Source: Nitrosopumilus sp. (GTDB lineage Archaea > Thermoproteota > Nitrososphaeria > Nitrososphaerales > Nitrosopumilaceae). Taken from it: 64,000 nt of DNA. Shown piece by piece: positions 1-64,000 of this stretch. Made by a program: the position numbers and the translations under genes. Under the pieces are notes generated by a model. That model worked only from the letters and a program-made list of their open reading frames with translations. It was not told the origin of the DNA and did no database searches. The stretch is from assembly GCA_965214775.1 (NCBI GenBank), contig OZ243974.1, forward strand, positions 1,088,001 through 1,152,000, read 5' to 3'. Position 1 is the first letter of the stretch. Each line of letters begins with the position of its first letter.

Positions 1-1133
1 ACAGGATTCTCGCTGACGGTCCATGGCCTGACGCTCTTGGCACAGCGATACCCCGTCTTGATGCCCCACCTGTTCCGATACTCTTTTGTCACATAGTAGA
101 ACAGCTGTCGGTAGCTGTGGCAGTGTACCGTGGTCGCAAACACGTGGTATCTGTCAAGGATGTTCTTTGCCGTGGACTTTGGGATCTTCCTGATGACCAG
201 AGTGAACGTGAATCTCTTGCCGTCTGATGACTCAGGTATATTTTGATACTGCCTTTCTCTTGCCGCAGGCACGCTGTACGATGGCCTGCTTTATCCCCGG
301 CGTCTTGACTGCAGGCATGATGAATGCAAACCCGGTGCCGTATATGGCATCCATTACGTCTACTGAAAAGAACCCCCTGTCAAGCAGGATGACGCTTTGC
401 CTTGACCCAGGCCTGGACGTAATGCCCAGATCGGCGCATTTTTGGAGCATATTACGCACCAAATCGGCCTGTTCGTAGCCCCTGGTCATCATACTACAAC
501 CGGCATGCACGTCGGCGCCGGCATTGGATGTCATCTTGTATATCATGTACTTTTCAAAGTTGGAGGTGCCCCTGTCGTACTTTGACTTTGCCAGGTATCT
601 CATGTCGGGGTTCTTGTCGTACCTGGGCATCTTGGTCTCGTCTATGGCAAGAACCGGTGCCCTGTGGCTCCTTTTGAGGGCGTGAAGCTGCCGATCCACT
701 GCTTCTGCTGCCGTGTAGTGCAGCATTGCATCGCACCTTTTCTCCATCGCAGACAGTCCTGTGGATCCCAGCTTTCCAAGAAGCCAGGCCGAGCCGGGTA
801 CCGCTACTGCTCCGGCGCCCTCCGATGCGAGGAGTGCAAGCTTTTGGACGGTATGCTTGCACATGCAGTGCGCACAGTTGAAATCCGGACATTTTTTATC
901 AAAATAGGCACGATATGTCAAAATTACGGTCCGTTTTTTGATGTGCGCACTACAGAACGCTCTGACATGGAAGCAATCAGGTCGGAGGCGTCTTCCACGC
1001 CCCACATGGCGTTGTGCCTTGTGGAGTATCTGATTCCCAGCATGTCTATTGCGGTGACCAGGGACCTGAATCCTGCCTTGCCGTACCCTGTCCGGAGGCG
1101 TTGTTGCTGCTGATCCGTTACTTTTTCGGCCAT
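1..1133 (-). pseudogene. ISH3-family (IS4-like) DDE transposase, broken by a MITE (865-953) and a frameshift near 232; runs off the window start
   Basis: Motifs LAIDET, LLDRGF and, in a second frame, EYRNRWGIKTGY. Similar to the intact transposase at 15317-16441. Probable element end GTTATGCAACAAACTAC near 1186-1202. Confidence 0.85.
865..953. mobile_element. MITE family A (~89 bp, GTAGTGC...GCACTAC ends)
   Basis: Terminal inverted repeat; same core AAATAGGCACGAT at 39258-39347, 48498-48587, 52182-52270 (reverse) and 52387-52476; removal restores the host reading frame. Confidence 0.8.
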
Positions 1134-1277
1134 GATTTGTTGATCATTCCGGTGATTTTCGGCCAGATTCCAAATTTTAGGCAGGGTTATGCAACAAACT
1201 ACAGGTTAGTCAAATTTTATGTACGGTGAACCAATCTTTACACCTGAAATTAAGTACATATTCTAACAGAAAACTCG

Positions 1278-1925
1278 ATGGCAAACCTGCACGACAAGTG
1301 GTCAAAACAACCCCAGCCTGGAATTGGAGAGAAGATAAATGACACTCTAAAACCAAAAGGCCCTCTAAAACCACGGGTTCAAACAGCCATCAAAAAATTA
1401 CAACTACAAATCAAGAAACTGGACTCGATGCTTACAAGTCTTCAAGATCGTGATGCCAAACTATTCCAGAGAATTGTCGGGGCAACCCAAAAACATGATG
1501 TCCAAACCAGCAAGGTTCTGGGAAATGAACTTGCCGAAGTTAGAAAGGTTACCAAAATTCTAAGCAGTGCCAGAGTTGCCTTGGAACAAATTGAGTTGAG
1601 ACTAACAACATGCAGTGATCTTGGCGACACTGTAGTTGCCATCATGCCAACAATGGGTCTGATGAAAAACCTCAAATCTTCACTAGGAAAGATAATGCCT
1701 GGAGCAGAACAGGAGATTGGCCAGATGGCAGAAATGCTTGGAGGTTTTATGACAGAAAGCTTCTCCGGCGATGCGGCATTTGGAATTGACGAGTCAACAA
1801 ATGCCGAATCTGATGCAATCCTTAAAGAGGCAGCAGCTGTAGCAGAAAGTTCAACTAGAGAAATGTTCCCGTCGGTTCCAACCCCGACCAAAGAATCTTC
1901 TACCACCACCACAAAATTCCTTTAA
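1278..1925 (+). CDS. ESCRT-III / Snf7-family protein (CdvB paralog)
   Basis: Basic N-terminal coiled coil, NELAEVRK and ALEQIELRL motifs, acidic C-terminus. Confidence 0.85.
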   Translation: MANLHDKWSKQPQPGIGEKINDTLKPKGPLKPRVQTAIKKLQLQIKKLDSMLTSLQDRDAKLFQRIVGATQKHDVQTSKVLGNELAEVRKVTKILSSARVALEQIELRLTTCSDLGDTVVAIMPTMGLMKNLKSSLGKIMPGAEQEIGQMAEMLGGFMTESFSGDAAFGIDESTNAESDAILKEAAAVAESSTREMFPSVPTPTKESSTTTTKFL

Positions 1926-1942
1926 TTGGAAAATACTTTTCT

Positions 1943-2422
1943 CTAAAGTGACTCTCTTGATTCTTTTACCCTCTTTACCCTGCTTCCTTCATCATCAATT
2001 ACTTTATCGATGCTAGAAAGTCTGTCTCTTAAGGAATTAATTATAGAGCCTACCTCGTCTGCCTCGTCTTCTACCTGCTTTCTCTTGCCTGTCAGCTCTT
2101 GAATTCCCTTGTTTTCCTCGTCAATATACTCGCTGACTTTATGCAATTTTTCTTTAAGGTTTTTGATATCCACTGATTCTTCCTCAATATCCTTTTCAAG
2201 CAACGTTCTCTTGTCTTTGAGATTCTTAATCATCAATCCCACATAATCGATGGCCTCTTCTAACTTGGCACGTTTTCCCATCAATTCTCCTATTCCTATC
2301 TGGCTTTCAGTTTCAACAGGCGAACTTGCTTCCACATTTCCCAAAGCCTCTTCTTTGCCGTCCCCCACTTTCTCTTCTGCCATCTCTCCACCTTCTCCCT
2401 CTTTTCTGAATCTATCAAACAT
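1943..2422 (-). CDS. Coiled-coil hypothetical protein
   Basis: Heptad-rich ORF; start placed at MFDRFRK. Confidence 0.7.
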   Translation of the reverse strand: MFDRFRKEGEGGEMAEEKVGDGKEEALGNVEASSPVETESQIGIGELMGKRAKLEEAIDYVGLMIKNLKDKRTLLEKDIEEESVDIKNLKEKLHKVSEYIDEENKGIQELTGKRKQVEDEADEVGSIINSLRDRLSSIDKVIDDEGSRVKRVKESRESL

Positions 2423-2545
2423 TTTATGATTTTCTTTCCAAAATAGGAATAAAAAGTTATTATGAGTCTCAAAACTGACCTTGTGACTGATTTTTTTGGA
2501 TAAAAGAAGAACGGCGATCATCATCGTCGTCATAACAACCGCGGA

Positions 2546-2807
2546 GAAAGATCGCGCTCTGGAAGTTCAGACACGAATTTTGCCACCAAAAAGGGCCGTT
2601 CAAACAGAATCTGTGCCTAAAATAGCAAATCACTTGCAGAGCCCGGAACTTGCAATGTACGAGGTCACCTACCCCCATCAGTCAGGCACGAATTAGCATG
2701 AGTGATTGTGATCTTCGTGCCTAGCTAGCAAGGGGACGTGACCACATACCTTGCAATCTGTGCCTAAAATCATCATCCGAAGCGACTTTCAGACCCCCCG
2801 ATCAGCT
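2546..2807. mobile_element. MITE family D (TAACAGMTCGGGCTCTGGAAG-type ends), partly duplicated, with a family E MITE inside
   Basis: Similar to 32497-32605, 41330-41437 and 50983-51092. Confidence 0.65.
2657..2749. mobile_element. MITE family E (93 bp, GTAYGWGGTCAC ends)
   Basis: Inverted termini; exact 8-bp target duplication CTTGCAAT (2649-2656 and 2750-2757); other copies at 15089-15181 and 39352-39444. Confidence 0.9.
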
Positions 2808-3023
2808 AGCCGATTACCGTTCTTTCAAGTTCTTGGGCAGAATCTGATTCTTTTGTTGTCTTTTTCAGGACCAACTTTACTGGAATCTCTCTCCTCTTTG
2901 CATCATCACCACTTTACTGGAAAATTTCCCATCTTTTGCCCTGAAATAGGGCGTTCCGCTTTGCGTTCCGCTATAAAGTTTCAAAACGTCCCTCATTAAG
3001 CCAAGCAACGTATACTACCATAC

Positions 3024-3311
3024 ATGTCAAAACAACAATACAGGTCCGAAATGGGCATAATGGGCGATATCTTAGATGTAACTGCCGATGGCGGTCGCAA
3101 CGGAGTCATTGTATCTGCAATTTCTCGCAAAGCCAACCTATCTCACTATGCAGTGCTAGGCAAATGTGAAAAATTGGTAGAAGCTGGCTTGGTCGAATCC
3201 GTCAAAAATGACCGAAACAGGGTCTTTTTGATAACTGAAAAAGGACTTCAGTTTTTCCAGGAGTTCAAGAGATTTCAGGGACTCGTGGAGAGCATGAATC
3301 TAAGGTATTGA
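3024..3311 (+). CDS. Winged-helix transcriptional regulator
   Basis: YRS...I.DIL N-terminus, ISRKANLS helix, ITEKG wing. Confidence 0.85.
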   Translation: MSKQQYRSEMGIMGDILDVTADGGRNGVIVSAISRKANLSHYAVLGKCEKLVEAGLVESVKNDRNRVFLITEKGLQFFQEFKRFQGLVESMNLRY

Positions 3312-3315
3312 GCAT

Positions 3316-4371
3316 ATGATTCCACAAACCGTACCGCCAATGCATGGGAACGAGTCTCTTCGGGATGACGATAATGGAATGCTTTTTGTAAGGACTGAGG
3401 ATATCCTCGATACAATGGTTAATGCACCAATTTTGATAGTTGGGTTGATGGTTGTAGCTTTGACGGTACCTCTTCAGGCCTCATTTGGCTCAACTCGAAG
3501 TCTGGATCTTACCATTTACTCAGATGGCTCGGCACACATTTCAGCTGAAATTGAGGTGGATCCTCTTGAGCCAGATTTTGAGGTGGATCTTTTTGGACCG
3601 TCAGTTGATAACTTTGTTGCAGTCAGTGAGAATGGATTTTTGCTGTCTAGTGAAATCATAGATGACAAAGTGACAATTGATACCTTTGGTTCTTCCTCTA
3701 TTGCCATTGATTATGACATTCACGATTTAATTTCTAAAGAGGGAAGAATATGGACATTTTCTCTTGATTCTCCTTCAGATTATTCATTGCTAATGCCGTC
3801 TAACTCTATTATTGTTGGAATGAATGCACTTCCAACCAATCTGGACATTGAAAATGATCAAACTAGATTAGAATTGGGCCCCGGTCTTTCTGAGGTAAAC
3901 TATATTTTCGGAACGGCAAACCCGCCGGTTACAAATCCTGAAGAACCGCCAACCCACCTTCAGTATCTTGCAACCATTGTTATTGGCGGTGGCATAGCAG
4001 CAGCAGCAATAGCCGCCGCAGTGGCAGGCGGAGTGCTTGTCATGAAAAGAAAACAAGAACCAAAGCCGTCTCCGGCTATTCAAACGGAAACTGTATCTGC
4101 TGACCCAAAACCAACCGGAGATGGCCTTGACACTGAAACAATTTTCAGGATGAGACCAGAAATGCGTGACGATGACAAAGAGATAGTGAAATTTATCTCT
4201 GAAAATGGGGGAGAAGCGTTTGAGAGTGATTTGAGAAAAAAATTCCTTCAACCAAGAACTACGATGTGGAGAGCAGTAAAGCGGCTTGAAAGACACGGCG
4301 TAATTGAAATCACCAAGAAGGATCTGCAAAATCTTGTAAAACTGAAAAAAGATATGGAGGAAGAGGAATGA
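3316..4371 (+). CDS. Membrane-anchored protein with C-terminal winged HTH
   Basis: Hydrophobic segments, extracellular domain, C-terminal ESDLRKKF..PRTTMWRAVKRLE; start uncertain. Confidence 0.75.
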   Translation: MIPQTVPPMHGNESLRDDDNGMLFVRTEDILDTMVNAPILIVGLMVVALTVPLQASFGSTRSLDLTIYSDGSAHISAEIEVDPLEPDFEVDLFGPSVDNFVAVSENGFLLSSEIIDDKVTIDTFGSSSIAIDYDIHDLISKEGRIWTFSLDSPSDYSLLMPSNSIIVGMNALPTNLDIENDQTRLELGPGLSEVNYIFGTANPPVTNPEEPPTHLQYLATIVIGGGIAAAAIAAAVAGGVLVMKRKQEPKPSPAIQTETVSADPKPTGDGLDTETIFRMRPEMRDDDKEIVKFISENGGEAFESDLRKKFLQPRTTMWRAVKRLERHGVIEITKKDLQNLVKLKKDMEEEE

Positions 4372-5384
4372 AGGTTGTAACTGCGCTTGCCTTGATGCTG
4401 CTTGTAGCCGGCATTGGCCTGGGTGGAATTGCTGATTCTGCCTCGGCGCAAGACGATCCGGCAATTCTGCTTGAACTAGCCAAGCGTGCCCAAGATCAAA
4501 TCTCCGACCAAGTTTCAGAGAATCCTTCTGATAATATCAAAAGGATGTTCGGCGAAGGCACCCATCATGTGGAATCTTTGGAAAAATCAATTCATGCAGG
4601 CGACGCTGAATCAGCAAAAGAACATTTCCTTTCTGCCATGAAAATCTTCAAAGAAATCTCAATCCGTCTTTCGGCATCAGACCATATATCACAAACCGAA
4701 TCAGCTGAGGCAACCTCCTCGGATGCAAAAAACCCAACCAGTGATCTAAACAGACTATCTGCATATGTTCAAAGTCTCAAAACCATTGCAGGGAAACACG
4801 ATGCAGCAATTGATTTTTCAACCCTGGACAGGCTGTTTGATGCAGCAGCACAACAAATCCGCTCACATGAATACCGACTTGCACTTGAAACACTTCAAGA
4901 GATTAGGCAGGAGGTAGCCAAAATCAAAAAAGAACTGCGTGACAAGGCTTTGCAGCAGGAATCAGAACGAGCCAAACACTATGCGCAAAAATACCTGGAA
5001 CAATTAGACAGGCTAATCGAAAATGCCAAAAAACAGGGTGTTTCTGATGAGATTATTGAAAAATTAGAGGCTGCAAAAGAGAACCTCTCATCAGCTGACA
5101 ATCCCTCTGAAATTGCAAAAGAAATTAGAAAGATCATGTCCATAAAGGATCAGTTTGAATTAACAAAAAATGACAGGCTTGAATCCAGAGTTTTGCAAGT
5201 TGAAAAAATTATTTCAAGATTGGCACAGTCTGATGGAGCAGACGCAGATCTGCTGGAGGATGCCGGGAACACCCTTGAATCAATAAAGGAGCTCTTGGCT
5301 GATGGGCAACTTGATGAGGCAAACCAGCAATTAAGAGATCTGGCAGACCAATTGAAAGAAATCAGAAACTCAACAACACGCTAG
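4368..5384 (+). CDS. Secreted helical hypothetical protein
   Basis: Signal peptide; ATGA overlap with the upstream gene. Confidence 0.75.
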   Translation: MKVVTALALMLLVAGIGLGGIADSASAQDDPAILLELAKRAQDQISDQVSENPSDNIKRMFGEGTHHVESLEKSIHAGDAESAKEHFLSAMKIFKEISIRLSASDHISQTESAEATSSDAKNPTSDLNRLSAYVQSLKTIAGKHDAAIDFSTLDRLFDAAAQQIRSHEYRLALETLQEIRQEVAKIKKELRDKALQQESERAKHYAQKYLEQLDRLIENAKKQGVSDEIIEKLEAAKENLSSADNPSEIAKEIRKIMSIKDQFELTKNDRLESRVLQVEKIISRLAQSDGADADLLEDAGNTLESIKELLADGQLDEANQQLRDLADQLKEIRNSTTR

Positions 5385-5431
5385 CAGTCATCATAAGCTT
5401 CATATACATTTTCTAGACAGCATTGTTGAGC

Positions 5432-5626
5432 ATGGCATCAAAACCAATCACTGTTGGCGTAGGCATTCCAATGGTTGTGGTTGGCGCTTTAATGGCATGG
5501 CTGTGGGCCCCAGTTGAGGGAGTCTATCAGAACCAGGTGGAACTTGTAGGCAGCACAATCGGAATTTTAGGAGCCGTGTTCTTTATTTCAGGCCTGTTCT
5601 ATTCTAAAGAACCTGTGGCGCATTAG
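5432..5626 (+). CDS. Small two-TM membrane protein
   Basis: Two hydrophobic helices. Confidence 0.6.
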   Translation: MASKPITVGVGIPMVVVGALMAWLWAPVEGVYQNQVELVGSTIGILGAVFFISGLFYSKEPVAH

Positions 5627-5671
5627 AAAACCCACTGAATAAATAATGAACAAATTTACAACTATACGGGC

Positions 5672-6385
5672 TTGAAAATTAGACTGTTTGAGGTGTTCAC
5701 ATCAGTTGAAGGCGAAGGAATTCTTTATGGAACAAAGACACTCTTTGTAAGGCTGGCAGGATGCCCGTTCACATGTTTTTACTGCGATACCAAGGAATCT
5801 CTCCCCCTTGATTCTGGAAACGAGTATTCCATTGAGGAGGCAACCAGACTGATTGACTCTAATTTACAGCATCAAACATACAAGGTGAATTTCACCGGAG
5901 GCGATCCGTTAATCCAACACCAGGCAACTGCAGAACTTGCAAAACACGTCCAGTCCAAAAAAATTCCCACCTATCTTGAATCCTCGTGCTTTGACATTGA
6001 TAGGTTCAACCATGTCCTGCCGTTTATCGATATTGTAAAAATTGAGTTTAAGACACGTGACTCTGAATTTGTCGATTCACAGCACTATGAAAAACTAACC
6101 CGGCATGCAATCTGGTGCCTCGAGTCTTCAGTCAAATCGAAAAAGACAACCTACATCAAAATTGTGGCAAGCTCTAAAACCAAAGCAGATGATTTCAAAG
6201 ATTTGACAAATCAAATCTTCAACTCTGTATCAAAGGATGACATTGACGGGTTTGTCATTCAGCCAACGCATGGGATCTCAGTACCTTCCCTAGAACTGTT
6301 GCTCGAATTGTATGACGTTGTTTATCCCAATTACGCCGATGTCAAAGTCGTTCCCCAGCTGCACAAGTTTATTGGCGCCCCATAG
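5672..6385 (+). CDS. queE: 7-carboxy-7-deazaguanine synthase (radical SAM)
   Basis: EVFTSVEGEG, CPFTCFYCDT, TGGDP, PQLHK. Confidence 0.92.
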   Translation: MKIRLFEVFTSVEGEGILYGTKTLFVRLAGCPFTCFYCDTKESLPLDSGNEYSIEEATRLIDSNLQHQTYKVNFTGGDPLIQHQATAELAKHVQSKKIPTYLESSCFDIDRFNHVLPFIDIVKIEFKTRDSEFVDSQHYEKLTRHAIWCLESSVKSKKTTYIKIVASSKTKADDFKDLTNQIFNSVSKDDIDGFVIQPTHGISVPSLELLLELYDVVYPNYADVKVVPQLHKFIGAP

Positions 6386-6452
6386 TTTGGCACTGCCACC
6401 TGCATAACATTCCGATTAGGTTCAAATACTGGCAAAAACCTGTGAAATTGTC

Positions 6453-7010
6453 ATGGATGATAAAAGAGTCAAAAAACTTGTTCGTGAGCTGATCATTGAG
6501 GTCGGGGAAGATCCTACCCGCGAGGGGCTGAGGGAAACGCCCAGAAGGATTGCAGACATGTACAAGGAAATCTTTTCAGGCTATGACTCTGACTCTGAAC
6601 TGTCCGTTCAATTCTCAGAAGACTCTGACGTCGTAGTTGCTCGCGACATTCAATTCTATTCCATGTGTGAGCATCACATGCTGCCTTTCTTTGGCAAAAT
6701 CCACATTGCATATTCTCCAAACGGGCGTGTCTTTGGAATATCAAAACTGGTCAGACTGGTAGAAAAACACTCCAAGCGACTACAAATCCAAGAAAGACTG
6801 ACCAAGAATATTGCAGACGAATTGTACTCTCAAGGAGTCAAAGGCGTAGTAGTTTTGGCCGATGCTGAGCATTTATGCATGAAGATGAGGGGGGTAAGAA
6901 ATGATGCAATGCTGTCCTCTTCAGCATTTAGAGGGATTTATGAAAATAAAGAAGAAAAAGAGGGTATCATGACTATGATCCGCAAGCGTGCCTCGGATTC
7001 CTCGTTTTGA
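6453..7010 (+). CDS. folE: GTP cyclohydrolase I
   Basis: REGLRETPRR, SMCEHHMLPF, QIQERLT, HLCMKMRG. Confidence 0.95.
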   Translation: MDDKRVKKLVRELIIEVGEDPTREGLRETPRRIADMYKEIFSGYDSDSELSVQFSEDSDVVVARDIQFYSMCEHHMLPFFGKIHIAYSPNGRVFGISKLVRLVEKHSKRLQIQERLTKNIADELYSQGVKGVVVLADAEHLCMKMRGVRNDAMLSSSAFRGIYENKEEKEGIMTMIRKRASDSSF

Positions 7011-7050
7011 TATATGAAAAATTAAATACCGATCCCATTTCAAAAAACCC

Positions 7051-7311
7051 ATGCACGACGGTAAGAAGATTGCCCATATACCAAAAGAGTCGTGGCCCGG
7101 CTGGACGTGGTATGCAATTGAATTTGGAATCGTTCTTGCAACATCAATGCTTGTTTCAAGGGAAATAACCGACTCTTTTGTGGGCCTGGCTCCTGATTTG
7201 CAGAACTATGTCTTTATGGGAATAGTCGGACTGATCTTCTTGGCGTGGTATATCGGAATTAGGGGATTTATTCTCAAAAAGAAAATCCTACGAAACAGCT
7301 ACGAAAACTAG
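7051..7311 (+). CDS. Small membrane protein
   Basis: Two TM segments, basic tail. Confidence 0.6.
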   Translation: MHDGKKIAHIPKESWPGWTWYAIEFGIVLATSMLVSREITDSFVGLAPDLQNYVFMGIVGLIFLAWYIGIRGFILKKKILRNSYEN

Positions 7312-7991
7312 GAGAGGTACTCCGTCTTGTCCTTGATCTTTGCTTTTGCAAAAGCTTTTCTTCTGTTCTGGCATGACTCGCAGCTTCCACAGTGATGTTT
7401 CTTGTTGGCATAGCAGCTCCATGTTTTGAAGATCAAATCCCCCAAATTTTTCACTCCTGCCTTCAACAGGTCACTTTTTGAGATCCCCTGGCGATACGGA
7501 GACCAAATCTCGACATTTTTTCTTAATCCTGACCTTATTCCGTCGGCTTCTCCCTGATTGAATGCGGATTCTAACTTTCGCGCAAATGCGGGCCTGCAAT
7601 CAGGATAGTGCCTGTCGCCTGTATGCGCCCCATAAACCACCAGCGATGCGTTTAGCGTGTATGCCCAGGCAGAGGCAATAGACAAAAAGACGGCATTTCT
7701 GATTGGAACCACAATGGAATAGTCAAACGTGCTTGGAATCTTCCTCTTGGAGCTGGTCAGTGCGTTTGAATCCCCGTACAAATCCTTCATAAACCCGATA
7801 TCGATAATTTTGTGCTCTTTGAAGCCTAGTTTTTTTGCAAAGGTCTTTGCAGCTGCTACCTCGTTGCTTGCCTTTTGGCCATAGGAGAATGTAATTCCAT
7901 GCAGCTCGTACCTTGATTTTAAGAGCGAGACTGCACATATGGAGTCTATTCCTCCGCTAAGAACTGCCACTGCCTTTTTCATGCCGTTCAT
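7308..7991 (-). CDS. queC: 7-cyano-7-deazaguanine synthase
   Basis: SGGIDS, VPIRN, YPDCR, TWSCY...CGSCESC. Confidence 0.93.
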   Translation of the reverse strand: MNGMKKAVAVLSGGIDSICAVSLLKSRYELHGITFSYGQKASNEVAAAKTFAKKLGFKEHKIIDIGFMKDLYGDSNALTSSKRKIPSTFDYSIVVPIRNAVFLSIASAWAYTLNASLVVYGAHTGDRHYPDCRPAFARKLESAFNQGEADGIRSGLRKNVEIWSPYRQGISKSDLLKAGVKNLGDLIFKTWSCYANKKHHCGSCESCQNRRKAFAKAKIKDKTEYLS

Positions 7992-8911
7992 TTTTTCAGA
8001 TTTATTGCACCCCTGCTGGGCTTGCAAATTACAGTCTGTGATCCTATCTTTGCCGATGAAAATCCTCTTGACATTGCCTTGCTGATCTCTGTCATGTGTG
8101 ACCTGCCTGATGCAAACGCAATTACGGATGGGCCTGCACCGCTAATTGTTACTCCTGTGGCTCCTGCCTCAAGGGCGTTTTTTTTAACCTGATCAAATCC
8201 TGGAATCATGTGTTTTCTTGCCGGCTCCACAATGACATCCACGACGGATCTTCCTATTAATGATGTGTCTCCGGTCGCAAATCCTGCCACGATTGCCGAG
8301 GCGTTTGATAAATTCAAAATACTGTCTGACAGTCTGATTCTTTTTGGAATTACCCCTCTTGACACCTTGGTTTTCTTTTTGGGAACATCCAGCCTGGGTA
8401 CTGCAACACACATTCGCAGATCTGCAGGCGGCTCAACCCTGATCACGTTGACCGGGTTTGTTTTAACAATTACAAAGCCTCCCAGCACGGATGCTGCGAC
8501 ATTGTCATAATGAATTGATCCTGCACTTGCTTTTTCTCCAGAACCGGCAAACTCTACTAGCGAGTCTTCATCTAGTTTCAAATTGAACAGCCTGTCAAAC
8601 GCAACTGCAGCAGCCGCGGCAGAGGCTGCACTGCTTCCCATTCCAAATCCCGCGGGAATTCCCTTCTTGATTCCAACTTCTATTCCGTCCTCAATCCCGA
8701 ATCTTTTTTTCATGTTTTTTACAACCAGTCCGGCCGTATTACTGTTGGAATCTTTTGGAAGATCATCTTTTGTTGCGATTGAAACCCCTGATCTTGTTTT
8801 TGAAAGCGTAATTTCATCAAAAAACGCATCAATGGCCAGGCCAAACACGTCAAATCCCGGGCCTAAATTTGCAGTTGATGCCGGTGCCTTGACTGTGACT
8901 TTTGTAACCAA
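7988..8911 (-). CDS. thrB: Homoserine kinase
   Basis: PASTANLGPGFD, GMGSSAAS, HYDNVA, SGAGPS. Confidence 0.95.
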   Translation of the reverse strand: MVTKVTVKAPASTANLGPGFDVFGLAIDAFFDEITLSKTRSGVSIATKDDLPKDSNSNTAGLVVKNMKKRFGIEDGIEVGIKKGIPAGFGMGSSAASAAAAAVAFDRLFNLKLDEDSLVEFAGSGEKASAGSIHYDNVAASVLGGFVIVKTNPVNVIRVEPPADLRMCVAVPRLDVPKKKTKVSRGVIPKRIRLSDSILNLSNASAIVAGFATGDTSLIGRSVVDVIVEPARKHMIPGFDQVKKNALEAGATGVTISGAGPSVIAFASGRSHMTEISKAMSRGFSSAKIGSQTVICKPSRGAINLKK

Positions 8912-9670
8912 CTAGTCTTCTACCTCCTCGCCCAAGTTAAGAATTCTGCTCAGAGAACCCTCCAAATTGACCAATCCCTCTCCGGTTACATTTGAAATTG
9001 GAATCAGTCCCTGGGCAAACCCGCCCAGGTTCAATCCCCGTAAAATGCTGGAAGTCAACGCGTATGTGTCGCCATCTGCATCCTTTGCTATTGCATTTTC
9101 CAAGGAACTCAGGCTGGTTGACCACTGTAAAATGTCTCTTAATTTGTCTCCTATGATGTCTGTTTTTGTTACTGCATTAATGGCCGGCAGGTTCAAACGC
9201 AATCTGATTGAAGTGGCAAGCAGCGCTATTGAAACAAAATTTACGGGGGTTGTAATTAATGCGCCGTCGAAAAGAAAAATATTTGTCTTTTCCTCAAATG
9301 TCAGGTTTTCTACCAGGAATCGTCCACTAGAACGATACGCAAACAGTTCAATCTGACCGGGGGTATCTACGATTAGGTAATCTGGATTGACTCTGTTGAC
9401 CTCGTTGTGAACATCGTCAATTTTTGATGCAATCAGATCACTTGCCATAATTAGCGCTCCGTTTGGGCCTAGATCATACTGCTGCATTATTGATACGATA
9501 TCTACATGGTCTCTTACGTCCACATCGCAGGTATAAGGCAAGTTTTCAACACCCGGATCCAGATTTAGTACCGCAGTAAACGCTCCATTCTTTGTATAGT
9601 ATTCGTGGAGTTTTGACGTAAGTAATGATTTTCCAGAACCTGCAGTTCCCAAAACAAAAATTGATTTCAT
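8912..9670 (-). CDS. GPN-loop GTPase
   Basis: GTAGSGKS, NLDPG, LGPNG, DTPGQIE. Confidence 0.93.
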   Translation of the reverse strand: MKSIFVLGTAGSGKSLLTSKLHEYYTKNGAFTAVLNLDPGVENLPYTCDVDVRDHVDIVSIMQQYDLGPNGALIMASDLIASKIDDVHNEVNRVNPDYLIVDTPGQIELFAYRSSGRFLVENLTFEEKTNIFLFDGALITTPVNFVSIALLATSIRLRLNLPAINAVTKTDIIGDKLRDILQWSTSLSSLENAIAKDADGDTYALTSSILRGLNLGGFAQGLIPISNVTGEGLVNLEGSLSRILNLGEEVED

Positions 9671-9722
9671 CTTTCTCTACTTCTATCCAGCTTTATTTCT
9701 CATATTTCAAACTAGCTTGTTA

Positions 9723-10834
9723 TAGCAACGAGCACAAGTCTTTGAGTCAAAACAGGATCATTTGAAGGGTATAACGATCACGTAACTGGCGCAGTATGTA
9801 TGGCAAAAGAAACAGACAAAAGCCTGTCAGAGGCCATGCACAAAGAAAAGGATGCCAAAGTCTACAAGAAGATCACGGCGCTGATGTCTGTGCCAGAAGA
9901 CGATGCAGGCGTGCCCGAGACTGCAAGAAGGGTGATCCGGTGCAGCGAGAATTCCGTGCGCAGCCGGCCGGCGAGGCTTTCGGAGGACGGCATGGACTGC
10001 CTCCGGGATCTTCCCCGTTCCGGATGCAGACCAAAGGTGGACAGAAAAAAAATTGCCACCATAATGGACTTGTCCATTGAATACAACAGTACCGACGTCA
10101 TGACGGTGCGTGATGACATAAGGGATGCCACCGGGATAGAATACAACATAGAACATGTCCGAAGACTGATGCGCCAGTACGGCCTGTCGCGCCGCAAGGT
10201 GCAAAACGTACATGTCAACCATGCCACCCCAAGCTCGGTATACTCGTGGCAGCGATACCTTGAAAACGTGCGTATTCCGTGCCTGAAAAACGACGGTTTT
10301 ACGCTGGTGTCATCTGATGAGGCGTTCTTCGTGCAGGGCGCATACGACAGATACGTATGGGGTCCGGTCGGCACCAGAAGCGTGGCATCGTATTCGGGGG
10401 ATCACACAAGGGTGGCCGTGTTTGGAAGCATCGCAGAAGACGGCAGGAAGCTGTTCAGGACGTTTACGGGATCGTTTACATCGGTGTAGTTCATACAATG
10501 TCTGGAGGCGCTGCGCGCCAAGTTTGGCAAGGTTGCCGTCTTTTGCGACATATGGAGCGTGCACAGATCTACTGATGTCGCAGAATATCTGGCAGGCCAT
10601 CCCTATGTCAAACTGATAATGCTCCCAAAAGGATCGCCGTACCTCAATATTGTGGAAGAATGCTGGAACCTGGGCAGGCATGTCGTTTTCAGGGGGATAG
10701 TGTACAGAAGGATCAGCAAGCTGCGGCATGCCATATCTGAGTATTACAGGACGGTGTCGTTTGCCCACCTTTGCATGTGCAAGTACATTTACAGATCGCC
10801 GGTCAAGGCCCTCAATTACTTGTGACCGTTGCTA
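9723..10834 (+). mobile_element. IS630-family element
   Basis: TAGCAACG...CGTTGCTA ends flanked by TA; close homologue of 61624-62729. Confidence 0.9.
9800..10825 (+). pseudogene. IS630 transposase with a nonsense codon at 10487-10489
   Basis: TAG where the intact copy (61633-62652) has CAG; further substitutions such as NWLARF to SRPARL. Confidence 0.88.
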
Positions 10835-10848
10835 TACGATAATCCAGT

Positions 10849-12383
10849 AGACTTTATGCATAATCGGCCCATCTGATCTAAAAATACGACACAATAGATC
10901 ATTATTTGCACACCAACAACCCTAAAGATCTGTATGATTCCCTAACTGTATGGGCTCAAATGACAAGACTCTCCAAGCATTTCAAGCGTTACAAGCGCAA
11001 CACGAGATGCTAGTCGAGCAACACGAGCAGGTATCCAAGCAAAACAAACAGATGTCCAAGCAAAACGAGCGTATGAGGAAGCAGCTTGCGTTTGAGGACT
11101 CACTGTGGCAGTCCGAAGAAAACAAGACAAAAAGAGTCGTGCGCGGCGGGACGCCTCTGCGGATGCACGCAATCGAGGTTGCAGACGGCATAATCGGCGA
11201 TCCGGTGCGCCTTTGCAACGTCACGGGATGCACAAAGGAGTCATTTGAGATCATACTGGAGCGCTTTACGGAAGAAGTCATGGACGACGAGGACAGGCCC
11301 CTGTTCTGGGAGGACGACGTAAGAGGCGGCGATGCCGGAAACCGGTGCAAGCTGTACATCAGGCACGCGCTGCTTGCAGTACTCATGAGCATAAGGACCA
11401 AGGCAACGCAGCATCATCTGGCCGCAACGTTTGACGTCGACCAGTCCACAATGTCCAGGTACCTCCGGTACGGTGCCGTGTTACTGCGCCGGCTCCTGCC
11501 TGCCTCCGAAAAGCTAACAAGCATCATCTGCAAGACCCCGGCAGGCAAGCTGGAGGAGGTGCTGATCCCAAAAAAGACGCTCCTGATTGACGGTACCCTG
11601 ACTCCGGTAGACAGGCCCGGGGACAGGACCGCAAGAAAGACCAGATACTCGGGAAGAAAAAAGCGGCACATGTTCAACACGATAATTACCTCGAACCTGG
11701 ACGGCCTCATACTGCACTGCGGCAAGACTGTGGACGGAAGCGTCAACGACAAGGGCGTGATGAACGCAGGGGGCGGCCCGGACTTTGGAAGGCACACCGG
11801 ATCAATGAGGAATGCAAAAAACGCAGACGATCCGGAAGAGGCGTTTGTGATTTACAGCGACCTGGGATTTGAGGGCATTCAAAAGATGCTTCCGGGCGCC
11901 ATACACAGGCAGCCCCCAAAGAAGCCCAGGGACGGGGATCTTACTGCAACGCAAAAGAGGCGCCGCAAGCAGATAAGCAGGGTTCGCGTCAGGGTGGAGC
12001 ACCACATAGGGCGGCTCAAAAGATATGGCATTCTTACCATGCCGTTTGGCGGAACTGCCAAGGATCTCAATTATTTCATGCAGATAATCACGGGTCTTGA
12101 GAACCTCAAGACGATGTTGAAAAGGAAAAAATACTATGGCCAGCTGCTGCAGCAGCTGCATCTGCTGCCAGACACATGACATACGGCGGTACGGACCGCC
12201 ATTCTTTCTGACTTGTCAACGGGGCACATTGCCGTGCTGCATGGTTGCGCACGTTCTTTTGGCGCAACTGGCTTTTACGTGCGTCATGACACGAGATGCA
12301 TGCGGTAATTTGATCCGATCAGCGCATTTGCGTTTGGAAAAGCCTACGGAATTTTTAATCACGGTCGATTACGCATAAAGTCT
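10849..12383 (+). mobile_element. IS5-family (ISL2-like) element inserted in an IS110 recombinase gene
   Basis: AGACTTTATGC...GCATAAAGTCT ends; 3-bp duplication AGT; flanks rejoin to encode NYWII. Confidence 0.85.
10950..12179 (+). CDS. IS5-family (DDE_Tnp_4-like) transposase
   Basis: LIDGT, YSGRKKRH, SDLGF, RVRVEHHIGRLK. Confidence 0.9.
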   Translation: MGSNDKTLQAFQALQAQHEMLVEQHEQVSKQNKQMSKQNERMRKQLAFEDSLWQSEENKTKRVVRGGTPLRMHAIEVADGIIGDPVRLCNVTGCTKESFEIILERFTEEVMDDEDRPLFWEDDVRGGDAGNRCKLYIRHALLAVLMSIRTKATQHHLAATFDVDQSTMSRYLRYGAVLLRRLLPASEKLTSIICKTPAGKLEEVLIPKKTLLIDGTLTPVDRPGDRTARKTRYSGRKKRHMFNTIITSNLDGLILHCGKTVDGSVNDKGVMNAGGGPDFGRHTGSMRNAKNADDPEEAFVIYSDLGFEGIQKMLPGAIHRQPPKKPRDGDLTATQKRRRKQISRVRVRVEHHIGRLKRYGILTMPFGGTAKDLNYFMQIITGLENLKTMLKRKKYYGQLLQQLHLLPDT

Positions 12384-12576
12384 AGTAGTTGGCAGTGGAC
12401 TCGCATACTACCTTTATTGGCAGCTGTCCGCGGTATTGTTCCTTGAGATATGTTGCAAAATTCGTTGTTGCCAAAACGCTGTTCTCAAACTTGGATCGCT
12501 CTAGCAGCTTGCCAGAGTCGTCCTTTACTGCTGCAACGCATGTCTTCTTATGAACGTCTATTCCTATGTTGATCAT
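12384..12576 (-). pseudogene. IS110 recombinase N-terminal fragment (copy 3)
   Basis: MINIGIDVHKK...CESTANY; near-identical to the protein starting at 42060; GGAGGTGA RBS. Confidence 0.88.
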
Positions 12577-12594
12577 TTTATCACCTCCCTTTTG

Positions 12595-12776
12595 ATCAAA
12601 GTGTATGTGCCCAACTGAACGGAAAACTCCCATTCGCCCTCAATGATGTGGCATTTCGTCGTCCGTCTACTCTGAGCCAGTCTCATACACGCCCTCATAT
12701 GTGGCAAGTTTACTTCGGCTCTTGGGCCCAACATGGATAATATGGCGTCCGCTACAGATAAGATTTGATATAACGT
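12595..12776 (-). ncRNA. Putative IS110 bridge RNA (copy 3 leader)
   Basis: Loop segment TGTATGAG equals the flanking target TGTATGAG (plus strand 12682-12689 = 12777-12784); stems GAGCC/GGCTC and GCC/GGC. RNA boundaries approximate. Confidence 0.75.
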
Positions 12777-13224
12777 CTCATACAAGGAGAACAGGAAGTT
12801 TGCAGAATGGGTGTGACTGTATGTGTTGCACTGCGGGGACGGGAGGTGGGTGACCCTGCATGGTGCGGTCATGGAAGGGGTGTCCGTCCCCTGGCCCCAC
12901 CCACCCAATGATCTTATAGGATATGTTTGCACCCGACGGCATGAAACGTTTCAAATGGATATCATGGTTAGGAATTTACCGCGTTATCAGTATGAGGATA
13001 ATGCCTCGGGGAACTAACTGCGGGATCGCCTAACAAATGGATGAAGATGGTACTGGGGGAAGGCCCCGAATGGATACATGTCCGCCCATCCTTTGGAAGT
13101 GGATCAACCCTAGCGAAAGTCATGCACCATGTCACGAAATCTAGGAAAATGCTTAAAAAGAATTCACATGGATACTGACAGTATTATCATTTTAACTTAA
13201 TTAGTTGTGTGTTGGATAGTCTAA

Positions 13225-13740
13225 TCATGTGAGACCTGCATCCCCAACATCCGAAACTGATACGCTATCAGTAGTGTTGTGTGCAGCCCATAGATATGGA
13301 TCTCCCAATTGATTAGTATAATCTACATACCATTCTAATTTTGACAAAATTGTTCTACGTTTTAGAATGACTGGGGGATCTCCTTGTATCACAAATTCAT
13401 TCCAAGGTTCAAAAGGTTGGTCTTGTATGTAGCTTGTTAATTCCATTTTCTTTGCTTTCTTCATATCTTCTGGTGTGGGATTTGATGTGGGTTCTTTTTT
13501 CTTTCCTCTATTGGTAAATGAAACAATCATTTGTCCTCCAACCATGAATGTTGGATCAGTGGATATTTTTTGATTTGGCGGTATTTTTTCATCAGGAACT
13601 TGCATAATGTTAGCTGGGATATTCACCAAGCGTAACGTTCCTTGTACTTGGGAATGATCAATTTCATATGTGTTATACTGAATCTTTTTAATTCGAAATA
13701 ATTTATCAACAAGATCTTTTGGGTTTATTCGAACCGACAT
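13225..13740 (-). CDS. Hypothetical protein with two similar beta-rich halves
   Basis: IQYNTYEI...DPTF and EPWNEFVI...GDPY; third gene of an AT-rich operon. Confidence 0.7.
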   Translation of the reverse strand: MSVRINPKDLVDKLFRIKKIQYNTYEIDHSQVQGTLRLVNIPANIMQVPDEKIPPNQKISTDPTFMVGGQMIVSFTNRGKKKEPTSNPTPEDMKKAKKMELTSYIQDQPFEPWNEFVIQGDPPVILKRRTILSKLEWYVDYTNQLGDPYLWAAHNTTDSVSVSDVGDAGLT

Positions 13741-13743
13741 TTT

Positions 13744-14166
13744 CTAGACTCTTGTTTTCTTTGTAAGTAAAATTACTTGTAGGTTATCATTATATAACCT
13801 GTCAGCGTTATCTATTGCTTCCAGTATATGAAGCACATCATTTGAAGATTGAATTTCTTGTTTGTTCTCATGAATTTGTTCTCTTGTTTGATCATTACTA
13901 GCTCGTTTGAAATAATTTATCTTAAATGGAATTTGTTCAGTTTCTGGAATATCCTGGTTTATTGCTAATTGTTTTGCTTGAATCATTGCCTTGTCATAAC
14001 CACTTTCAGTTAATGCAGAATAATTGCACATAGGACATACATAAGATTCAAAATTGCCTACATGTTCCCCATACATTTTGAATGGAGCATTTTTTTTCTG
14101 TAACGATATAAAACATCTAGGACAGCCAATATCACCACTACTGTTTCTAATGGGAGACTCGTTCAT
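13744..14166 (-). CDS. YgiT/MqsA-type zinc-ribbon protein, putative antitoxin
   Basis: CPRC...YVCPMC followed by a polar tail. Confidence 0.6.
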   Translation of the reverse strand: MNESPIRNSSGDIGCPRCFISLQKKNAPFKMYGEHVGNFESYVCPMCNYSALTESGYDKAMIQAKQLAINQDIPETEQIPFKINYFKRASNDQTREQIHENKQEIQSSNDVLHILEAIDNADRLYNDNLQVILLTKKTRV

Positions 14167-14230
14167 GATGTTAGTGCGCCATATCTTAATAAATACTTAC
14201 TAAAATAAGTTGAAAACAAATCATTCCTGC

Positions 14231-14461
14231 TCATGCCTGATAGGCTGTTCGTAAATATAAAAAACAACTACGCAATGATACAATAATCTCCCATTTTTCC
14301 CACTTTACTTGATATTCGTTTTTCGTCATTTCGATTTTTTTACCCTCTTTTAATGCGACCTTAATTTGACTTGATGGCAAATGTCTATCATTCATCCTAT
14401 CCATAAAGTGATTATCATAAATCCGTTCACAATCTTTCCAGGGATCTACCAATATGACCAA
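14231..14461 (-). CDS. DUF4258/RelE-like small putative toxin
   Basis: NHFMDRMNDR...IKVALKEG...LRTAY pattern; upstream of the zinc-ribbon gene. Confidence 0.55.
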   Translation of the reverse strand: MVILVDPWKDCERIYDNHFMDRMNDRHLPSSQIKVALKEGKKIEMTKNEYQVKWEKWEIIVSLRSCFLYLRTAYQA

Positions 14462-15088
14462 ACAATAATTTTTACTATATTTTTCTATGTTTTTTCAGAC
14501 ATATTTCTTTAATTTTTTACGCATTTCTTCCTGTTAACTATCGGGACAGGATAAATACGGCAACGATATTAGATGAGCATGAGTGTCGGTAAGCTGCAAA
14601 TTATGCAATCATCTAGATGATAATCTGTCAGCCTAGTCTACACCTCTTGCGGTATCCTTGCAAACGTATCGGTGAGTACGATTTTTACAACCGCAATTAC
14701 CTCTTTTTCCTATTCAAATCACTTCCTCCAAGGACTTCGAGGAGGAAGCTACTGCGATCAACGGCCTCGTGAAAACCATGGAGCAAAACGGGCTCTCGAT
14801 CAAAGGACTGTAAACGACAGGGTTGTGAAAACTGACTGCTAATATTTATACAAGACCTTATGCGTAATCGACCGGATCAAAATATTCCGACGGTGGCCGG
14901 CCACACATGCAAAGCTGACGGCATCACATGACGTGTATGAGCACGGTAAAGTGGAGTGGACCCCTGTAAGTAGAAACGATTTTGGCGACATTTTATGCAC
15001 ACTTTAATCGCTCATTTTTGCGGCACCTCCTGCATTTTCCGGACAAACTCGTCCGGCGTCAGGTATCCCAGTGCCGAGTGGATCCTGT

Positions 15089-15181
15089 GTATGTGGTCAC
15101 GTCCCCCTGTTGACTAGGTGTGAAAATCATAGTCATAGATGTCAATTCGTGCCTGATTGGCAGGGGTAGGTGACCTCATAC
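15089..15181. mobile_element. MITE family E
   Basis: GTATGTGGTCAC...GTGACCTCATAC; degenerate 8-bp duplication GATCCTGT/GATCTTTT. Confidence 0.85.
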
Positions 15182-15195
15182 GATCTTTTTCGTAG

Positions 15196-15284
15196 TTTTA
15201 TATACGAATGCACATTTGAAAAAATAATTTTATATAAATACATGCACATTTGAAAAAATAATTTTATATAAATACATGCACATT
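15196..15284 (+). repeat. 34-bp tandem repeat (2 full plus partial units) containing TATA-like TTTATATA
   Basis: ATGCACATTTGAAAAAATAATTTTATATAAATAC at 15208 and 15242. Confidence 0.9.
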
Positions 15285-15286
15285 CC

Positions 15287-16531
15287 CAGTAGTTCCGATT
15301 GTGACCCCGGCCTGCCCTAGCCCGGATCGGGGGGCTTTTTGTTCCATGGTCTCATACACCATCTTATAATCCGGGCAAGCAGCACCTTGAGCTTGATCTT
15401 CTTTTTTTTGCACCATGATCTTGCGATCATCCAGATGTTAGACATTCCAAGCGACAGGTAGAACAGTATGAGTCTTATGGCATCGTTCCGACTGCAGGTG
15501 CGCGGCATGGCCCTCTTGACGTCCCGGTATCCGGTCTCTATTCCCCACCTCTTGCGGTACTCCTCGGGAAGCTCAAACAAATCCTCCGGCGTGCAGTTGG
15601 TCATGTTGGTGACAAAGGCGATGTGGAACTTTTTCTTGTTTTTATCCTCCCTTTCCAGTATTATCAGGTTGCATCTTATCTTGCTGCTGCCAGAGGATAT
15701 GGTATACTTGCTGACTGCATCCCTGTGCCCGTCTATGTGCTCCTGTATGGCCCTCTCAACTCCCTTGGTGCATACTGCAGGAGTCATGAACCGCAATCCT
15801 GCATTATTTATCGTGTTGAGTACGTCAACTGAGTAAAACTCCTTGTCCATCAGGACCATCTGCGGCCTGATGTGCATTCTCTTGATGGTTTGCAGCAATT
15901 TACGCACGAATTCGGGGTTAAACGCGTCCCTGGTCACCGGAAGGCACGCAAGGTGCGTCTGGTGCTTTTGTCCTACTGTTCTTGCAGTGATGTATGCCTC
16001 AGCCGTGCGGGTGCCCGGCCCCCTGTACTTTATCTTGTGGGTCATGTCCGGATTGTGGTCGTACCGCGGGATCTTGGTCTTGTCGATGGCTATGATCGGG
16101 GATTTTCCAATCAGGCCACCCTTGATGGAGTCTGTGACGGTCCTGCGCAGGATCTTGTCGGCCCTCTTGTGCATCGTCTCATAGTCCACCTGGCCCAGCT
16201 TGCCAAGCAGCCAGTCGGCGCCGGGGCTGCGGCCTGCAGAGTCCCGGAGTATCTCTGCGGCCTGTTCTGCGCACATGCGCTCCTTGGACATCGTTGCCAG
16301 AAGCGCAGCTGCATCCGTTTCATCGTATATTGCGTTGTGTCTGTCAGAGAACTTCATGCCTACTGCCGAGACGGCGTTCTGGAACATCTTGCGCTCCCTG
16401 TGTCCGTACGGCTTTTGAGCGGCCCTGGCACTTTTTGTCATGCAGGAATTGCTAAAAGTTCCCCCTATAGATCCAAGTGATCATAAAATCTGTCAATTTG
16501 CCTTATTTTCAGGCCACAATCGGAACTACTG
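15287..16531 (-). mobile_element. ISH3-family element, intact
   Basis: CAGTAGTTCCGATTGTG inverted ends; 5-bp duplication ATTCC. Confidence 0.93.
15317..16441 (-). CDS. ISH3-family transposase
   Basis: IAIDKT, LMDKEF, YRKRWGIETGY. Confidence 0.92.
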   Translation of the reverse strand: MTKSARAAQKPYGHRERKMFQNAVSAVGMKFSDRHNAIYDETDAAALLATMSKERMCAEQAAEILRDSAGRSPGADWLLGKLGQVDYETMHKRADKILRRTVTDSIKGGLIGKSPIIAIDKTKIPRYDHNPDMTHKIKYRGPGTRTAEAYITARTVGQKHQTHLACLPVTRDAFNPEFVRKLLQTIKRMHIRPQMVLMDKEFYSVDVLNTINNAGLRFMTPAVCTKGVERAIQEHIDGHRDAVSKYTISSGSSKIRCNLIILEREDKNKKKFHIAFVTNMTNCTPEDLFELPEEYRKRWGIETGYRDVKRAMPRTCSRNDAIRLILFYLSLGMSNIWMIARSWCKKKKIKLKVLLARIIRWCMRPWNKKPPDPG

Positions 16532-16878
16532 ATTCCAGCATTATGAGCCTAAGCCCTGCCTCGTATGATGACAATCCTTGGTGGACAGATATTGACGAAA
16601 TCAATCAAGAACGGGAGATTAAAAATTGGGAGGACAGCCCAATCAAGTGGGATCCTAGGATACGTCAAGCATTTGATTTTACAAATGATATAATCTACTC
16701 TCTGCGGGGACCAAGACAGGTTGGCAAAACAACCCTGTTGAAGTTACAGATTAGGGAATTCCTTCAAAATGGCGTATCGCCCTGGAATATAATGTACTAT
16801 GCGTTTGACGTTGACAACTCTCCGAAAAACCTAGTGGAGGTTATCGAAAACTACCTAAACAGCACCAAGAGGCTACGT

Positions 16879-17001
16879 CAGTACTTCCTAGGTGTGCTTT
16901 TGCAGACCCGGCACGACATAGCCGCTAATTTTGTTTACGCATAAGGTCTTCTGCAAATTACGTAATTGCCGTGCCTGTAAAAGTACACTTGGGAAGTACT
17001 G
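16879..17001. mobile_element. MITE family C (123 bp), copy 1
   Basis: CAGTACTTCC...GGAAGTACTG ends; identical to 18563-18685. Confidence 0.92.
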
Positions 17002-17022
17002 ACTTAGATGTTACCCAGCGCC

Positions 17023-17143
17023 CAGTCTTCCTAAATGTACCCGATTCATGGCGGTGCAGATTATGACATGCGGATCTACAGGCAGCTTAGTTTGCACTGT
17101 TTCGAACTTGGAGCCGTTTTGTGGGGAACTTTTGGGAAGACTG
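17023..17143. mobile_element. MITE family B (~120 bp, CAGTCTTCCCA...TGGGAAGACTG)
   Basis: Inverted ends; shared core GCAGATCCGC; about eight copies in the window. Confidence 0.85.
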
Positions 17144-17187
17144 ACTTAAGATAATAATATAAGAAACCTTCTGGAAGGCAAATCACA

Positions 17188-17724
17188 ATGTCTGCTGCAT
17201 TACTTGATCATATTACTGACCGAATCAACAAAATGGAAGATGACGGGGCGGTAGACGAGGCCATAGTTGACGATTTGGATGAACTCAAACAAAAATTACT
17301 GGATGTTGAAGATAGATGGCTTTCAGTTGATGACAAAAACAGCTTCTACTTTTATCAAGGAATCCGTGACGTGGAGTTGATTCTTGAAAGAATGGTCGAA
17401 CGATTCAAAGCTGCAAAAATAAAACATGACAATCCCCAAATTGCACTAGACACGCTTGCAGTGATTCCTATTGTAAATGAAATTATTCAAATTGCCGAAC
17501 ATGGCAAAGCAGATGACGCAGCTGTAAATCAAATTTTGGAGCGTACGCACCAGTTGCGAGACAAGGCTCACGAGACAAATCTTATCGAGTCTGACGAAAG
17601 AAACCTGCATGAAGTAGACAAGGAAACACTGGGCAAATCCTTTGACAAGGTTCTTGACACTCTGGAGATTCCGTCTGATTTGCCAGACGACGTATGCGTT
17701 GACGAGGATAAAGATATTTCCTGA
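17188..17724 (+). CDS. Acidic helical protein, possible antitoxin partner
   Basis: Overlaps the downstream PIN gene; function inferred from context only. Confidence 0.65.
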   Translation: MSAALLDHITDRINKMEDDGAVDEAIVDDLDELKQKLLDVEDRWLSVDDKNSFYFYQGIRDVELILERMVERFKAAKIKHDNPQIALDTLAVIPIVNEIIQIAEHGKADDAAVNQILERTHQLRDKAHETNLIESDERNLHEVDKETLGKSFDKVLDTLEIPSDLPDDVCVDEDKDIS

Positions 17725-18514
17725 TTCTAGCGTAATAGTATCTGCCAGTATTCAGGCAAATGTTGCAAGTATTGGCGTAACGGTAAAGCACCGATTCTAT
17801 GAGGACTCGATACATCTGTTCAGCATTTTTCGAAAACGCGCAAACAAAGGCATGGGAGTAACCACTAAGACAGTTCGCGGCGAATCCTTTCATGCTCTAT
17901 CCAGGGCTGTAACAAATTCCATTTTAGAGAACCTTCCTGCAGAAAAAGACAAGCGAAAAAGATTGTTTGATGAGACAACCTCGATTGTTAACCTGTGTGA
18001 CAGCAAAATGAGAGATCTGTTTTCTACTCTGCTGCTGGAAACTCCCTCAAATGACATTGTTCGGCAATGCGTGACCGATGTGACTGACATGTCAAAACAT
18101 ATCAAAATGCGTTACGAATCCAGATACATCAACAGAACGAATCGCAACATTGAGGCCAAACGCAGGACTGAGTCGATAACAAACTCGACATGGAAAGGGA
18201 CTTTGAAGGGTGAGGCATATCGTGCGCAAAGATTACAGGTAGAACGGGAAGCAGTCCAGGTGAAAAAATTCATGTCAAAATATCCAAATCCCGGAGACAG
18301 CAGGATACTGGCCGAGGCTTTGGCAATCAAGAGACAGATCGAGACCTATGGACAACATGTGAATTTCTATATTGCGTCTTCCGATACCGGATTTTTCTCC
18401 CCTCATAGAGTGAAGGGTGGTGCAAAATCTGATATTGTAACCAATGAGATAAGCACCAGGTTTGGAATAACCTGTGATTTTCCAGCAGAAATCAGAAAAT
18501 TGGCTAATCTATGA
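17699..18514 (+). CDS. PIN-domain protein
   Basis: IFPDSSVIV, GDSRILAEA, FYIASSD acidic motifs; TTG start. Confidence 0.7.
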   Translation: MTRIKIFPDSSVIVSASIQANVASIGVTVKHRFYEDSIHLFSIFRKRANKGMGVTTKTVRGESFHALSRAVTNSILENLPAEKDKRKRLFDETTSIVNLCDSKMRDLFSTLLLETPSNDIVRQCVTDVTDMSKHIKMRYESRYINRTNRNIEAKRRTESITNSTWKGTLKGEAYRAQRLQVEREAVQVKKFMSKYPNPGDSRILAEALAIKRQIETYGQHVNFYIASSDTGFFSPHRVKGGAKSDIVTNEISTRFGITCDFPAEIRKLANL

Positions 18515-18562
18515 AACTCTTAACTCTGAAATTTCAATCTAGCCAGAGATTTTTCACTACTT

Positions 18563-18685
18563 CAGTACTTCCTAGGTGTGCTTTTGCAGACCCGGCACGA
18601 CATAGCCGCTAATTTTGTTTACGCATAAGGTCTTCTGCAAATTACGTAATTGCCGTGCCTGTAAAAGTACACTTGGGAAGTACTG
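18563..18685. mobile_element. MITE family C, copy 2 (direct orientation)
   Basis: Identical to 16879-17001. Confidence 0.92.
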
Positions 18686-19945
18686 ATGTGGCGATTCGAG
18701 ATTCTTTTTGTTCTTAGATGAGGTATCGAAAGTAAAAAATTGGCCAGACGGGATAAAGCGCCTAAAGGACAGGCGGAAATTAGACAATGCCACAGTCATC
18801 CTGACCGGTTCATACGCAATTGATCTAAAAAAATCCTTGGAGAACCTGGCCGGCAGGCGCGGCAAAACGAATGAGGTCTATGACAAAGTACTCCTCCCGA
18901 TGAAATTTTCAGAATATGTCTCAGTCATGGACGCTGGATTGAAAAAACAGCTGATCAAAAACAAGCTGCTCAAAAGGGAGGATCGAATCAGAACCATTAA
19001 AAAATTACTCCGCTCCGAGATTGATTCGTCCCTTGACAGGCTCCAGCCCCAGCTGGCATCCCTTAACTCCCTGCTGTTGGATTACATGCTGACCGGGGGC
19101 ATTCCGCAGGTCGTCAGCGCGTATTATGACCGAAGATATTTGGACGAATACCTATACACAACGTACCTTGACTATGTTTTAGGGGACCTCAAGTCACTGC
19201 GAAGAAGTCCGATCATTGTTGGACAGCTGGCATCCAACATAATCAAAAACCTAAGCTGGCCGCAAAGCTGGCTATCTCTTCAAAAGGACACCGATATACG
19301 AAACCCAATAACCGCCGGAGAGTATGTGCACGCCCTTGATGACATGTTTGTACTGACATTTTTTTATCATTATGATCCTGAGAAGAAAAGACCAGTGGTT
19401 AGGAAAAACAAAAAGATCCATTTCCATGATCCGTTCTTCCTGCACTCGCTAAACGGATGGATCTCGTCAGGGAACTCCTTTAGGACTGCGCAAAATTATG
19501 TCCGGGACGCAACCAACCAGGGCCCGCTGGTGGAGGGGATAGTCGGTGATCATCTGGCACGGCTAGCGTTTGAGCTGAGCGATAAAAAACAGAACTTTGA
19601 TTATCACAACCACCTGTTCTACTGGAACAAAAAGAAAGAGACCGAGGTGGATTACATAGTCAAACTTGGGGGTTTTGAGCTGCCCGTAGAGGTCAAATTT
19701 CAAAACACCATACGAAACAAGGATCTCAGGGGAATCCGCTATTTCAGTTCGCTGACAAAGGCTCGAAACTCAGTAATGCTATCCAAAAGTACGATGGAAA
19801 AGACCGACGATGCCGTGGTGCTTCCGGCAGCATTCTTTTTGCTTTTAATCTGAGCCTGCGATGGACTCCTTTCCTCCAAGCCTCCTCAAAAGTCACACGT
19901 GAGGCAGATCCAAGCTGTAGCCAGCTCATAGAAGAAACATACAAC

Positions 19946-20202
19946 CAACTAAGTGAAAAGTACCCCGGTCGGACAGACAACCAAGAAATTTAGACCGTCT
20001 TGACAACACTGACAGATGCAAACAGATCAATTATAGCAACGGTCACAAGTAATTGAGGGCCTTGACCGGCGATCTGTAAATGTACTTGTATATGCAAAGG
20101 TGGGCAAATGACACCGTCCTGTATAGCAACGGTCACAAGTCTTTGAGTCAAAGTAGGTCATAACTACACGGAAAAAACCCCAATTATTTCTGCCTGTTGC
20201 TA
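19946..20202. mobile_element. Remnant cluster: ISH3-type end, IS630 3' end and IS630-derived MITE
   Basis: CTAAGTGAAAAGTAC matches the ends of 58260-59552; TAGCAACGG termini match the IS630 copies. Confidence 0.8.
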
Positions 20203-20405
20203 TAAAACGGTTACAGACCCTGCCAAAAGAGATCTGTCCTGGCCAAATTACCAGATGCGCTGTCTTTTGATATCCAGAGAGAACCCAAAAACCAGGAAAT
20301 TTCCAATCCTTAACCTAAATTCCGTGCCTAGAATCAGGGAAACATTGTTTGTGAATTATTGTGATGCTTAACTTTCATATTTGATTCCCCAAAAAATTCA
20401 ATCAA

Positions 20406-21422
20406 ATGAACTGGAGACTGGCTGTAATTCCTGCAACATTGATTCCGATCTTCATCATAGCCATACAGTTTGACATAAAACTCGAGGATGTTTTGGCAAT
20501 TGGGCTCTTTCCATTTTTGGGCGCAGTTGTTGCAATGATGATCAAGCTGGGCCTTCAAGGAATCAAGTTTGCATATATTACCAGACGGTATCTTGGAGAA
20601 TTCGATTCGTTTTTGAAACTGACAGGAGTCAGGGTTGGAAGTGAGTTTATCAAGTTTACAACACCGATGTTTGTTGGGGCAGAGTTCATTGTGATTTATT
20701 ATCTGCACAAAAAGGGAGTCAAGCCTTCAAAGTCGGCATGGATTGCAATTATGGATATCGTAACTGAGGTGTTTGCAGGAGGGTTGCTATCTATTATGGC
20801 AGGAGTTGTTGCTTTGCTAAACGGCGCATATGTGGTTGCAGGAGTCGTCCTTGGCACCAGCATCGCCGTAACCTCGCTGTGGATGGTATTGTTCTTTTTG
20901 TCATCAAGACGCACATTCCAGGTTCCCAAGGTTTTGGCCGTTCTTGCACAAAGATTTGGAAAAGAGAAAGGAGCAAAATACATCGAACAAACGAACTCCT
21001 GGATGAAGGAAGTCTGTACGATGAGCCGTGAAAACCTCAAAACTTCGGAATCCAAAAAAGTTTTCACGGTATCCTTCTTGTTCTCTCTTGCCTCATGGGC
21101 GTTTTATGGAATATCATTTATGATAATTGCAATGGGCACCGGCTACGTAATTGGCGCATTTGATTCAATTATGGCCGTAATGGGCGCAAACGCAATTGGT
21201 AATCTGCCAATTACGGTTGGAGGCTCGGGACTTGCAGAATTTGGAATTGTTGCATATTTGAATAATTTGGATCCCTTCAACCTTCACATTCCTGAAGGGA
21301 CTGGGGCCTGGGACGCTGTTATTGGATGGAGAATTGCGACATATTACGTACCAATTGCAATCACTTGGCTGCTCCTGGTAAAGCTGGCTTTAAGCAAAAT
21401 CTCAAAGCCTCAAGTATCATAA
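20406..21422 (+). CDS. Lysylphosphatidylglycerol-synthase-TM / flippase-like membrane protein
   Basis: Multi-TM; TP...GAE, P.T.GGSG.AE and WR..TYY motifs. Confidence 0.8.
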   Translation: MNWRLAVIPATLIPIFIIAIQFDIKLEDVLAIGLFPFLGAVVAMMIKLGLQGIKFAYITRRYLGEFDSFLKLTGVRVGSEFIKFTTPMFVGAEFIVIYYLHKKGVKPSKSAWIAIMDIVTEVFAGGLLSIMAGVVALLNGAYVVAGVVLGTSIAVTSLWMVLFFLSSRRTFQVPKVLAVLAQRFGKEKGAKYIEQTNSWMKEVCTMSRENLKTSESKKVFTVSFLFSLASWAFYGISFMIIAMGTGYVIGAFDSIMAVMGANAIGNLPITVGGSGLAEFGIVAYLNNLDPFNLHIPEGTGAWDAVIGWRIATYYVPIAITWLLLVKLALSKISKPQVS

Positions 21423-21548
21423 AACGACCTGCCTTCATAGACCAGAAAATAACTCCGACAACCATCTAACATAAAAATACCATTTTTAATTAGTTGACAA
21501 TCATTAACTAATAGGAAATATTGATTTTCCAAGTACAGCGACGGTATT

Positions 21549-21625
21549 AGACTTGTGCGTAATCAGTGCAGATCAAAAAAATCAGGCAGCTTTTATGCCA
21601 TTTTTGGCAAATACGCATAAAGTCT
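21549..21625. mobile_element. MITE family H (IS5/ISL2-derived)
   Basis: AGACTT...AAGTCT ends with ATT duplication; related copies near 41529-41609 and 51627-51706. Confidence 0.8.
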
Positions 21626-22217
21626 ATTTTACATAGAACCCAATCAAGAAAACTCCAACATTCCTCAATTTTGCAGAATCACATTTTATGCATAAAAAAG
21701 AATGGAAGGAATATTGTAAGTGTTCCAATCGCTTTCTGCCATATTTCTGCGGTTCTTAGCGAAGTATGTGAATCCGCATCTGGCCCTGATCTACATAGAT
21801 CAGGCGTGCAAAAGAGCAAAAATTCTGAAAAACATACAGATTGAGCCAAATAAACGGAGTTAGGAAACAGCGGCCGTAAAACCACCCGAATGGACGTGTC
21901 TGGTCTCACAAAAGTGCAAGATGCAAAGGATCCCGGCATTCTTCAAGCAGTGACGGCGGCGGCATCAGGCCCAAGTCCCGCGGACGAAAAATCAAAAGTA
22001 CACAGCCACTATCCAGGAATCAAAAAAAAAAAAATGAAATGTGCCAAAAACAGTCTGGGCAGACAGATCAGACAGGTTGAATTGAACCAAACAGGACAGG
22101 TGCAGGAATTAATCCAGCTGGCATACGTTTCTCACAAATAGCCACACACCCCTGCAAGCCTCCTCAAATCATCATAACGAGCCGGTTGTGATACGGTGGA
22201 ATTTCATTTTTAATTTC

Positions 22218-22868
22218 TTAAATTTCATTTAGTTTGTAGTGTTTGCAGCTTGTTTTTATCTTGCAAACGCTGCACATCGGCGAGATTGGTTTGCAGATAT
22301 TCTGCCCATACATGACAAACGTATCATTAATGTCAATCCAAAACTTTCTTGGAATTTTTTTCATTAGTTCCTGTTCGGTGTCTTCTGGAGTTTTTGTCTC
22401 GACCAGGCCAAGCCTGTTTGAAATTCTGTGAACGTGAATGTCAACGGGAATTGCAGGCTTTTCAAATGCATATACCAGCACGCAGTTTGCCGTCTTCCTT
22501 CCAACCCCGGGTAATTTCACCAGAGTCTCCAAGTCATCAGGCACAACTCCCTTGTGTTCGGAGTCGATGATTCTGGCAACCTCGATGATTCTCCTTGATT
22601 TTACACGATAGAATCCGATCGGCTTGATAATCTTTTCAACGTCTCTGATTTTGGCATTTGCCAATGCCTTTGCGTTTTTGTACTTGGAAAACAGGACCTT
22701 GACAACCTTGGTTGTACTTTCATCTTTGGTTCTTGCAGATAGTATGGTTCCAATCAGGATGCTAAAAGGACCCCCGGTTTCAGCTTCATGAAGCTCTCTT
22801 AGTGCAGTCATTCGTGGGGGTTTTACTGAGTTCATCGTATTTACCATTCCGCGAAGAATTTGTCGCAT
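22218..22868 (-). CDS. nth: Endonuclease III
   Basis: LPGVGRKTA, VDIHVHRI, C-x6-C-x2-C-x5-C cluster. Confidence 0.93.
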   Translation of the reverse strand: MRQILRGMVNTMNSVKPPRMTALRELHEAETGGPFSILIGTILSARTKDESTTKVVKVLFSKYKNAKALANAKIRDVEKIIKPIGFYRVKSRRIIEVARIIDSEHKGVVPDDLETLVKLPGVGRKTANCVLVYAFEKPAIPVDIHVHRISNRLGLVETKTPEDTEQELMKKIPRKFWIDINDTFVMYGQNICKPISPMCSVCKIKTSCKHYKLNEI

Positions 22869-22922
22869 TACAGTATGATTGTCTGCGTACAAGTATTATA
22901 TCTGTACCAGGCAAATGATTTG

Positions 22923-24101
22923 TTGGAGCTGACCAGAGAAGAAGAATCTGCGCTAAAAGGAGAGCAGGGAGAGATCATGCAGATGGCATATAGAATTCTT
23001 GTTGCAACCGGAGAGGCGACAGACGCAGAAAGGCTTGTCCCAATCAAATGGGCCCACTTGTCTGGGGTAAACTATAACACAATCGGGGATACGGGCCAAG
23101 AGCTTCTGTCCGGCATTGCTAACAAGGGCACACGAGTCAGAGTCAGGACAACGTTAAACCCAATGGGATTTGACATTGACAGTGTTTCAAACTATAATCT
23201 GGACGAAAACTTTGTTTCAAAACAGCTTTTGATTAAAAAGTCATACGAGGCAATGGGAGTTGCGCCGTCATTTTCATGCATTCCCTATGAGATATTTGAC
23301 ATTCCAGAGAAGGGTACGCAGGTTGCCTTTGCCGAAAGCAATGCGGCCATTCATGCAAATTCGTATGACGGCATAAAAACAAACAAGGAGAGCGCCTTTA
23401 GCGCACTTGCAAGCGCAATTACCGGAAAGAGTCCGTACTCTTTACTGCGAAAAAATGATGATGGTGGTCTGCCGGACATTACAATACGGATGAAAGTCAG
23501 CAATCCTGATGAGCTGACATATGGGATGCTGGGATTTTTTGCCGGAAAAATCGCAGATACATCGGTGAGCATTTCCGGACTCGGAGAGACAGATACGCGT
23601 CAATCCAAGGCCATGTGCGGCGGAATGGGCACGTCTGGAACGTGTGCAAAATTTCTGTTTGGAGACACCATGGAAGGAGAAGGACCAGGTGTGGAGAGGG
23701 TGGATTTTGATGAAAAAGAGATGCAAAACATCCACGATGAGCTAAGTTCTGCTGAGAAGGGGGACATCATCACGTTGGGAAGCCCGCAGCTGGGATTAGA
23801 AGAGATTTCCGACCTGGCAGGGAAGCTAAAGGGAAGATCCTTTCAGAAAAGATGCATGATATTTGTCCCGCGGACTGTAAAAGAACGGGCAAAAAAGATT
23901 GGATACATAAATGAATTAGAAAGGGCCGGATGCGAGATACTTGCAGACTGTTGCACATGTCTGACCCCGTTGATTAGCAAAGAGCAGGTTGATGCCGTTA
24001 CGACAAACAGCATCAAGGGTGCGTTTTATTTGAAAAATTCAAACGGCGTTAACGTAAATCTAAAACCGCTCTCAGAGATAGTGGAAGATGAAACGAGATG
24101 A
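22923..24101 (+). CDS. Aconitase X catalytic subunit (probable phosphomevalonate dehydratase large subunit)
   Basis: LELTREEE, SCIPY, AESNA, GSPQ, TNSIKG; paired with the swivel subunit. Confidence 0.85.
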   Translation: MELTREEESALKGEQGEIMQMAYRILVATGEATDAERLVPIKWAHLSGVNYNTIGDTGQELLSGIANKGTRVRVRTTLNPMGFDIDSVSNYNLDENFVSKQLLIKKSYEAMGVAPSFSCIPYEIFDIPEKGTQVAFAESNAAIHANSYDGIKTNKESAFSALASAITGKSPYSLLRKNDDGGLPDITIRMKVSNPDELTYGMLGFFAGKIADTSVSISGLGETDTRQSKAMCGGMGTSGTCAKFLFGDTMEGEGPGVERVDFDEKEMQNIHDELSSAEKGDIITLGSPQLGLEEISDLAGKLKGRSFQKRCMIFVPRTVKERAKKIGYINELERAGCEILADCCTCLTPLISKEQVDAVTTNSIKGAFYLKNSNGVNVNLKPLSEIVEDETR

Positions 24102-24487
24102 AAAAAGTTCTGGTAAACGGCAACGTTTGTGGAACAGTTCTAAAAACAGAAATGCCAATTAATTTTCTGGGAACAGTCGACAAGAAGACAGGAATAATCG
24201 GCGATAAAAACCACGAGCTGTTCCAAAAATCAATCAAGGATTCGATGCTCTTGTTTCCCTCGGGAATCGGAAGCAGTGTGGGCGCATATACCATCTACTC
24301 GATCAAATCAAACAGCTCGGCGCCACTGGCAATGATCTGCAAAAAGGCAGATCTTACCGTTGCGACAGGATGCGCACTTGCAAACATTCCGCTAGTGGTC
24401 ATTTCAGAAGAAGATTTTTCCTCACTCAAAACCGGCGAAAGGATCCAGCTGGATACCGAATCCAAAAAAATCATTAAAAAGGGCTAG
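24098..24487 (+). CDS. Aconitase X swivel (small) subunit
   Basis: INFLG.VD..TG, GSSVG; ATGA overlap. Confidence 0.85.
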   Translation: MKKVLVNGNVCGTVLKTEMPINFLGTVDKKTGIIGDKNHELFQKSIKDSMLLFPSGIGSSVGAYTIYSIKSNSSAPLAMICKKADLTVATGCALANIPLVVISEEDFSSLKTGERIQLDTESKKIIKKG

Positions 24488-25173
24488 CTGCTACGTTTTT
24501 TTGTAATAAATAAAAAGCCTACAATTCCACCAATGCCTGCTGCCACATAAAAGGGGAACAGGGCAAACGTGTTCTTTGAAGGATCGCCGGAAAGAAACTC
24601 AATTACCAGTTCTCCGGAGTTTGCTGCAGGGGGGTCAGTAGAGCCTTCCATTCCGTGGGTGGAATACGCATCGATTGCAAAAACGCCGATATCCAGATTG
24701 GTAACGACAATTCGGGCGCCATTATTTACGGTTAGGCCGGCACGATCCGTATAGGATACGATTGATTTTGCCTGGGGGTACCACCCGCGATCCAGGTCTC
24801 TGTGTACGACGACGTATCCTTCTTTTGGGGTTTGAACTGCAACCCAAAATTTGTTATCAGGATGGGAGCCCATGCCTACCTCGATGAATTCATCATGCGT
24901 CTCAACGTCGTAAAATCTCAGTACCGCGTTTCCGTCAGGATTTGCATACAGCAAATTGTTGTCAATTGTCACCTGCCAGCTCACAGCGTGGACTTGATCC
25001 AGTTTTACTGTCGGCGCGTCTCGTAAAACCCGGTTAAATTCATCAGAGGGGATTTCAATACTGTCAATTATCAGTGAGGGATTTTTCAGTTCCTGGGCAA
25101 AGGCCGGATCCACAGACGTTGCCGTTGTTATCATTATTCCTGCCAATAAGATTGGAAGAAACGGACATTTCAC
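24484..25173 (-). CDS. Secreted, membrane-anchored hypothetical protein
   Basis: Signal peptide ending AFAQ; C-terminal TM with basic tail. Confidence 0.7.
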   Translation of the reverse strand: MKCPFLPILLAGIMITTATSVDPAFAQELKNPSLIIDSIEIPSDEFNRVLRDAPTVKLDQVHAVSWQVTIDNNLLYANPDGNAVLRFYDVETHDEFIEVGMGSHPDNKFWVAVQTPKEGYVVVHRDLDRGWYPQAKSIVSYTDRAGLTVNNGARIVVTNLDIGVFAIDAYSTHGMEGSTDPPAANSGELVIEFLSGDPSKNTFALFPFYVAAGIGGIVGFLFITKKRSS

Positions 25174-25203
25174 AAGCTAAAAGCCACCTGATTGAATAAA
25201 TAT

Positions 25204-26379
25204 CTAATCGACAAAGGGCTTTGGATGATCCAAAATTACCTTGGCAACCTCCGGTCTTAGGATAAATTTGGATGGGGATTCTCCATTCTGAATCATTTCT
25301 CTTAGTTTGGTTCCGCTGATCTGTTCCTTTTGATCATCGCCACACGGACATGCCTTTGGCGTGGTGTATGTAAGGCATCTCTTGCAATAGAAAAAGGCCG
25401 GGAAGAATACCGGTGAAATTTCAAGCTCCGGATAATCGTCAAATATTTTTTGGGCCGCAAACGGATCGTAAAACTTTCCAACCCCTGCATGATCCCTTCC
25501 GATAATTATGTGAGTACAGCCATAATTCTGCCTCATAATTGCATGATGAATGGCCTCTTTTGGTCCGGCATATTTCATTTCAGTGTGCAATGTTCCAAGA
25601 CGACATCTGTTTTCCGGATAGTACAGCTTTATCATTGTCTCATAGCACCTTACTATTACTTCATCAACAAAGTCCCCGGACTTTTTCTTTCCGATGATCG
25701 GATTTACAAACACGCCATCGCGGGTAGTGATTGACGTTTTTTGCAACATTTCATGGGCTACATGTGGCGGATTTCTGGTTTGGAACGCACAGATTGTCTC
25801 CCATCCGGCCCGGGCAAAAGATTCCCTTGTTTGAACCGGCGTTAGCCTGTTCTTTCTGATTTCTGTCTCTTCTGGCCTCTGAATATAATCGATTTTTCCA
25901 CCAACAAGAAAATCTTTCATTGACATCGTTTTTGCAACGCCGGGATGTGCGGTATCAGCAGTGCCATAAACTCCTTGAGAGGTTTTTTCCTTGTCAAAAG
26001 GATATACCTCATCAACATGAATTACGGCGATTCTGAGACCTGAGGGATTCTGTAGGAGCACATCGCCGGATTCCTTCATCCTTGATCCGGTCTCTTCATC
26101 TACATCAAGTACGACAGGAATTGTCCATGCCAGATCATTTGACAGTCTTCCCCGGGAGACAACGCTTTGAAAATCAGCTTTTCCTAAAAATCCCTCCAAT
26201 GGACTAAAAATCCCATCTGCAATATTTTCAACATCATTGGCAAGATCCTCTGTAATCGTAACAGAATACAGTCCAGAAAAAGAAGAATCGACCTTAGAAT
26301 GCCTGTTTACCAAAACCCCACCATGCGGTCTAATCTGGCGGTTCTTCTCCTTCTCCTTTTCCTCATTCTTCTCTAACAT
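25204..26379 (-). CDS. sat: Sulfate adenylyltransferase
   Basis: [30 protein letters not shown]. Confidence 0.95.
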
Positions 26380-26386
26380 GCTGCTA

Positions 26387-27109
26387 CTAGTCCGTCCTTT
26401 TGCGCTCTATATGAAGGCCGCACTCCTTATGCCCGCCCTGTTCCCACCACCACCGGCCTGCACGAAGGTCCTCGCCCGGCCTGATCGGTCTAGTGCACGG
26501 TTCACACCCAATACTTGGATATCCCTTGTCTAGCAGACTGTTGTAGGGAAGACTGTTCTTTTTGATATATTCCTGAACCTGATCCCACGACCAATCAATT
26601 ATTGGATTAATCTTTAGAATTCCTCCGTGTGAGTGATCCAGCTGGAAGACAGTAACGTCTCGTAATTTCGTTTGTTTGCGCCTCAATCCGGTTATCCATC
26701 CGTCAAGCGTACCGAGCATCTTGTTCATTGGGTGGACTTTGCGAATTTCACAGCACAGTTCTCTGTTCTCTACACTGTCATAAAATAAATTCAGGCCTTT
26801 GGCATTTACCATTTCTTCGACTTCTTTTGTATCGGGAAACAGGACTTCGATTGAAATATTGTATTTTTTTCTTACAGTATCCATGATGTCATAGGTCTCT
26901 TGAGGCAGTCTGCCGGTATCCAGAGTAAAAAATCTAAAATCGGGGCTTGTCTTAACCATCAAATCCGTTATTACGGCGTCCTCTGCACCAAAACTAGAGG
27001 CCTTTGCGACCCTAGGGTGAAGATTATCCAAAGCCCACCGGAGTGCTTCTTGGGCAGTAGTAATTGTGGAGTTAAGCTCGTCTACTTGCTCTTGAGAGAA
27101 TCTGACCAC
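26387..27109 (-). CDS. cysH: APS/PAPS reductase
   Basis: [30 protein letters not shown]; GTG start at 27109. Confidence 0.92.
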
Positions 27110-27165
27110 AATTTCATGCAACCTAGTTGTCTTATATTGATTACCCGGGATTTGCTCTAAATCAC

Positions 27166-27287
27166 AAGTCTTTCCAAAAGCAATCCAAAAAGCGGCTCCA
27201 AGCTTGAAACAACTCAAACCAAACTGTCTGCAGATCCGCACATCGCCGTCTCTACTACCATGAACTGTGTACATCTTGGGAAGACTG
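27166..27287. mobile_element. MITE family B
   Basis: Family B core and GGGAAGACTG end. Confidence 0.8.
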
Positions 27288-27455
27288 TATAACAGTCTTC
27301 CCAAAAGCTCCCAGCAAAACGGCTCCAAGTTTGACGTAATTCGGAGTATGCTGTCTGCAGATCCGCCGCCGCCTGCACCACCATGATTCTGGTTACATTT
27401 GGGAAGACTGAGCGGATCAGTCATCGTTAAAAGCAGGAAGACCGCAACATAAGGC

Positions 27456-27593
27456 ATGCCCAAGACAGAGCAGGTCGACGACCTGACCCCGGAGGAGATC
27501 AGCGCCATTGACGAATTCTATGCAAGCGACGAGGGCAAGGTGACATTCGAGCCTCACGAGGATGTTATAAAGTGGCTACATGATCAAGATTAA
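27456..27593 (+). CDS. 45-aa acidic putative antitoxin (absent from the ORF track)
   Basis: MPKTEQVDDLTPEEISAIDEFYASDEGKVTFEPHEDVIKWLHDQD; TAATG coupling to the toxin gene. Confidence 0.75.
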   Translation: MPKTEQVDDLTPEEISAIDEFYASDEGKVTFEPHEDVIKWLHDQD

Positions 27594-27859
27594 TGACTCG
27601 GTGGAAGACTGTCCTTGGGAAGAGATTTCTAAAACAGTACAAAAGCCTCGATGCGCGGATCAGGCAGAGGGCAGATCACGCGATTGAAGAACTAAAAAAC
27701 TCCGATAGCCCGGCAGCACTGGGAAGATGGAAGCAGCACAAACGTGTGTTTACGTATAATGTGGGAAAGTACAGGATCATATACAGTATTGACCGGGGCA
27801 ATAACGCAATCGAGTTTCTCTATGTGGGCGATCACAAGCCCGTATACGGCAAGGACTAG
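27593..27859 (+). CDS. RelE/ParE-family toxin
   Basis: FLKQYKSL, GKYRIIY, VGDH..VY. Confidence 0.85.
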   Translation: MTRWKTVLGKRFLKQYKSLDARIRQRADHAIEELKNSDSPAALGRWKQHKRVFTYNVGKYRIIYSIDRGNNAIEFLYVGDHKPVYGKD

Positions 27860-28021
27860 ACATCAATGCCGGGTCTTTCCAGATGCACGCAGCTCGTGGC
27901 GGTGCAGGCGGCTACGTACGGATCTGCAGGCGGCCTGGCTTGTATTGTTTTAAGTTTGGAGCCGCTTGTCGGGTTACATTTGGGAAGGCTGTATAAGTAA
28001 GCTAGTTTAAAAATAGAGAAT

Positions 28022-29128
28022 ATGGACGAAATTTCGTATATAGTGGTGTTTCCAACTATTTTTTCAAAAAATAAAATCCCGCAATTAATAGAAAACATTG
28101 AAAAAATTTTAAAGATGAAAAACTTGGAATTTAAATCCGTAAGGCGAGATGGAGAAATAATTCTGGTTGATGCAAATGATCCTGTTTTTGCATCATCGGC
28201 AATCAATCTCCTGTTTGGAATTGAAAAAATTGCCATTGCAAGAAAAACAAGAAACAATTTTCAGGCTCTGGTATCAGAAATAGCATCAGTAGGGGGCAAT
28301 CTCCTCTTAAGAGGAGAAAAATTTCTAGTAAAAGTGGAAGGCACGTCAAAGGGATATCTTCCCAAGGACGTTGAGATTGCAGCTACTGCGGACATTATTG
28401 AAAACAAGTCAAATCTTGGCGCACGGCCCGGAACTGATGAAAAATATGACAAGCTACTATATGCCTATCTGACAAAAAATAATTCCTACGTATCCATCTT
28501 CTCTGATAAGGGAAATGGCGGGGTTCCGTACAAATCTCAGGCAGAAAAAACCATCTGTGCAATATATGACGAGCTTTCTGCAATATCGTGCTATGAGACG
28601 ATCAAGCAGGGCTATGACACAAGAATCATAGTCTGTTACAGACAAAAATCAGAATTGACAGGTTTGGTTAAAATTCTAAATCAGATAATCCCCAGGCTGG
28701 TCCAAAACGAAATAAAAATGGAGTTTTATAATCTGAAAGTTAATTCCGGCCGAACGAAAAATTACCTGCTTTATGTGAGCTCGATTCTCTGCCTGTTGCT
28801 GGAGCAAGCTGAAAAAAGAGTTTCTTTGGCATTATCGCCGCAAATTTTTTCATCTGATTTTATTGACGCTTCTCTAGAACAGGTCTTTGAAAACAAAAAA
28901 ATCCCATTTCTGCCGCTTGCAGGGGCAGATTCGGAACTGTTTGCAGTCGCCAAGGAAATAGCAGTACGGGAGAGAAATCTTGGGAAACTAGAAAAGATTA
29001 TCGCCGCAAATCCCAAGGGAATTCCCAAAGTATCAAAAAAGATCGTAGATGATTCCCTAAGAACGAGAAAAGAGGTCTCCGTTCAAATAGGCCCAAATAA
29101 CGTCCATGATATCTTGGATTCCCTATAG
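28022..29128 (+). CDS. THUMP-domain ThiI-like protein
   Basis: LFGIE, F.VKVEG, GGVP; catalytic motif appears degenerate. Confidence 0.65.
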   Translation: MDEISYIVVFPTIFSKNKIPQLIENIEKILKMKNLEFKSVRRDGEIILVDANDPVFASSAINLLFGIEKIAIARKTRNNFQALVSEIASVGGNLLLRGEKFLVKVEGTSKGYLPKDVEIAATADIIENKSNLGARPGTDEKYDKLLYAYLTKNNSYVSIFSDKGNGGVPYKSQAEKTICAIYDELSAISCYETIKQGYDTRIIVCYRQKSELTGLVKILNQIIPRLVQNEIKMEFYNLKVNSGRTKNYLLYVSSILCLLLEQAEKRVSLALSPQIFSSDFIDASLEQVFENKKIPFLPLAGADSELFAVAKEIAVRERNLGKLEKIIAANPKGIPKVSKKIVDDSLRTRKEVSVQIGPNNVHDILDSL

Positions 29129-29176
29129 CGGCACGCGAATCATTCAGAATTTAAACAGTATACTCTGCTTTAAAGT

Positions 29177-30418
29177 GTGCTCAAAATAGGAGAGTTCATC
29201 TATCCGTGGGGAAGTGGCCATTACTCGAGAATGATGAGGCTCAATGATGTCCTGGGAGACCATGTAAAAGGAGAATTTGAGGTCCATCTCTCAAGCAAGG
29301 ATCATGTTTATGAGAAATTACTGAAAAGATTTCCAGACAAAAAAGAAAAAATTCATGAGATTTTAATGCCGACTCCGGTTGATGGAAAGTTTGGCCCTAG
29401 CGTTTCAATGTCTTTGATGAATTTGCTGTTGCCGATTTCTAAAAATCAGCCGCTAGTAAGGCAGATTGCAAACTACTTGAGAGAAGAAAGAAAGCTCTAC
29501 AATGAGGAAAAATTTGATCTGGTTATAAATGACGGAGACATGGGATCAAACATTCTTGCAAAAAATCGGGGCATTCCCAGTTTGTTTGTTACAAATCAGT
29601 TCAAGCCAAAACTCCATAACACAAGATCGTACCTTTATCCGCCACTGGTTTTTATCGCAAAACAAATCGCAAAGGCATCAAAAATTTTGGTGGCAGATTC
29701 GCCACCGCCATACACAATGTGTCAATACAACCTGAATTTTATCGACGAGATAAATGACAAGGTAGTCTATGTGGGCCATTTCACAAATTCAGAAAAACCT
29801 GACAAAGATAGCACGTCAGATCTTCAAAGACTTATTCGGGATAATAATGGCGAGTTTGGATACTGGATGAGAACAGGAAACAGGTCGACAAACGACGGCA
29901 CGGGGCAAAGATATGAAAAAGTCTTTCATCAAAACGAAATGAAGAAAGAAAGGAGGATCATATCACATGCAAGAGACGATCCGGCAATTGACTCGGTAAC
30001 CGGGATGGACGGGAGGAAATACTCTGTATCAGAAGCCTTGGAGAGAAAAATTGATTGGATACAAATTGATATTGGCTTTCTTTCAGAGCAAGAAAAGGAT
30101 ACGGTTTTGGATTTGTGCAGATATGCCGTTGTAAATGGATCGCATACTGTAATGGGAGAGATCATGGGCGGAAAGTCAAAACCAATCATAGGACTTCCGG
30201 TTTATGACGAGCATACAAACAACATAAGATGGGCCGATGAGAAAAACTTGGGGGTTCTTGCTACAAAAACCAAGGAAGTAACAAGGGCAATTTCCAGAAT
30301 TAAGGGAAATTATGAGGAATTTGAGGGAAATTTGAAGGATTTCTCGAAAAATTTCATATCTGCAGGGGCAGAAAATTCAGCCAAAATCGCCGCAGCGGTT
30401 TTAGAAGAAAAGAGATAA
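29177..30418 (+). CDS. GT-B glycosyltransferase (GT28-like)
   Basis: GSGHYSR, DLVINDG, GSHTVMGE. Confidence 0.8.
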   Translation: MLKIGEFIYPWGSGHYSRMMRLNDVLGDHVKGEFEVHLSSKDHVYEKLLKRFPDKKEKIHEILMPTPVDGKFGPSVSMSLMNLLLPISKNQPLVRQIANYLREERKLYNEEKFDLVINDGDMGSNILAKNRGIPSLFVTNQFKPKLHNTRSYLYPPLVFIAKQIAKASKILVADSPPPYTMCQYNLNFIDEINDKVVYVGHFTNSEKPDKDSTSDLQRLIRDNNGEFGYWMRTGNRSTNDGTGQRYEKVFHQNEMKKERRIISHARDDPAIDSVTGMDGRKYSVSEALERKIDWIQIDIGFLSEQEKDTVLDLCRYAVVNGSHTVMGEIMGGKSKPIIGLPVYDEHTNNIRWADEKNLGVLATKTKEVTRAISRIKGNYEEFEGNLKDFSKNFISAGAENSAKIAAAVLEEKR

Positions 30419-30573
30419 ATGTCATTTTTACAGTTTTTTACATCTGGCGCGCGGGATGTTCGATGGGCGAACGGACCGCAAGGGATGATGAAAAAATCCG
30501 CGTGTCAGACAAATATCGATCAATTTGGATTTTGGGAACGCTTTTATGGAAAAAATCAAGCCAAATCATCAGA

Positions 30574-30885
30574 GTGCCCAACTGTCCCGAATGTACAGCA
30601 AGAGAGAAAAAGAAGATTCAAGCAAAATATGAATCCGAAATAGCAGAGGAAGACAGAGACAAGCAGGAACTGTTCAAACTATTTGACGAAATTGACATCC
30701 CGATGAAGATGGACGAAAGAAATAGGCGGCATTTTGTCTGTAAAAGATGCGGTCTGTATGCAACCAGAGAGGAAGTTTCAGATATAAGATTCAGGCTGAA
30801 TCAAAAAGAAAAGACCAGGGAAGACAAGCATGATGATTACTTGAATTGGTGGTCAAAAAGCAAGAAAGAAAAAGCTGAAAACTAG
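30574..30885 (+). CDS. Zinc-finger hypothetical protein
   Basis: CPEC...CKRCG. Confidence 0.7.
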   Translation: MPNCPECTAREKKKIQAKYESEIAEEDRDKQELFKLFDEIDIPMKMDERNRRHFVCKRCGLYATREEVSDIRFRLNQKEKTREDKHDDYLNWWSKSKKEKAEN

Positions 30886-30896
30886 AGTGATGAACC

Positions 30897-31289
30897 GTGG
30901 CAAAGAAGAAAGATGAGATTCCAGACTGGGTTTCTGAAGAGATTCAAAATGCAAAATTCAAAAAACCCGAAGAATTAAAGAAATCCGGATATATCTTGGA
31001 GTTTTATTGTAAAGATAACAAAATTGATGTTCAACTGTACGATCCGGTGGAAGACGGAAGGCATATCGTAACTATGGACGTTCCTAAAACCGTCAAAATG
31101 GATGATTTGCTAAAGGGCGAAGTTTATGAATTTGTATTTGATCAACACAAGGCCCCATTAAGCAAAAAGGCTTCAGAATTTTTAGCCAGAGAAAAAGAGA
31201 TTGAAATGGAGGCAATATACCGGTTTGAATTAAAGTCATTAGATCTGTTGGATGTAGGCTCTGACTCTGCAGATGAAGATGATGAATAA
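30897..31289 (+). CDS. Hypothetical protein
   Basis: Co-oriented ORF with typical codon usage. Confidence 0.7.
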   Translation: MAKKKDEIPDWVSEEIQNAKFKKPEELKKSGYILEFYCKDNKIDVQLYDPVEDGRHIVTMDVPKTVKMDDLLKGEVYEFVFDQHKAPLSKKASEFLAREKEIEMEAIYRFELKSLDLLDVGSDSADEDDE

Positions 31290-31298
31290 CAACAACAG

Positions 31299-32102
31299 CT
31301 ATTTTCTGGAATAGCCTGGTTGGTTTTTGAATGATTTTCCCAAAACAGGGTTGATAAAAAATGGAAAAGTATGTTTTAGCCATACGGCAACCCTGGCAAT
31401 GGAGGGTACGGCAATCTCCAGTCTTGATGAGTTTGAAGCTCGTAAAATTGCCTTTGCAACAGTTTTTGGATCAAGTGAAGCCGGAGAATATTTTGGCATC
31501 ATTTCAAAAGAAGGATGATCAAAAAACTCGGTCCGTACCATGATGGGGCTGACGACAGTGATTCCCACTCCGGTGTCTTTGAGTTCGTGTTTGAGACCCT
31601 CTGAGAATCCCAGCACTGCAAACTTGGATGCACAGTATGAAGCAATTCCGGGCAGTCCAAAACTGGCAGCCAATGACGCAACGTTGACTATATGGCCAGA
31701 TTTTTTCTCCAGCATGGACGGTAGAAACGCCTTGATGCAGTATATCGTTCCAAAATAATTGGTGCCCATCTGAGATTCTATATCGTCAATTGAGAGTTCT
31801 GCTACAGAATCGTAAATTGCAAAGCCGGCATTATTAACCAAAATATCGACAGAAGAGAATTTTTCAAAGACAGCTTTTGACATCTCTGCGACATCTTCTC
31901 TGTTTGAAACATCGCAACTGCAAGCCACAGCCGTTATGTTGTTGAACTCTTTTAATCGATTTTCAACCTGTTTCAACCTTTCTTCGGTTCTGGCAACTAA
32001 AACCACGTTGGCTCCAAGTTTTCCAAATTCAATTGCAGCAGCTCTGCCAATTCCAGACGATGCGCCGGTAATCAGAACAGTCTTGTTTTTGAAATCCGCC
32101 AC
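31299..32102 (-). CDS. Short-chain dehydrogenase/reductase
   Basis: TGASSGIG, NNAG, YCASK. Confidence 0.93.
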   Translation of the reverse strand: MADFKNKTVLITGASSGIGRAAAIEFGKLGANVVLVARTEERLKQVENRLKEFNNITAVACSCDVSNREDVAEMSKAVFEKFSSVDILVNNAGFAIYDSVAELSIDDIESQMGTNYFGTIYCIKAFLPSMLEKKSGHIVNVASLAASFGLPGIASYCASKFAVLGFSEGLKHELKDTGVGITVVSPIMVRTEFFDHPSFEMMPKYSPASLDPKTVAKAILRASNSSRLEIAVPSIARVAVWLKHTFPFFINPVLGKSFKNQPGYSRK

Positions 32103-32496
32103 ACACTGACAAAATTATTTGGGGATAAAGCAGTTTCTGTTGGGTATTTTTTGCATAGAAACAGGGCTTGAGAGGCAAGTTATTCTCCTCCTCCTTCCAT
32201 GGGGCAAACATAGAGCCACCGGCAGCTGGCAGCAGTCCCAACCGGAAGAAAACAGCGTTTTGACTGGATTTGCAAGCCCTGTGGCATTCAAACTGAATTG
32301 ATATGTTCTTAAAACTCGTTTGGGATTTTTTTGCACTGCGGATTTCCACTGCATGATATACCTGACGGGGAATTTCTTTGATTTTGTCTGCGTATTCTTC
32401 TGCTTGTGCATGTTCGTCTTGGATCAGTAAAGGGATTCAATAAGAGCAATCCCTTCCATACGGGGAAGCAAAAGTTCCCGAAGATCAAACTCATCA

Positions 32497-32605
32497 TAAC
32501 AGATCGATCCCTGGAAGTTCAGGCATGAATTTTTTGTCACCAATGAATGCCGATCAAATGGAATCTGTGCCAAGTCAGAAACGGCTTCCAGAGCCCGATC
32601 AATTA
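32497..32605. mobile_element. MITE family D
   Basis: TAACAGATCG...CCCGATCAATTA inverted ends. Confidence 0.75.
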
Positions 32606-33578
32606 CTAGACCTTATGCGTAATCGACTGGATCGAAATATTACGTTTGCAAGCTGACCATGCATGCAGGACCGGCAGCGTCATACGGCATGTGCAAAGAC
32701 GGCAGAGGACGCCGCACCGCATGTCATGAGCCCGTCTGGCTGACAAAAACCATGGTAACGTGCGGCATCGTGTGGCGCCGCAGTGCGCTCCGTACCGCGA
32801 TATCAGAACCCAAGCATGAGCTTCTTGTTCTGCTCATCCCACAGCGTCCTAAAGTTGGCAAGCCCGGCTGTCACCTGGAACTCCCGGTCGAAATCCTCGG
32901 CGGTCCCGTCGTACGGGTCGCGCATCCGCTTGTACTGCTTTACCAGCCATATGGCATGCTCGACTGTCACTCTCTTGCTGCTTGTCCTCCTGTTCTGTGT
33001 ATGCTGTTTCTTTGTAAGTTTGCCCCCCTTTGGCTTCTTGTGGGGCTGCATGGATATGACCCCGGGATACATTTTTTTGATTCCAAGGTACCCAAGATCC
33101 GATAACAGTTTTACCTTCTCGTCATCGGGATGCTTCCTGTTGCTGCGCATCCTGGCAGTCAGGATTCCCAGCTCCGGGGGAGGGGCTGTCCCTTATCATG
33201 GTGAGGTCGTGCGTGCTTCCCGGAGCCGACTTGCTTGCGTATATTATCAGCCTGTCCTTGTTGGTCATTACCTGGACGTTGCGCGTAAAACTCTTCTTCT
33301 TGCCAGAGTACGCCCTCCTTTCTTGGCTCCCTGTCTGTGGGGCGCTGTATGTCTATGTGCGTGCCGTCAACGGCTACGGTCAGGTCGGGGACGATCTTCA
33401 TCAGATCCTCTATGGTGCATGTGTTTCGTATATTCTGCGACATTTTATCCGGCGTGGGCAGTATCTCAAGGAATATGATGTCAGAAAACTTGATGTACCT
33501 GCATACGGTGCTCTGGTCTATGCCAAAGAATGCCGCCAGCTGCTCCTATACTGACGATCATTGAAAATTTCGCCTTCT

Positions 33579-34565
33579 TTACACGCGGCGCTCAAGATAT
33601 TTGTAGATGTCAACTTTAATGGAACACGTCCTAAAGTATTCTGAGACGGCTCTTTTGAGGTGATCTGCCGTATCGTAAAAGGCAGATGTGACCAGCCTGT
33701 ACTTGGCATCCTTCCAGATTGGCTCTATGCCACTCAGCTCCGGCCTAGCTACCGGCAGGTACAGCAGGACAACGTCGGGATTTTTCTTCAGGTACCTGCG
33801 AACCCTTCCGGTCTTATGCTGTGATGCGTTGTCCATCACCATCAGTACCTTTCCCCACTTTTTGCGCGCCTGCTTGAGATAACGCACAAAGTTTATGCTG
33901 TTGAACTTGTCGTATGTGTGCATCAGCCTGGTTCCGTCGTCTGCAACCGTTCCGTATACCACGACGCGCTCCCTTCTGCCGGATCGTTGCACCTCGATCC
34001 TGTCCCCCACTGGCGACCAGAACTTTCTGCCGTCCCTTCCCGTACTGACGAATATCGACTCGTCCTGTACGGTTATCCTGAATCCGCGCCTTTTTGCAAG
34101 CCTAATCGTGTCTTTTGCCTCCCTTTGCCATCGTCTTACCTCCTTTGCGTCGGCAGCATTTGCCAGCTTGGTAGTTGACGTCTTTAGCGAGAATCCCATC
34201 GTGCGCAGGATTCTTCTGATGCTTCCAACGCTGTATGTGACATGCAGTTTGCGGCGCACCCAGTTGCGCATCTTCTTTGGGGTGAGCTTTTCCATCCTGC
34301 GCAGCCTCGTGGCGATCTTTTTTATCCTGCCGACTGGGACCTTTGGCTTTTTCCCCCTGTTGGGGGAGTCACGGAGACCGTCAACGCCGTCAAGCTCAAA
34401 CCTCTCAACCCACATCTGTACTGTACGCTGTGTCACGTCGGCAATCTCTGCGGTCTGTGCAGTGGTGTTGCCAAGCAGTACGGAGCGCACCGCTAGGATT
34501 CTGGTATAAACCCTGTTATCCTTTTCGACACGCATGGCATCCGTGAGGATTTTCGTCTTGTTCAT
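33579..34565 (-). CDS. IS630 transposase
   Basis: VQDES, MDNASQH, PELSGIEPIW. Confidence 0.9.
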   Translation of the reverse strand: MNKTKILTDAMRVEKDNRVYTRILAVRSVLLGNTTAQTAEIADVTQRTVQMWVERFELDGVDGLRDSPNRGKKPKVPVGRIKKIATRLRRMEKLTPKKMRNWVRRKLHVTYSVGSIRRILRTMGFSLKTSTTKLANAADAKEVRRWQREAKDTIRLAKRRGFRITVQDESIFVSTGRDGRKFWSPVGDRIEVQRSGRRERVVVYGTVADDGTRLMHTYDKFNSINFVRYLKQARKKWGKVLMVMDNASQHKTGRVRRYLKKNPDVVLLYLPVARPELSGIEPIWKDAKYRLVTSAFYDTADHLKRAVSEYFRTCSIKVDIYKYLERRV

Positions 34566-34705
34566 GTCAGAAGGGCCATGGCGGAGATCTCCCATATGAA
34601 ATCGTACCAGATCCTACCGTGGACCCTTGCCAGCGTGATGTTCCGAATCAGGACAATGTTGCTATGCGATGCATCCTCTTATACTTTCTCTGCGTGAGAG
34701 TCTTG

Positions 34706-35746
34706 TCTATCATACGAAAATTAGTTCCGCCTAAGATCAGGCGTACTTTGAAGGATTATTTTAGGCTGTACCGATCAAAAAACGTGAGGAAAAAATTGGA
34801 GGAAAAGTCGCTCCGGTACATAGAAAAGCAGAGGAAAAAGGGCGTGCCTGCAAAGCAGATAGCCCGGGAGCTGGGCATCAGCGACAGGTATGTCAGGAAG
34901 ATATGGGCCAGATTCCGCAGCTCCGGCACAGTCCTGCCACGGAGCGGGGCAGGAAGGCCCTGCATGGACACGGATCCCGTGGATGTGGAGGCGGTCCTTG
35001 ACGCATATGCGCGGATGCCGTCGGGTGTGGAGAGGCTGGCATTGCGCATGAGGGCCGCAGGCAGGCAGATAAGCTACCATGCAGTATACAGGATCATGAA
35101 GGCCGAGGGAATAACGGACGGCTCGCCTGCCAGACCCAGACAGCTCAAGTGGCTGCGCTATGAGCGCAAGTACTCCAATGCAATGTGGCACGTGGACTGG
35201 CACGAAATGAAGGATTCACGCCTAGAAAAACTCAATCTGGTGGCATATCTTGACGATTCCTCGCGGTGCATAACCGGATTTGGCGTCTTTGAGCGCGCGA
35301 CCTCGGAGAACGCAGTCCTGGTGCTGCGCAAGGCCATCAAAGAGTTCGGGACGCCGGCCCAGGTACTCTCGGACAACGGCAGCTGCTTTACGTCAGCCAG
35401 GCGCGGTACCCCAAGGGGCAGCTGGACGCCCACGCTGTTTGAGAACGAGCTGCTAGAGCACAGCATCGTCCTGCTCAACTCGCGTCCGCATCACCCCCAG
35501 ACCAACGGCAAGTTGGAGAGGTGGTTCAGAACGCTTGAGAAGGAGCTGACGCACTTTGAGAAGGTAGACGAGTTCATCGAGTTCTACAACGAGCACAGGA
35601 CGCACTGGTCGCTTGACATCAAGCGTGCAGAGACTCCCAGAATGGCGTTCCGGAGCCGGGAGGCCACAGAAGCGATCAGGAAAAGCGACCCCAAATGGAT
35701 GGAGAAGGATACTAATGAGGGGCGGAACTAATTTTCATATGAAACA
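34706..35746 (+). mobile_element. IS481-family element
   Basis: GAAAATTAGTTCCGCC inverted ends; 15-bp duplication TGCGTGAGAGTCTTG. Confidence 0.92.
34784..35731 (+). CDS. IS481 transposase (rve integrase core)
   Basis: WHVDW, LDDSSR, SDNG, PQTNGKLER. Confidence 0.92.
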   Translation: MRKKLEEKSLRYIEKQRKKGVPAKQIARELGISDRYVRKIWARFRSSGTVLPRSGAGRPCMDTDPVDVEAVLDAYARMPSGVERLALRMRAAGRQISYHAVYRIMKAEGITDGSPARPRQLKWLRYERKYSNAMWHVDWHEMKDSRLEKLNLVAYLDDSSRCITGFGVFERATSENAVLVLRKAIKEFGTPAQVLSDNGSCFTSARRGTPRGSWTPTLFENELLEHSIVLLNSRPHHPQTNGKLERWFRTLEKELTHFEKVDEFIEFYNEHRTHWSLDIKRAETPRMAFRSREATEAIRKSDPKWMEKDTNEGRN

Positions 35747-35944
35747 TGCGTGAGAGTCTTGCTCTGAGTGCGGTACTCTTCTCCGGTGGTCAGCATGTGC
35801 CAGATTATCTCCAGCATATGCCTTGCAACTGCAATCTTTGCCTTCTGCCATCCTCGTCTCTTTCTTATCCTTTCATATATAGAACCAAGTCTTGAGTCGT
35901 TTCGTACTGCTGTGGCCGAGTTGATCATGTTATCACCTCCTTTT

Positions 35945-36122
35945 TGATCAAAATGCCTGATCCGGGCGGAATCTCCCATTCACCGTCTGCGCGGTATATT
36001 GCTTTCCGCCTGCTGTTACGAGTCAGTCTATAAAACACCCTTGTACATGGTAAGATCACATCGACTCTCAGGCCCAACGATAATTGTATATCACAGGATA
36101 CTGATAAGATTTCATATAGCGT
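35945..36122 (-). ncRNA. Putative IS110 bridge RNA (copy 2 leader)
   Basis: Guides GTGATCT and TTTATAG match both halves of the target GAGAT-CT-ATAAA; ATGGGAG matches the element's own right end. Confidence 0.8.
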
Positions 36123-36820
36123 CTATAAACCTTCACAAGACGTGTAATCAGGCGAAATTTTCAATGATCGTCAGTATAGATGAGGTTTCCGCGCTTGCGC
36201 ATCAGGGCCAGCAGGAAGGCGTGTCTGTAGGACAACTTGCACCGGTTTCCGGGCCCGTCGTCCTCGTCCTCAGAAAACAGGGGGGCACTCTGTATGCTTT
36301 TTGGCCTTCTCCGTATACAGGTTTAATATATATTCAAACTGACGCAGGTTCAGGGACGTGGTGGCCTGCAGGGATTCGCTACCGATTATGATGTCATCAA
36401 GCACCTCGAGCCTGTGCATGAACGCGGCGTTCTCTGCGGTATGCCTTTTGTCATTCCATGTTACAGGCCAGAACCCGCGCTCAAAGTCCAGCCTCTGGTT
36501 TAACTGCCCTATCTTGTCCTGGGCCTGCTCGTACATTTGCCTGTACTGTGCATTCTCCCTCCCTTGCTGCCTGGCCTCCCTCTTGTCCTGAATCTTCTCC
36601 TGCCTGTGCCTTTGCCTGTACTGCTCATTCGCTTTCCTCAGTTGCCGTATAAGCACGGTCTCGGACTTTGCCATCACTCCTGTTCGAGGATGGATCCCGG
36701 ATCTAAATCAACCGACTGAAAATAGTTGCAGTTTTGATCAAATATTTTGGACAATGCGAGGCGCTGCCTGCCAGCCTGATGCATGATCAGCTTGCAAACA
36801 GGATATTTCGATCCGGGCGA

Positions 36821-37306
36821 TTACGCATAAAGTCTATTATATTTTTTATAGAAATCGATTGCATCTTTGGTAAATAATACGATGTATCTACAGCCAATTT
36901 TTTCTGATACAATTCTAGCTAGTCCATTGCACCACATTAGTACATATTTTCCAAATCCTTTTCCTCGCAATCTTTTATCAATACAAAAATCAAGAATTAT
37001 CATGGAAGGAAAGAATGCACCATCACGAGTAGGAGCTCTCTTTTTTGGAACAATCTCATCTTTGTGAATGTTTGATGAAGCCAGAGTTACATAACCTATT
37101 GTTTTGTTTTTGTAATTAACAAGATATGTTGTACCCAAATGCGCCTTTTGATTCTTCAACGCTCTTTTTTCAATAAAGTTTTGTAAAAATTGAGAATCTT
37201 GACCTTTGTTATCTGTGCAATCAAGACATGGTTTAGTTTTTGAGTTTATTTGTGGAAAACTAAAAGCAGTTGTATCAATTACATCTTTTCTGGAAGAGCC
37301 ACTCAC
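36821..37306 (-). CDS. GNAT acetyltransferase (TacT/AtaT-like putative toxin), C-terminus clipped by the IS5 end
   Basis: IGYVTL, RGKGFG, AIDFYKK; last codons lie inside the IS terminus. Confidence 0.75.
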   Translation of the reverse strand: MSGSSRKDVIDTTAFSFPQINSKTKPCLDCTDNKGQDSQFLQNFIEKRALKNQKAHLGTTYLVNYKNKTIGYVTLASSNIHKDEIVPKKRAPTRDGAFFPSMIILDFCIDKRLRGKGFGKYVLMWCNGLARIVSEKIGCRYIVLFTKDAIDFYKKYNRLYA

Positions 37307-37357
37307 AAAATTGTGAAAGTATGCAGGTAATTATTTTTTGCTTTGCTGAGGAATTGG

Positions 37358-37495
37358 CTATGAGCAATTATTGCGATAAAATTCTTCAGATTCTGCCATG
37401 AATTGTCGTTCTTTTTTTGTAGATTTGCTTTTTTGATATTTATCAAAAGACTTTGCATTTTTATCCTTTAGAACTATAGGATCATTTGGATTCAT
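37358..37495 (-). CDS. 45-aa putative antitoxin (absent from the ORF track)
   Basis: MNPNDPIVLKDKNAKSFDKY...; directly upstream of the GNAT gene. Confidence 0.5.
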   Translation of the reverse strand: MNPNDPIVLKDKNAKSFDKYQKSKSTKKERQFMAESEEFYRNNCS

Positions 37496-37552
37496 TCCAA
37501 CATCGTCTCCAGTATAGAGGGACTTTCTATGCTCTTAAATTAAGCATTTCAT

Positions 37553-37674
37553 CAGTCTTCCCAAAAGTAACCCAAAAAACGGCTCCAAACCGTGAAACAG
37601 TTCAAGCCCAACTGCCTGCAGATCCGCATGTCACCTACTGCACCGCCGTGAGTTGGTTACTTCTGGGAAGACTG
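37553..37674. mobile_element. MITE family B
   Basis: CAGTCTTCCCA...TGGGAAGACTG. Confidence 0.88.
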
Positions 37675-37686
37675 TATATGCTAGAA

Positions 37687-37823
37687 GACATATATGTTGG
37701 TAGACATATCATGGGATCTTGCCTCGATGGTATGGCTGATCAGTATCTTCATGATCATACTCCCACGTCGCATCCCCGTGAGGCACAAATATCCGCCGAC
37801 ATATATGTCAGTAGACATATATG
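37687..37823. promoter_or_regulatory. Repeated palindromic GACATATATGTY motifs upstream of an ATPase gene
   Basis: Units at 37687, 37703, 37798 and 37814 (two pairs with 16-bp period); regulatory role inferred. Confidence 0.5.
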
Positions 37824-37844
37824 ATGATAAACATAGTGTAACGC

Positions 37845-39011
37845 ATGTCAGTGATTGGCAGGCCTCCGGAAGACCCCGTAGACAGGGAAGAGGAGGTCGG
37901 TAAGATCGTAGGTGCCATGACAGACCCAAAGACCAATGCAAATTATGCGCTTGTCGGACATAGAAGAATAGGCAAGTCAACCATACTAGCAAAGGTCAAA
38001 AGGATTCTAGATGAGAACAATCAGGTAATTATAGGATACGTCGATCTTGGCGAGTTCCGACATTCCCCAGTTGAGTTTGCAGAGACATTGACAGAAAGCC
38101 TGACAGAGTCATATTCCAAGACCCTTCCAAGAACTTCCAAGGTAATCCAGTCGATCACATCGGCAATATCTCAGATCAAGGAGATCAAGAGGCTGCGTGC
38201 CAGGTTCACTGCAAGTGTAGATGTGATGGGAAATCCAAAAATAGAGATCGACCCCCTTGTCAAGAGCAGAACAAAAGATCATGCAAAATCCCTCTTCAAT
38301 GTATTTGACTATGCAAATGAGCTGTCGCAGATATCAAAAAAGAGGGTACTGGTAATCATAGACGAGTTTCAGCACATTATAGACTACAGGAAGATGGAGG
38401 GGCTTGAGAGAATACATGACATACTCAAGACAATTATTGAAAAAAGAACCAACGTATCATTTGTGGTAAGCGGCTCTAGGGTTCATTACCTTCAAAACAT
38501 TCTGGGAGGGGGTACAAGTCCACTGTTTGGTCATTTTGTGATTCTTGACATAGAACCTTTGGAGAAAAAATACGCAATTGAGCTGTTTGCAAAGTCCAGC
38601 AGAGACCCGGCTAGTAGGGAAACCGCAGAGGCCGCATTTGAGGAGGTGGGAGGACATCCCTACTATCTTGTAATGCTTGCAGAGGGGAGAAAAAAAGACG
38701 AGTTGGTTCATGATGCATACATGCGGCTGCTTACGAGGCCGACTGGCGCGATATACCTGTATGTCAACTATGTCCTGACTGAGAACCTTGGAGCAAGCTA
38801 CAAAAGCACCAACTATCCCCCAATACTGGTGTCGCTTGCAATGGGAGCAAAACCAGTCTCTGAGATAGCAAGGGACGCACAAATCAGGATGACGGATTTG
38901 CCAAGACTGCTAAACACGCTGATCGAATATGACATCATAGGAAAATCAGGTAAAAAATACTTCATAGCAGACAAGGTGGTACGGGACTTTTTCTGCCAAG
39001 CGGGCGCGTAG
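37845..39011 (+). CDS. Archaeal AAA ATPase with C-terminal winged HTH
   Basis: GHRRIGKS, IIDEFQ, SGS, GGHPYY. Confidence 0.88.
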   Translation: MSVIGRPPEDPVDREEEVGKIVGAMTDPKTNANYALVGHRRIGKSTILAKVKRILDENNQVIIGYVDLGEFRHSPVEFAETLTESLTESYSKTLPRTSKVIQSITSAISQIKEIKRLRARFTASVDVMGNPKIEIDPLVKSRTKDHAKSLFNVFDYANELSQISKKRVLVIIDEFQHIIDYRKMEGLERIHDILKTIIEKRTNVSFVVSGSRVHYLQNILGGGTSPLFGHFVILDIEPLEKKYAIELFAKSSRDPASRETAEAAFEEVGGHPYYLVMLAEGRKKDELVHDAYMRLLTRPTGAIYLYVNYVLTENLGASYKSTNYPPILVSLAMGAKPVSEIARDAQIRMTDLPRLLNTLIEYDIIGKSGKKYFIADKVVRDFFCQAGA

Positions 39012-39130
39012 GCCAACCCCTGGTGCGGACCCCAAAAAAGAAGGAACGATCAGCAATGCACACTTTTTTTAGTTTGGAGGTCGAATCACAAATATGATCA
39101 AGAAAATATAGAGTACACAGGACAAGATAG

Positions 39131-39755
39131 GGATGGTCATGAAGCATCTCAACACCAACATCGAAACAGCAGAGTTGTGTAGCCGCCACAACCTCTCCCC
39201 AAGGACGTTTTACCAGTGGAGGGAGCGCTTTTTGCAGGCCGGACGCGCATCGCTGTTATAGTGCGTGCAGTTGAAAATGGAATATTTTTTTGGTGAAATA
39301 GGCACGATGTGTCAAAATCGTATTCCATTTTTTTATGTATTGACTACATCAGTATGTGGTCACGTCCCCTTGCTAGCTAGGCACGAAGATTACAATCATT
39401 CATGCTAATTTGTGCCTGACTGATGGGGGTAGGTGACCTCGTACCTTAATTCAGTCAAATGATCATTCTCTAGTCATGTTGGGAGATGAAGAATTAGACA
39501 GTGCCTAGAAAACAACAAGTATTTTCTCTTTTCTATGTATGTACAATTTTGTTTCATATGAAAATTGGTAATAGGATAGCCCTGCCTAGAGTTGGAGTCA
39601 CGCCCCTTGCCGGACATGCATGAAAATCACAACTGCAGGCAGATTCGTGCCTGATTACTGCCTAGGCAGGAGCTATCCTGTTACAGCAGAAATAATTGAG
39701 GTTTTTTACGTGTAGTTATAACCTACTTTGACTCAAAGACTTCTGTCCGTTGCTA
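39131..39755. mobile_element. MITE/IS remnant cluster: IS3-type HTH fragment, MITE A (39258-39347), E (39352-39444), IS481 end, F (39568-39684), IS630-derived MITE
   Basis: Each piece matches other copies in the window; fragment AELCSRHNLSPRTFYQWRERF. Confidence 0.8.
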
Positions 39756-39912
39756 TATAAGGTGTTACAAAACACCTAAACGTGAAATTGGTAGGAGAAT
39801 TGACGGTTAGCTATGACGGTGCTCTGGTTAAACCTTTGTCATTTGCCAATTATCTTTCACTAGACTTGGAAAAGATTTTAAGTCCTTTACTAATCCTTGG
39901 AGATCATAATTT

Positions 39913-41310
39913 GTGATTACAATGGATGCTTTAATTAAAAAGTCTACCAACTTGAACGGAAAAATACGAGTTCCTGGTTCTAAATCCTACACTCACAGAG
40001 TGATTGCAGCTGCCTCTCTCTATGGAAGCAATACATTAATTCGAAACCCGTCAAACTCTGATGCAAACGATGCCATGATTAAAGCATGTAGACAATTTGG
40101 CGCCTCTGTTGAATGGGATGGAAACAATATCAGGGTCAAGGGCGTAAAGGGTCATCCTACTCCGGACAAGCCCATTGATGTTGGTAATTCTGGAACTGCT
40201 ATGAGAATTGCAGTGGCTTTGGCGAGCTTGGCAAAAGGCAACTTGATAATAACAGGTGATCCTTCTTTACAAAACAGACCCACCAGGCCTTTGCTTGACG
40301 CTTTAAGGACCCTGGGTGTTGATTTGACTGGAATTTGTAAACAGACTGATGACGGCATTCAAGAATTTGCTCCAATTACAATCAATGCAACCGGTAGTGT
40401 AAGGGGCGGAAAAGTAGAGATATCTTGTAAAGAAAGTTCCCAATATCTGACTGCATTACTACTTGTTGGCAACTTTGCACAAAACGATGTTGAAATTACA
40501 GTAGCAGACACTGTTGTTTCTAAACCATATGTTAGAATGACTCTGGAAGTATTGCGTAAATTTGGACTAGACATCCGTGCTTCAGACGATTTAATGACAT
40601 ACAAAATCAAATCACAACAAGACTATCACAAGCCAGACAATTATGACATACCTGGGGATTATTCACAAGCCGCATTCCCGTTGGCAGCCGCATGCCTGGT
40701 CAATTCCGACATTAGAGTAAAAGGATTGGATCCAAATGATCAACAAGGCGATAAGATTATTGTGGATATTCTTAGGAGAATGGGTGCAATAATTGAAGAA
40801 GACGGTGATGACCTTGTTGTAAAAGGATCATTTGATCTGCGTGGAATTGAGGTTGATCTGATTGATGCCCCTGACCTATTTCCCGTACTGTCTGTATTGG
40901 GAATTTATGCTAACGGAAAAATGCGGTTGTACAACATGCCGCAAATTCGCTCCAAGGAGACTGATAGAATTGCAGTAATTGAACGCGAGTTGACAAAATA
41001 CGGAGTTAGAATAGAATCAAAGCATGATGAAATGACTGTATACCAGACTGACTTGCCTGAAAAAGAGTACGTGTTTAGTGCAAAAGGTGATCAGGGAGTG
41101 ACTGACCACAGAGTTGCCATGGCGTTATCCTTAATTGGCATTCGTAGCGGCTGTTCTGTCATTAAAGAAGCACACAAAATCGACGTTTCATATCCTGATT
41201 ATCTAGATGACATGGAGAGTATTGGAGTCAACATAGACAGAACGGGCTCAGAGACACCGTCAATTGATGCCAAACCAAAAAATGAAGTTACTCCCAATCT
41301 GGAAATGTGA
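39913..41310 (+). CDS. aroA: EPSP synthase
   Basis: PGSKSYTHR, GNSGTAMR, SSQYLTALL, KETDRI, DHRVAM. Confidence 0.93.
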   Translation: MITMDALIKKSTNLNGKIRVPGSKSYTHRVIAAASLYGSNTLIRNPSNSDANDAMIKACRQFGASVEWDGNNIRVKGVKGHPTPDKPIDVGNSGTAMRIAVALASLAKGNLIITGDPSLQNRPTRPLLDALRTLGVDLTGICKQTDDGIQEFAPITINATGSVRGGKVEISCKESSQYLTALLLVGNFAQNDVEITVADTVVSKPYVRMTLEVLRKFGLDIRASDDLMTYKIKSQQDYHKPDNYDIPGDYSQAAFPLAAACLVNSDIRVKGLDPNDQQGDKIIVDILRRMGAIIEEDGDDLVVKGSFDLRGIEVDLIDAPDLFPVLSVLGIYANGKMRLYNMPQIRSKETDRIAVIERELTKYGVRIESKHDEMTVYQTDLPEKEYVFSAKGDQGVTDHRVAMALSLIGIRSGCSVIKEAHKIDVSYPDYLDDMESIGVNIDRTGSETPSIDAKPKNEVTPNLEM

Positions 41311-41329
41311 AAAGACCTGCGATTGCTGG

Positions 41330-41843
41330 TAACAGCTCGGGCTCTGGGTGCAGTCCATGATTTCATGCGCGAATCTGCCCGGGAGGTTCTCCAAGATGGC
41401 AAAACTCATCCCTGAACTTCCAGAACCCGAGCTGTTGCCTCCAAAGCCGCACCTGTGGGTTCTGTGCAATCTTCGACACCTGAAATGTGGATCTTCTCCT
41501 GATTGAAACGATGGTATTCTGGACACGGTAGACCTCATGCGTAATCGGTTCAGATCTGGGATTATTACGAACAAATTCATCTCACTCGGGTCAATTACGC
41601 ATAAAGTCTAGCTTTTGATGCCAGATCCACGCACCGTCCTTGTTTCCACTGACTGATGCTGATGCGGCCCCTGATTCTGGCCGGTCTTGCATACTCAGAC
41701 AGGGGGCTAGTGATTTTTCGTACAGTCTTCCCAAAAGTAACCCAAAAAGCGGCTCCAATCTTGAAACCGTTCAAACCAAGCTTCCTGCAGATCCACACAT
41801 TGCCGTCTCAACTGCCACGAGTCGTGTACATCTGGGAAGACTG
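41330..41843. mobile_element. MITE cluster: D (41330-41437), H (41529-41609), B (41723-41843)
   Basis: Family termini recognisable in each piece. Confidence 0.8.
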
Positions 41844-41865
41844 TGCATGCACAAGTACATTACAG

Positions 41866-42043
41866 ACGCTATATGAAATCTTATCCGTATCCTGTGATAT
41901 ACAATTACCGTTGGGCCTGAGAGTCGATTGGAACTTACCATGTACAAGGGTGTCTTACAGACTGACTCGCAACAGCAGGCGGAAAGCAATATACCGCGCA
42001 GACGGTGAATGGGAGATTCCGCCCGGATCAGGCATTTTGATCA
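41866..42043 (+). ncRNA. Putative IS110 bridge RNA (copy 1 leader)
   Basis: TTACAG at 41955-41960 equals the flank at 41860-41865; stems GAGTC/GACTC and GGCGGAA/TTCCGCC. Confidence 0.78.
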
Positions 42044-42059
42044 AAAAGGAGGTGATAAC

Positions 42060-42642
42060 ATGATCAACGTAGGAATAGACGTACACAAAAAGACATGCGT
42101 TGCGGCAGTAAAGGACGACTCGGGCAAGCTGCTTGAGCGGTCCACGTTTGAGAACAACGTTTTGGCAACAACGAATTTTGCAACAAACCTCAAAAAGGCA
42201 TATCCGGGACAGCTGCCAATCAGGGCAGTATGCGAGTCCACTGACAACTACTGGATTATCGTACACGACACGCTTGAGGACTGCGGGATAGACACCGTGC
42301 TGGTACATCCGGCAAAGGTCAAGGTGATAGCGCACGCCAAGATAAAGGACGACCGCGTGGACGCAAATATACTTGCCGACCTGTTCAGAGCAGACATGCT
42401 GCCAGAGTCGTTTGTGCCTGACAAGCACTACAGGGATCTCAGAATGCTGGGCAGGACCAGAACCGGCAAGACGTCAGAAGCCACCAGGTGCAAGAACAAG
42501 ATACATGCCATACTTGCAAAGTATGACTATGATCTGCACACACACGGCACGTTTACGATTTCTGCCATACAACACATCCAAGACGGGATAAGGATGCCAG
42601 GGATTGACTCGGCAACAGTCCAGATGTACCTTGACGACACTA
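42060..42642 (+). pseudogene. IS110 DEDD recombinase, 3'-truncated (copy 1)
   Basis: VGIDVHK, CEST, KDDRVDA; cut at an IS630-derived MITE. Confidence 0.9.
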
Positions 42643-42721
42643 TAGCAACGGGCAGAAGTCTTTGAGTCAAAGTAGGTCATAACTACACGTAAAAAACCTC
42701 AATTATTTCTGCTCGTTGCTA
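42643..42721. mobile_element. IS630-derived MITE
   Basis: TAGCAACG...CGTTGCTA ends flanked by TA. Confidence 0.88.
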
Positions 42722-42736
42722 TACATCTCCCTCCTC

Positions 42737-43744
42737 TCACTTTATGATGAGGCCCCTTGCAAGCAGCTCCTTTGTACTGCATTTTCTTCTAGATTTTATC
42801 CAGACCCGTTTTCTGTGCAAATATCGGACGTTCTGAAACAGCCAAAACACGCTCTGGAAAACTGTCTTCACGCTGGGATTCTGGGCAACATCCGTCTGCT
42901 CATACTTTGTAAAAGCGACAGAGGTGGAGCCACGCAACAGGTAGTCAAGCTTGATCTTCATCGCGCGCAGTCCGTAGACTGCCAAAAATCCCAGCACTGC
43001 CTTGAGGGATGCTGAGAGCTCAAAGTTGGTGATTTTCATCGACAGCTGGTTTTTGCCGCCATGAAAAGAGATCTCCCGTCCAAGCTTTTTTGTGGTCTGC
43101 CCCCCCAGATGAAAAACGATCGATGATGGAATGGTAAAATTCTCATATCCCAGTATGCACAGCCTCCACCCTAGATCCACGTCTTCAAAAGACGAAAAGA
43201 ATTTCTCGTCGAATCCGCCCAACTGTAGAAAAACGGTCCTGCGCATCAGCATCGAGGCGGCCTTGGCACTGAGCATCTGGCGGGGGTTGGAAATTTTCTC
43301 CTTTGAGCTGAAAGAGACGCCAAGGCAGTCTATGAAATCCCCGCTAGAGTCCACGCCATGATCCGTGTCCAGCAACAGGCTTTGGCACGAGCCCATCTTT
43401 TTGTTGTTTTCTGCCGCAGATACAAGCTCGGCAAGAAAGTCAGAAGCAACCACGGTGTCGTTGTTTAGGAACAGGAGGTACTTGCCGCCGGCGCTGCCGG
43501 CGCCAAGGTTGTTTGGGTACGCAAATCCGAGATTCTTTTCCAGTTTCAGAACCTTTGTCTTGGGATAGTGCCTTTGCACCAGCCGTATGCTGCCGTCCTC
43601 TGATCCGTTGTCCACAAGGATTATCTCGAAATTTGGATACGAATTGCCGTAAATGCTCTCAAAGCAGTTTCTCAGCAGTCTCTCGCCGTTATGGTTCACG
43701 ATTATTATGGAAACCAGCGGGTGGTGGCTTTTGACAGGCATCAT
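42737..43744 (-). CDS. GT2 glycosyltransferase
   Basis: VDNGSEDGS, FLNND, GGFDE.FF..EDVD. Confidence 0.9.
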   Translation of the reverse strand: MMPVKSHHPLVSIIIVNHNGERLLRNCFESIYGNSYPNFEIILVDNGSEDGSIRLVQRHYPKTKVLKLEKNLGFAYPNNLGAGSAGGKYLLFLNNDTVVASDFLAELVSAAENNKKMGSCQSLLLDTDHGVDSSGDFIDCLGVSFSSKEKISNPRQMLSAKAASMLMRRTVFLQLGGFDEKFFSSFEDVDLGWRLCILGYENFTIPSSIVFHLGGQTTKKLGREISFHGGKNQLSMKITNFELSASLKAVLGFLAVYGLRAMKIKLDYLLRGSTSVAFTKYEQTDVAQNPSVKTVFQSVFWLFQNVRYLHRKRVWIKSRRKCSTKELLARGLIIK

Positions 43745-43787
43745 GCAATGCCTTGATCTAGGAATCATAAAATTATTTTGAAAATAA

Positions 43788-44693
43788 TCACCTTGATCTT
43801 CTTATGTTGTTTAGATAAAAGACAAGCAGCCTGTCGATCTGGCCGGCGGGCAGTACTCTTGACAAAAATTCCAGGCCCGAACTCATGAGCTTTTTTGATA
43901 CCGGTTTTTCGCGTCTGAAGCGCTTTAACGCGTCTGCATATCGGAGCCGCTCCTCGGGAATCAGCCTCTGGAGAACGTCGCGGCGAACCTGCTCTGTACG
44001 CAGTAACGAACCGAACACGTGCTGCCTGGACAGCTGCTGGGAATGAACCCTGTATTTTAGCAGCGGCCTGTCAATCAGGTAGAAGCTCATCTGGCCAATC
44101 AATCCGGCCTCTAGGAAAAGCGCATAGTCTACAGATACCGGGTCATCTGGCCGGCGGGAGGAGATGATGCTGCTACCGCCGCATCCCTTGCCAAAAAACT
44201 TGCCGGGAATCAAGCTTGTGTTGACGTTGATCTGTTGTCCGTCAAGCAGCCTGACGTTAAAATCAAAGTTGCTCAGGCAGTTATAGTCGGTCTCAGAAAA
44301 CCTCCGCAGGAATTTGCCGTCTGCGTCGATCATGTCCCAGTTCGAGTATACTATGTAGCTGTCGCCCAATTCGCGGGACTTTGCCACCAGCCTTTCAACT
44401 GTGTAAGGATACATGACGTCGTCCGGAGAGAACCACTTGAACCAGTTTCCGCGCATCCTTTCAATGCCGGTTTGCAGCGCGGAAGCCAGGCCCCTGTTCT
44501 TTTGATCAACTATCGTGATTTTGTCCGAAAAGGTCTTCAGGATGTCCATCGACCCGTCTTGGGAGCCGTCGTTAACTGCTATCACCTCGATGTCGGCATA
44601 GGTCTGATCCAAAACGGAGGACAGTGATTCGGAGAGAAACTTTTCCGAGTTGTATACGGGGATGACAACTGAGACGGTCTGATTGTGGGCCAT
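43788..44693 (-). CDS. GT2 glycosyltransferase
   Basis: VVIPVYN, VNDGSQD, SPDD. Confidence 0.9.
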   Translation of the reverse strand: MAHNQTVSVVIPVYNSEKFLSESLSSVLDQTYADIEVIAVNDGSQDGSMDILKTFSDKITIVDQKNRGLASALQTGIERMRGNWFKWFSPDDVMYPYTVERLVAKSRELGDSYIVYSNWDMIDADGKFLRRFSETDYNCLSNFDFNVRLLDGQQINVNTSLIPGKFFGKGCGGSSIISSRRPDDPVSVDYALFLEAGLIGQMSFYLIDRPLLKYRVHSQQLSRQHVFGSLLRTEQVRRDVLQRLIPEERLRYADALKRFRREKPVSKKLMSSGLEFLSRVLPAGQIDRLLVFYLNNIRRSR

Positions 44694-44724
44694 TGCCGTA
44701 TCTAAAAATATGAATGTTATAATT

Positions 44725-45744
44725 CTAGCCTAGTTTTGACTTGATGTACCTGATGGAATGAACAGGTGACGGATCCATGTCTTCTAAAACCGCCTTGTAG
44801 ACAGAGCAGTAGTCAAGCAGGTAAACAAGGCACATTATTTTTGTCAGGATGCTGCCCTTCTCAGACAGTATCTCGCGATAGCGGATCCGGTTTTCTGCAA
44901 AGTACTGTTTCAGGATTTCCCAGCGCTCTTTTGTGTTTATGTGATCATCGACCCCCCTGATCAGGATGGGCTTGATGCGGGAGCCTTTCTCCCAGGCAAC
45001 GATTCCGTTATGACACATTTCTATTACGTCTTCTACGAATGCATGCATTTTTGCATTCTCCTGCAGCGAGTTCTTGAATCGGATTGCTGCGGCATACATG
45101 CCATAAGGATAATAAATTGCAGGGATCTCTGAGATGAAACCTGCCAAGTCCAGCGAGGGGTTGCTTTTGGTCAAATTTGACGAGGATATTCTCAGTGCGG
45201 TCTCCTCCAGTCTGGAGATGGACTCCAATACGTCTGATGAAGAGACAGGAAGGCAGGATCTCAGCACATTTAGTATGGAATACACGTAGGCGCCAAACGA
45301 TGCCCTTGGAGAATGAATCATGGGAATTTTTTTGTGAATGATGTTGTTTTGAGTACAAAAAGACTCCATTTTGTTTCCAGAGGAGAACGCTATCAGCTTG
45401 CAATGTAACTTGTGGGCGCGTTTAAGAACCGAAAGGGTTTCGATCGTGTTTCCGGAAATGCTGATGCACACCACAAGGGAGTTTTTTGAGATGGTGCTGG
45501 GCAGCACGTATCCCTTTACTACGCTTACATGGATGCTGGTCTTTGACAAGATTGACTCAAAGAGATCCCCTATTGCGCCTGAACCACCCATGCCGGAAAA
45601 TACGATATGCTCTACGCCTTCAAAGTCTACCGTGCCCAAATCCTTCTCGTAGGCATCCCTTGCAGACCTTGGCCATTGGTCATAGGCTTTGCACATCCCG
45701 GATCTGTCTATTTTGTCTAGGGCAGACCTGTCCATGCCAGTCAA
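44725..45744 (-). CDS. Bifunctional phosphoglucose/phosphomannose isomerase (SIS domain)
   Basis: GMGGSG, SISGNT.ET, QENAK, EMCHN. Confidence 0.88.
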   Translation of the reverse strand: MTGMDRSALDKIDRSGMCKAYDQWPRSARDAYEKDLGTVDFEGVEHIVFSGMGGSGAIGDLFESILSKTSIHVSVVKGYVLPSTISKNSLVVCISISGNTIETLSVLKRAHKLHCKLIAFSSGNKMESFCTQNNIIHKKIPMIHSPRASFGAYVYSILNVLRSCLPVSSSDVLESISRLEETALRISSSNLTKSNPSLDLAGFISEIPAIYYPYGMYAAAIRFKNSLQENAKMHAFVEDVIEMCHNGIVAWEKGSRIKPILIRGVDDHINTKERWEILKQYFAENRIRYREILSEKGSILTKIMCLVYLLDYCSVYKAVLEDMDPSPVHSIRYIKSKLG

Positions 45745-46032
45745 ACCATGTGCTTCTCATTTAATTATTACCAAACGTGCCCGGCAAATCCGTGTCCTGC
45801 AAGATGATCTCTTCTTGTGCAAGTCATCATGACAAGCTGCCTGTAGGCAACCAGCAAGTGTAAAACCCCTTTTTGCTATTTTGTTGTGATGGCGCTATAT
45901 CTGGCAGGGGCGCCTTCAGGCGATGATCTGCATGAGTCATCCGTTGCGTTTTTGGCAGGTTTTTTATGCTGTCGTCTGCTGCTGCTAGGTGGATTTAAAG
46001 GGGGTGCATTTCCGTCTACTGAAGAAGGCCAA

Positions 46033-47262
46033 ATGGTGATGACGAGTCGAGGCAAAGCCGTTCTGTATGCGGGTTTTTTGTTTTCATTGGCAATAGCAGT
46101 CATAAGCTCCGTTCCGATAATATTTCCGGCATCGCTTACGCTATCAGGTAGCATAGTTCCGGAAATTCCCCAGGCAGGACCAGACAGATTTGAAACCGGG
46201 GTTTGGTCGGTGCCGTTAATCGTAACTAATGCCGTTGTCTTTGGCCTAGCGTTTTTGCACTTCAGGGGCAAAATTCCGGGGATAACGATTTTTTTTGTCA
46301 GACTCTTTAATTTCGAGATATCAAAAAAGGCCGCCTTTGTAGTCCTAGCAGTTATCCTTGGCGCATACATCTCACTGTCGATAGGGGAGCTCTCGACGGA
46401 GGAAAAATGGGAGGATTATGAAAACCTGAAGAAAACACTGGATGCATGGACGCCGGATTCTGTATCATATGGGTATGAACCGCACGTAACATATGCATTA
46501 ACGGTGGCATCCATGAGAATTTTTGGAAACTATGCGGTATTTCCGTTCATGGCATCGATACTGTTGGTGATACTGACATATTTGTTCACAGTCCAACTGA
46601 CGCAAAAGCGGTTTGCCGGAGTTGTATCAAGCGTTGTCCTGCTTCAAAGCAACATATTTTTGTCATACGACACATCAGTGGCCTATACAAATTTCTGGGC
46701 GTTGTTTTATGTGGCATCCCTGTATCTGGCTAGACGAAAGTGGTTCTTGTCGCCGATATCATTTGTGCTCTCAATTCCGGCCAAAGCATTAACTGCAATG
46801 TTTGCGCCCATGTCGGTTTACTACTATCTGCAAACAGACACTGCAAGATCTAATAAAATCATAATGGCCGGAGCTGTTGTAGCGGTAGTCATCGCAGCGG
46901 CGATTTTGGTATCGGCAGCAGGATTGCCTGCCGGGGACGCAAGAGGCGAGGCATTTAACACATCAGAGTTTTGGATGGGATTTTCTTCCTTTGCCAACCA
47001 GCTAAGATGGGACGGCATCGTGCTGCTGTTTCTGATCCCGCTGATCGTGCTGCTGTTCATATCTTCGATGCGTGGGGTAAAACATGCAAACGCGATTATG
47101 GTGATTATTGCAGGCATGCTGTTCATACCCCCTTTGTTGACGGGGTTTAGCACGCAGACAAACCAGCCCTACAGGTTTGTTCCCCTGGTCGTATTTTTTG
47201 CCATAGGGGTGGGGGTGCTGTTGTCGAGAATTCCTACACCGCGCGAACAAAAGTCCAAATAG
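46033..47262 (+). CDS. Multi-TM protein, GT-C/PMT-like
   Basis: About ten TM helices; acidic EE..ED loop; glycosylation context. Confidence 0.6.
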   Translation: MVMTSRGKAVLYAGFLFSLAIAVISSVPIIFPASLTLSGSIVPEIPQAGPDRFETGVWSVPLIVTNAVVFGLAFLHFRGKIPGITIFFVRLFNFEISKKAAFVVLAVILGAYISLSIGELSTEEKWEDYENLKKTLDAWTPDSVSYGYEPHVTYALTVASMRIFGNYAVFPFMASILLVILTYLFTVQLTQKRFAGVVSSVVLLQSNIFLSYDTSVAYTNFWALFYVASLYLARRKWFLSPISFVLSIPAKALTAMFAPMSVYYYLQTDTARSNKIIMAGAVVAVVIAAAILVSAAGLPAGDARGEAFNTSEFWMGFSSFANQLRWDGIVLLFLIPLIVLLFISSMRGVKHANAIMVIIAGMLFIPPLLTGFSTQTNQPYRFVPLVVFFAIGVGVLLSRIPTPREQKSK

Positions 47263-47674
47263 ATTGCATGGTATCCCCGGGGGAGACGGGATATCCGTCA
47301 TGTGAAAAACGTGCAATGTGTACGCGTTTGCCTTCAACGTTGTCATGCAGGTTGGTGCTGGCAATCACGTCATTGGCGGCAAAGGTTTGCTCTTGAGCTC
47401 TTCTTATCACCTGATACGGCTGGCCGTCAATTGAGATTATGGGTGCAGAACCACGTGACGCCTCAAGATCCAATAATGACTGTAATGCCGGAATGTTAAT
47501 GGTGGTAAATTTGCTTGACTCCAGATACGAAGTCAATACGCCGTCAGAATTTCTTACTGTGGTTTGAACCAAAACAAACATTCCGTCATCTATGTCGGTT
47601 TGATACTGAGAAAATGCAAGGGGGGGCAGTACAAATAATGACAACAGTATCAGAGAGCAGTATGTCAGTTTCAT
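47234..47674 (-). CDS. Secreted hypothetical protein
   Basis: Signal peptide; VQTTVRNSDG.L.SYLE. Confidence 0.65.
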   Translation of the reverse strand: MKLTYCSLILLSLFVLPPLAFSQYQTDIDDGMFVLVQTTVRNSDGVLTSYLESSKFTTINIPALQSLLDLEASRGSAPIISIDGQPYQVIRRAQEQTFAANDVIASTNLHDNVEGKRVHIARFSHDGYPVSPGDTMQSIWTFVRAV

Positions 47675-47731
47675 GGTTTGGTTAGATGCTGGAATTAATT
47701 TAGTCTTTGCCCCAAGGGCAAGATGCCATAT

Positions 47732-48587
47732 ACAGAGCCGTGATCCGAAATTAGAAGCTCGGATCATCTGTCTTCCCAAGTTCCTCGTAAAACCGTTGCA
47801 AATCTGGAACAATTCGGATCAGGCTGCCTGCAGATCCGCATGCAGCCGTCCGCATGCAGCCGTAAGCCGGGTTGCATCTGAGGCCCGATCATATGTGGAC
47901 GACTTGCATACGTCAAGTCAGTTGGCGCCTACAAATGGCAGGCTGCCTGCATGCAAGACTGCCTGGCAAGCGCGCGGAAAAATCCGGGCATCGACAGCCT
48001 CTAATTGAGTCGCCTCTCTTTCCAGTTTGTGTCTTTGCTCGATTTTCTGGCACTTTGTCTGGCTGTATTTTGAGCTGCTTTGTGCAAATCCGTCAGCAAG
48101 TAATCAGAACTCTGATTTTGAATCAACTCCGATGAGGTCAAGGCATTCTTGTCCTTGATTGTTGGCATATGCTGCCTTGCCGGTAGTCATGATATGGTGG
48201 TTGTTTCCTGATTCCACTTATTTGACTCAATCAGTACGTTTTTCTGAATTTCCACCATTTTGCACGCCTGATCTATGTGGCATCTCAGCGGTTTTCAGGA
48301 ATTCCGGCGAATTAGGAAACAACCACCATGACATGTCACCGGGGCTGTCGCCTAATTCATCTATCTAGATCAACCTACACATTTTTCTGAACTTCCGTCC
48401 CTCTTGCACGCCTAGATCCGGATGATACCGTATGGTTTTCAGGAGTTCTGGCAAGTTAGGAGGAGACAACCCTCCCCACATCGCCCCCACATCGCCACCA
48501 GTGCATGCAGTTGAAAACCGAATATTTTTTTGGTGAAATAGGCATGATGTGTCAAAATCATATTCCATTTTTTGATGTTGGCACTAC
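47732..48587. mobile_element. MITE cluster (family L with a B-like insert, GGTTGTTTCCT-ended family K copies, family A)
   Basis: GATCCGAAATTAG, AGGAAACAACC and GCACTAC termini; repeated core TTGCACGCCT also near 21800 (reverse). Confidence 0.65.
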
Positions 48588-48876
48588 ACCACCACCACCA
48601 TATGCGCCAAAACACGATGTCCGTGGAAAGACCCGTAACTGCAACCGGTTTTGGCGGCACACATGATGAGACTGTGAAGGATAAAAAAGGTCGGATTCCT
48701 AGACAAGAAGGGAGATTAAGGAGATGGATACAAAAGATGCTGATGCTGCTGATAGACAATCCAGAAGAGGCGCATGAGAAGATGGGCAAGCACGGGAGAA
48801 AATCTACACATGACAACCGGGACAGCAGGCTGGCAGCAGAAAATCCCGTCGACATCCTCAAAAGTATTAGGTCAAA

Positions 48877-49863
48877 ATGAGCGAATCCAAAGAAAAGCAG
48901 CAGATCAGGGCAGCCTTTATCTACAAGCCGTCGTGGAGATACTATAACAAAAATAACTCCATCAACAACAGGTACTATTTTTTCTTTCACGCCCTGAGAA
49001 GAAACAGGCATCTGCAGATGGGTTATTTTCCCGCAGAACAAAGCTTTGATGCGGCAAAGCTCAGGGGCAGATATGACGTCATACTGTGCACCAACAGCGA
49101 CCTGAGCACGCCCCACTTGGAAAACGTCAAAGAGCTTGACATTCCGGTGATCGCCCATACGCATGATCCCCACCGCATAAAACAGTGGGATCTGATTGGA
49201 TTTCACGAAAAATGGAATATCGACTGCTGTTTCAACTTTATGCCACGGAGCTATTTTTACAAGTACTTTCCAAGCAGTTTCAAGTACAAGACAATAACAT
49301 ACGGCGTTGAGCCCGATTTGCCCAGGACGCCTGCATTCAAGGACAGGACGAAGAATCGAATCCTGCTCACCGGCAGGTTAAGGGAGGTGAAGATCGCGTA
49401 TCTGCTGGCACGCAGCGTTCTCAGACCCATGTCTAACTTTAGTTGGCACCTGTACAAGCTGAGGAGAAAATGCAAAAGCCTGCCATACGTTGACTATGCG
49501 GATGCATGTGTACACGGCGGACATCCGTACTTTGTTGCACACCTGTCACGGTACAGGGCAACCATAGCTGCAACAAGGTACTATCCCACCATCAAGTACT
49601 ACGAGTCCACTGCCTCCGGATGCCTGACATTCATGGAGGTCTCAGAGGAAAACGACTGCGGATATCTGGGATTCCGGGACGGGGAGAGCGCCGTGTTCAT
49701 CGACTCTAAAAATTACAAAAAAAGGTTCGAGGAGTACCTGGCATCTCCGGATGATCCAAAGTGGGAACAGATAGCGGCGCGCGGCAAAAGGCACACGCTG
49801 GAGAACCTCACAAACGACAGGGCGGCCGAATCCCTTGTGGACCTGATGAGGGAGCTGCTTTGA
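48877..49863 (+). CDS. GT-B glycosyltransferase (YkvP/CgeB-like C-terminus)
   Basis: KYYE..ASG, GFRDGE, IAARG motifs. Confidence 0.75.
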   Translation: MSESKEKQQIRAAFIYKPSWRYYNKNNSINNRYYFFFHALRRNRHLQMGYFPAEQSFDAAKLRGRYDVILCTNSDLSTPHLENVKELDIPVIAHTHDPHRIKQWDLIGFHEKWNIDCCFNFMPRSYFYKYFPSSFKYKTITYGVEPDLPRTPAFKDRTKNRILLTGRLREVKIAYLLARSVLRPMSNFSWHLYKLRRKCKSLPYVDYADACVHGGHPYFVAHLSRYRATIAATRYYPTIKYYESTASGCLTFMEVSEENDCGYLGFRDGESAVFIDSKNYKKRFEEYLASPDDPKWEQIAARGKRHTLENLTNDRAAESLVDLMRELL

Positions 49864-50046
49864 GTCTCCGGCCTGCCTTTTTCAGCAGGCTCAAAAGCGC
49901 CGCAAAGTTCCGGGGCTGGAAGGTGATCCAAAATTAGAAACCGAGCGACCCGTCCGTAGATGTTATGCTGCTGCATACCCCACATCTCAGATAATAGGTG
50001 AACGACTTTTCGTACAACATACCGCCCCTGTTTTTTACAAAAGTTT

Positions 50047-50898
50047 ATGAGAGGTTCCACAAGACAAAAACTGTTGGAAAGCATAAAGGAAAATCCCATT
50101 ACATATTCACTAAAGGAAGTTCCAGTTGATACGATTACAGTGTGGGACGAGGTGCAGTCAAGAAAACTGGACAGTACAGACATTGACTCCCTTGCCCGCT
50201 CCATAAAAGAAGAGGGATTGCAGAATCCCCCAATGGTGCAAAGAGGGGGCGGTGCAAACTCATACCTGCTTATGGCAGGACAAAGAAGGCTTGCAGCACT
50301 CAAAAGGCTTGGCTCCAAGACAATTCCTGTCTTGATACTGTCCAAGAACAGCTCGTGCGGCATAGAGGATGCAAAGGCAGTATCAATAATTGAAAACCTG
50401 CACAGAAAGGACATGTCGGCATCCGAGATGTCTGCGTCATGCCGGTTTCTGGCAGAAAAGCTTGGGGTAACAGCTGCATCAAAGGCACTTGGAATTCATC
50501 GCAGCACGTTCCGGGAATACCTCGGATACGGTGCAGTGCCAGACAAGATAAAGAAGATGGTCCCAAAGGCATTGTCCAAAAGAGACGCAATCAGAATATG
50601 CAGGGTCATTACCGTTCCGTCTGAGGCATTGGATACAATTCAACGAATTTCCAGCTATGACAGTGCACAAAAAAAGAGATACATTGATGCATTGGAACAA
50701 CTTGGAAATGCAGCAGAGCATTCTGAAATTCAAAGGCTTGCAAACTCGTTTAGGGCAAGACAAAATGTTTCCCTAAAGTTCTCCAAGAGCCAAGCAAAAG
50801 GGCTGTCCAAACTGTCACGTGAGCAGAATCTGGAACCAGGCGAGCTTGCACAAAAGATTGTCTCAGACTATTTGTCAAGGAGAGGATTTATTAGGTAA
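50047..50898 (+). CDS. ParB/Srx-family protein with HTH and RHH-like C-terminus
   Basis: SIKEEGLQNP, AGQRRL, IIENLHR. Confidence 0.88.
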   Translation: MRGSTRQKLLESIKENPITYSLKEVPVDTITVWDEVQSRKLDSTDIDSLARSIKEEGLQNPPMVQRGGGANSYLLMAGQRRLAALKRLGSKTIPVLILSKNSSCGIEDAKAVSIIENLHRKDMSASEMSASCRFLAEKLGVTAASKALGIHRSTFREYLGYGAVPDKIKKMVPKALSKRDAIRICRVITVPSEALDTIQRISSYDSAQKKRYIDALEQLGNAAEHSEIQRLANSFRARQNVSLKFSKSQAKGLSKLSREQNLEPGELAQKIVSDYLSRRGFIR

Positions 50899-50982
50899 TT
50901 TCTGCTCAAAGGTTACAAATTTTTGTCTCAAGATTATTGAGTTGCATTACGCGAGTTTCCAAGCGGATAAAAAATCTGCTCG

Positions 50983-51092
50983 TAACAACTCGGGCTCTGA
51001 AAGCCGTTCCTGATTTCAGGCACAGATTCATTTTGATCGACATCCATTAGTGGCAAAACTCACGCCTGAACTTCCAGAGTCCGATCAGTTAC
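50983..51092. mobile_element. MITE family D
   Basis: TAACAACTCGGGCTCTG...CAGAGTCCGATCAGTTA. Confidence 0.78.
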
Positions 51093-51180
51093 ATCTGCTC
51101 TTATTCCACAGGCTTGCATAATAACGTGGAACTGATCCCAAAACCTGTAACAATCAATCAATCTTGCCAGAGCATCAGAC

Positions 51181-51298
51181 GTAACAGGTTAGCCCCTGCC
51201 TAGGCAGCAATCAGGCACGAATCTGCTTGCAGTTGTGATTTTCATGCCGAGCCGGCAAGGGATGCAACTCCAACTCTAGGCAGGGGCTAACCTGTTAC
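51181..51298. mobile_element. MITE family F (118 bp)
   Basis: GTAACAGGTTAGCCCCTGCCTAG inverted ends; 8-bp duplication CATCAGAC. Confidence 0.92.
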
Positions 51299-51852
51299 CA
51301 TCAGACCATAACAAGGACAGGTCAACGGCGAGGCTCAGTTTGGCAAGCATGCCTTCATGTTTTATGATGTGTCCAAATTCCAACATTTTACAATGCAGTG
51401 AAAATAGATGTGGGGGCAGAGATTGTTCACACATGTGACATGATGAGGGAGATGTCAACTGATGTGTCATATGGAGAACAATTGGAATACGACATTGAAC
51501 GATTAAACCGCAGCTTCCAATCCGTTCCAGTAAAAATCATAATGATTGAGTCTTGATGTGATGCGTATTGGATTGCAAGGGTTTCTGTAGAAAATATAAA
51601 AAATCCAAAATGCAAATGATACTGCTAGGACTTTGTGCGTATTTGCCAAAAATGACGTAAAAGCTTGCCTGATTTTTTTGATCTGCGCCGATTACGCACA
51701 AGGTCTACTGACTCCAAGTACTATCCCAACTGTGATGTATTTTTGGAATGGAAAGGTGACAGAAGATGCCCATGTTGTGCAAGATATCTAAAACGCAAAT
51801 CCAGACATTCTAAAGACAGGCGCAGACACGAGATTAACCTTGCTTCAAAATA

Positions 51853-52002
51853 CGGCTAGGCGAAAAGTACTCAGCAAGGCAGAAAACCAAGGAATTCAGG
51901 CCGTCTTAACAATACTAGTGTTCAAGGAGTGTATGACGGTTTGTCTCAGGGAGCCCAAACCCCCTCCATAATGTCAGATCTGGGGTACTTTTCGCTTGGC
52001 TG
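51853..52002. mobile_element. 150-bp internal-deletion derivative of the ISH3 type at 58260-59552
   Basis: Both ends plus the last codons VFKECM...REPKPPP; duplication AAATA. Confidence 0.88.
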
Positions 52003-52071
52003 AAATACCCAAAACGAATATGACTTTGATCTGGAGAAAAACTTGGATTTTAGTACACGTTATCTTGAGTG

Positions 52072-52181
52072 CAGCTAAGTGAAAAGTACTAAAAATCGAG
52101 TAAAAACAGAAGCTGGACAGGAGGCACGATGCCTCAATATCAGGACAAAACAACAAGCCTCATTTACTTTTCACTTAGCTG
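52072..52181. mobile_element. 110-bp ISH3-type MITE
   Basis: CAGCTAAGTGAAAAGTA inverted ends; duplication GAGTG. Confidence 0.9.
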
Positions 52182-52476
52182 GAGTGTGCACATCAAAAAA
52201 TGGATCATAGTTTTGGCACATCGTGCCTATTTCACCAAAAAAATGTTCCATTTTCAACTGTGCTCCCTACTCTACTGTCACCCTCTTGCTGCTGTACGAG
52301 TTTACCCCTTAGGCGTCCTGCTATCTGGAACCTTTATGATCACGCCTGACCCGCCGTATCTCAGGTGAGGGGTAAACTCCTACGACGTAGTGCGTGCAGT
52401 TGAAAATGGAACATTTTTTTGGCGAAATAGGCACGATGTATCAAAATCATATTCCATTTTTTGATGTTGGCACTAC
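52182..52476. mobile_element. MITE A (reverse), GTACGAGTTTACCCCT-ended MITE G (52294-52383), MITE A (52387-52476)
   Basis: Inverted termini and family A core. Confidence 0.8.
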
Positions 52477-52567
52477 GCTAGATGTGTCCCAGAGAGAATT
52501 GCCACTCATGAATACTCCGGCTCTGCCACATGTAATCCTTTTTAAAACACGCGCCCAATAATCATTT

Positions 52568-53680
52568 GTGTCCATTCTCAGTAGTTATCATCCAGAAAAC
52601 GTATCCAACCTAGAGATCCTTTTGAACAATCAGAAAAAGAAGGTGGAAATGCTTCGTAGCAAAGTCCGATTACTGAAGTTTGTACCAGTCGATCCTGCCG
52701 GATCGTATACGGCACTAACATTCAAGTCCTTTGACGGGGGAACGTTCAACCTGAATTTTGATCCGTTTGAGTTTGACATAATAGATGTTGCAGATTCAAA
52801 CGGTAACATAAAGCTGAAATTTGCCGCACCCAATGGTGACCTTCAAGGAACAGATGATCTAAGAGGAATAGTGAAAGATCTGGACAAAAACCCCATAATC
52901 AGCAGGTTCTTAGACGTACTGGGAAAGGGCAGTCTGGTTGACATATCTGAAATCCTCACAAACACAGGAACGCTGATGGAACTAGGCGAGCTTGCGTGCA
53001 TATTTGACAAGGTGGCATCAGCTCCTGAAGACGAGAAAACCATAATCCTAAAGGACGGCTTTTTGAGAACAAAAAAACTCAAGGCGGAGCTCATAGCACC
53101 GCTGCTGGATCTGATCAAAAGCAAAAAGAGGCATGTCAAGGTGATTGGTGTTGCAAAGACGTCAAGACTCATGTTTCTTCTAAAGGCCGCAATGATATGT
53201 GAACGGCTGTTTCCAGATGACATGATGGGCTACGTTGAGGTTCCGCTGGACATTGAAAACATGGCGTACCGGTGGAGCGGTCACGGGATGCTTGACCCAA
53301 AAACGGCAGTCCCGCTTGATTATGCCTTTGGAAGCCTGTACATAGCAAAGCTTGCAAGATACAAGAACCTGTTTGTTACAGTGGAGATTCCAAAAGACCT
53401 CAGGCACAACATCCCGATATACACAAACGGAGAGATCAACGAGATCATGGGTCATCTTGCAAAGGATTCTGCCAGCTCATATCCTGTAATCGGATATCCC
53501 CAAACCATAATGAAGGCCCACGAGTTTGCCGCAGGTCTCGGATTGCCGGCATCCATTCTGAGAGACTCCATAATAAGGGGGCTCGTCAAAAACACGGATG
53601 CAGATCTGACAAGGTACGTCCGGGACGCCATATTTCTTGACGAGTCAATAGATAAGGGATCACTGGGTGGAAGGGCATGA
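52568..53680 (+). CDS. NurA-like nuclease
   Basis: SFDGG, LKDG, GVAKTS, GYPQ...AH; ATGA-coupled to the HerA gene. Confidence 0.8.
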   Translation: MSILSSYHPENVSNLEILLNNQKKKVEMLRSKVRLLKFVPVDPAGSYTALTFKSFDGGTFNLNFDPFEFDIIDVADSNGNIKLKFAAPNGDLQGTDDLRGIVKDLDKNPIISRFLDVLGKGSLVDISEILTNTGTLMELGELACIFDKVASAPEDEKTIILKDGFLRTKKLKAELIAPLLDLIKSKKRHVKVIGVAKTSRLMFLLKAAMICERLFPDDMMGYVEVPLDIENMAYRWSGHGMLDPKTAVPLDYAFGSLYIAKLARYKNLFVTVEIPKDLRHNIPIYTNGEINEIMGHLAKDSASSYPVIGYPQTIMKAHEFAAGLGLPASILRDSIIRGLVKNTDADLTRYVRDAIFLDESIDKGSLGGRA

Positions 53681-55563
53681 ACGAGGAGGACGTTGTAGGA
53701 ATTTTCGTAGGGCTGGAAAGCTCATCAAACGAGTACATTGCGTATCTCATCGCCCCATACCAGCCGGAATTTCCAATAGAGATAGGGGACCTGCTATTGA
53801 TCAAAAGCACCAGCAGCGGCCAGATGGTGACCCGGGTGATGGACTATGTTCCGCGAGGCGAATTCATGACATCAATGGGAGAGAGATGGCTCAACGAGAT
53901 AACATCACAGGGTGAAATAGACGCAGTCGGCCAGGACATCAAGAGGAGTAAAATCAGCTACCGCGTAAGGATAAAGGTGCTCGGATCGATATATGATGGG
54001 GTGTTTTCCCCCGGTCTCAGACGAATACCCCAGATTACGAGCAAGGTCAGCATACCGGACAAAGACGAGTTCAAAAAAATCATCACGGGTGCCGTGCAGG
54101 GAGGAGAAGAAGGAGAAAGGGAATCCGACGATGTCTACATAGGAAATCACGCGCTCAACGGCGATGTCCGGATATATTTTAACCAGAGTCATCTCAACTC
54201 AAAGAGAACGTTCGTCTTTGCCAGGGCAGGATACGGCAAAAGCAACCTCATGAAAATCATATGCAGAGAATGGAGGCCAGATAACGGCGGGCTTTTGGTC
54301 TTTGATCCGGAAGGAGAGTATGCGGTAACTGACAAAAAGGGAAGGCCCGGCATAATGGATGCACGCGGTGCCATACTTCTTACCAACCAGAAGGTCGATG
54401 ACAATCTGGCCAACGTGCACCGGGACATAAAGCTTGATCTTAGAACCGTATCACACAAGATGGCAATACCCATTCTTGTAACCCCGGAAAAACATGAAAA
54501 CGTCTTCTTTAACAAGGTGATGGGAATGGAAAGGAACGTTTGGTCACGACTGGTAAGCCTGCTACATGACAAAGGATGGAACACCGGCCAACAGGAAATC
54601 AACGAACTGATCACGAGAAATCATCAGGATGGTTTTGGCGATGATCAAAATGGGAGAAGCGTGGTTACGCAGGCCATAATCAACAACCTTGTACCTGCAG
54701 TTCAGAGGCTTCACAGTCCGGGATCAAACACGCTTGATATAGTCAAAAATGCGCTGCGTCGCGGAGAGGTTGTCATATTTGACATATCCAGAATAGATTC
54801 CCAGACTGCCAGGGATGTAAGCTCCATAATAATCAAAAGCGTCTTTGAGGAGAACAAGAGCAACTTTATCAAGCATGGAGGAAACAACCTGATAAAGGCC
54901 ACGTTTGTTCTGGAGGAGGCACATACCGTACTGTCAGAATCATACAGGGGTGCCCCGTCTGCATTCGTGGAGCTGGCAAAGGAGGGAAGAAAGTACAGCC
55001 TCGGCGGTATATTCATAACACAGCAGCCTGGCTCCATACCGCCTGAGATAGTCAGCCAGGGTGACAATTTTTTCGTGTTTCACCTGCTCAGCAAGGCAGA
55101 CCTAAAGTCGCTGTCAAACGCAAATGCCCACTATTCAGACGACATCATAACCCAGATTCTAAACGAGCCGATTCGTGGAAAGAGCTACATGTGGACGTCC
55201 CACCAGCCGTTTGTGATCCCGATAACGGTCAGAAATTTTGAAGATCCAGAACTGGCTACTCCCAACAAGAGCATCGACATCCAAAACGACAACAACATCC
55301 TCAATGACATAGTCGACGGCCTGGTTCGGGAATCAAACGATCCACTGTTAATGTCGATACGTGACAAGCTATACGAAGTTGAAAATGATGGAGGTAATGG
55401 AAAAGAGAAAACCATAAGACTATACAAGAAGCTGACAGAAGATGAAAAAAGGTATCTCAAGGAAAGAAACTGCCTGGCACCATCATACAATGACAATGAC
55501 TATGCAGTATCATATCGTTGTTATGACAGCCTGCGGGATCACGGCAGTATTACTGGATCATAG
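53677..55563 (+). CDS. HerA/DUF87 ATPase
   Basis: HAS-barrel-like N-terminus, ARAGYGKS, FDPEGEY, VLEEAH, EGRKY, ITQQP. Confidence 0.9.
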   Translation: MNEEDVVGIFVGLESSSNEYIAYLIAPYQPEFPIEIGDLLLIKSTSSGQMVTRVMDYVPRGEFMTSMGERWLNEITSQGEIDAVGQDIKRSKISYRVRIKVLGSIYDGVFSPGLRRIPQITSKVSIPDKDEFKKIITGAVQGGEEGERESDDVYIGNHALNGDVRIYFNQSHLNSKRTFVFARAGYGKSNLMKIICREWRPDNGGLLVFDPEGEYAVTDKKGRPGIMDARGAILLTNQKVDDNLANVHRDIKLDLRTVSHKMAIPILVTPEKHENVFFNKVMGMERNVWSRLVSLLHDKGWNTGQQEINELITRNHQDGFGDDQNGRSVVTQAIINNLVPAVQRLHSPGSNTLDIVKNALRRGEVVIFDISRIDSQTARDVSSIIIKSVFEENKSNFIKHGGNNLIKATFVLEEAHTVLSESYRGAPSAFVELAKEGRKYSLGGIFITQQPGSIPPEIVSQGDNFFVFHLLSKADLKSLSNANAHYSDDIITQILNEPIRGKSYMWTSHQPFVIPITVRNFEDPELATPNKSIDIQNDNNILNDIVDGLVRESNDPLLMSIRDKLYEVENDGGNGKEKTIRLYKKLTEDEKRYLKERNCLAPSYNDNDYAVSYRCYDSLRDHGSITGS

Positions 55564-56704
55564 CCATTACCTTTCTCTTGAATTTTTTGGAATCAAAGTC
55601 CCTCCATGCTGACATCCTTTGGCTTCTTGGAATCGCCCACCTTTCCTTCCAATAGTCGGCCATATCCGCAAACGGCCTGTCAAACCACACGGGCCGCTTG
55701 CCGTTTTGTATCACGTTGTCCAGGTTTCTTGCCAGCGGAAACAGGTATACGTCACGCCTTATGCCGTGTGTATGAAATTCCTTCAATCCGAGATGTGTGA
55801 ACGCCTTTTTTAGCAGTCTGATCTTGCGGGATGGTCCGTGCCCGTAGCTGGTAGACGTGTCAACCCCCATCCCTTCAAGCATGGAGTAAACATCCCTGAC
55901 AAGATACTCGGGCATATGAAACGTCCCCATTCCCTTGGTCTGCCCGATTCTTATGGCTACAGGCCGGTTCTCATATTTGAGACGGTCATACATGCTGCTT
56001 TTTCCAAATGCACTGGTAGTGGTTACAAAGAGAAGATCCGCCTTTAGTGTGCGCTTCTCCATCATGGTCTTGCACCCGCCATATTTTTTCCTGTACGTGC
56101 TTCTTACCTCGTTGCTGGTTACTGCCAGGGCAGCCATCTTTCCGCCTATGAGGTCGTTGTACGGCGGGAGGGCCCCGATCCTGCCTGCATTCATTGACAT
56201 GTTGGCCCAGTAGTCAAGATCCTTTTTTGGTATGTTCAGATAGTCGTCTCTTGCCCCCATCCGTAGCAGCGGGCTCTGCATTTGTATCAGACCAAACGGC
56301 ATGTCATGTGCCCTGTCCCATATGATAAACCGGATCTGTCTGCCATATGCCCTCTGGTATGGCATGCTCCACCATACAAGGTTCCACCAAAAGAACAGCT
56401 TTGACTCAAACGATTCCGGCCTGACTTGACGTATCTCCAGATCAATGTCCCCTGGAATTATCTCAGAACCGTTGCGGCAGAACTTCATTGCGTGCCTTGC
56501 AAAACCGGCCAGGAACCTTTGATGTTCTGAAATCTGGGCAAGCCTGGCGTTCTCTTGAACCTTTTTGTATGTGGTTTTGTCTTCTTTTGGAAGTCTCAGA
56601 TGCGGGTTTACCGAAAACCCGCTCTTGTTCATAAACTGGACTATTCTTTTCTTTAGCTCAAGTTCTGACTTTTCAAGCCTCCTCCCTTCAGGTAGCCGTT
56701 TCAA
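55550..56704 (-). CDS. DUF4338 / Druantia DruA-like protein
   Basis: WSMPY...YGR, GALPPYNDLIGGK, TTSAFGKSSMYDRL, YWKERW. Confidence 0.75.
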   Translation of the reverse strand: MKRLPEGRRLEKSELELKKRIVQFMNKSGFSVNPHLRLPKEDKTTYKKVQENARLAQISEHQRFLAGFARHAMKFCRNGSEIIPGDIDLEIRQVRPESFESKLFFWWNLVWWSMPYQRAYGRQIRFIIWDRAHDMPFGLIQMQSPLLRMGARDDYLNIPKKDLDYWANMSMNAGRIGALPPYNDLIGGKMAALAVTSNEVRSTYRKKYGGCKTMMEKRTLKADLLFVTTTSAFGKSSMYDRLKYENRPVAIRIGQTKGMGTFHMPEYLVRDVYSMLEGMGVDTSTSYGHGPSRKIRLLKKAFTHLGLKEFHTHGIRRDVYLFPLARNLDNVIQNGKRPVWFDRPFADMADYWKERWAIPRSQRMSAWRDFDSKKFKRKVMAMIQ

Positions 56705-56758
56705 TCAATCACTAAACTACAAGACAATAAGAACAATAATTCTATTTGCATTTTGCCT

Positions 56759-56925
56759 GAGAGGTGATCCGAAATTAGAAACCGTGCAAATCAATGCCAG
56801 GATTTTTCTGCACGTCTGCCAAGTAATTTTACAGACAGACAACTTGGTATTTGCAAGCATTTTGACCGGTTTGATGCAGATTCGTTCATGCGTGATCCGA
56901 ATCTGCTAATTTCGAATCGCTTCTC
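56759..56925. mobile_element. MITE family L (~165 bp)
   Basis: GAGAGGTGATCCGAAATTAG-type ends; inverted partner at 59984-60149. Confidence 0.75.
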
Positions 56926-56942
56926 AGAGATCCAGACTGCCA

Positions 56943-57438
56943 TTACCCGTCAATTTTTGATATGGCATTGATAATCTCATTTTCTTGTTTTTCGACAAGT
57001 TCACAATATCGTCTGGCTGGCAAAGCAATTTCATCGTAATCGAGTTTGCCTATGTTGACCTCTTCCTCCAACTCAATAATTTTCTTCACATACGAATTAC
57101 GATCCTTGATCGTTGCAAAAATATTCTGTACATCTTACTGCATGCTAACATCTAGATAGTTAATGCGTCCTGAATTAATGAGTGAATCATACACATCGTG
57201 ATTTAAAAACGCCGCAACAAAATTGTATTTTTTACCACCATATTCTTTTGATACACGGGTATGTCGATTGCTTGTAAGTGCAGTCTTCCCATCGTCTAAC
57301 TCCTTCAAAATATTCTCCGACACAAGGCACTTGGTTGATCTCAGATCAAGGTATCTTTTTACAAAATAATACACTGGCGATCCTCCAACTCCAAGTACTA
57401 TTACCACATTCGTAATAAGCAACAGGCTGTCTTTTTTC
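56943..57438 (-). pseudogene. Membrane-anchored hypothetical gene, 5' end cut by IS481, internal TAA at 57135
   Basis: Reading frame continues past the stop (DVQNIFATIKDRN...). Confidence 0.55.
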
Positions 57439-57858
57439 TGTTTCATATGAAAATTAGTTCCACCCCTCATTAGTATCATTCTCCATCCATTTGGGGTCGC
57501 TTTTCCTGATCGCTTCTGTAGCCTCCCGGCTCCAGAACGCCATCCTGGGAGTCTCGGCATGCCTGATGTCAAGCGACCAGTGCGTCCTGCGCTCATTGTA
57601 GAACTCGATGAACTTGTCTACTTTGTCAAAGTGCGTCAGCTCCTTCTCAAGCGTCCCGAACCACCTCTCCAGCTTGCCGTTGGTCTGGGGGTGATGCGGA
57701 CGCGAGTTGAGCAGGACGATGTTGCGCTCTAGTAGCTCGTTCTCAAACAGCGTGGGCATCCAGCTGCCACGGGGGATACCACGTCTGGCCGACGTAAAAC
57801 AGCTGCCGTTGTCTGAGAGTATCTGGGCAGGCATCCCAAACTGCCTGATGGCCTTGCG

Positions 57859-57976
57859 GTAATAGGTTAGCCCCTGCCTAGAGTTAAAGTCACACCCCCA
57901 GCTGTTCAGGCATGAAAATCGCAACTGCAGGCAGATTCATGTCTGATTGCTGCCTAGGCAGGGACTATCCTATTAC
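57859..57976. mobile_element. MITE family F
   Basis: 8-bp duplication GCCTTGCG inside the IS481 coding sequence. Confidence 0.93.
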
Positions 57977-58259
57977 GCCTTGCGCAGCACCAAGACTGCG
58001 TTCTTCGAGGTCGCGTGCTCAAACACACCGAATCCGGTTATGCACCGCGAGGAATCGTCAAGATACGCCACCAGATTGAGCCCTCTCAGGCGTGGATCCT
58101 TCATATCGTGCCAGTCCACGTGCCACATTGCGTTGGAGTACTTGCGCTCATAGCGCAGCCATTTCTTTTGGCCCGACTTGGTATCTGATGCGGCAACGAG
58201 TCCCTGCTCCTTCATTATCCGATATACGCTGTTGTAGCTTATAACGTGACCTGCATCCT

Positions 58260-59552
58260 CAGCTAAGTGAAAAGTACCCCAGATCCTGCGTCATGGAGGG
58301 GGCTTGGGCTCCCTGATATAGATCCCCATGCACTCCTTGAACACCAGCATCGTCATGACATTCTGCACCCCGGGCCCCTCGCTGAGCAGCGCCCGGATAA
58401 TTATCCACTCGTTGAACAGTACCATCGAATAGTAAAAGCACAGCATCCTGGCTGCCAGGTCGACGGTCCGGGTCTTGGCCCTGCACTCCTCTAGCTTGGC
58501 GTATCCTGTCTCGATTCCCCACCTTGAGGAGTACAGCTCGATCCTGATCTTGGGACAGTTCGTTGCAAACCCGATGAACTTTTTTTCCGGCCTGTCCTCT
58601 GCCGCATCCACCGGCTTGTTGTCGTCCCCGGACTTTTTCCTGTCCGTTATTATCATCGTATACGTGGCCGAATCCGTGTTGTTCTCGATTATGTTTCCGG
58701 ATACCCGGGATCTCTTATCGTCATCGAACTCGCTGAGTGCTGCGACCACGTTGCCCGTGTTCCTGCACGGCATCAGGAACTTTACTCCCCTCTCCTGTAG
58801 CATGGCAATCACCTCGACTGAGAAGAACTCGCGGTCAAGCAGCAGAAGGCGCACCTTGATTCCTGCCCTTTCAAGCTGGTCAAGGATCAAACCGGCCGAT
58901 TCAGGCACGGAATCGAGCCTTTTTACGTGCAGCACGCCCAGTGTCAGGCCCAGCCCGTCGTCGATGCACTGTACAGTGATGTACCTCTCGGCGTATGTGG
59001 TCCCGTCCTTTTTCTTCTGGCGCGACAGGTTCTCATCTGGCCTTCTGTCATAGCGGGAGATCTTGTGCAGGTCTATTGCTATTGTCAGCCCGCACTTGGG
59101 AATCCTTTTGGCCCTGCTTAATCTTTCACACTGCCGTTTTATCTGCGCCTCAAAGGCCTCCTGCGCGGCCTCCGGGGTGGTCGCCTTGATCCTGTAGGCG
59201 TGCCACCTGGCAGAGGGCCCGGCGCCGCTTGTACACCCCGTGGCGTTGATGCATCCGCCCACCGATGCGTCACTGAGGGCGCCGCGCATCATGCCGCGGT
59301 TCAGGTCGTCGATCCCGTATATGGCGTTGTGTTTCCCGGACATTCTGACGCACGAGAGCATGTTCCTTCCGCCATCTGCAACATGTTCATATATGCGCGG
59401 GTTGTTCTCAAGATCGCGGCACTGTCTGGATTTTTGCTTCAACAAAAACCACGGGGCCGCACCCCAATTGATCTGTTTGCATCTGATAGTATTGTCAAAA
59501 CGGTCTAAATTTCTTGGTTTTCTGCCTGACTGGAGTACTTTTCACTTAGCTG
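58260..59552 (-). mobile_element. ISH3-family element
   Basis: CAGCTAAGTGAAAAGTAC inverted ends; no clear target duplication. Confidence 0.88.
58291..59445 (-). CDS. ISH3-family transposase
   Basis: IAIDLH, LLDREF, YSSRWGIETGY. Confidence 0.9.
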   Translation of the reverse strand: MLKQKSRQCRDLENNPRIYEHVADGGRNMLSCVRMSGKHNAIYGIDDLNRGMMRGALSDASVGGCINATGCTSGAGPSARWHAYRIKATTPEAAQEAFEAQIKRQCERLSRAKRIPKCGLTIAIDLHKISRYDRRPDENLSRQKKKDGTTYAERYITVQCIDDGLGLTLGVLHVKRLDSVPESAGLILDQLERAGIKVRLLLLDREFFSVEVIAMLQERGVKFLMPCRNTGNVVAALSEFDDDKRSRVSGNIIENNTDSATYTMIITDRKKSGDDNKPVDAAEDRPEKKFIGFATNCPKIRIELYSSRWGIETGYAKLEECRAKTRTVDLAARMLCFYYSMVLFNEWIIIRALLSEGPGVQNVMTMLVFKECMGIYIREPKPPP

Positions 59553-59983
59553 CATTTAGGACGAATTCAAGCAAAAAAATCGAGTTATGCAACAAACTAG
59601 GGTGCGCCGCAAGGATCGGCGTGCAGGTGGAGGTGGCCTGAGGTGAATTAGGCGACAGCCCCGTGCGCACCATGCCGATGTACTGCTTGGCGTGCAGGTG
59701 GAACACCGCCTCGACCTCGTCGTTTGAGGGCGGCGGCGATGCGGGTCTGTCGGGGCTCTTCTGCACGTGTATCACGCCGGTCCTTTCGGACTCGGCGCAC
59801 AGCCTGCCCACGTACCGGGGTGTCACCTCCAGCTCCGCTGCTGCTGCCTTGCGGCGTATCTTATCTGTCGTTCCGTAAGCGTTGTCTTTCTCATCGTTTT
59901 TCTTGATCGGTAAAGGGCAAAATATTCCTTGGTTTTTGTCAAAATACTAGCCGAACCTAATTTCTGTATAAGATATTAATCCA

Positions 59984-60149
59984 GAGAGTTGATTCGAAAT
60001 TAGCAAATTCGAGTAATACATAAGCGGATTTACTTGCATCAAGTCGATTAAAGTGCCTGCAGATGACAAGTTGCCTGTAAGTTACCTGACAAATGTACAG
60101 AAAAATCCGGGCAATGGTTTGCGTGGCTTCTGATTTCGGATCATTTCTC
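59984..60149. mobile_element. MITE family L
   Basis: Reverse-complement homologue of 56759-56925. Confidence 0.75.
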
Positions 60150-60216
60150 AGGGCAGGCCGCCCATTGATCTGGCCGCGTTTCGCAAAGCCGTCCCGAACA
60201 GATCCGGGATCTCCTG

Positions 60217-60969
60217 CTACGCATGCCCCCCGTCGACCGTCCTGAGGTAGGCATCAACGACCTCATCGGAGCTACCCTCGGCCAGCACCTTTCCGCCGTG
60301 CAAAAATATGGCCCTGTCACAGAGACGCTTTATCTCACCGGCGTTGTGGGATACGTAGATTATAGTCTTCCCCCTCTCCTTGAACTCCATGAACTTGTTA
60401 AAGCTCTTCTCCTTGAACCTGACGTCGCCTACGGCCAGCACCTCGTCGACTATCAGGATGTCCGGATCTACCTGGACGGCTATGGAAAAGGCAAGCCTTG
60501 CGCGCATGCCAGAGGAGAAATTCTTCAGCTTTGTGTTGAGAAACCCCTCCACCTCTGCAAACTCTGCTATGTGCTTTATCTTTTTGCTGATCTCGCGCTT
60601 TGTGAATCCCAGTATGATTCCGTAGAGCAGTATGTTGTCCCTGGCCGTCAGCTCGGGATTGAACCCTATGCCAAGCCCCAGAAACGGTATGATCCTTCCC
60701 CGCGAGACCACGCTGCCTGCGTCCGGCGAATAGATCCTCGAGATGATTCTCAGCAGCGTCGTCTTCCCGCAGCCGTTCAACCCCACTATGCCGAACATCT
60801 CCCCCCTTTTTACCGAGAACGAGACGTCATCAAGCACGCGCAGCCTTTTGCCCCTTCTGGCCCCTGGTCCGATTGCAGACGTCAGGTACTCAAACAGCGT
60901 GGTGTGCTGCTCGCCGCCGATCATAAAGTCCTTGGAGACGTTTTTTACCTCTATTGCGTTCATGTCCAT
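60217..60969 (-). CDS. Polysaccharide-export ABC ATPase (Wzt/TagH-like)
   Basis: GLNGCGKT, FSSGM, VDEVLAVGD, VSH. Confidence 0.92.
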   Translation of the reverse strand: MDMNAIEVKNVSKDFMIGGEQHTTLFEYLTSAIGPGARRGKRLRVLDDVSFSVKRGEMFGIVGLNGCGKTTLLRIISRIYSPDAGSVVSRGRIIPFLGLGIGFNPELTARDNILLYGIILGFTKREISKKIKHIAEFAEVEGFLNTKLKNFSSGMRARLAFSIAVQVDPDILIVDEVLAVGDVRFKEKSFNKFMEFKERGKTIIYVSHNAGEIKRLCDRAIFLHGGKVLAEGSSDEVVDAYLRTVDGGHA

Positions 60970-61623
60970 GCTCCTACAGATGCTCCACCAGTTTCTTATC
61001 CTTGATCCTGAAGACAACGTATCCTGCAACGAATATGGCTGCAGTCGTGCCGATGATGTAAAGCGTGGCATACAGCGTGGGAAGCCTGTCGTACAGCACT
61101 AGGTCGCGGGCCGCGTTGAGAATGGCTGCCATCGGGTTCAGCTGGAGTATCGTACGGATGTTGTCTGGGAACATGTTCAGGTCATACAGTATGGGGGACA
61201 AGAAAAAGCCCGCATGCACGATGACCTGCCAGATGAACTCCATGTCGCGAAAATACACGTTCAGCACGGAAAGGAGCAGCGAGAAGCCCAAGGCCATGAT
61301 GAACAGGTCAAGCAGGACAAGCGGAAGGAGGACTCCAGTCTGCGGCGGGACGAACTGAAAGGCGGCAATAAACACCCCAAAGGCTGCAAACTCGAACGCC
61401 ATCATGATAAACGAGGTCAGACAGGTACTGATGACCAGTATCTCCCTTCTAAAGTAGATGCTAGTCACCACGTCGGATCTTTGCAAAAAGCAGGTCGTCG
61501 ACGCGGTTGTTGCACGGCTGAACATGTACCATATGATGAGGCCCAGCAGCAGGTAGAGAGGATAGTATTGGATTTCGCTTTTGAAGATGTTGGTAAACAC
61601 GAAATACAGGACCGCCAGCATTA

Positions 61624-62729
61624 TAGCAACGGTCACAAGTAATTGAGGGCTTTGACCGGCGATCTGTAAATGTACTTGTACATGCTAAGGTGGGCAAACG
61701 ACACCGTCCTATAATATTCGGATATGGCATGCCGCAGCTCGCTGATTTTCCTGTACACTATCCCCCTGAAAACAAAATGCTTGCCCAAGTTCCAGCATTC
61801 TTCCACGATATTGAGGTACGGCGATCCTTTCGGGATCATTATCAGTTTGACATAGGGATGGTCGACCAGATATTCTGCGACATCAGTAGATCTGTGCACA
61901 CTCCACCTGTCGCAAAAGACGGCAACCTTACCAAACTTGGCGCGCAGCGCCTCCAGACATTCTATGAACTGCACCGACGTAAAGGATCCCGTAAACGTCC
62001 TGAACAGCCTTCTGCCGTCTTCTGCGATGCTTCCAAACACGGCCACCTTTGTGTGGTCTCCAGAGTACGATGCCACGCTTCTGGTGCCGACCGGACCCCA
62101 CACGTATCTGTCATATGCGCCCTGCACGAAGAACGCCTCATCAGATGACACCAGCGTAAAACCGTCGTTTTTCAGGCACGGAATACGCACGTTTTCAAGA
62201 TACCACTGCCACGAGTATACCGAGCTTGGGGTGGCATGGTTGACATGTATGTTTTGCACCTTGCGGCGCGACAGGCCATGCTGGCGCATCATTCTCCGGA
62301 CATGCTCTATGCTGTATTCTGTCCCGGTGGCATCCCTTATGTCATCGCGTACCGTCATGACATCGGTACTTTTGCATGCAGTAGACAGATCCATTATGGC
62401 TGCAATACTTTTCCTGTCCACCTTTGGTCTGCATCCGGAACGGGGAAGATCCCGGAGACCGTCTATGCCGCCCTCCGAAAACCTCGCCAGCCAGTTACGC
62501 ACGGAATTCTCACTGCACCGGATCTTTCTTGCAGTCTCGGGTACGCCCATGTCGTCTTCTAGCACAAACATCAGCGCCATGATCTTCTTGTAGACTTTGG
62601 CATCCTTTTCTTTGCGCATGGCCTCTGACAGGATGTCTGTTTCTTTTGCCATACATACTGCGCCAGTTACGTGATCATTATACTTTTCGAATGACCTTGT
62701 TTTGGCTCAAAGACTTATGCTCGTTGCTA
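61624..62729 (-). mobile_element. IS630-family element, intact
   Basis: TAGCAACG ends; TA duplication. Confidence 0.93.
61633..62652 (-). CDS. IS630 transposase
   Basis: SSDEA, CDRWSVH, SPYLNIVEECW. Confidence 0.92.
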   Translation of the reverse strand: MAKETDILSEAMRKEKDAKVYKKIMALMFVLEDDMGVPETARKIRCSENSVRNWLARFSEGGIDGLRDLPRSGCRPKVDRKSIAAIMDLSTACKSTDVMTVRDDIRDATGTEYSIEHVRRMMRQHGLSRRKVQNIHVNHATPSSVYSWQWYLENVRIPCLKNDGFTLVSSDEAFFVQGAYDRYVWGPVGTRSVASYSGDHTKVAVFGSIAEDGRRLFRTFTGSFTSVQFIECLEALRAKFGKVAVFCDRWSVHRSTDVAEYLVDHPYVKLIMIPKGSPYLNIVEECWNLGKHFVFRGIVYRKISELRHAISEYYRTVSFAHLSMYKYIYRSPVKALNYL

Positions 62730-62905
62730 TAAAAGCGGCTCAAGAAACGTCCAAAAAAATCCCAGAACCGAGTTTTTATACCGGATTTTAATGTCCGCGA
62801 CGGCCATTGCCATTATCTGGGAGCGGCGCCGGACTATCTCATTGAGCAGGTTTTCAGACACGATCTTTACAAATTGCATCAGATTATTATATCATCAGTT
62901 CCCGG

Positions 62906-63005
62906 CAGTCTTCAGATGTAATCAGACTCATGGCAGTGCGGATGGTGGCATGCAGATCCGCATGTCGCCTCCACCTCCACGAGTCGGTTGCTTCTGGGAA
63001 GACTG
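62906..63005. mobile_element. MITE family B (shorter variant)
   Basis: CAGTCTTC...GAAGACTG; GCAGATCCGC core. Confidence 0.75.
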
Positions 63006-63048
63006 ATGGAACCACCTAATTTAAGTACCCATTCGGTATCGCATAGAC

Positions 63049-63444
63049 ATGGATAGCACTATCAGAGAAACATCAATCAAGATATTAGAATCATTGAAAA
63101 AAACTTTGGAAAAAGGCAATTTGAGTAATGCTCATAATTTTGGCACTATTCTCACTGAAATTTCGGTTATGCTGGATTCGAAGGTGGGAGTCTTTATTGG
63201 CGAAATCGTCGAGTCTTCTTTCCTACAGTTATTTAGAGAAGCATCCACGTATGAGATTAACAGTGAGGAACATACCAAAGAAATACAAGCGTTGAATTCG
63301 TGTGTGAATGATTTGATAAGTGCGATCAGATCCGGTGAAGACAACAATATTTATTCTGCTCTGCTTGAACTCAGGTTTTATGCAACAAAAAGTCAGTATG
63401 ACATGCCTAGTAAATACAAGCGTCGTCCTACTCGGTTTAGGTGA
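63049..63444 (+). CDS. Hypothetical helical protein
   Basis: AT-rich ORF; GTGA overlap with the next gene. Confidence 0.65.
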   Translation: MDSTIRETSIKILESLKKTLEKGNLSNAHNFGTILTEISVMLDSKVGVFIGEIVESSFLQLFREASTYEINSEEHTKEIQALNSCVNDLISAIRSGEDNNIYSALLELRFYATKSQYDMPSKYKRRPTRFR

Positions 63445-63917
63445 AAATGGTGGTTTCTAAGAACTGGGATAAAAAGGAGCAAGAAATTGAGCAAGAACAA
63501 CATGAACTCCATTCGATATTAAAACGCGATCAGAAAAACATGTTAGATACAACAGGATATGAGAACTTTAGCAGTTATGATGTTGAACGTTCTTCAATAC
63601 TGAGGAAACAATACACCGATGAGACAGAGCAGGCACGACTTGTTGCATACGTACAATTCTTACTAGAGCGGGAAGAAAGCCAAGCAGAAGAAATTTCGAA
63701 AATGCAAAAAGAAATCTCGGAGCTGCAGAAGAGTCATAGGCGTATGCATCTTGATGACCTGCTTGAACAAAACGAGATCAGCAGAAAAGCGTTGGAATCC
63801 ATTCTTGGCAACGAATCCGATGATGTGGACACAACATCCCTTGATGGGCTACTGAAGGATTATGTAGATCCAGAACAAAATTCACAAGAGTTGGTAAGAT
63901 CTGTCAGGGATAACTGA
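63441..63917 (+). CDS. Acidic coiled-coil protein, possible antitoxin
   Basis: C-terminal SQELVRSVRD resembles VapB-type tails; precedes a PIN gene. Confidence 0.55.
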   Translation: MKMVVSKNWDKKEQEIEQEQHELHSILKRDQKNMLDTTGYENFSSYDVERSSILRKQYTDETEQARLVAYVQFLLEREESQAEEISKMQKEISELQKSHRRMHLDDLLEQNEISRKALESILGNESDDVDTTSLDGLLKDYVDPEQNSQELVRSVRDN

Positions 63918-64000
63918 TAACAGGTTGGTTTACTACGATACCAATGTTTGGGTATCCTACATGCTAGGTGACAAAGACGCCTATTATGCCCACTGCAAGC
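63901..64000 (+). CDS. PIN-domain (VapC-like) protein, partial
   Basis: LVYYDTNVWVSY; start uncertain; cut by the window end. Confidence 0.65.
   Translation, partial: MSGITDNRLVYYDTNVWVSYMLGDKDAYYAHCK

Follow-up and report, generated by a model that had tools for sequence, protein, structure and literature searches.

Putative bridge-RNA leaders of an archaeal IS110-family insertion sequence in Nitrosopumilus sp. carry guides that match its insertion sites

Three non-coding leaders in a 64,000-nucleotide stretch of the Nitrosopumilus sp. genome (hereafter, the window) very probably encode the bridge RNA (seekRNA) of an archaeal IS110-family insertion sequence (IS). The leaders lie at window positions 41866–42059 (copy 1, plus strand), 35929–36122 (copy 2, minus strand) and 12577–12776 (copy 3, minus strand), and each ends at the ATGATCAAC start codon. 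An initial annotation of the window had read them as part of a thaumarchaeal family of RNA-guided recombinases; its coordinates were correct, the strings it quoted were all present, and every test we ran on the sequences was consistent with its reading. The evidence comes from covariation within the helices of the leader, covariation of its guides with the flanks and with the ends of the element, an empty counterpart of one target site, and a protein that belongs to the family, with its catalytic residues aligned. From these observations we infer transcription of the leader, RNA-protein binding, a circular intermediate and activity of the system. The bridge-RNA mechanism was first described in bacteria in 2024 (PMC11208160, PMC11208158), and the available text of these reports and of a third (PMC11187229) already covers the mechanism and its natural reprogramming for the IS110 family.

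The window leaders are members of a 1336-bp IS110-family element present in about 30 copies in the 2.83-Mb genome. The intact element consists of a 197-nt left end, the gene of a 359-amino-acid DEDD/Ser recombinase and a 59-nt right end, with the long, RNA-bearing non-coding end upstream of the gene. Its 10-bp subterminal inverted repeats (ATATGAAATC/GATTTCATAT) covary between subfamilies, the GATTTCATAT partner being found at right ends. Most of the insertion sites in this genome are ends of other repeated elements. The three window copies are all defective fragments, the reading frame is short or broken in most of the approximately 30 genome copies, and several look chimeric. Such decay is consistent with a true bridge-RNA family that has since died out in this genome, leaving the pattern as a fossil record. 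Against extinction, three copies, all outside the window and the only intact ones, each span 1336 bp with an open frame of 359 codons, share 96–100% identity, and have intact ends and matching flanks. Furthermore, short derivatives of 478–487 bp have lost the recombinase gene and retained the bridge-RNA leader; those with one common breakpoint sit at different targets and, therefore, were mobilised after the deletion. We regard extinction as possible, though rather doubtful. The question bears solely on present-day activity, and the leaders could be bridge-RNA genes either way.

The predicted recombinase has the architecture of the IS110 family, with an N-terminal RuvC-like DEDD domain and a C-terminal Transposase_20 domain carrying the putative catalytic serine. 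The intact 359-residue protein matched the Pfam families DEDD_Tnp_IS110 (PF01548; E = 6.3e-28) and Transposase_20 (PF02371; E = 4.9e-23) and scored 248.6 bits (cut-off, 140) with the NCBIfam model NF033542 (“IS110 family RNA-guided transposase”). It also aligned to the transposases of IS621 and ISCro4, whose structures are solved (E = 4e-12 and 6e-12), matching D7, E59, D98, D101 and the serine of GLTPSRRDS to the IS621 motif residues. In the window, copy 1 retains a truncated gene (42060–42665, plus strand) for 201 of the 359 amino acids, which contains only the RuvC-like DEDD domain (PF01548; E = 9.1e-28); a Pfam search with this 201-residue product gave no match to PF02371. The gene fragment of copy 3 (12382–12576, minus strand) runs for 64 codons to a stop. 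Copy 2 is the one window copy with both ends present (34589–36122, minus strand; right end at 34589), a 478-bp deletion derivative in which IS positions 1–204 are joined to 1049–1336 and which is split by the insertion of another, foreign IS.

The leader RNA is predicted to fold into one closing stem that holds two arms, target and donor, each an internal loop. The initial annotation had described only the target loop. In an alignment of 30 leaders from several genomes, which was fitted to the model, the five helices were 93.8% paired (33–45% in controls with slid alignments) and 18 of 28 base pairs had compensatory changes on both sides, a count reached in 0 of 500 shuffles. The compensatory stems noted earlier in copy 3 (GAGTC/GACTC to GAGCC/GGCTC, and ACC/GGT to GCC/GGC) proved real. 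Single-sequence folding of the leaders was not better than that of shuffles (z = -0.55, -0.51 and -0.36), a result that would be expected from large internal loops, and Rfam held no family matching the leader. The covariation identifies the leader as a non-coding end with two internal loops. The structured core of copy 1, comprising the closing stem and both arms with covarying helices, spans 41908–42037 (plus strand) and scored 164.4 bits (E = 8.7e-47) with the covariance model R1, a match that is by construction because copy 1 is in the seed. Copy 2, also a seed member, scored 162.1 bits (35951–36080, minus strand), and copy 3, which lies outside the seed, scored 72.9 bits (12605–12734, minus strand; E = 2.5e-19).

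The target loop's two strands match the two halves of the target. The 3' strand is identical to the left flank, the core dinucleotide AG and the first two nucleotides of the element; the 5' strand, with CT at its end, is complementary to AG and the right flank. In copy 1, whose 194-nt left end starts with ACGCTATATGAAATC and contains the subterminal repeat ATATGAAATC, the left target half TTAC and the core (41864–41865) at 41860–41865 (plus strand) recur as the guide segment 41955–41960. This segment is part of the 3' strand TCTTACAG+AC (41953–41962, plus strand), which reads left target half, core AG and a 2-nt handshake-like extension. The 5' strand ATTGGAACT (41927–41935, plus strand) complements AG+TTCCA, the right target half. 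The right end of copy 1 is lost; at elements sharing its guide, or nearly so, the right flanks read AG|TTCC, so that the AG-TTCCA forecast in the initial annotation held for its first four bases and failed at the fifth, which is T and not A. In copy 2, the 3' strand TTTTATAG+AC (36026–36035, minus strand) faces the left target half and core GGTTTATAG at 36123–36131 (minus strand), and the reverse complement of the 5' strand ATGTGATCT (36053–36061, minus strand) is AG+ATCAC. The right target half, ATCTCC, at 34583–34588 (minus strand) gives a right junction of AG|ATCTC, which agrees with the guide-predicted AG|ATCAC at 6 of 7 positions, as had been reported. The copy 3 leader, of subfamily 3, starts with ACGTTATATCAAATC; its 3' strand TGTATGAG+AC (12680–12689, minus strand) repeats the left flank TGTATGAG at 12777–12784, and its 5' strand AAGTAAACT (12707–12715, minus strand) complements AG+TTTAC. 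The flank/guide pairs first noted for the three copies (aTTACAG/cTTACAG, gTTTATAG/tTTTATAG and tTGTATGAG/gTGTATGAG) were reproduced, and the opposite loop strands TTGGAACT, TGTGATCT and AGTAAACT all end in CT. Copies 1 and 2 are, as described, nearly identical outside the guides: 8 of the 194 leader positions distinguish them, five of which lie among the 15 guide nucleotides.

An empty counterpart of the copy 2 target was found to the right of g2030286. There, the same 40-nt flank that precedes copy 2 is fused directly to the ATCTCC half (...GGTTTATAG|ATCTCCGCC), so that ...TTTATAG|ATCTCC in the empty site corresponds to ...TTTATAG[element...GGGAG]ATCTCC in the occupied one. The insertion was precise: the 2-nt core, single in the empty site, is present at each junction of the occupied one.

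Genome-wide, guides and flanks agreed far beyond chance. Left flanks were counted for the 25 of 30 leader copies with an intact left end, leaving aside five in which it was missing or degenerate (g369541, g1269606, g1874821, g2343044 and g2788319). In this set, 113 of 150 positions upstream of the core matched the guide (shuffled mean, 59.1). Right flanks gave a weaker test, with matches 4–6 nt long: 37 of 55 positions matched in 11 left-right pairs (shuffled mean, 28.8; 395 of 100,000 shuffles as high) and 28 of 45 in nine unique flanks (22.0; 2,350 of 100,000). Poor fits occurred on the left at g1690520 (2/6) and g2169388 (1/6) and on the right at g2634799 (2/5), g2751228 (1/5) and g2787936 (1/5); these five copies look like chimeras or rearranged elements. 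In subfamily 3, the sole variable guide position agreed with the flank in only three of seven copies, and TTTAC followed the right end directly in seven of nine elements, bearing out the AG-TTTAC predicted for the copy 3 type. Retargeting within one genome, also proposed at the outset, is apparent from at least six guide classes. Four of them (TTATAG, TTACAG, CAGTAG and AAACAG) occur in subfamily-1 leaders that are ~91–100% identical to copy 1, and subfamily 3 has the other two (GTATGAG and GTAAGAG). For three target classes, 27, 116 and 31 sites were found unoccupied.

The leader could instead be a structured 5' untranslated region controlling translation of the recombinase, with flank matches due to chance or shared ancestry. 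It does end in a Shine-Dalgarno-like GGAGGTGAT just before the ATG, and many copies have flanks in common because they sit in duplicated repeats. However, when the count was reduced to 18 independent flanks, 80 of 108 positions still matched (shuffled mean, 42.8), higher than in any of 100,000 shuffles. The rule also held for unrelated flanks in other genomes, and in element L015 three loop strands changed jointly with the flank and the right end when the core became TG. A purely translational role is, on this evidence, extremely unlikely.

The donor arm matches both ends of the element itself. Its 3' strand (AATGGGAGA at 42008–42016, plus strand, in copy 1) equals the right-end terminus ATGGGAG in nearly all elements, and the two changed together in L024, with GGAAG in both. 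In L015, both 3' strands carry the TG core, as do the flank and the right end; the 5' strand of the target loop has CA. The donor 5' strand, (A)AGCAATA at 41984–41991 (plus strand) in copy 1, pairs with left-end positions +2 to +6. Over 16 distinct combinations, 60 of 80 pairs formed (47.1 expected; 0 of 100,000 shuffles as high), and in subfamily 1, that of window copy 1, only three of five. The core complement is absent from this strand, which has AAAU or AUAU at the expected place. In the target arm, the handshake-like bases vary in step with the dinucleotide that begins the element (AC, AT or AA).

Another reading takes the matching leader segments as DNA sites, internal copies of the junctions that the recombinase binds like the arm or subterminal sites of other recombination systems, with target choice encoded in the protein. 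Indeed, the target-loop 3' strand equals the integrated left junction, element bases included, the subterminal inverted repeats of 10 bp are features at the DNA level, and the leader transcript is putative. Several observations argue against it, however: the 18 of 28 compensatory pairs across five helices point to selection on an RNA fold, the matching segments occupy precisely both strands of internal loops, proteins that are nearly identical have different targets, and the available text of three reports (PMC11208160, PMC11208158, PMC11187229) describes the family of this protein as experimentally RNA-guided. We consider protein-encoded targeting very unlikely, and guidance by the leader RNA the better account.

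The same guide rules hold in related genomes. When 29 loci in other genomes of the class were scanned with the covariance model, 17 had the leader in front of an IS110 gene, and at every locus with a hit it lay upstream of the gene. The best match between an element's own guide and its own upstream region reached at least 7/8 in 23 of 37 elements, compared with 27 of 1198 comparisons using the guides of other elements. Covariation of guide and flank, which the initial annotation had suggested testing across all genomic copies, was found in its own genome and beyond it. Right halves matched at 6/6 in L006 (TATTCA), L002 (TTAATT), L011 (TCTCAT) and the G129 copies (TTCGTG); the target 5' strand lacked the terminal CT in L003 (AAT) and the G036 elements (CA).

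These features suggest how the element would move. In the folded leader, the target arm would read the two target halves, and the two extra nucleotides on its 3' strand, which are the first two bases of the element, are placed like the IS621 handshake guide. The donor arm would recognise the right-end terminus plus core with its 3' strand AAUGGGAG, and the left end with the first five bases of its 5' strand, which are complementary to left-end positions +2 to +6. A tetramer of the recombinase would then carry out strand exchange at the AG (CT on the opposite strand) that a circular element and its target have in common, yielding a precise insertion with an AG at each junction. An altered target loop would redirect copies to new sites.

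Comparison with IS621, as described in the available text of PMC11208160 and PMC11208158, reveals a shared plan: an RNA encoded in a long left end that lies upstream of the gene for a DEDD/Ser recombinase, target and donor internal loops, a 2-nt core common to target and donor, a target-loop 5' strand ending in CU and a 3' strand with AG followed by two handshake-like bases, precise insertion into repeats, and a protein that aligns to the solved structure. Unlike IS621, the predicted archaeal guides are reversed relative to the gene. The IS621 5' strand reads the bottom strand (8–9 nt) and the 3' strand the top strand (4–7 nt), whereas the archaeal 5' strand is short and reads the top strand and the 3' strand is long and reads the bottom strand; therefore, the core on the coding strand is AG and not CT. 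The archaeal subterminal repeats are also longer (7–10 bp versus 2–3 bp), the donor 5' strand lacks the core complement, and the protein is only remotely similar in sequence (E = 4e-12). By these predicted features, the element shares the upstream RNA of the IS110 group and departs from its strand order and repeat length.

The reverse applies to the IS1111 group, as portrayed in the accessible portions of PMC11187229. Elements carrying seekRNAs such as ISEc11, ISKpn4 and ISPa11 have the top-strand complement 5' of the bottom-strand match, as the archaeal leaders appear to, along with subterminal inverted repeats of similar length (7–17 bp in the group), a preference for the termini of other mobile elements and natural reprogramming among close relatives. 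Unlike almost all members of that group, the archaeal element has its long non-coding region upstream and not downstream (197 versus 59 nt); the exceptions by description are ISMtsp17, with the region upstream, and ISHvo10 and ISAcp5, with both sides. A distinct archaeal lineage of bridge recombinases between the two groups is conceivable, though we propose it only tentatively; it would include guide-only parasites using the recombinase in trans. The target guides of the short derivatives differ from those of the intact copies and, being absent from any intact copy, would therefore make these derivatives guide-only parasites choosing their own sites. What would set the lineage apart is an upstream RNA combined with IS1111-like guide order and long subterminal repeats, and a donor-loop strand that reads the end of the element but leaves out the core.

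The known mechanism is unchanged by these findings, which would add ammonia-oxidising archaea to the bacteria in which RNA-guided bridge recombination was worked out. They provide concrete, checkable rules on which bases read the target and which the element ends, a natural series of retargeted guides in one genome and several relatives, and a test case for the relation of IS110 and IS1111 architectures. The element could also seed a programmable insertion tool for archaea, where genetic tools are few. A further parallel is ISPpu9 of Pseudomonas putida, an IS110-family element that, in the available text of PMC12288879, recombines at an AG that is invariant when read in gene orientation, uses repeats as insertion sites and is accompanied by short non-autonomous relatives (MITEPpu9). 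MITEPpu9 carries a different small RNA, Ssr9, whereas the archaeal short derivatives keep the bridge-RNA leader itself.

Guide-flank covariation, both in the source genome and in other genomes, supports the interpretation of the window's IS110 copies proposed in the initial annotation, namely an RNA-guided family that has retargeted itself. The leader coordinates and every string quoted there were found in place: copy 1 at 41866-42059 (+) and copy 2 at 35929-36122 (-), both starting with ACGCTATATGAAATC, and copy 3 at 12577-12776 (-), starting with ACGTTATATCAAATC. All three leaders run up to the start codon of a gene of the IS110 type, with a Shine-Dalgarno-like GGAGGTGAT just before it. The near-identity of copies 1 and 2 outside the guides was also borne out, as their leaders differ at 8 of 194 positions, 5 of which lie within the 15 guide bases.

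None of the three window copies is intact. The gene of copy 1 retains 201 codons encoding the DEDD domain only (Pfam PF01548, E 9.1e-28). It stops at about 42666-42730 beside ...CATAACTACACGTAAAAAACCTC..., which also flanks a degenerate copy at 369541 of the source genome's contig (G000:C1), and the truncation was probably caused by another repeat. Copy 2 (34589-36122) retains its two ends around an internal deletion and is interrupted by an unrelated IS (about 34707-35745) with terminal repeats GGCGGAACTAATTTT, an ORF (34619-35731, +) encoding an rve-type integrase (PF00665, E 4e-13) and a duplication of ~16 bp of copy 2 on its flanks. A second right-end fragment, at G000:C1:2788796, shows an identical partial match, so this locus may hold a paralogous copy. 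Copy 3 (12382-12776, -) has a subfamily-3 leader, but its 64 remaining codons are, as judged from translations only, close to the subfamily-1 protein; other subfamily-3 copies (e.g., g403765) are unlike it in the coding part. Copy 3 thus appears chimeric, and the exchange may have taken place in conserved sequence surrounding the start codon.

The window is part of one 2.83-Mb contig, and BLASTN searches with its three leaders identified 30 leader-bearing places in the genome, divided between two subfamilies. Three copies genome-wide are intact, each of 1336 bp; a gene of 359 codons is preceded by a left end of 197 nt and followed by a right end of 59 nt that terminates in CATATGGGAG. The intact protein has both PF01548 and PF02371 and scores 248.6 bits against the NCBIfam model NF033542 ("IS110 family RNA-guided transposase"; cut-off 140). 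It also aligns with the transposases of IS621 and ISCro4, both of solved structure, and its DEDD residues and catalytic serine motif are in register with theirs. A subterminal inverted repeat of 10 bp is present at the element ends (ATATGAAATC/GATTTCATAT). Its two halves have changed in concert in subfamily 3 (ATATCAAAT/ATTTGATAT), as they have in one distant relative (CATGAAAATC/GATTTTCATG). The circle junction of an intact element would read ...CATATGGG-AG-ACGCTATATG.... Contigs assembled from four sequencing runs were short and repeat-broken, and their sole recurrent joint was the junction of a paralogous copy.

The left flanks were compared with the target-loop 3' strand. We counted matches in the 25 of 30 copies with an intact left end, leaving out five whose start is missing or degenerate. 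Over the six bases that precede the AG core, 113 of 150 positions match the guide strand, versus 59.1 when the flanks are shuffled among copies. Since several copies lie in duplicated repeats, we also collapsed the flanks to 18 independent ones, which matched at 80 of 108 positions (42.8 shuffled), a score that no shuffle out of 100,000 attained. The match noted for three copies in the initial annotation is thereby confirmed. Two counted copies fit poorly, g1690520 (2/6) and g2169388 (1/6), and the lone variable guide position of subfamily 3 agrees with the flank in just 3 of 7 copies.

The 5' strand of the target loop was compared, as its reverse complement, with the first five bases of the right flank. 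Among 11 left-right pairs, 37 of 55 positions match (28.8 shuffled), a value equalled or exceeded in 395 of 100,000 shuffles; the nine unique right flanks give 28 of 45 (22.0 shuffled; 2,350 of 100,000 as high). The three worst pairs are all rearranged: internal element sequence follows the right end in one, the right end is joined to another leader in the second, and the right flank belongs to a different target class in the third. The AG-TTTAC right flank predicted for the copy 3 type was recovered, with TTTAC following 7 of 9 subfamily-3 right ends. For the copy 1 type, the first four bases of the predicted AG-TTCCA stood, as TTCC follows the right ends of elements with TTGGAACT/TCGGAACT guides, but the next base is T rather than that of the predicted TTCCA or TTCCG.

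The copy 2 target (GGTTTATAG-ATCTCC) also occurs unoccupied, its flanks joined through a single AG, immediately to the right of the intact copy g2030286. Unoccupied sites for three target classes number 27, 116 and 31 genome-wide, nearly all of them at the termini of other repeated elements. The 116 sites belong to the subfamily-3 target GTA[ATC]GAG-TTTAC (e.g., C1:19046, 41285 and 132203) and mostly continue into a conserved CCCTCAGGCGACACTGCTGG..., so that this target looks like the end of some small and very abundant repeat. At least three other repeat families have the CAGTAG-TTCC target at their termini.

When single leaders are folded, a closing stem encloses two arms; in each arm, an internal loop separates an outer stem from an inner one. 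Folding energies of the single leaders are no better than those of shuffles (z about -0.4 to -0.6), and we therefore relied on covariation. A first MAFFT alignment (A2) misaligned the donor arm between subfamilies and was dropped as a basis for the model. The covariance model was built from 12 subfamily-1 leaders only, with the folded structure as guide, and the remaining leaders were aligned by the model, which picks up the subfamily-3 leaders absent from its seed. Across the 30 leaders, pairing in the five helices is 93.8%, in an alignment that somewhat favours the structure because the model itself was used to fit it. Eighteen of 28 pairs are changed on both sides, the observed measures are attained in none of 500 shuffles, and sliding the helix partners lowers pairing to 33-45%. 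The covariance-model check suggested in the initial annotation also gave a positive outcome in other genomes of the class, with the leader preceding the IS110 gene at 17 of 29 loci; proteins at the 12 unmatched loci are mostly more distant or partial. A search of 151 genomes of the class gave matches in 8, all within one family. Rfam gave no match in the whole window at the gathering score and, for the copy 1 leader at E up to 10, a sole match to sau-31, by chance.

The second arm, absent from the initial annotation, is the donor loop. Its 3' strand (AAUGGGAG) is identical to the ATGGGAG terminus of the right end, both being almost invariant, and where the terminus reads GGAAG (locus L024) or GGATG (locus L015) the loop strand is altered likewise. 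The first five bases of the donor 5' strand are complementary to positions +2 to +6 of the left end, a reading derived from more distant elements. In 16 distinct combinations, pairs form at 60 of 80 positions (47.1 shuffled; none of 100,000 as high); pairing in the window's subfamily 1 is at just 3 of 5, and AAAU or AUAU stands at the expected place of the core complement. Two other readings of this strand were rejected: a core-containing left-end complement (...GCGTCT) is absent, and top-strand identity has a register that varies between subfamilies.

In most related loci of other genomes, the 3' strand of the target loop matches the left flank plus core at 7-10 of 10 positions, and the two bases after the core (AC, AT or AA) vary along with the element's first two bases. 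As a control, the best match of each guide was sought anywhere in the upstream region. Matches of at least 7/8 were found at the own locus for 23 of 37 elements and in 27 of 1198 comparisons with the guides of other elements. The target 5' strand matches the right flank at 6 of 6 positions in four lineages. Furthermore, within-genome retargeting recurs in two genomes (G129, three guide variants; G117, two), each variant beside its own matching flank. L015 (genome G197, reverse strand 1343-1480), from another family of the same order, has a TG core instead of AG; the change is joint in the left flank, right-end terminus and 3' strands of both loops, with CA in the target 5' strand. In L002, L056 and L068 (genome G036) and in L003, CA or AAT replaces the CT ending the target 5' strand, and the flanks and right ends keep AG. 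The G036 element is still multi-copy, so one core mismatch may be tolerated.

Comparative evidence and homology support a predicted bridge-RNA mechanism in the archaeal family. All four guides of the IS621 bridge RNA contain the CT core (PMC11208160) and two handshake bases follow the 3' guide (PMC11208158). At the RNA level, the archaeal target loop is arranged identically, its 5' strand ending in CU and its 3' strand in AG followed by two handshake-like bases. Unlike in IS621, the guide strands are reversed relative to the gene, so that the coding strand has AG as the core and the 3' guide is the longer of the two. We rejected this order as a novelty: IS1111-type seekRNAs are described with the same reversed order and subterminal repeats (Siddiquee et al., PMC11187229), features the archaeal family shares, and ISPpu9, of the IS110 group, also recombines at AG (PMC12288879). 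The archaeal leader lies upstream of the gene, whereas the IS1111 RNA is placed downstream (PMC11187229), with a few named exceptions. The family thus combines IS110- and IS1111-group features, each with precedent, and belongs to an already known kind that would not surprise a specialist. One survey records 662 archaeal IS110 recombinases, and a 2026 preprint (10.64898/2026.10.21.760802) clusters 181,180 IS110-adjacent non-coding sequences from bacteria and archaea; this preprint and Durrant 2024 may already include the archaeal family. A literature search that left most subscription journals outside returned no paper on bridge RNAs of Nitrososphaera/Thaumarchaeota elements, and only a 2012 metagenome study among the papers listed joins IS110 with these names. 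Its value is as a naturally retargeted series and as a starting point for genome tools in archaea. 

We also identified two kinds of short derivatives that keep the bridge-RNA leader and both ends without the recombinase. One joins IS positions 1-204 to 1049-1336 (478-484 bp) and the other 1-384 to 1225-1336 (487 bp). They lie at G000:C1:181547-182024, 807932-808415, 2726224-2726710, 2784518-2785004, 2787936-2788413 and 2831291-2831777, together with window copy 2. Derivatives sharing a breakpoint occupy different targets with matching guides, and none of their guide classes occurs in any intact copy, which suggests mobilisation in trans with the derivatives' own guides.

Other copies look recombined. 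In two tiny remnants, at G000:C1:1209796 (-) and 1916180 (-), a perfect left target half with AG is followed by just the final 16-17 nt of a right end with its AG, and then by the right target half. Intact right ends carry an AG just upstream of these last 16-17 nt, and the sequences look like products of recombination between a left junction and this subterminal AG. At G000:C1:2788413, the middle of another leader directly follows a right end, the joint falling exactly behind the AG of that leader's target-loop 3' strand. The joined segment resembles a left junction, so the event may be recombination at a self-encoded pseudo-site. The guide-flank rule is broken in two hybrid-looking copies (G000:C1:2169388-2170884 and 2633345-2634799), which likely arose by recombination between copies; one has a subfamily-1 left end and a subfamily-3 right end 1.5 kb off, and the other a class II left flank and a class I right flank.
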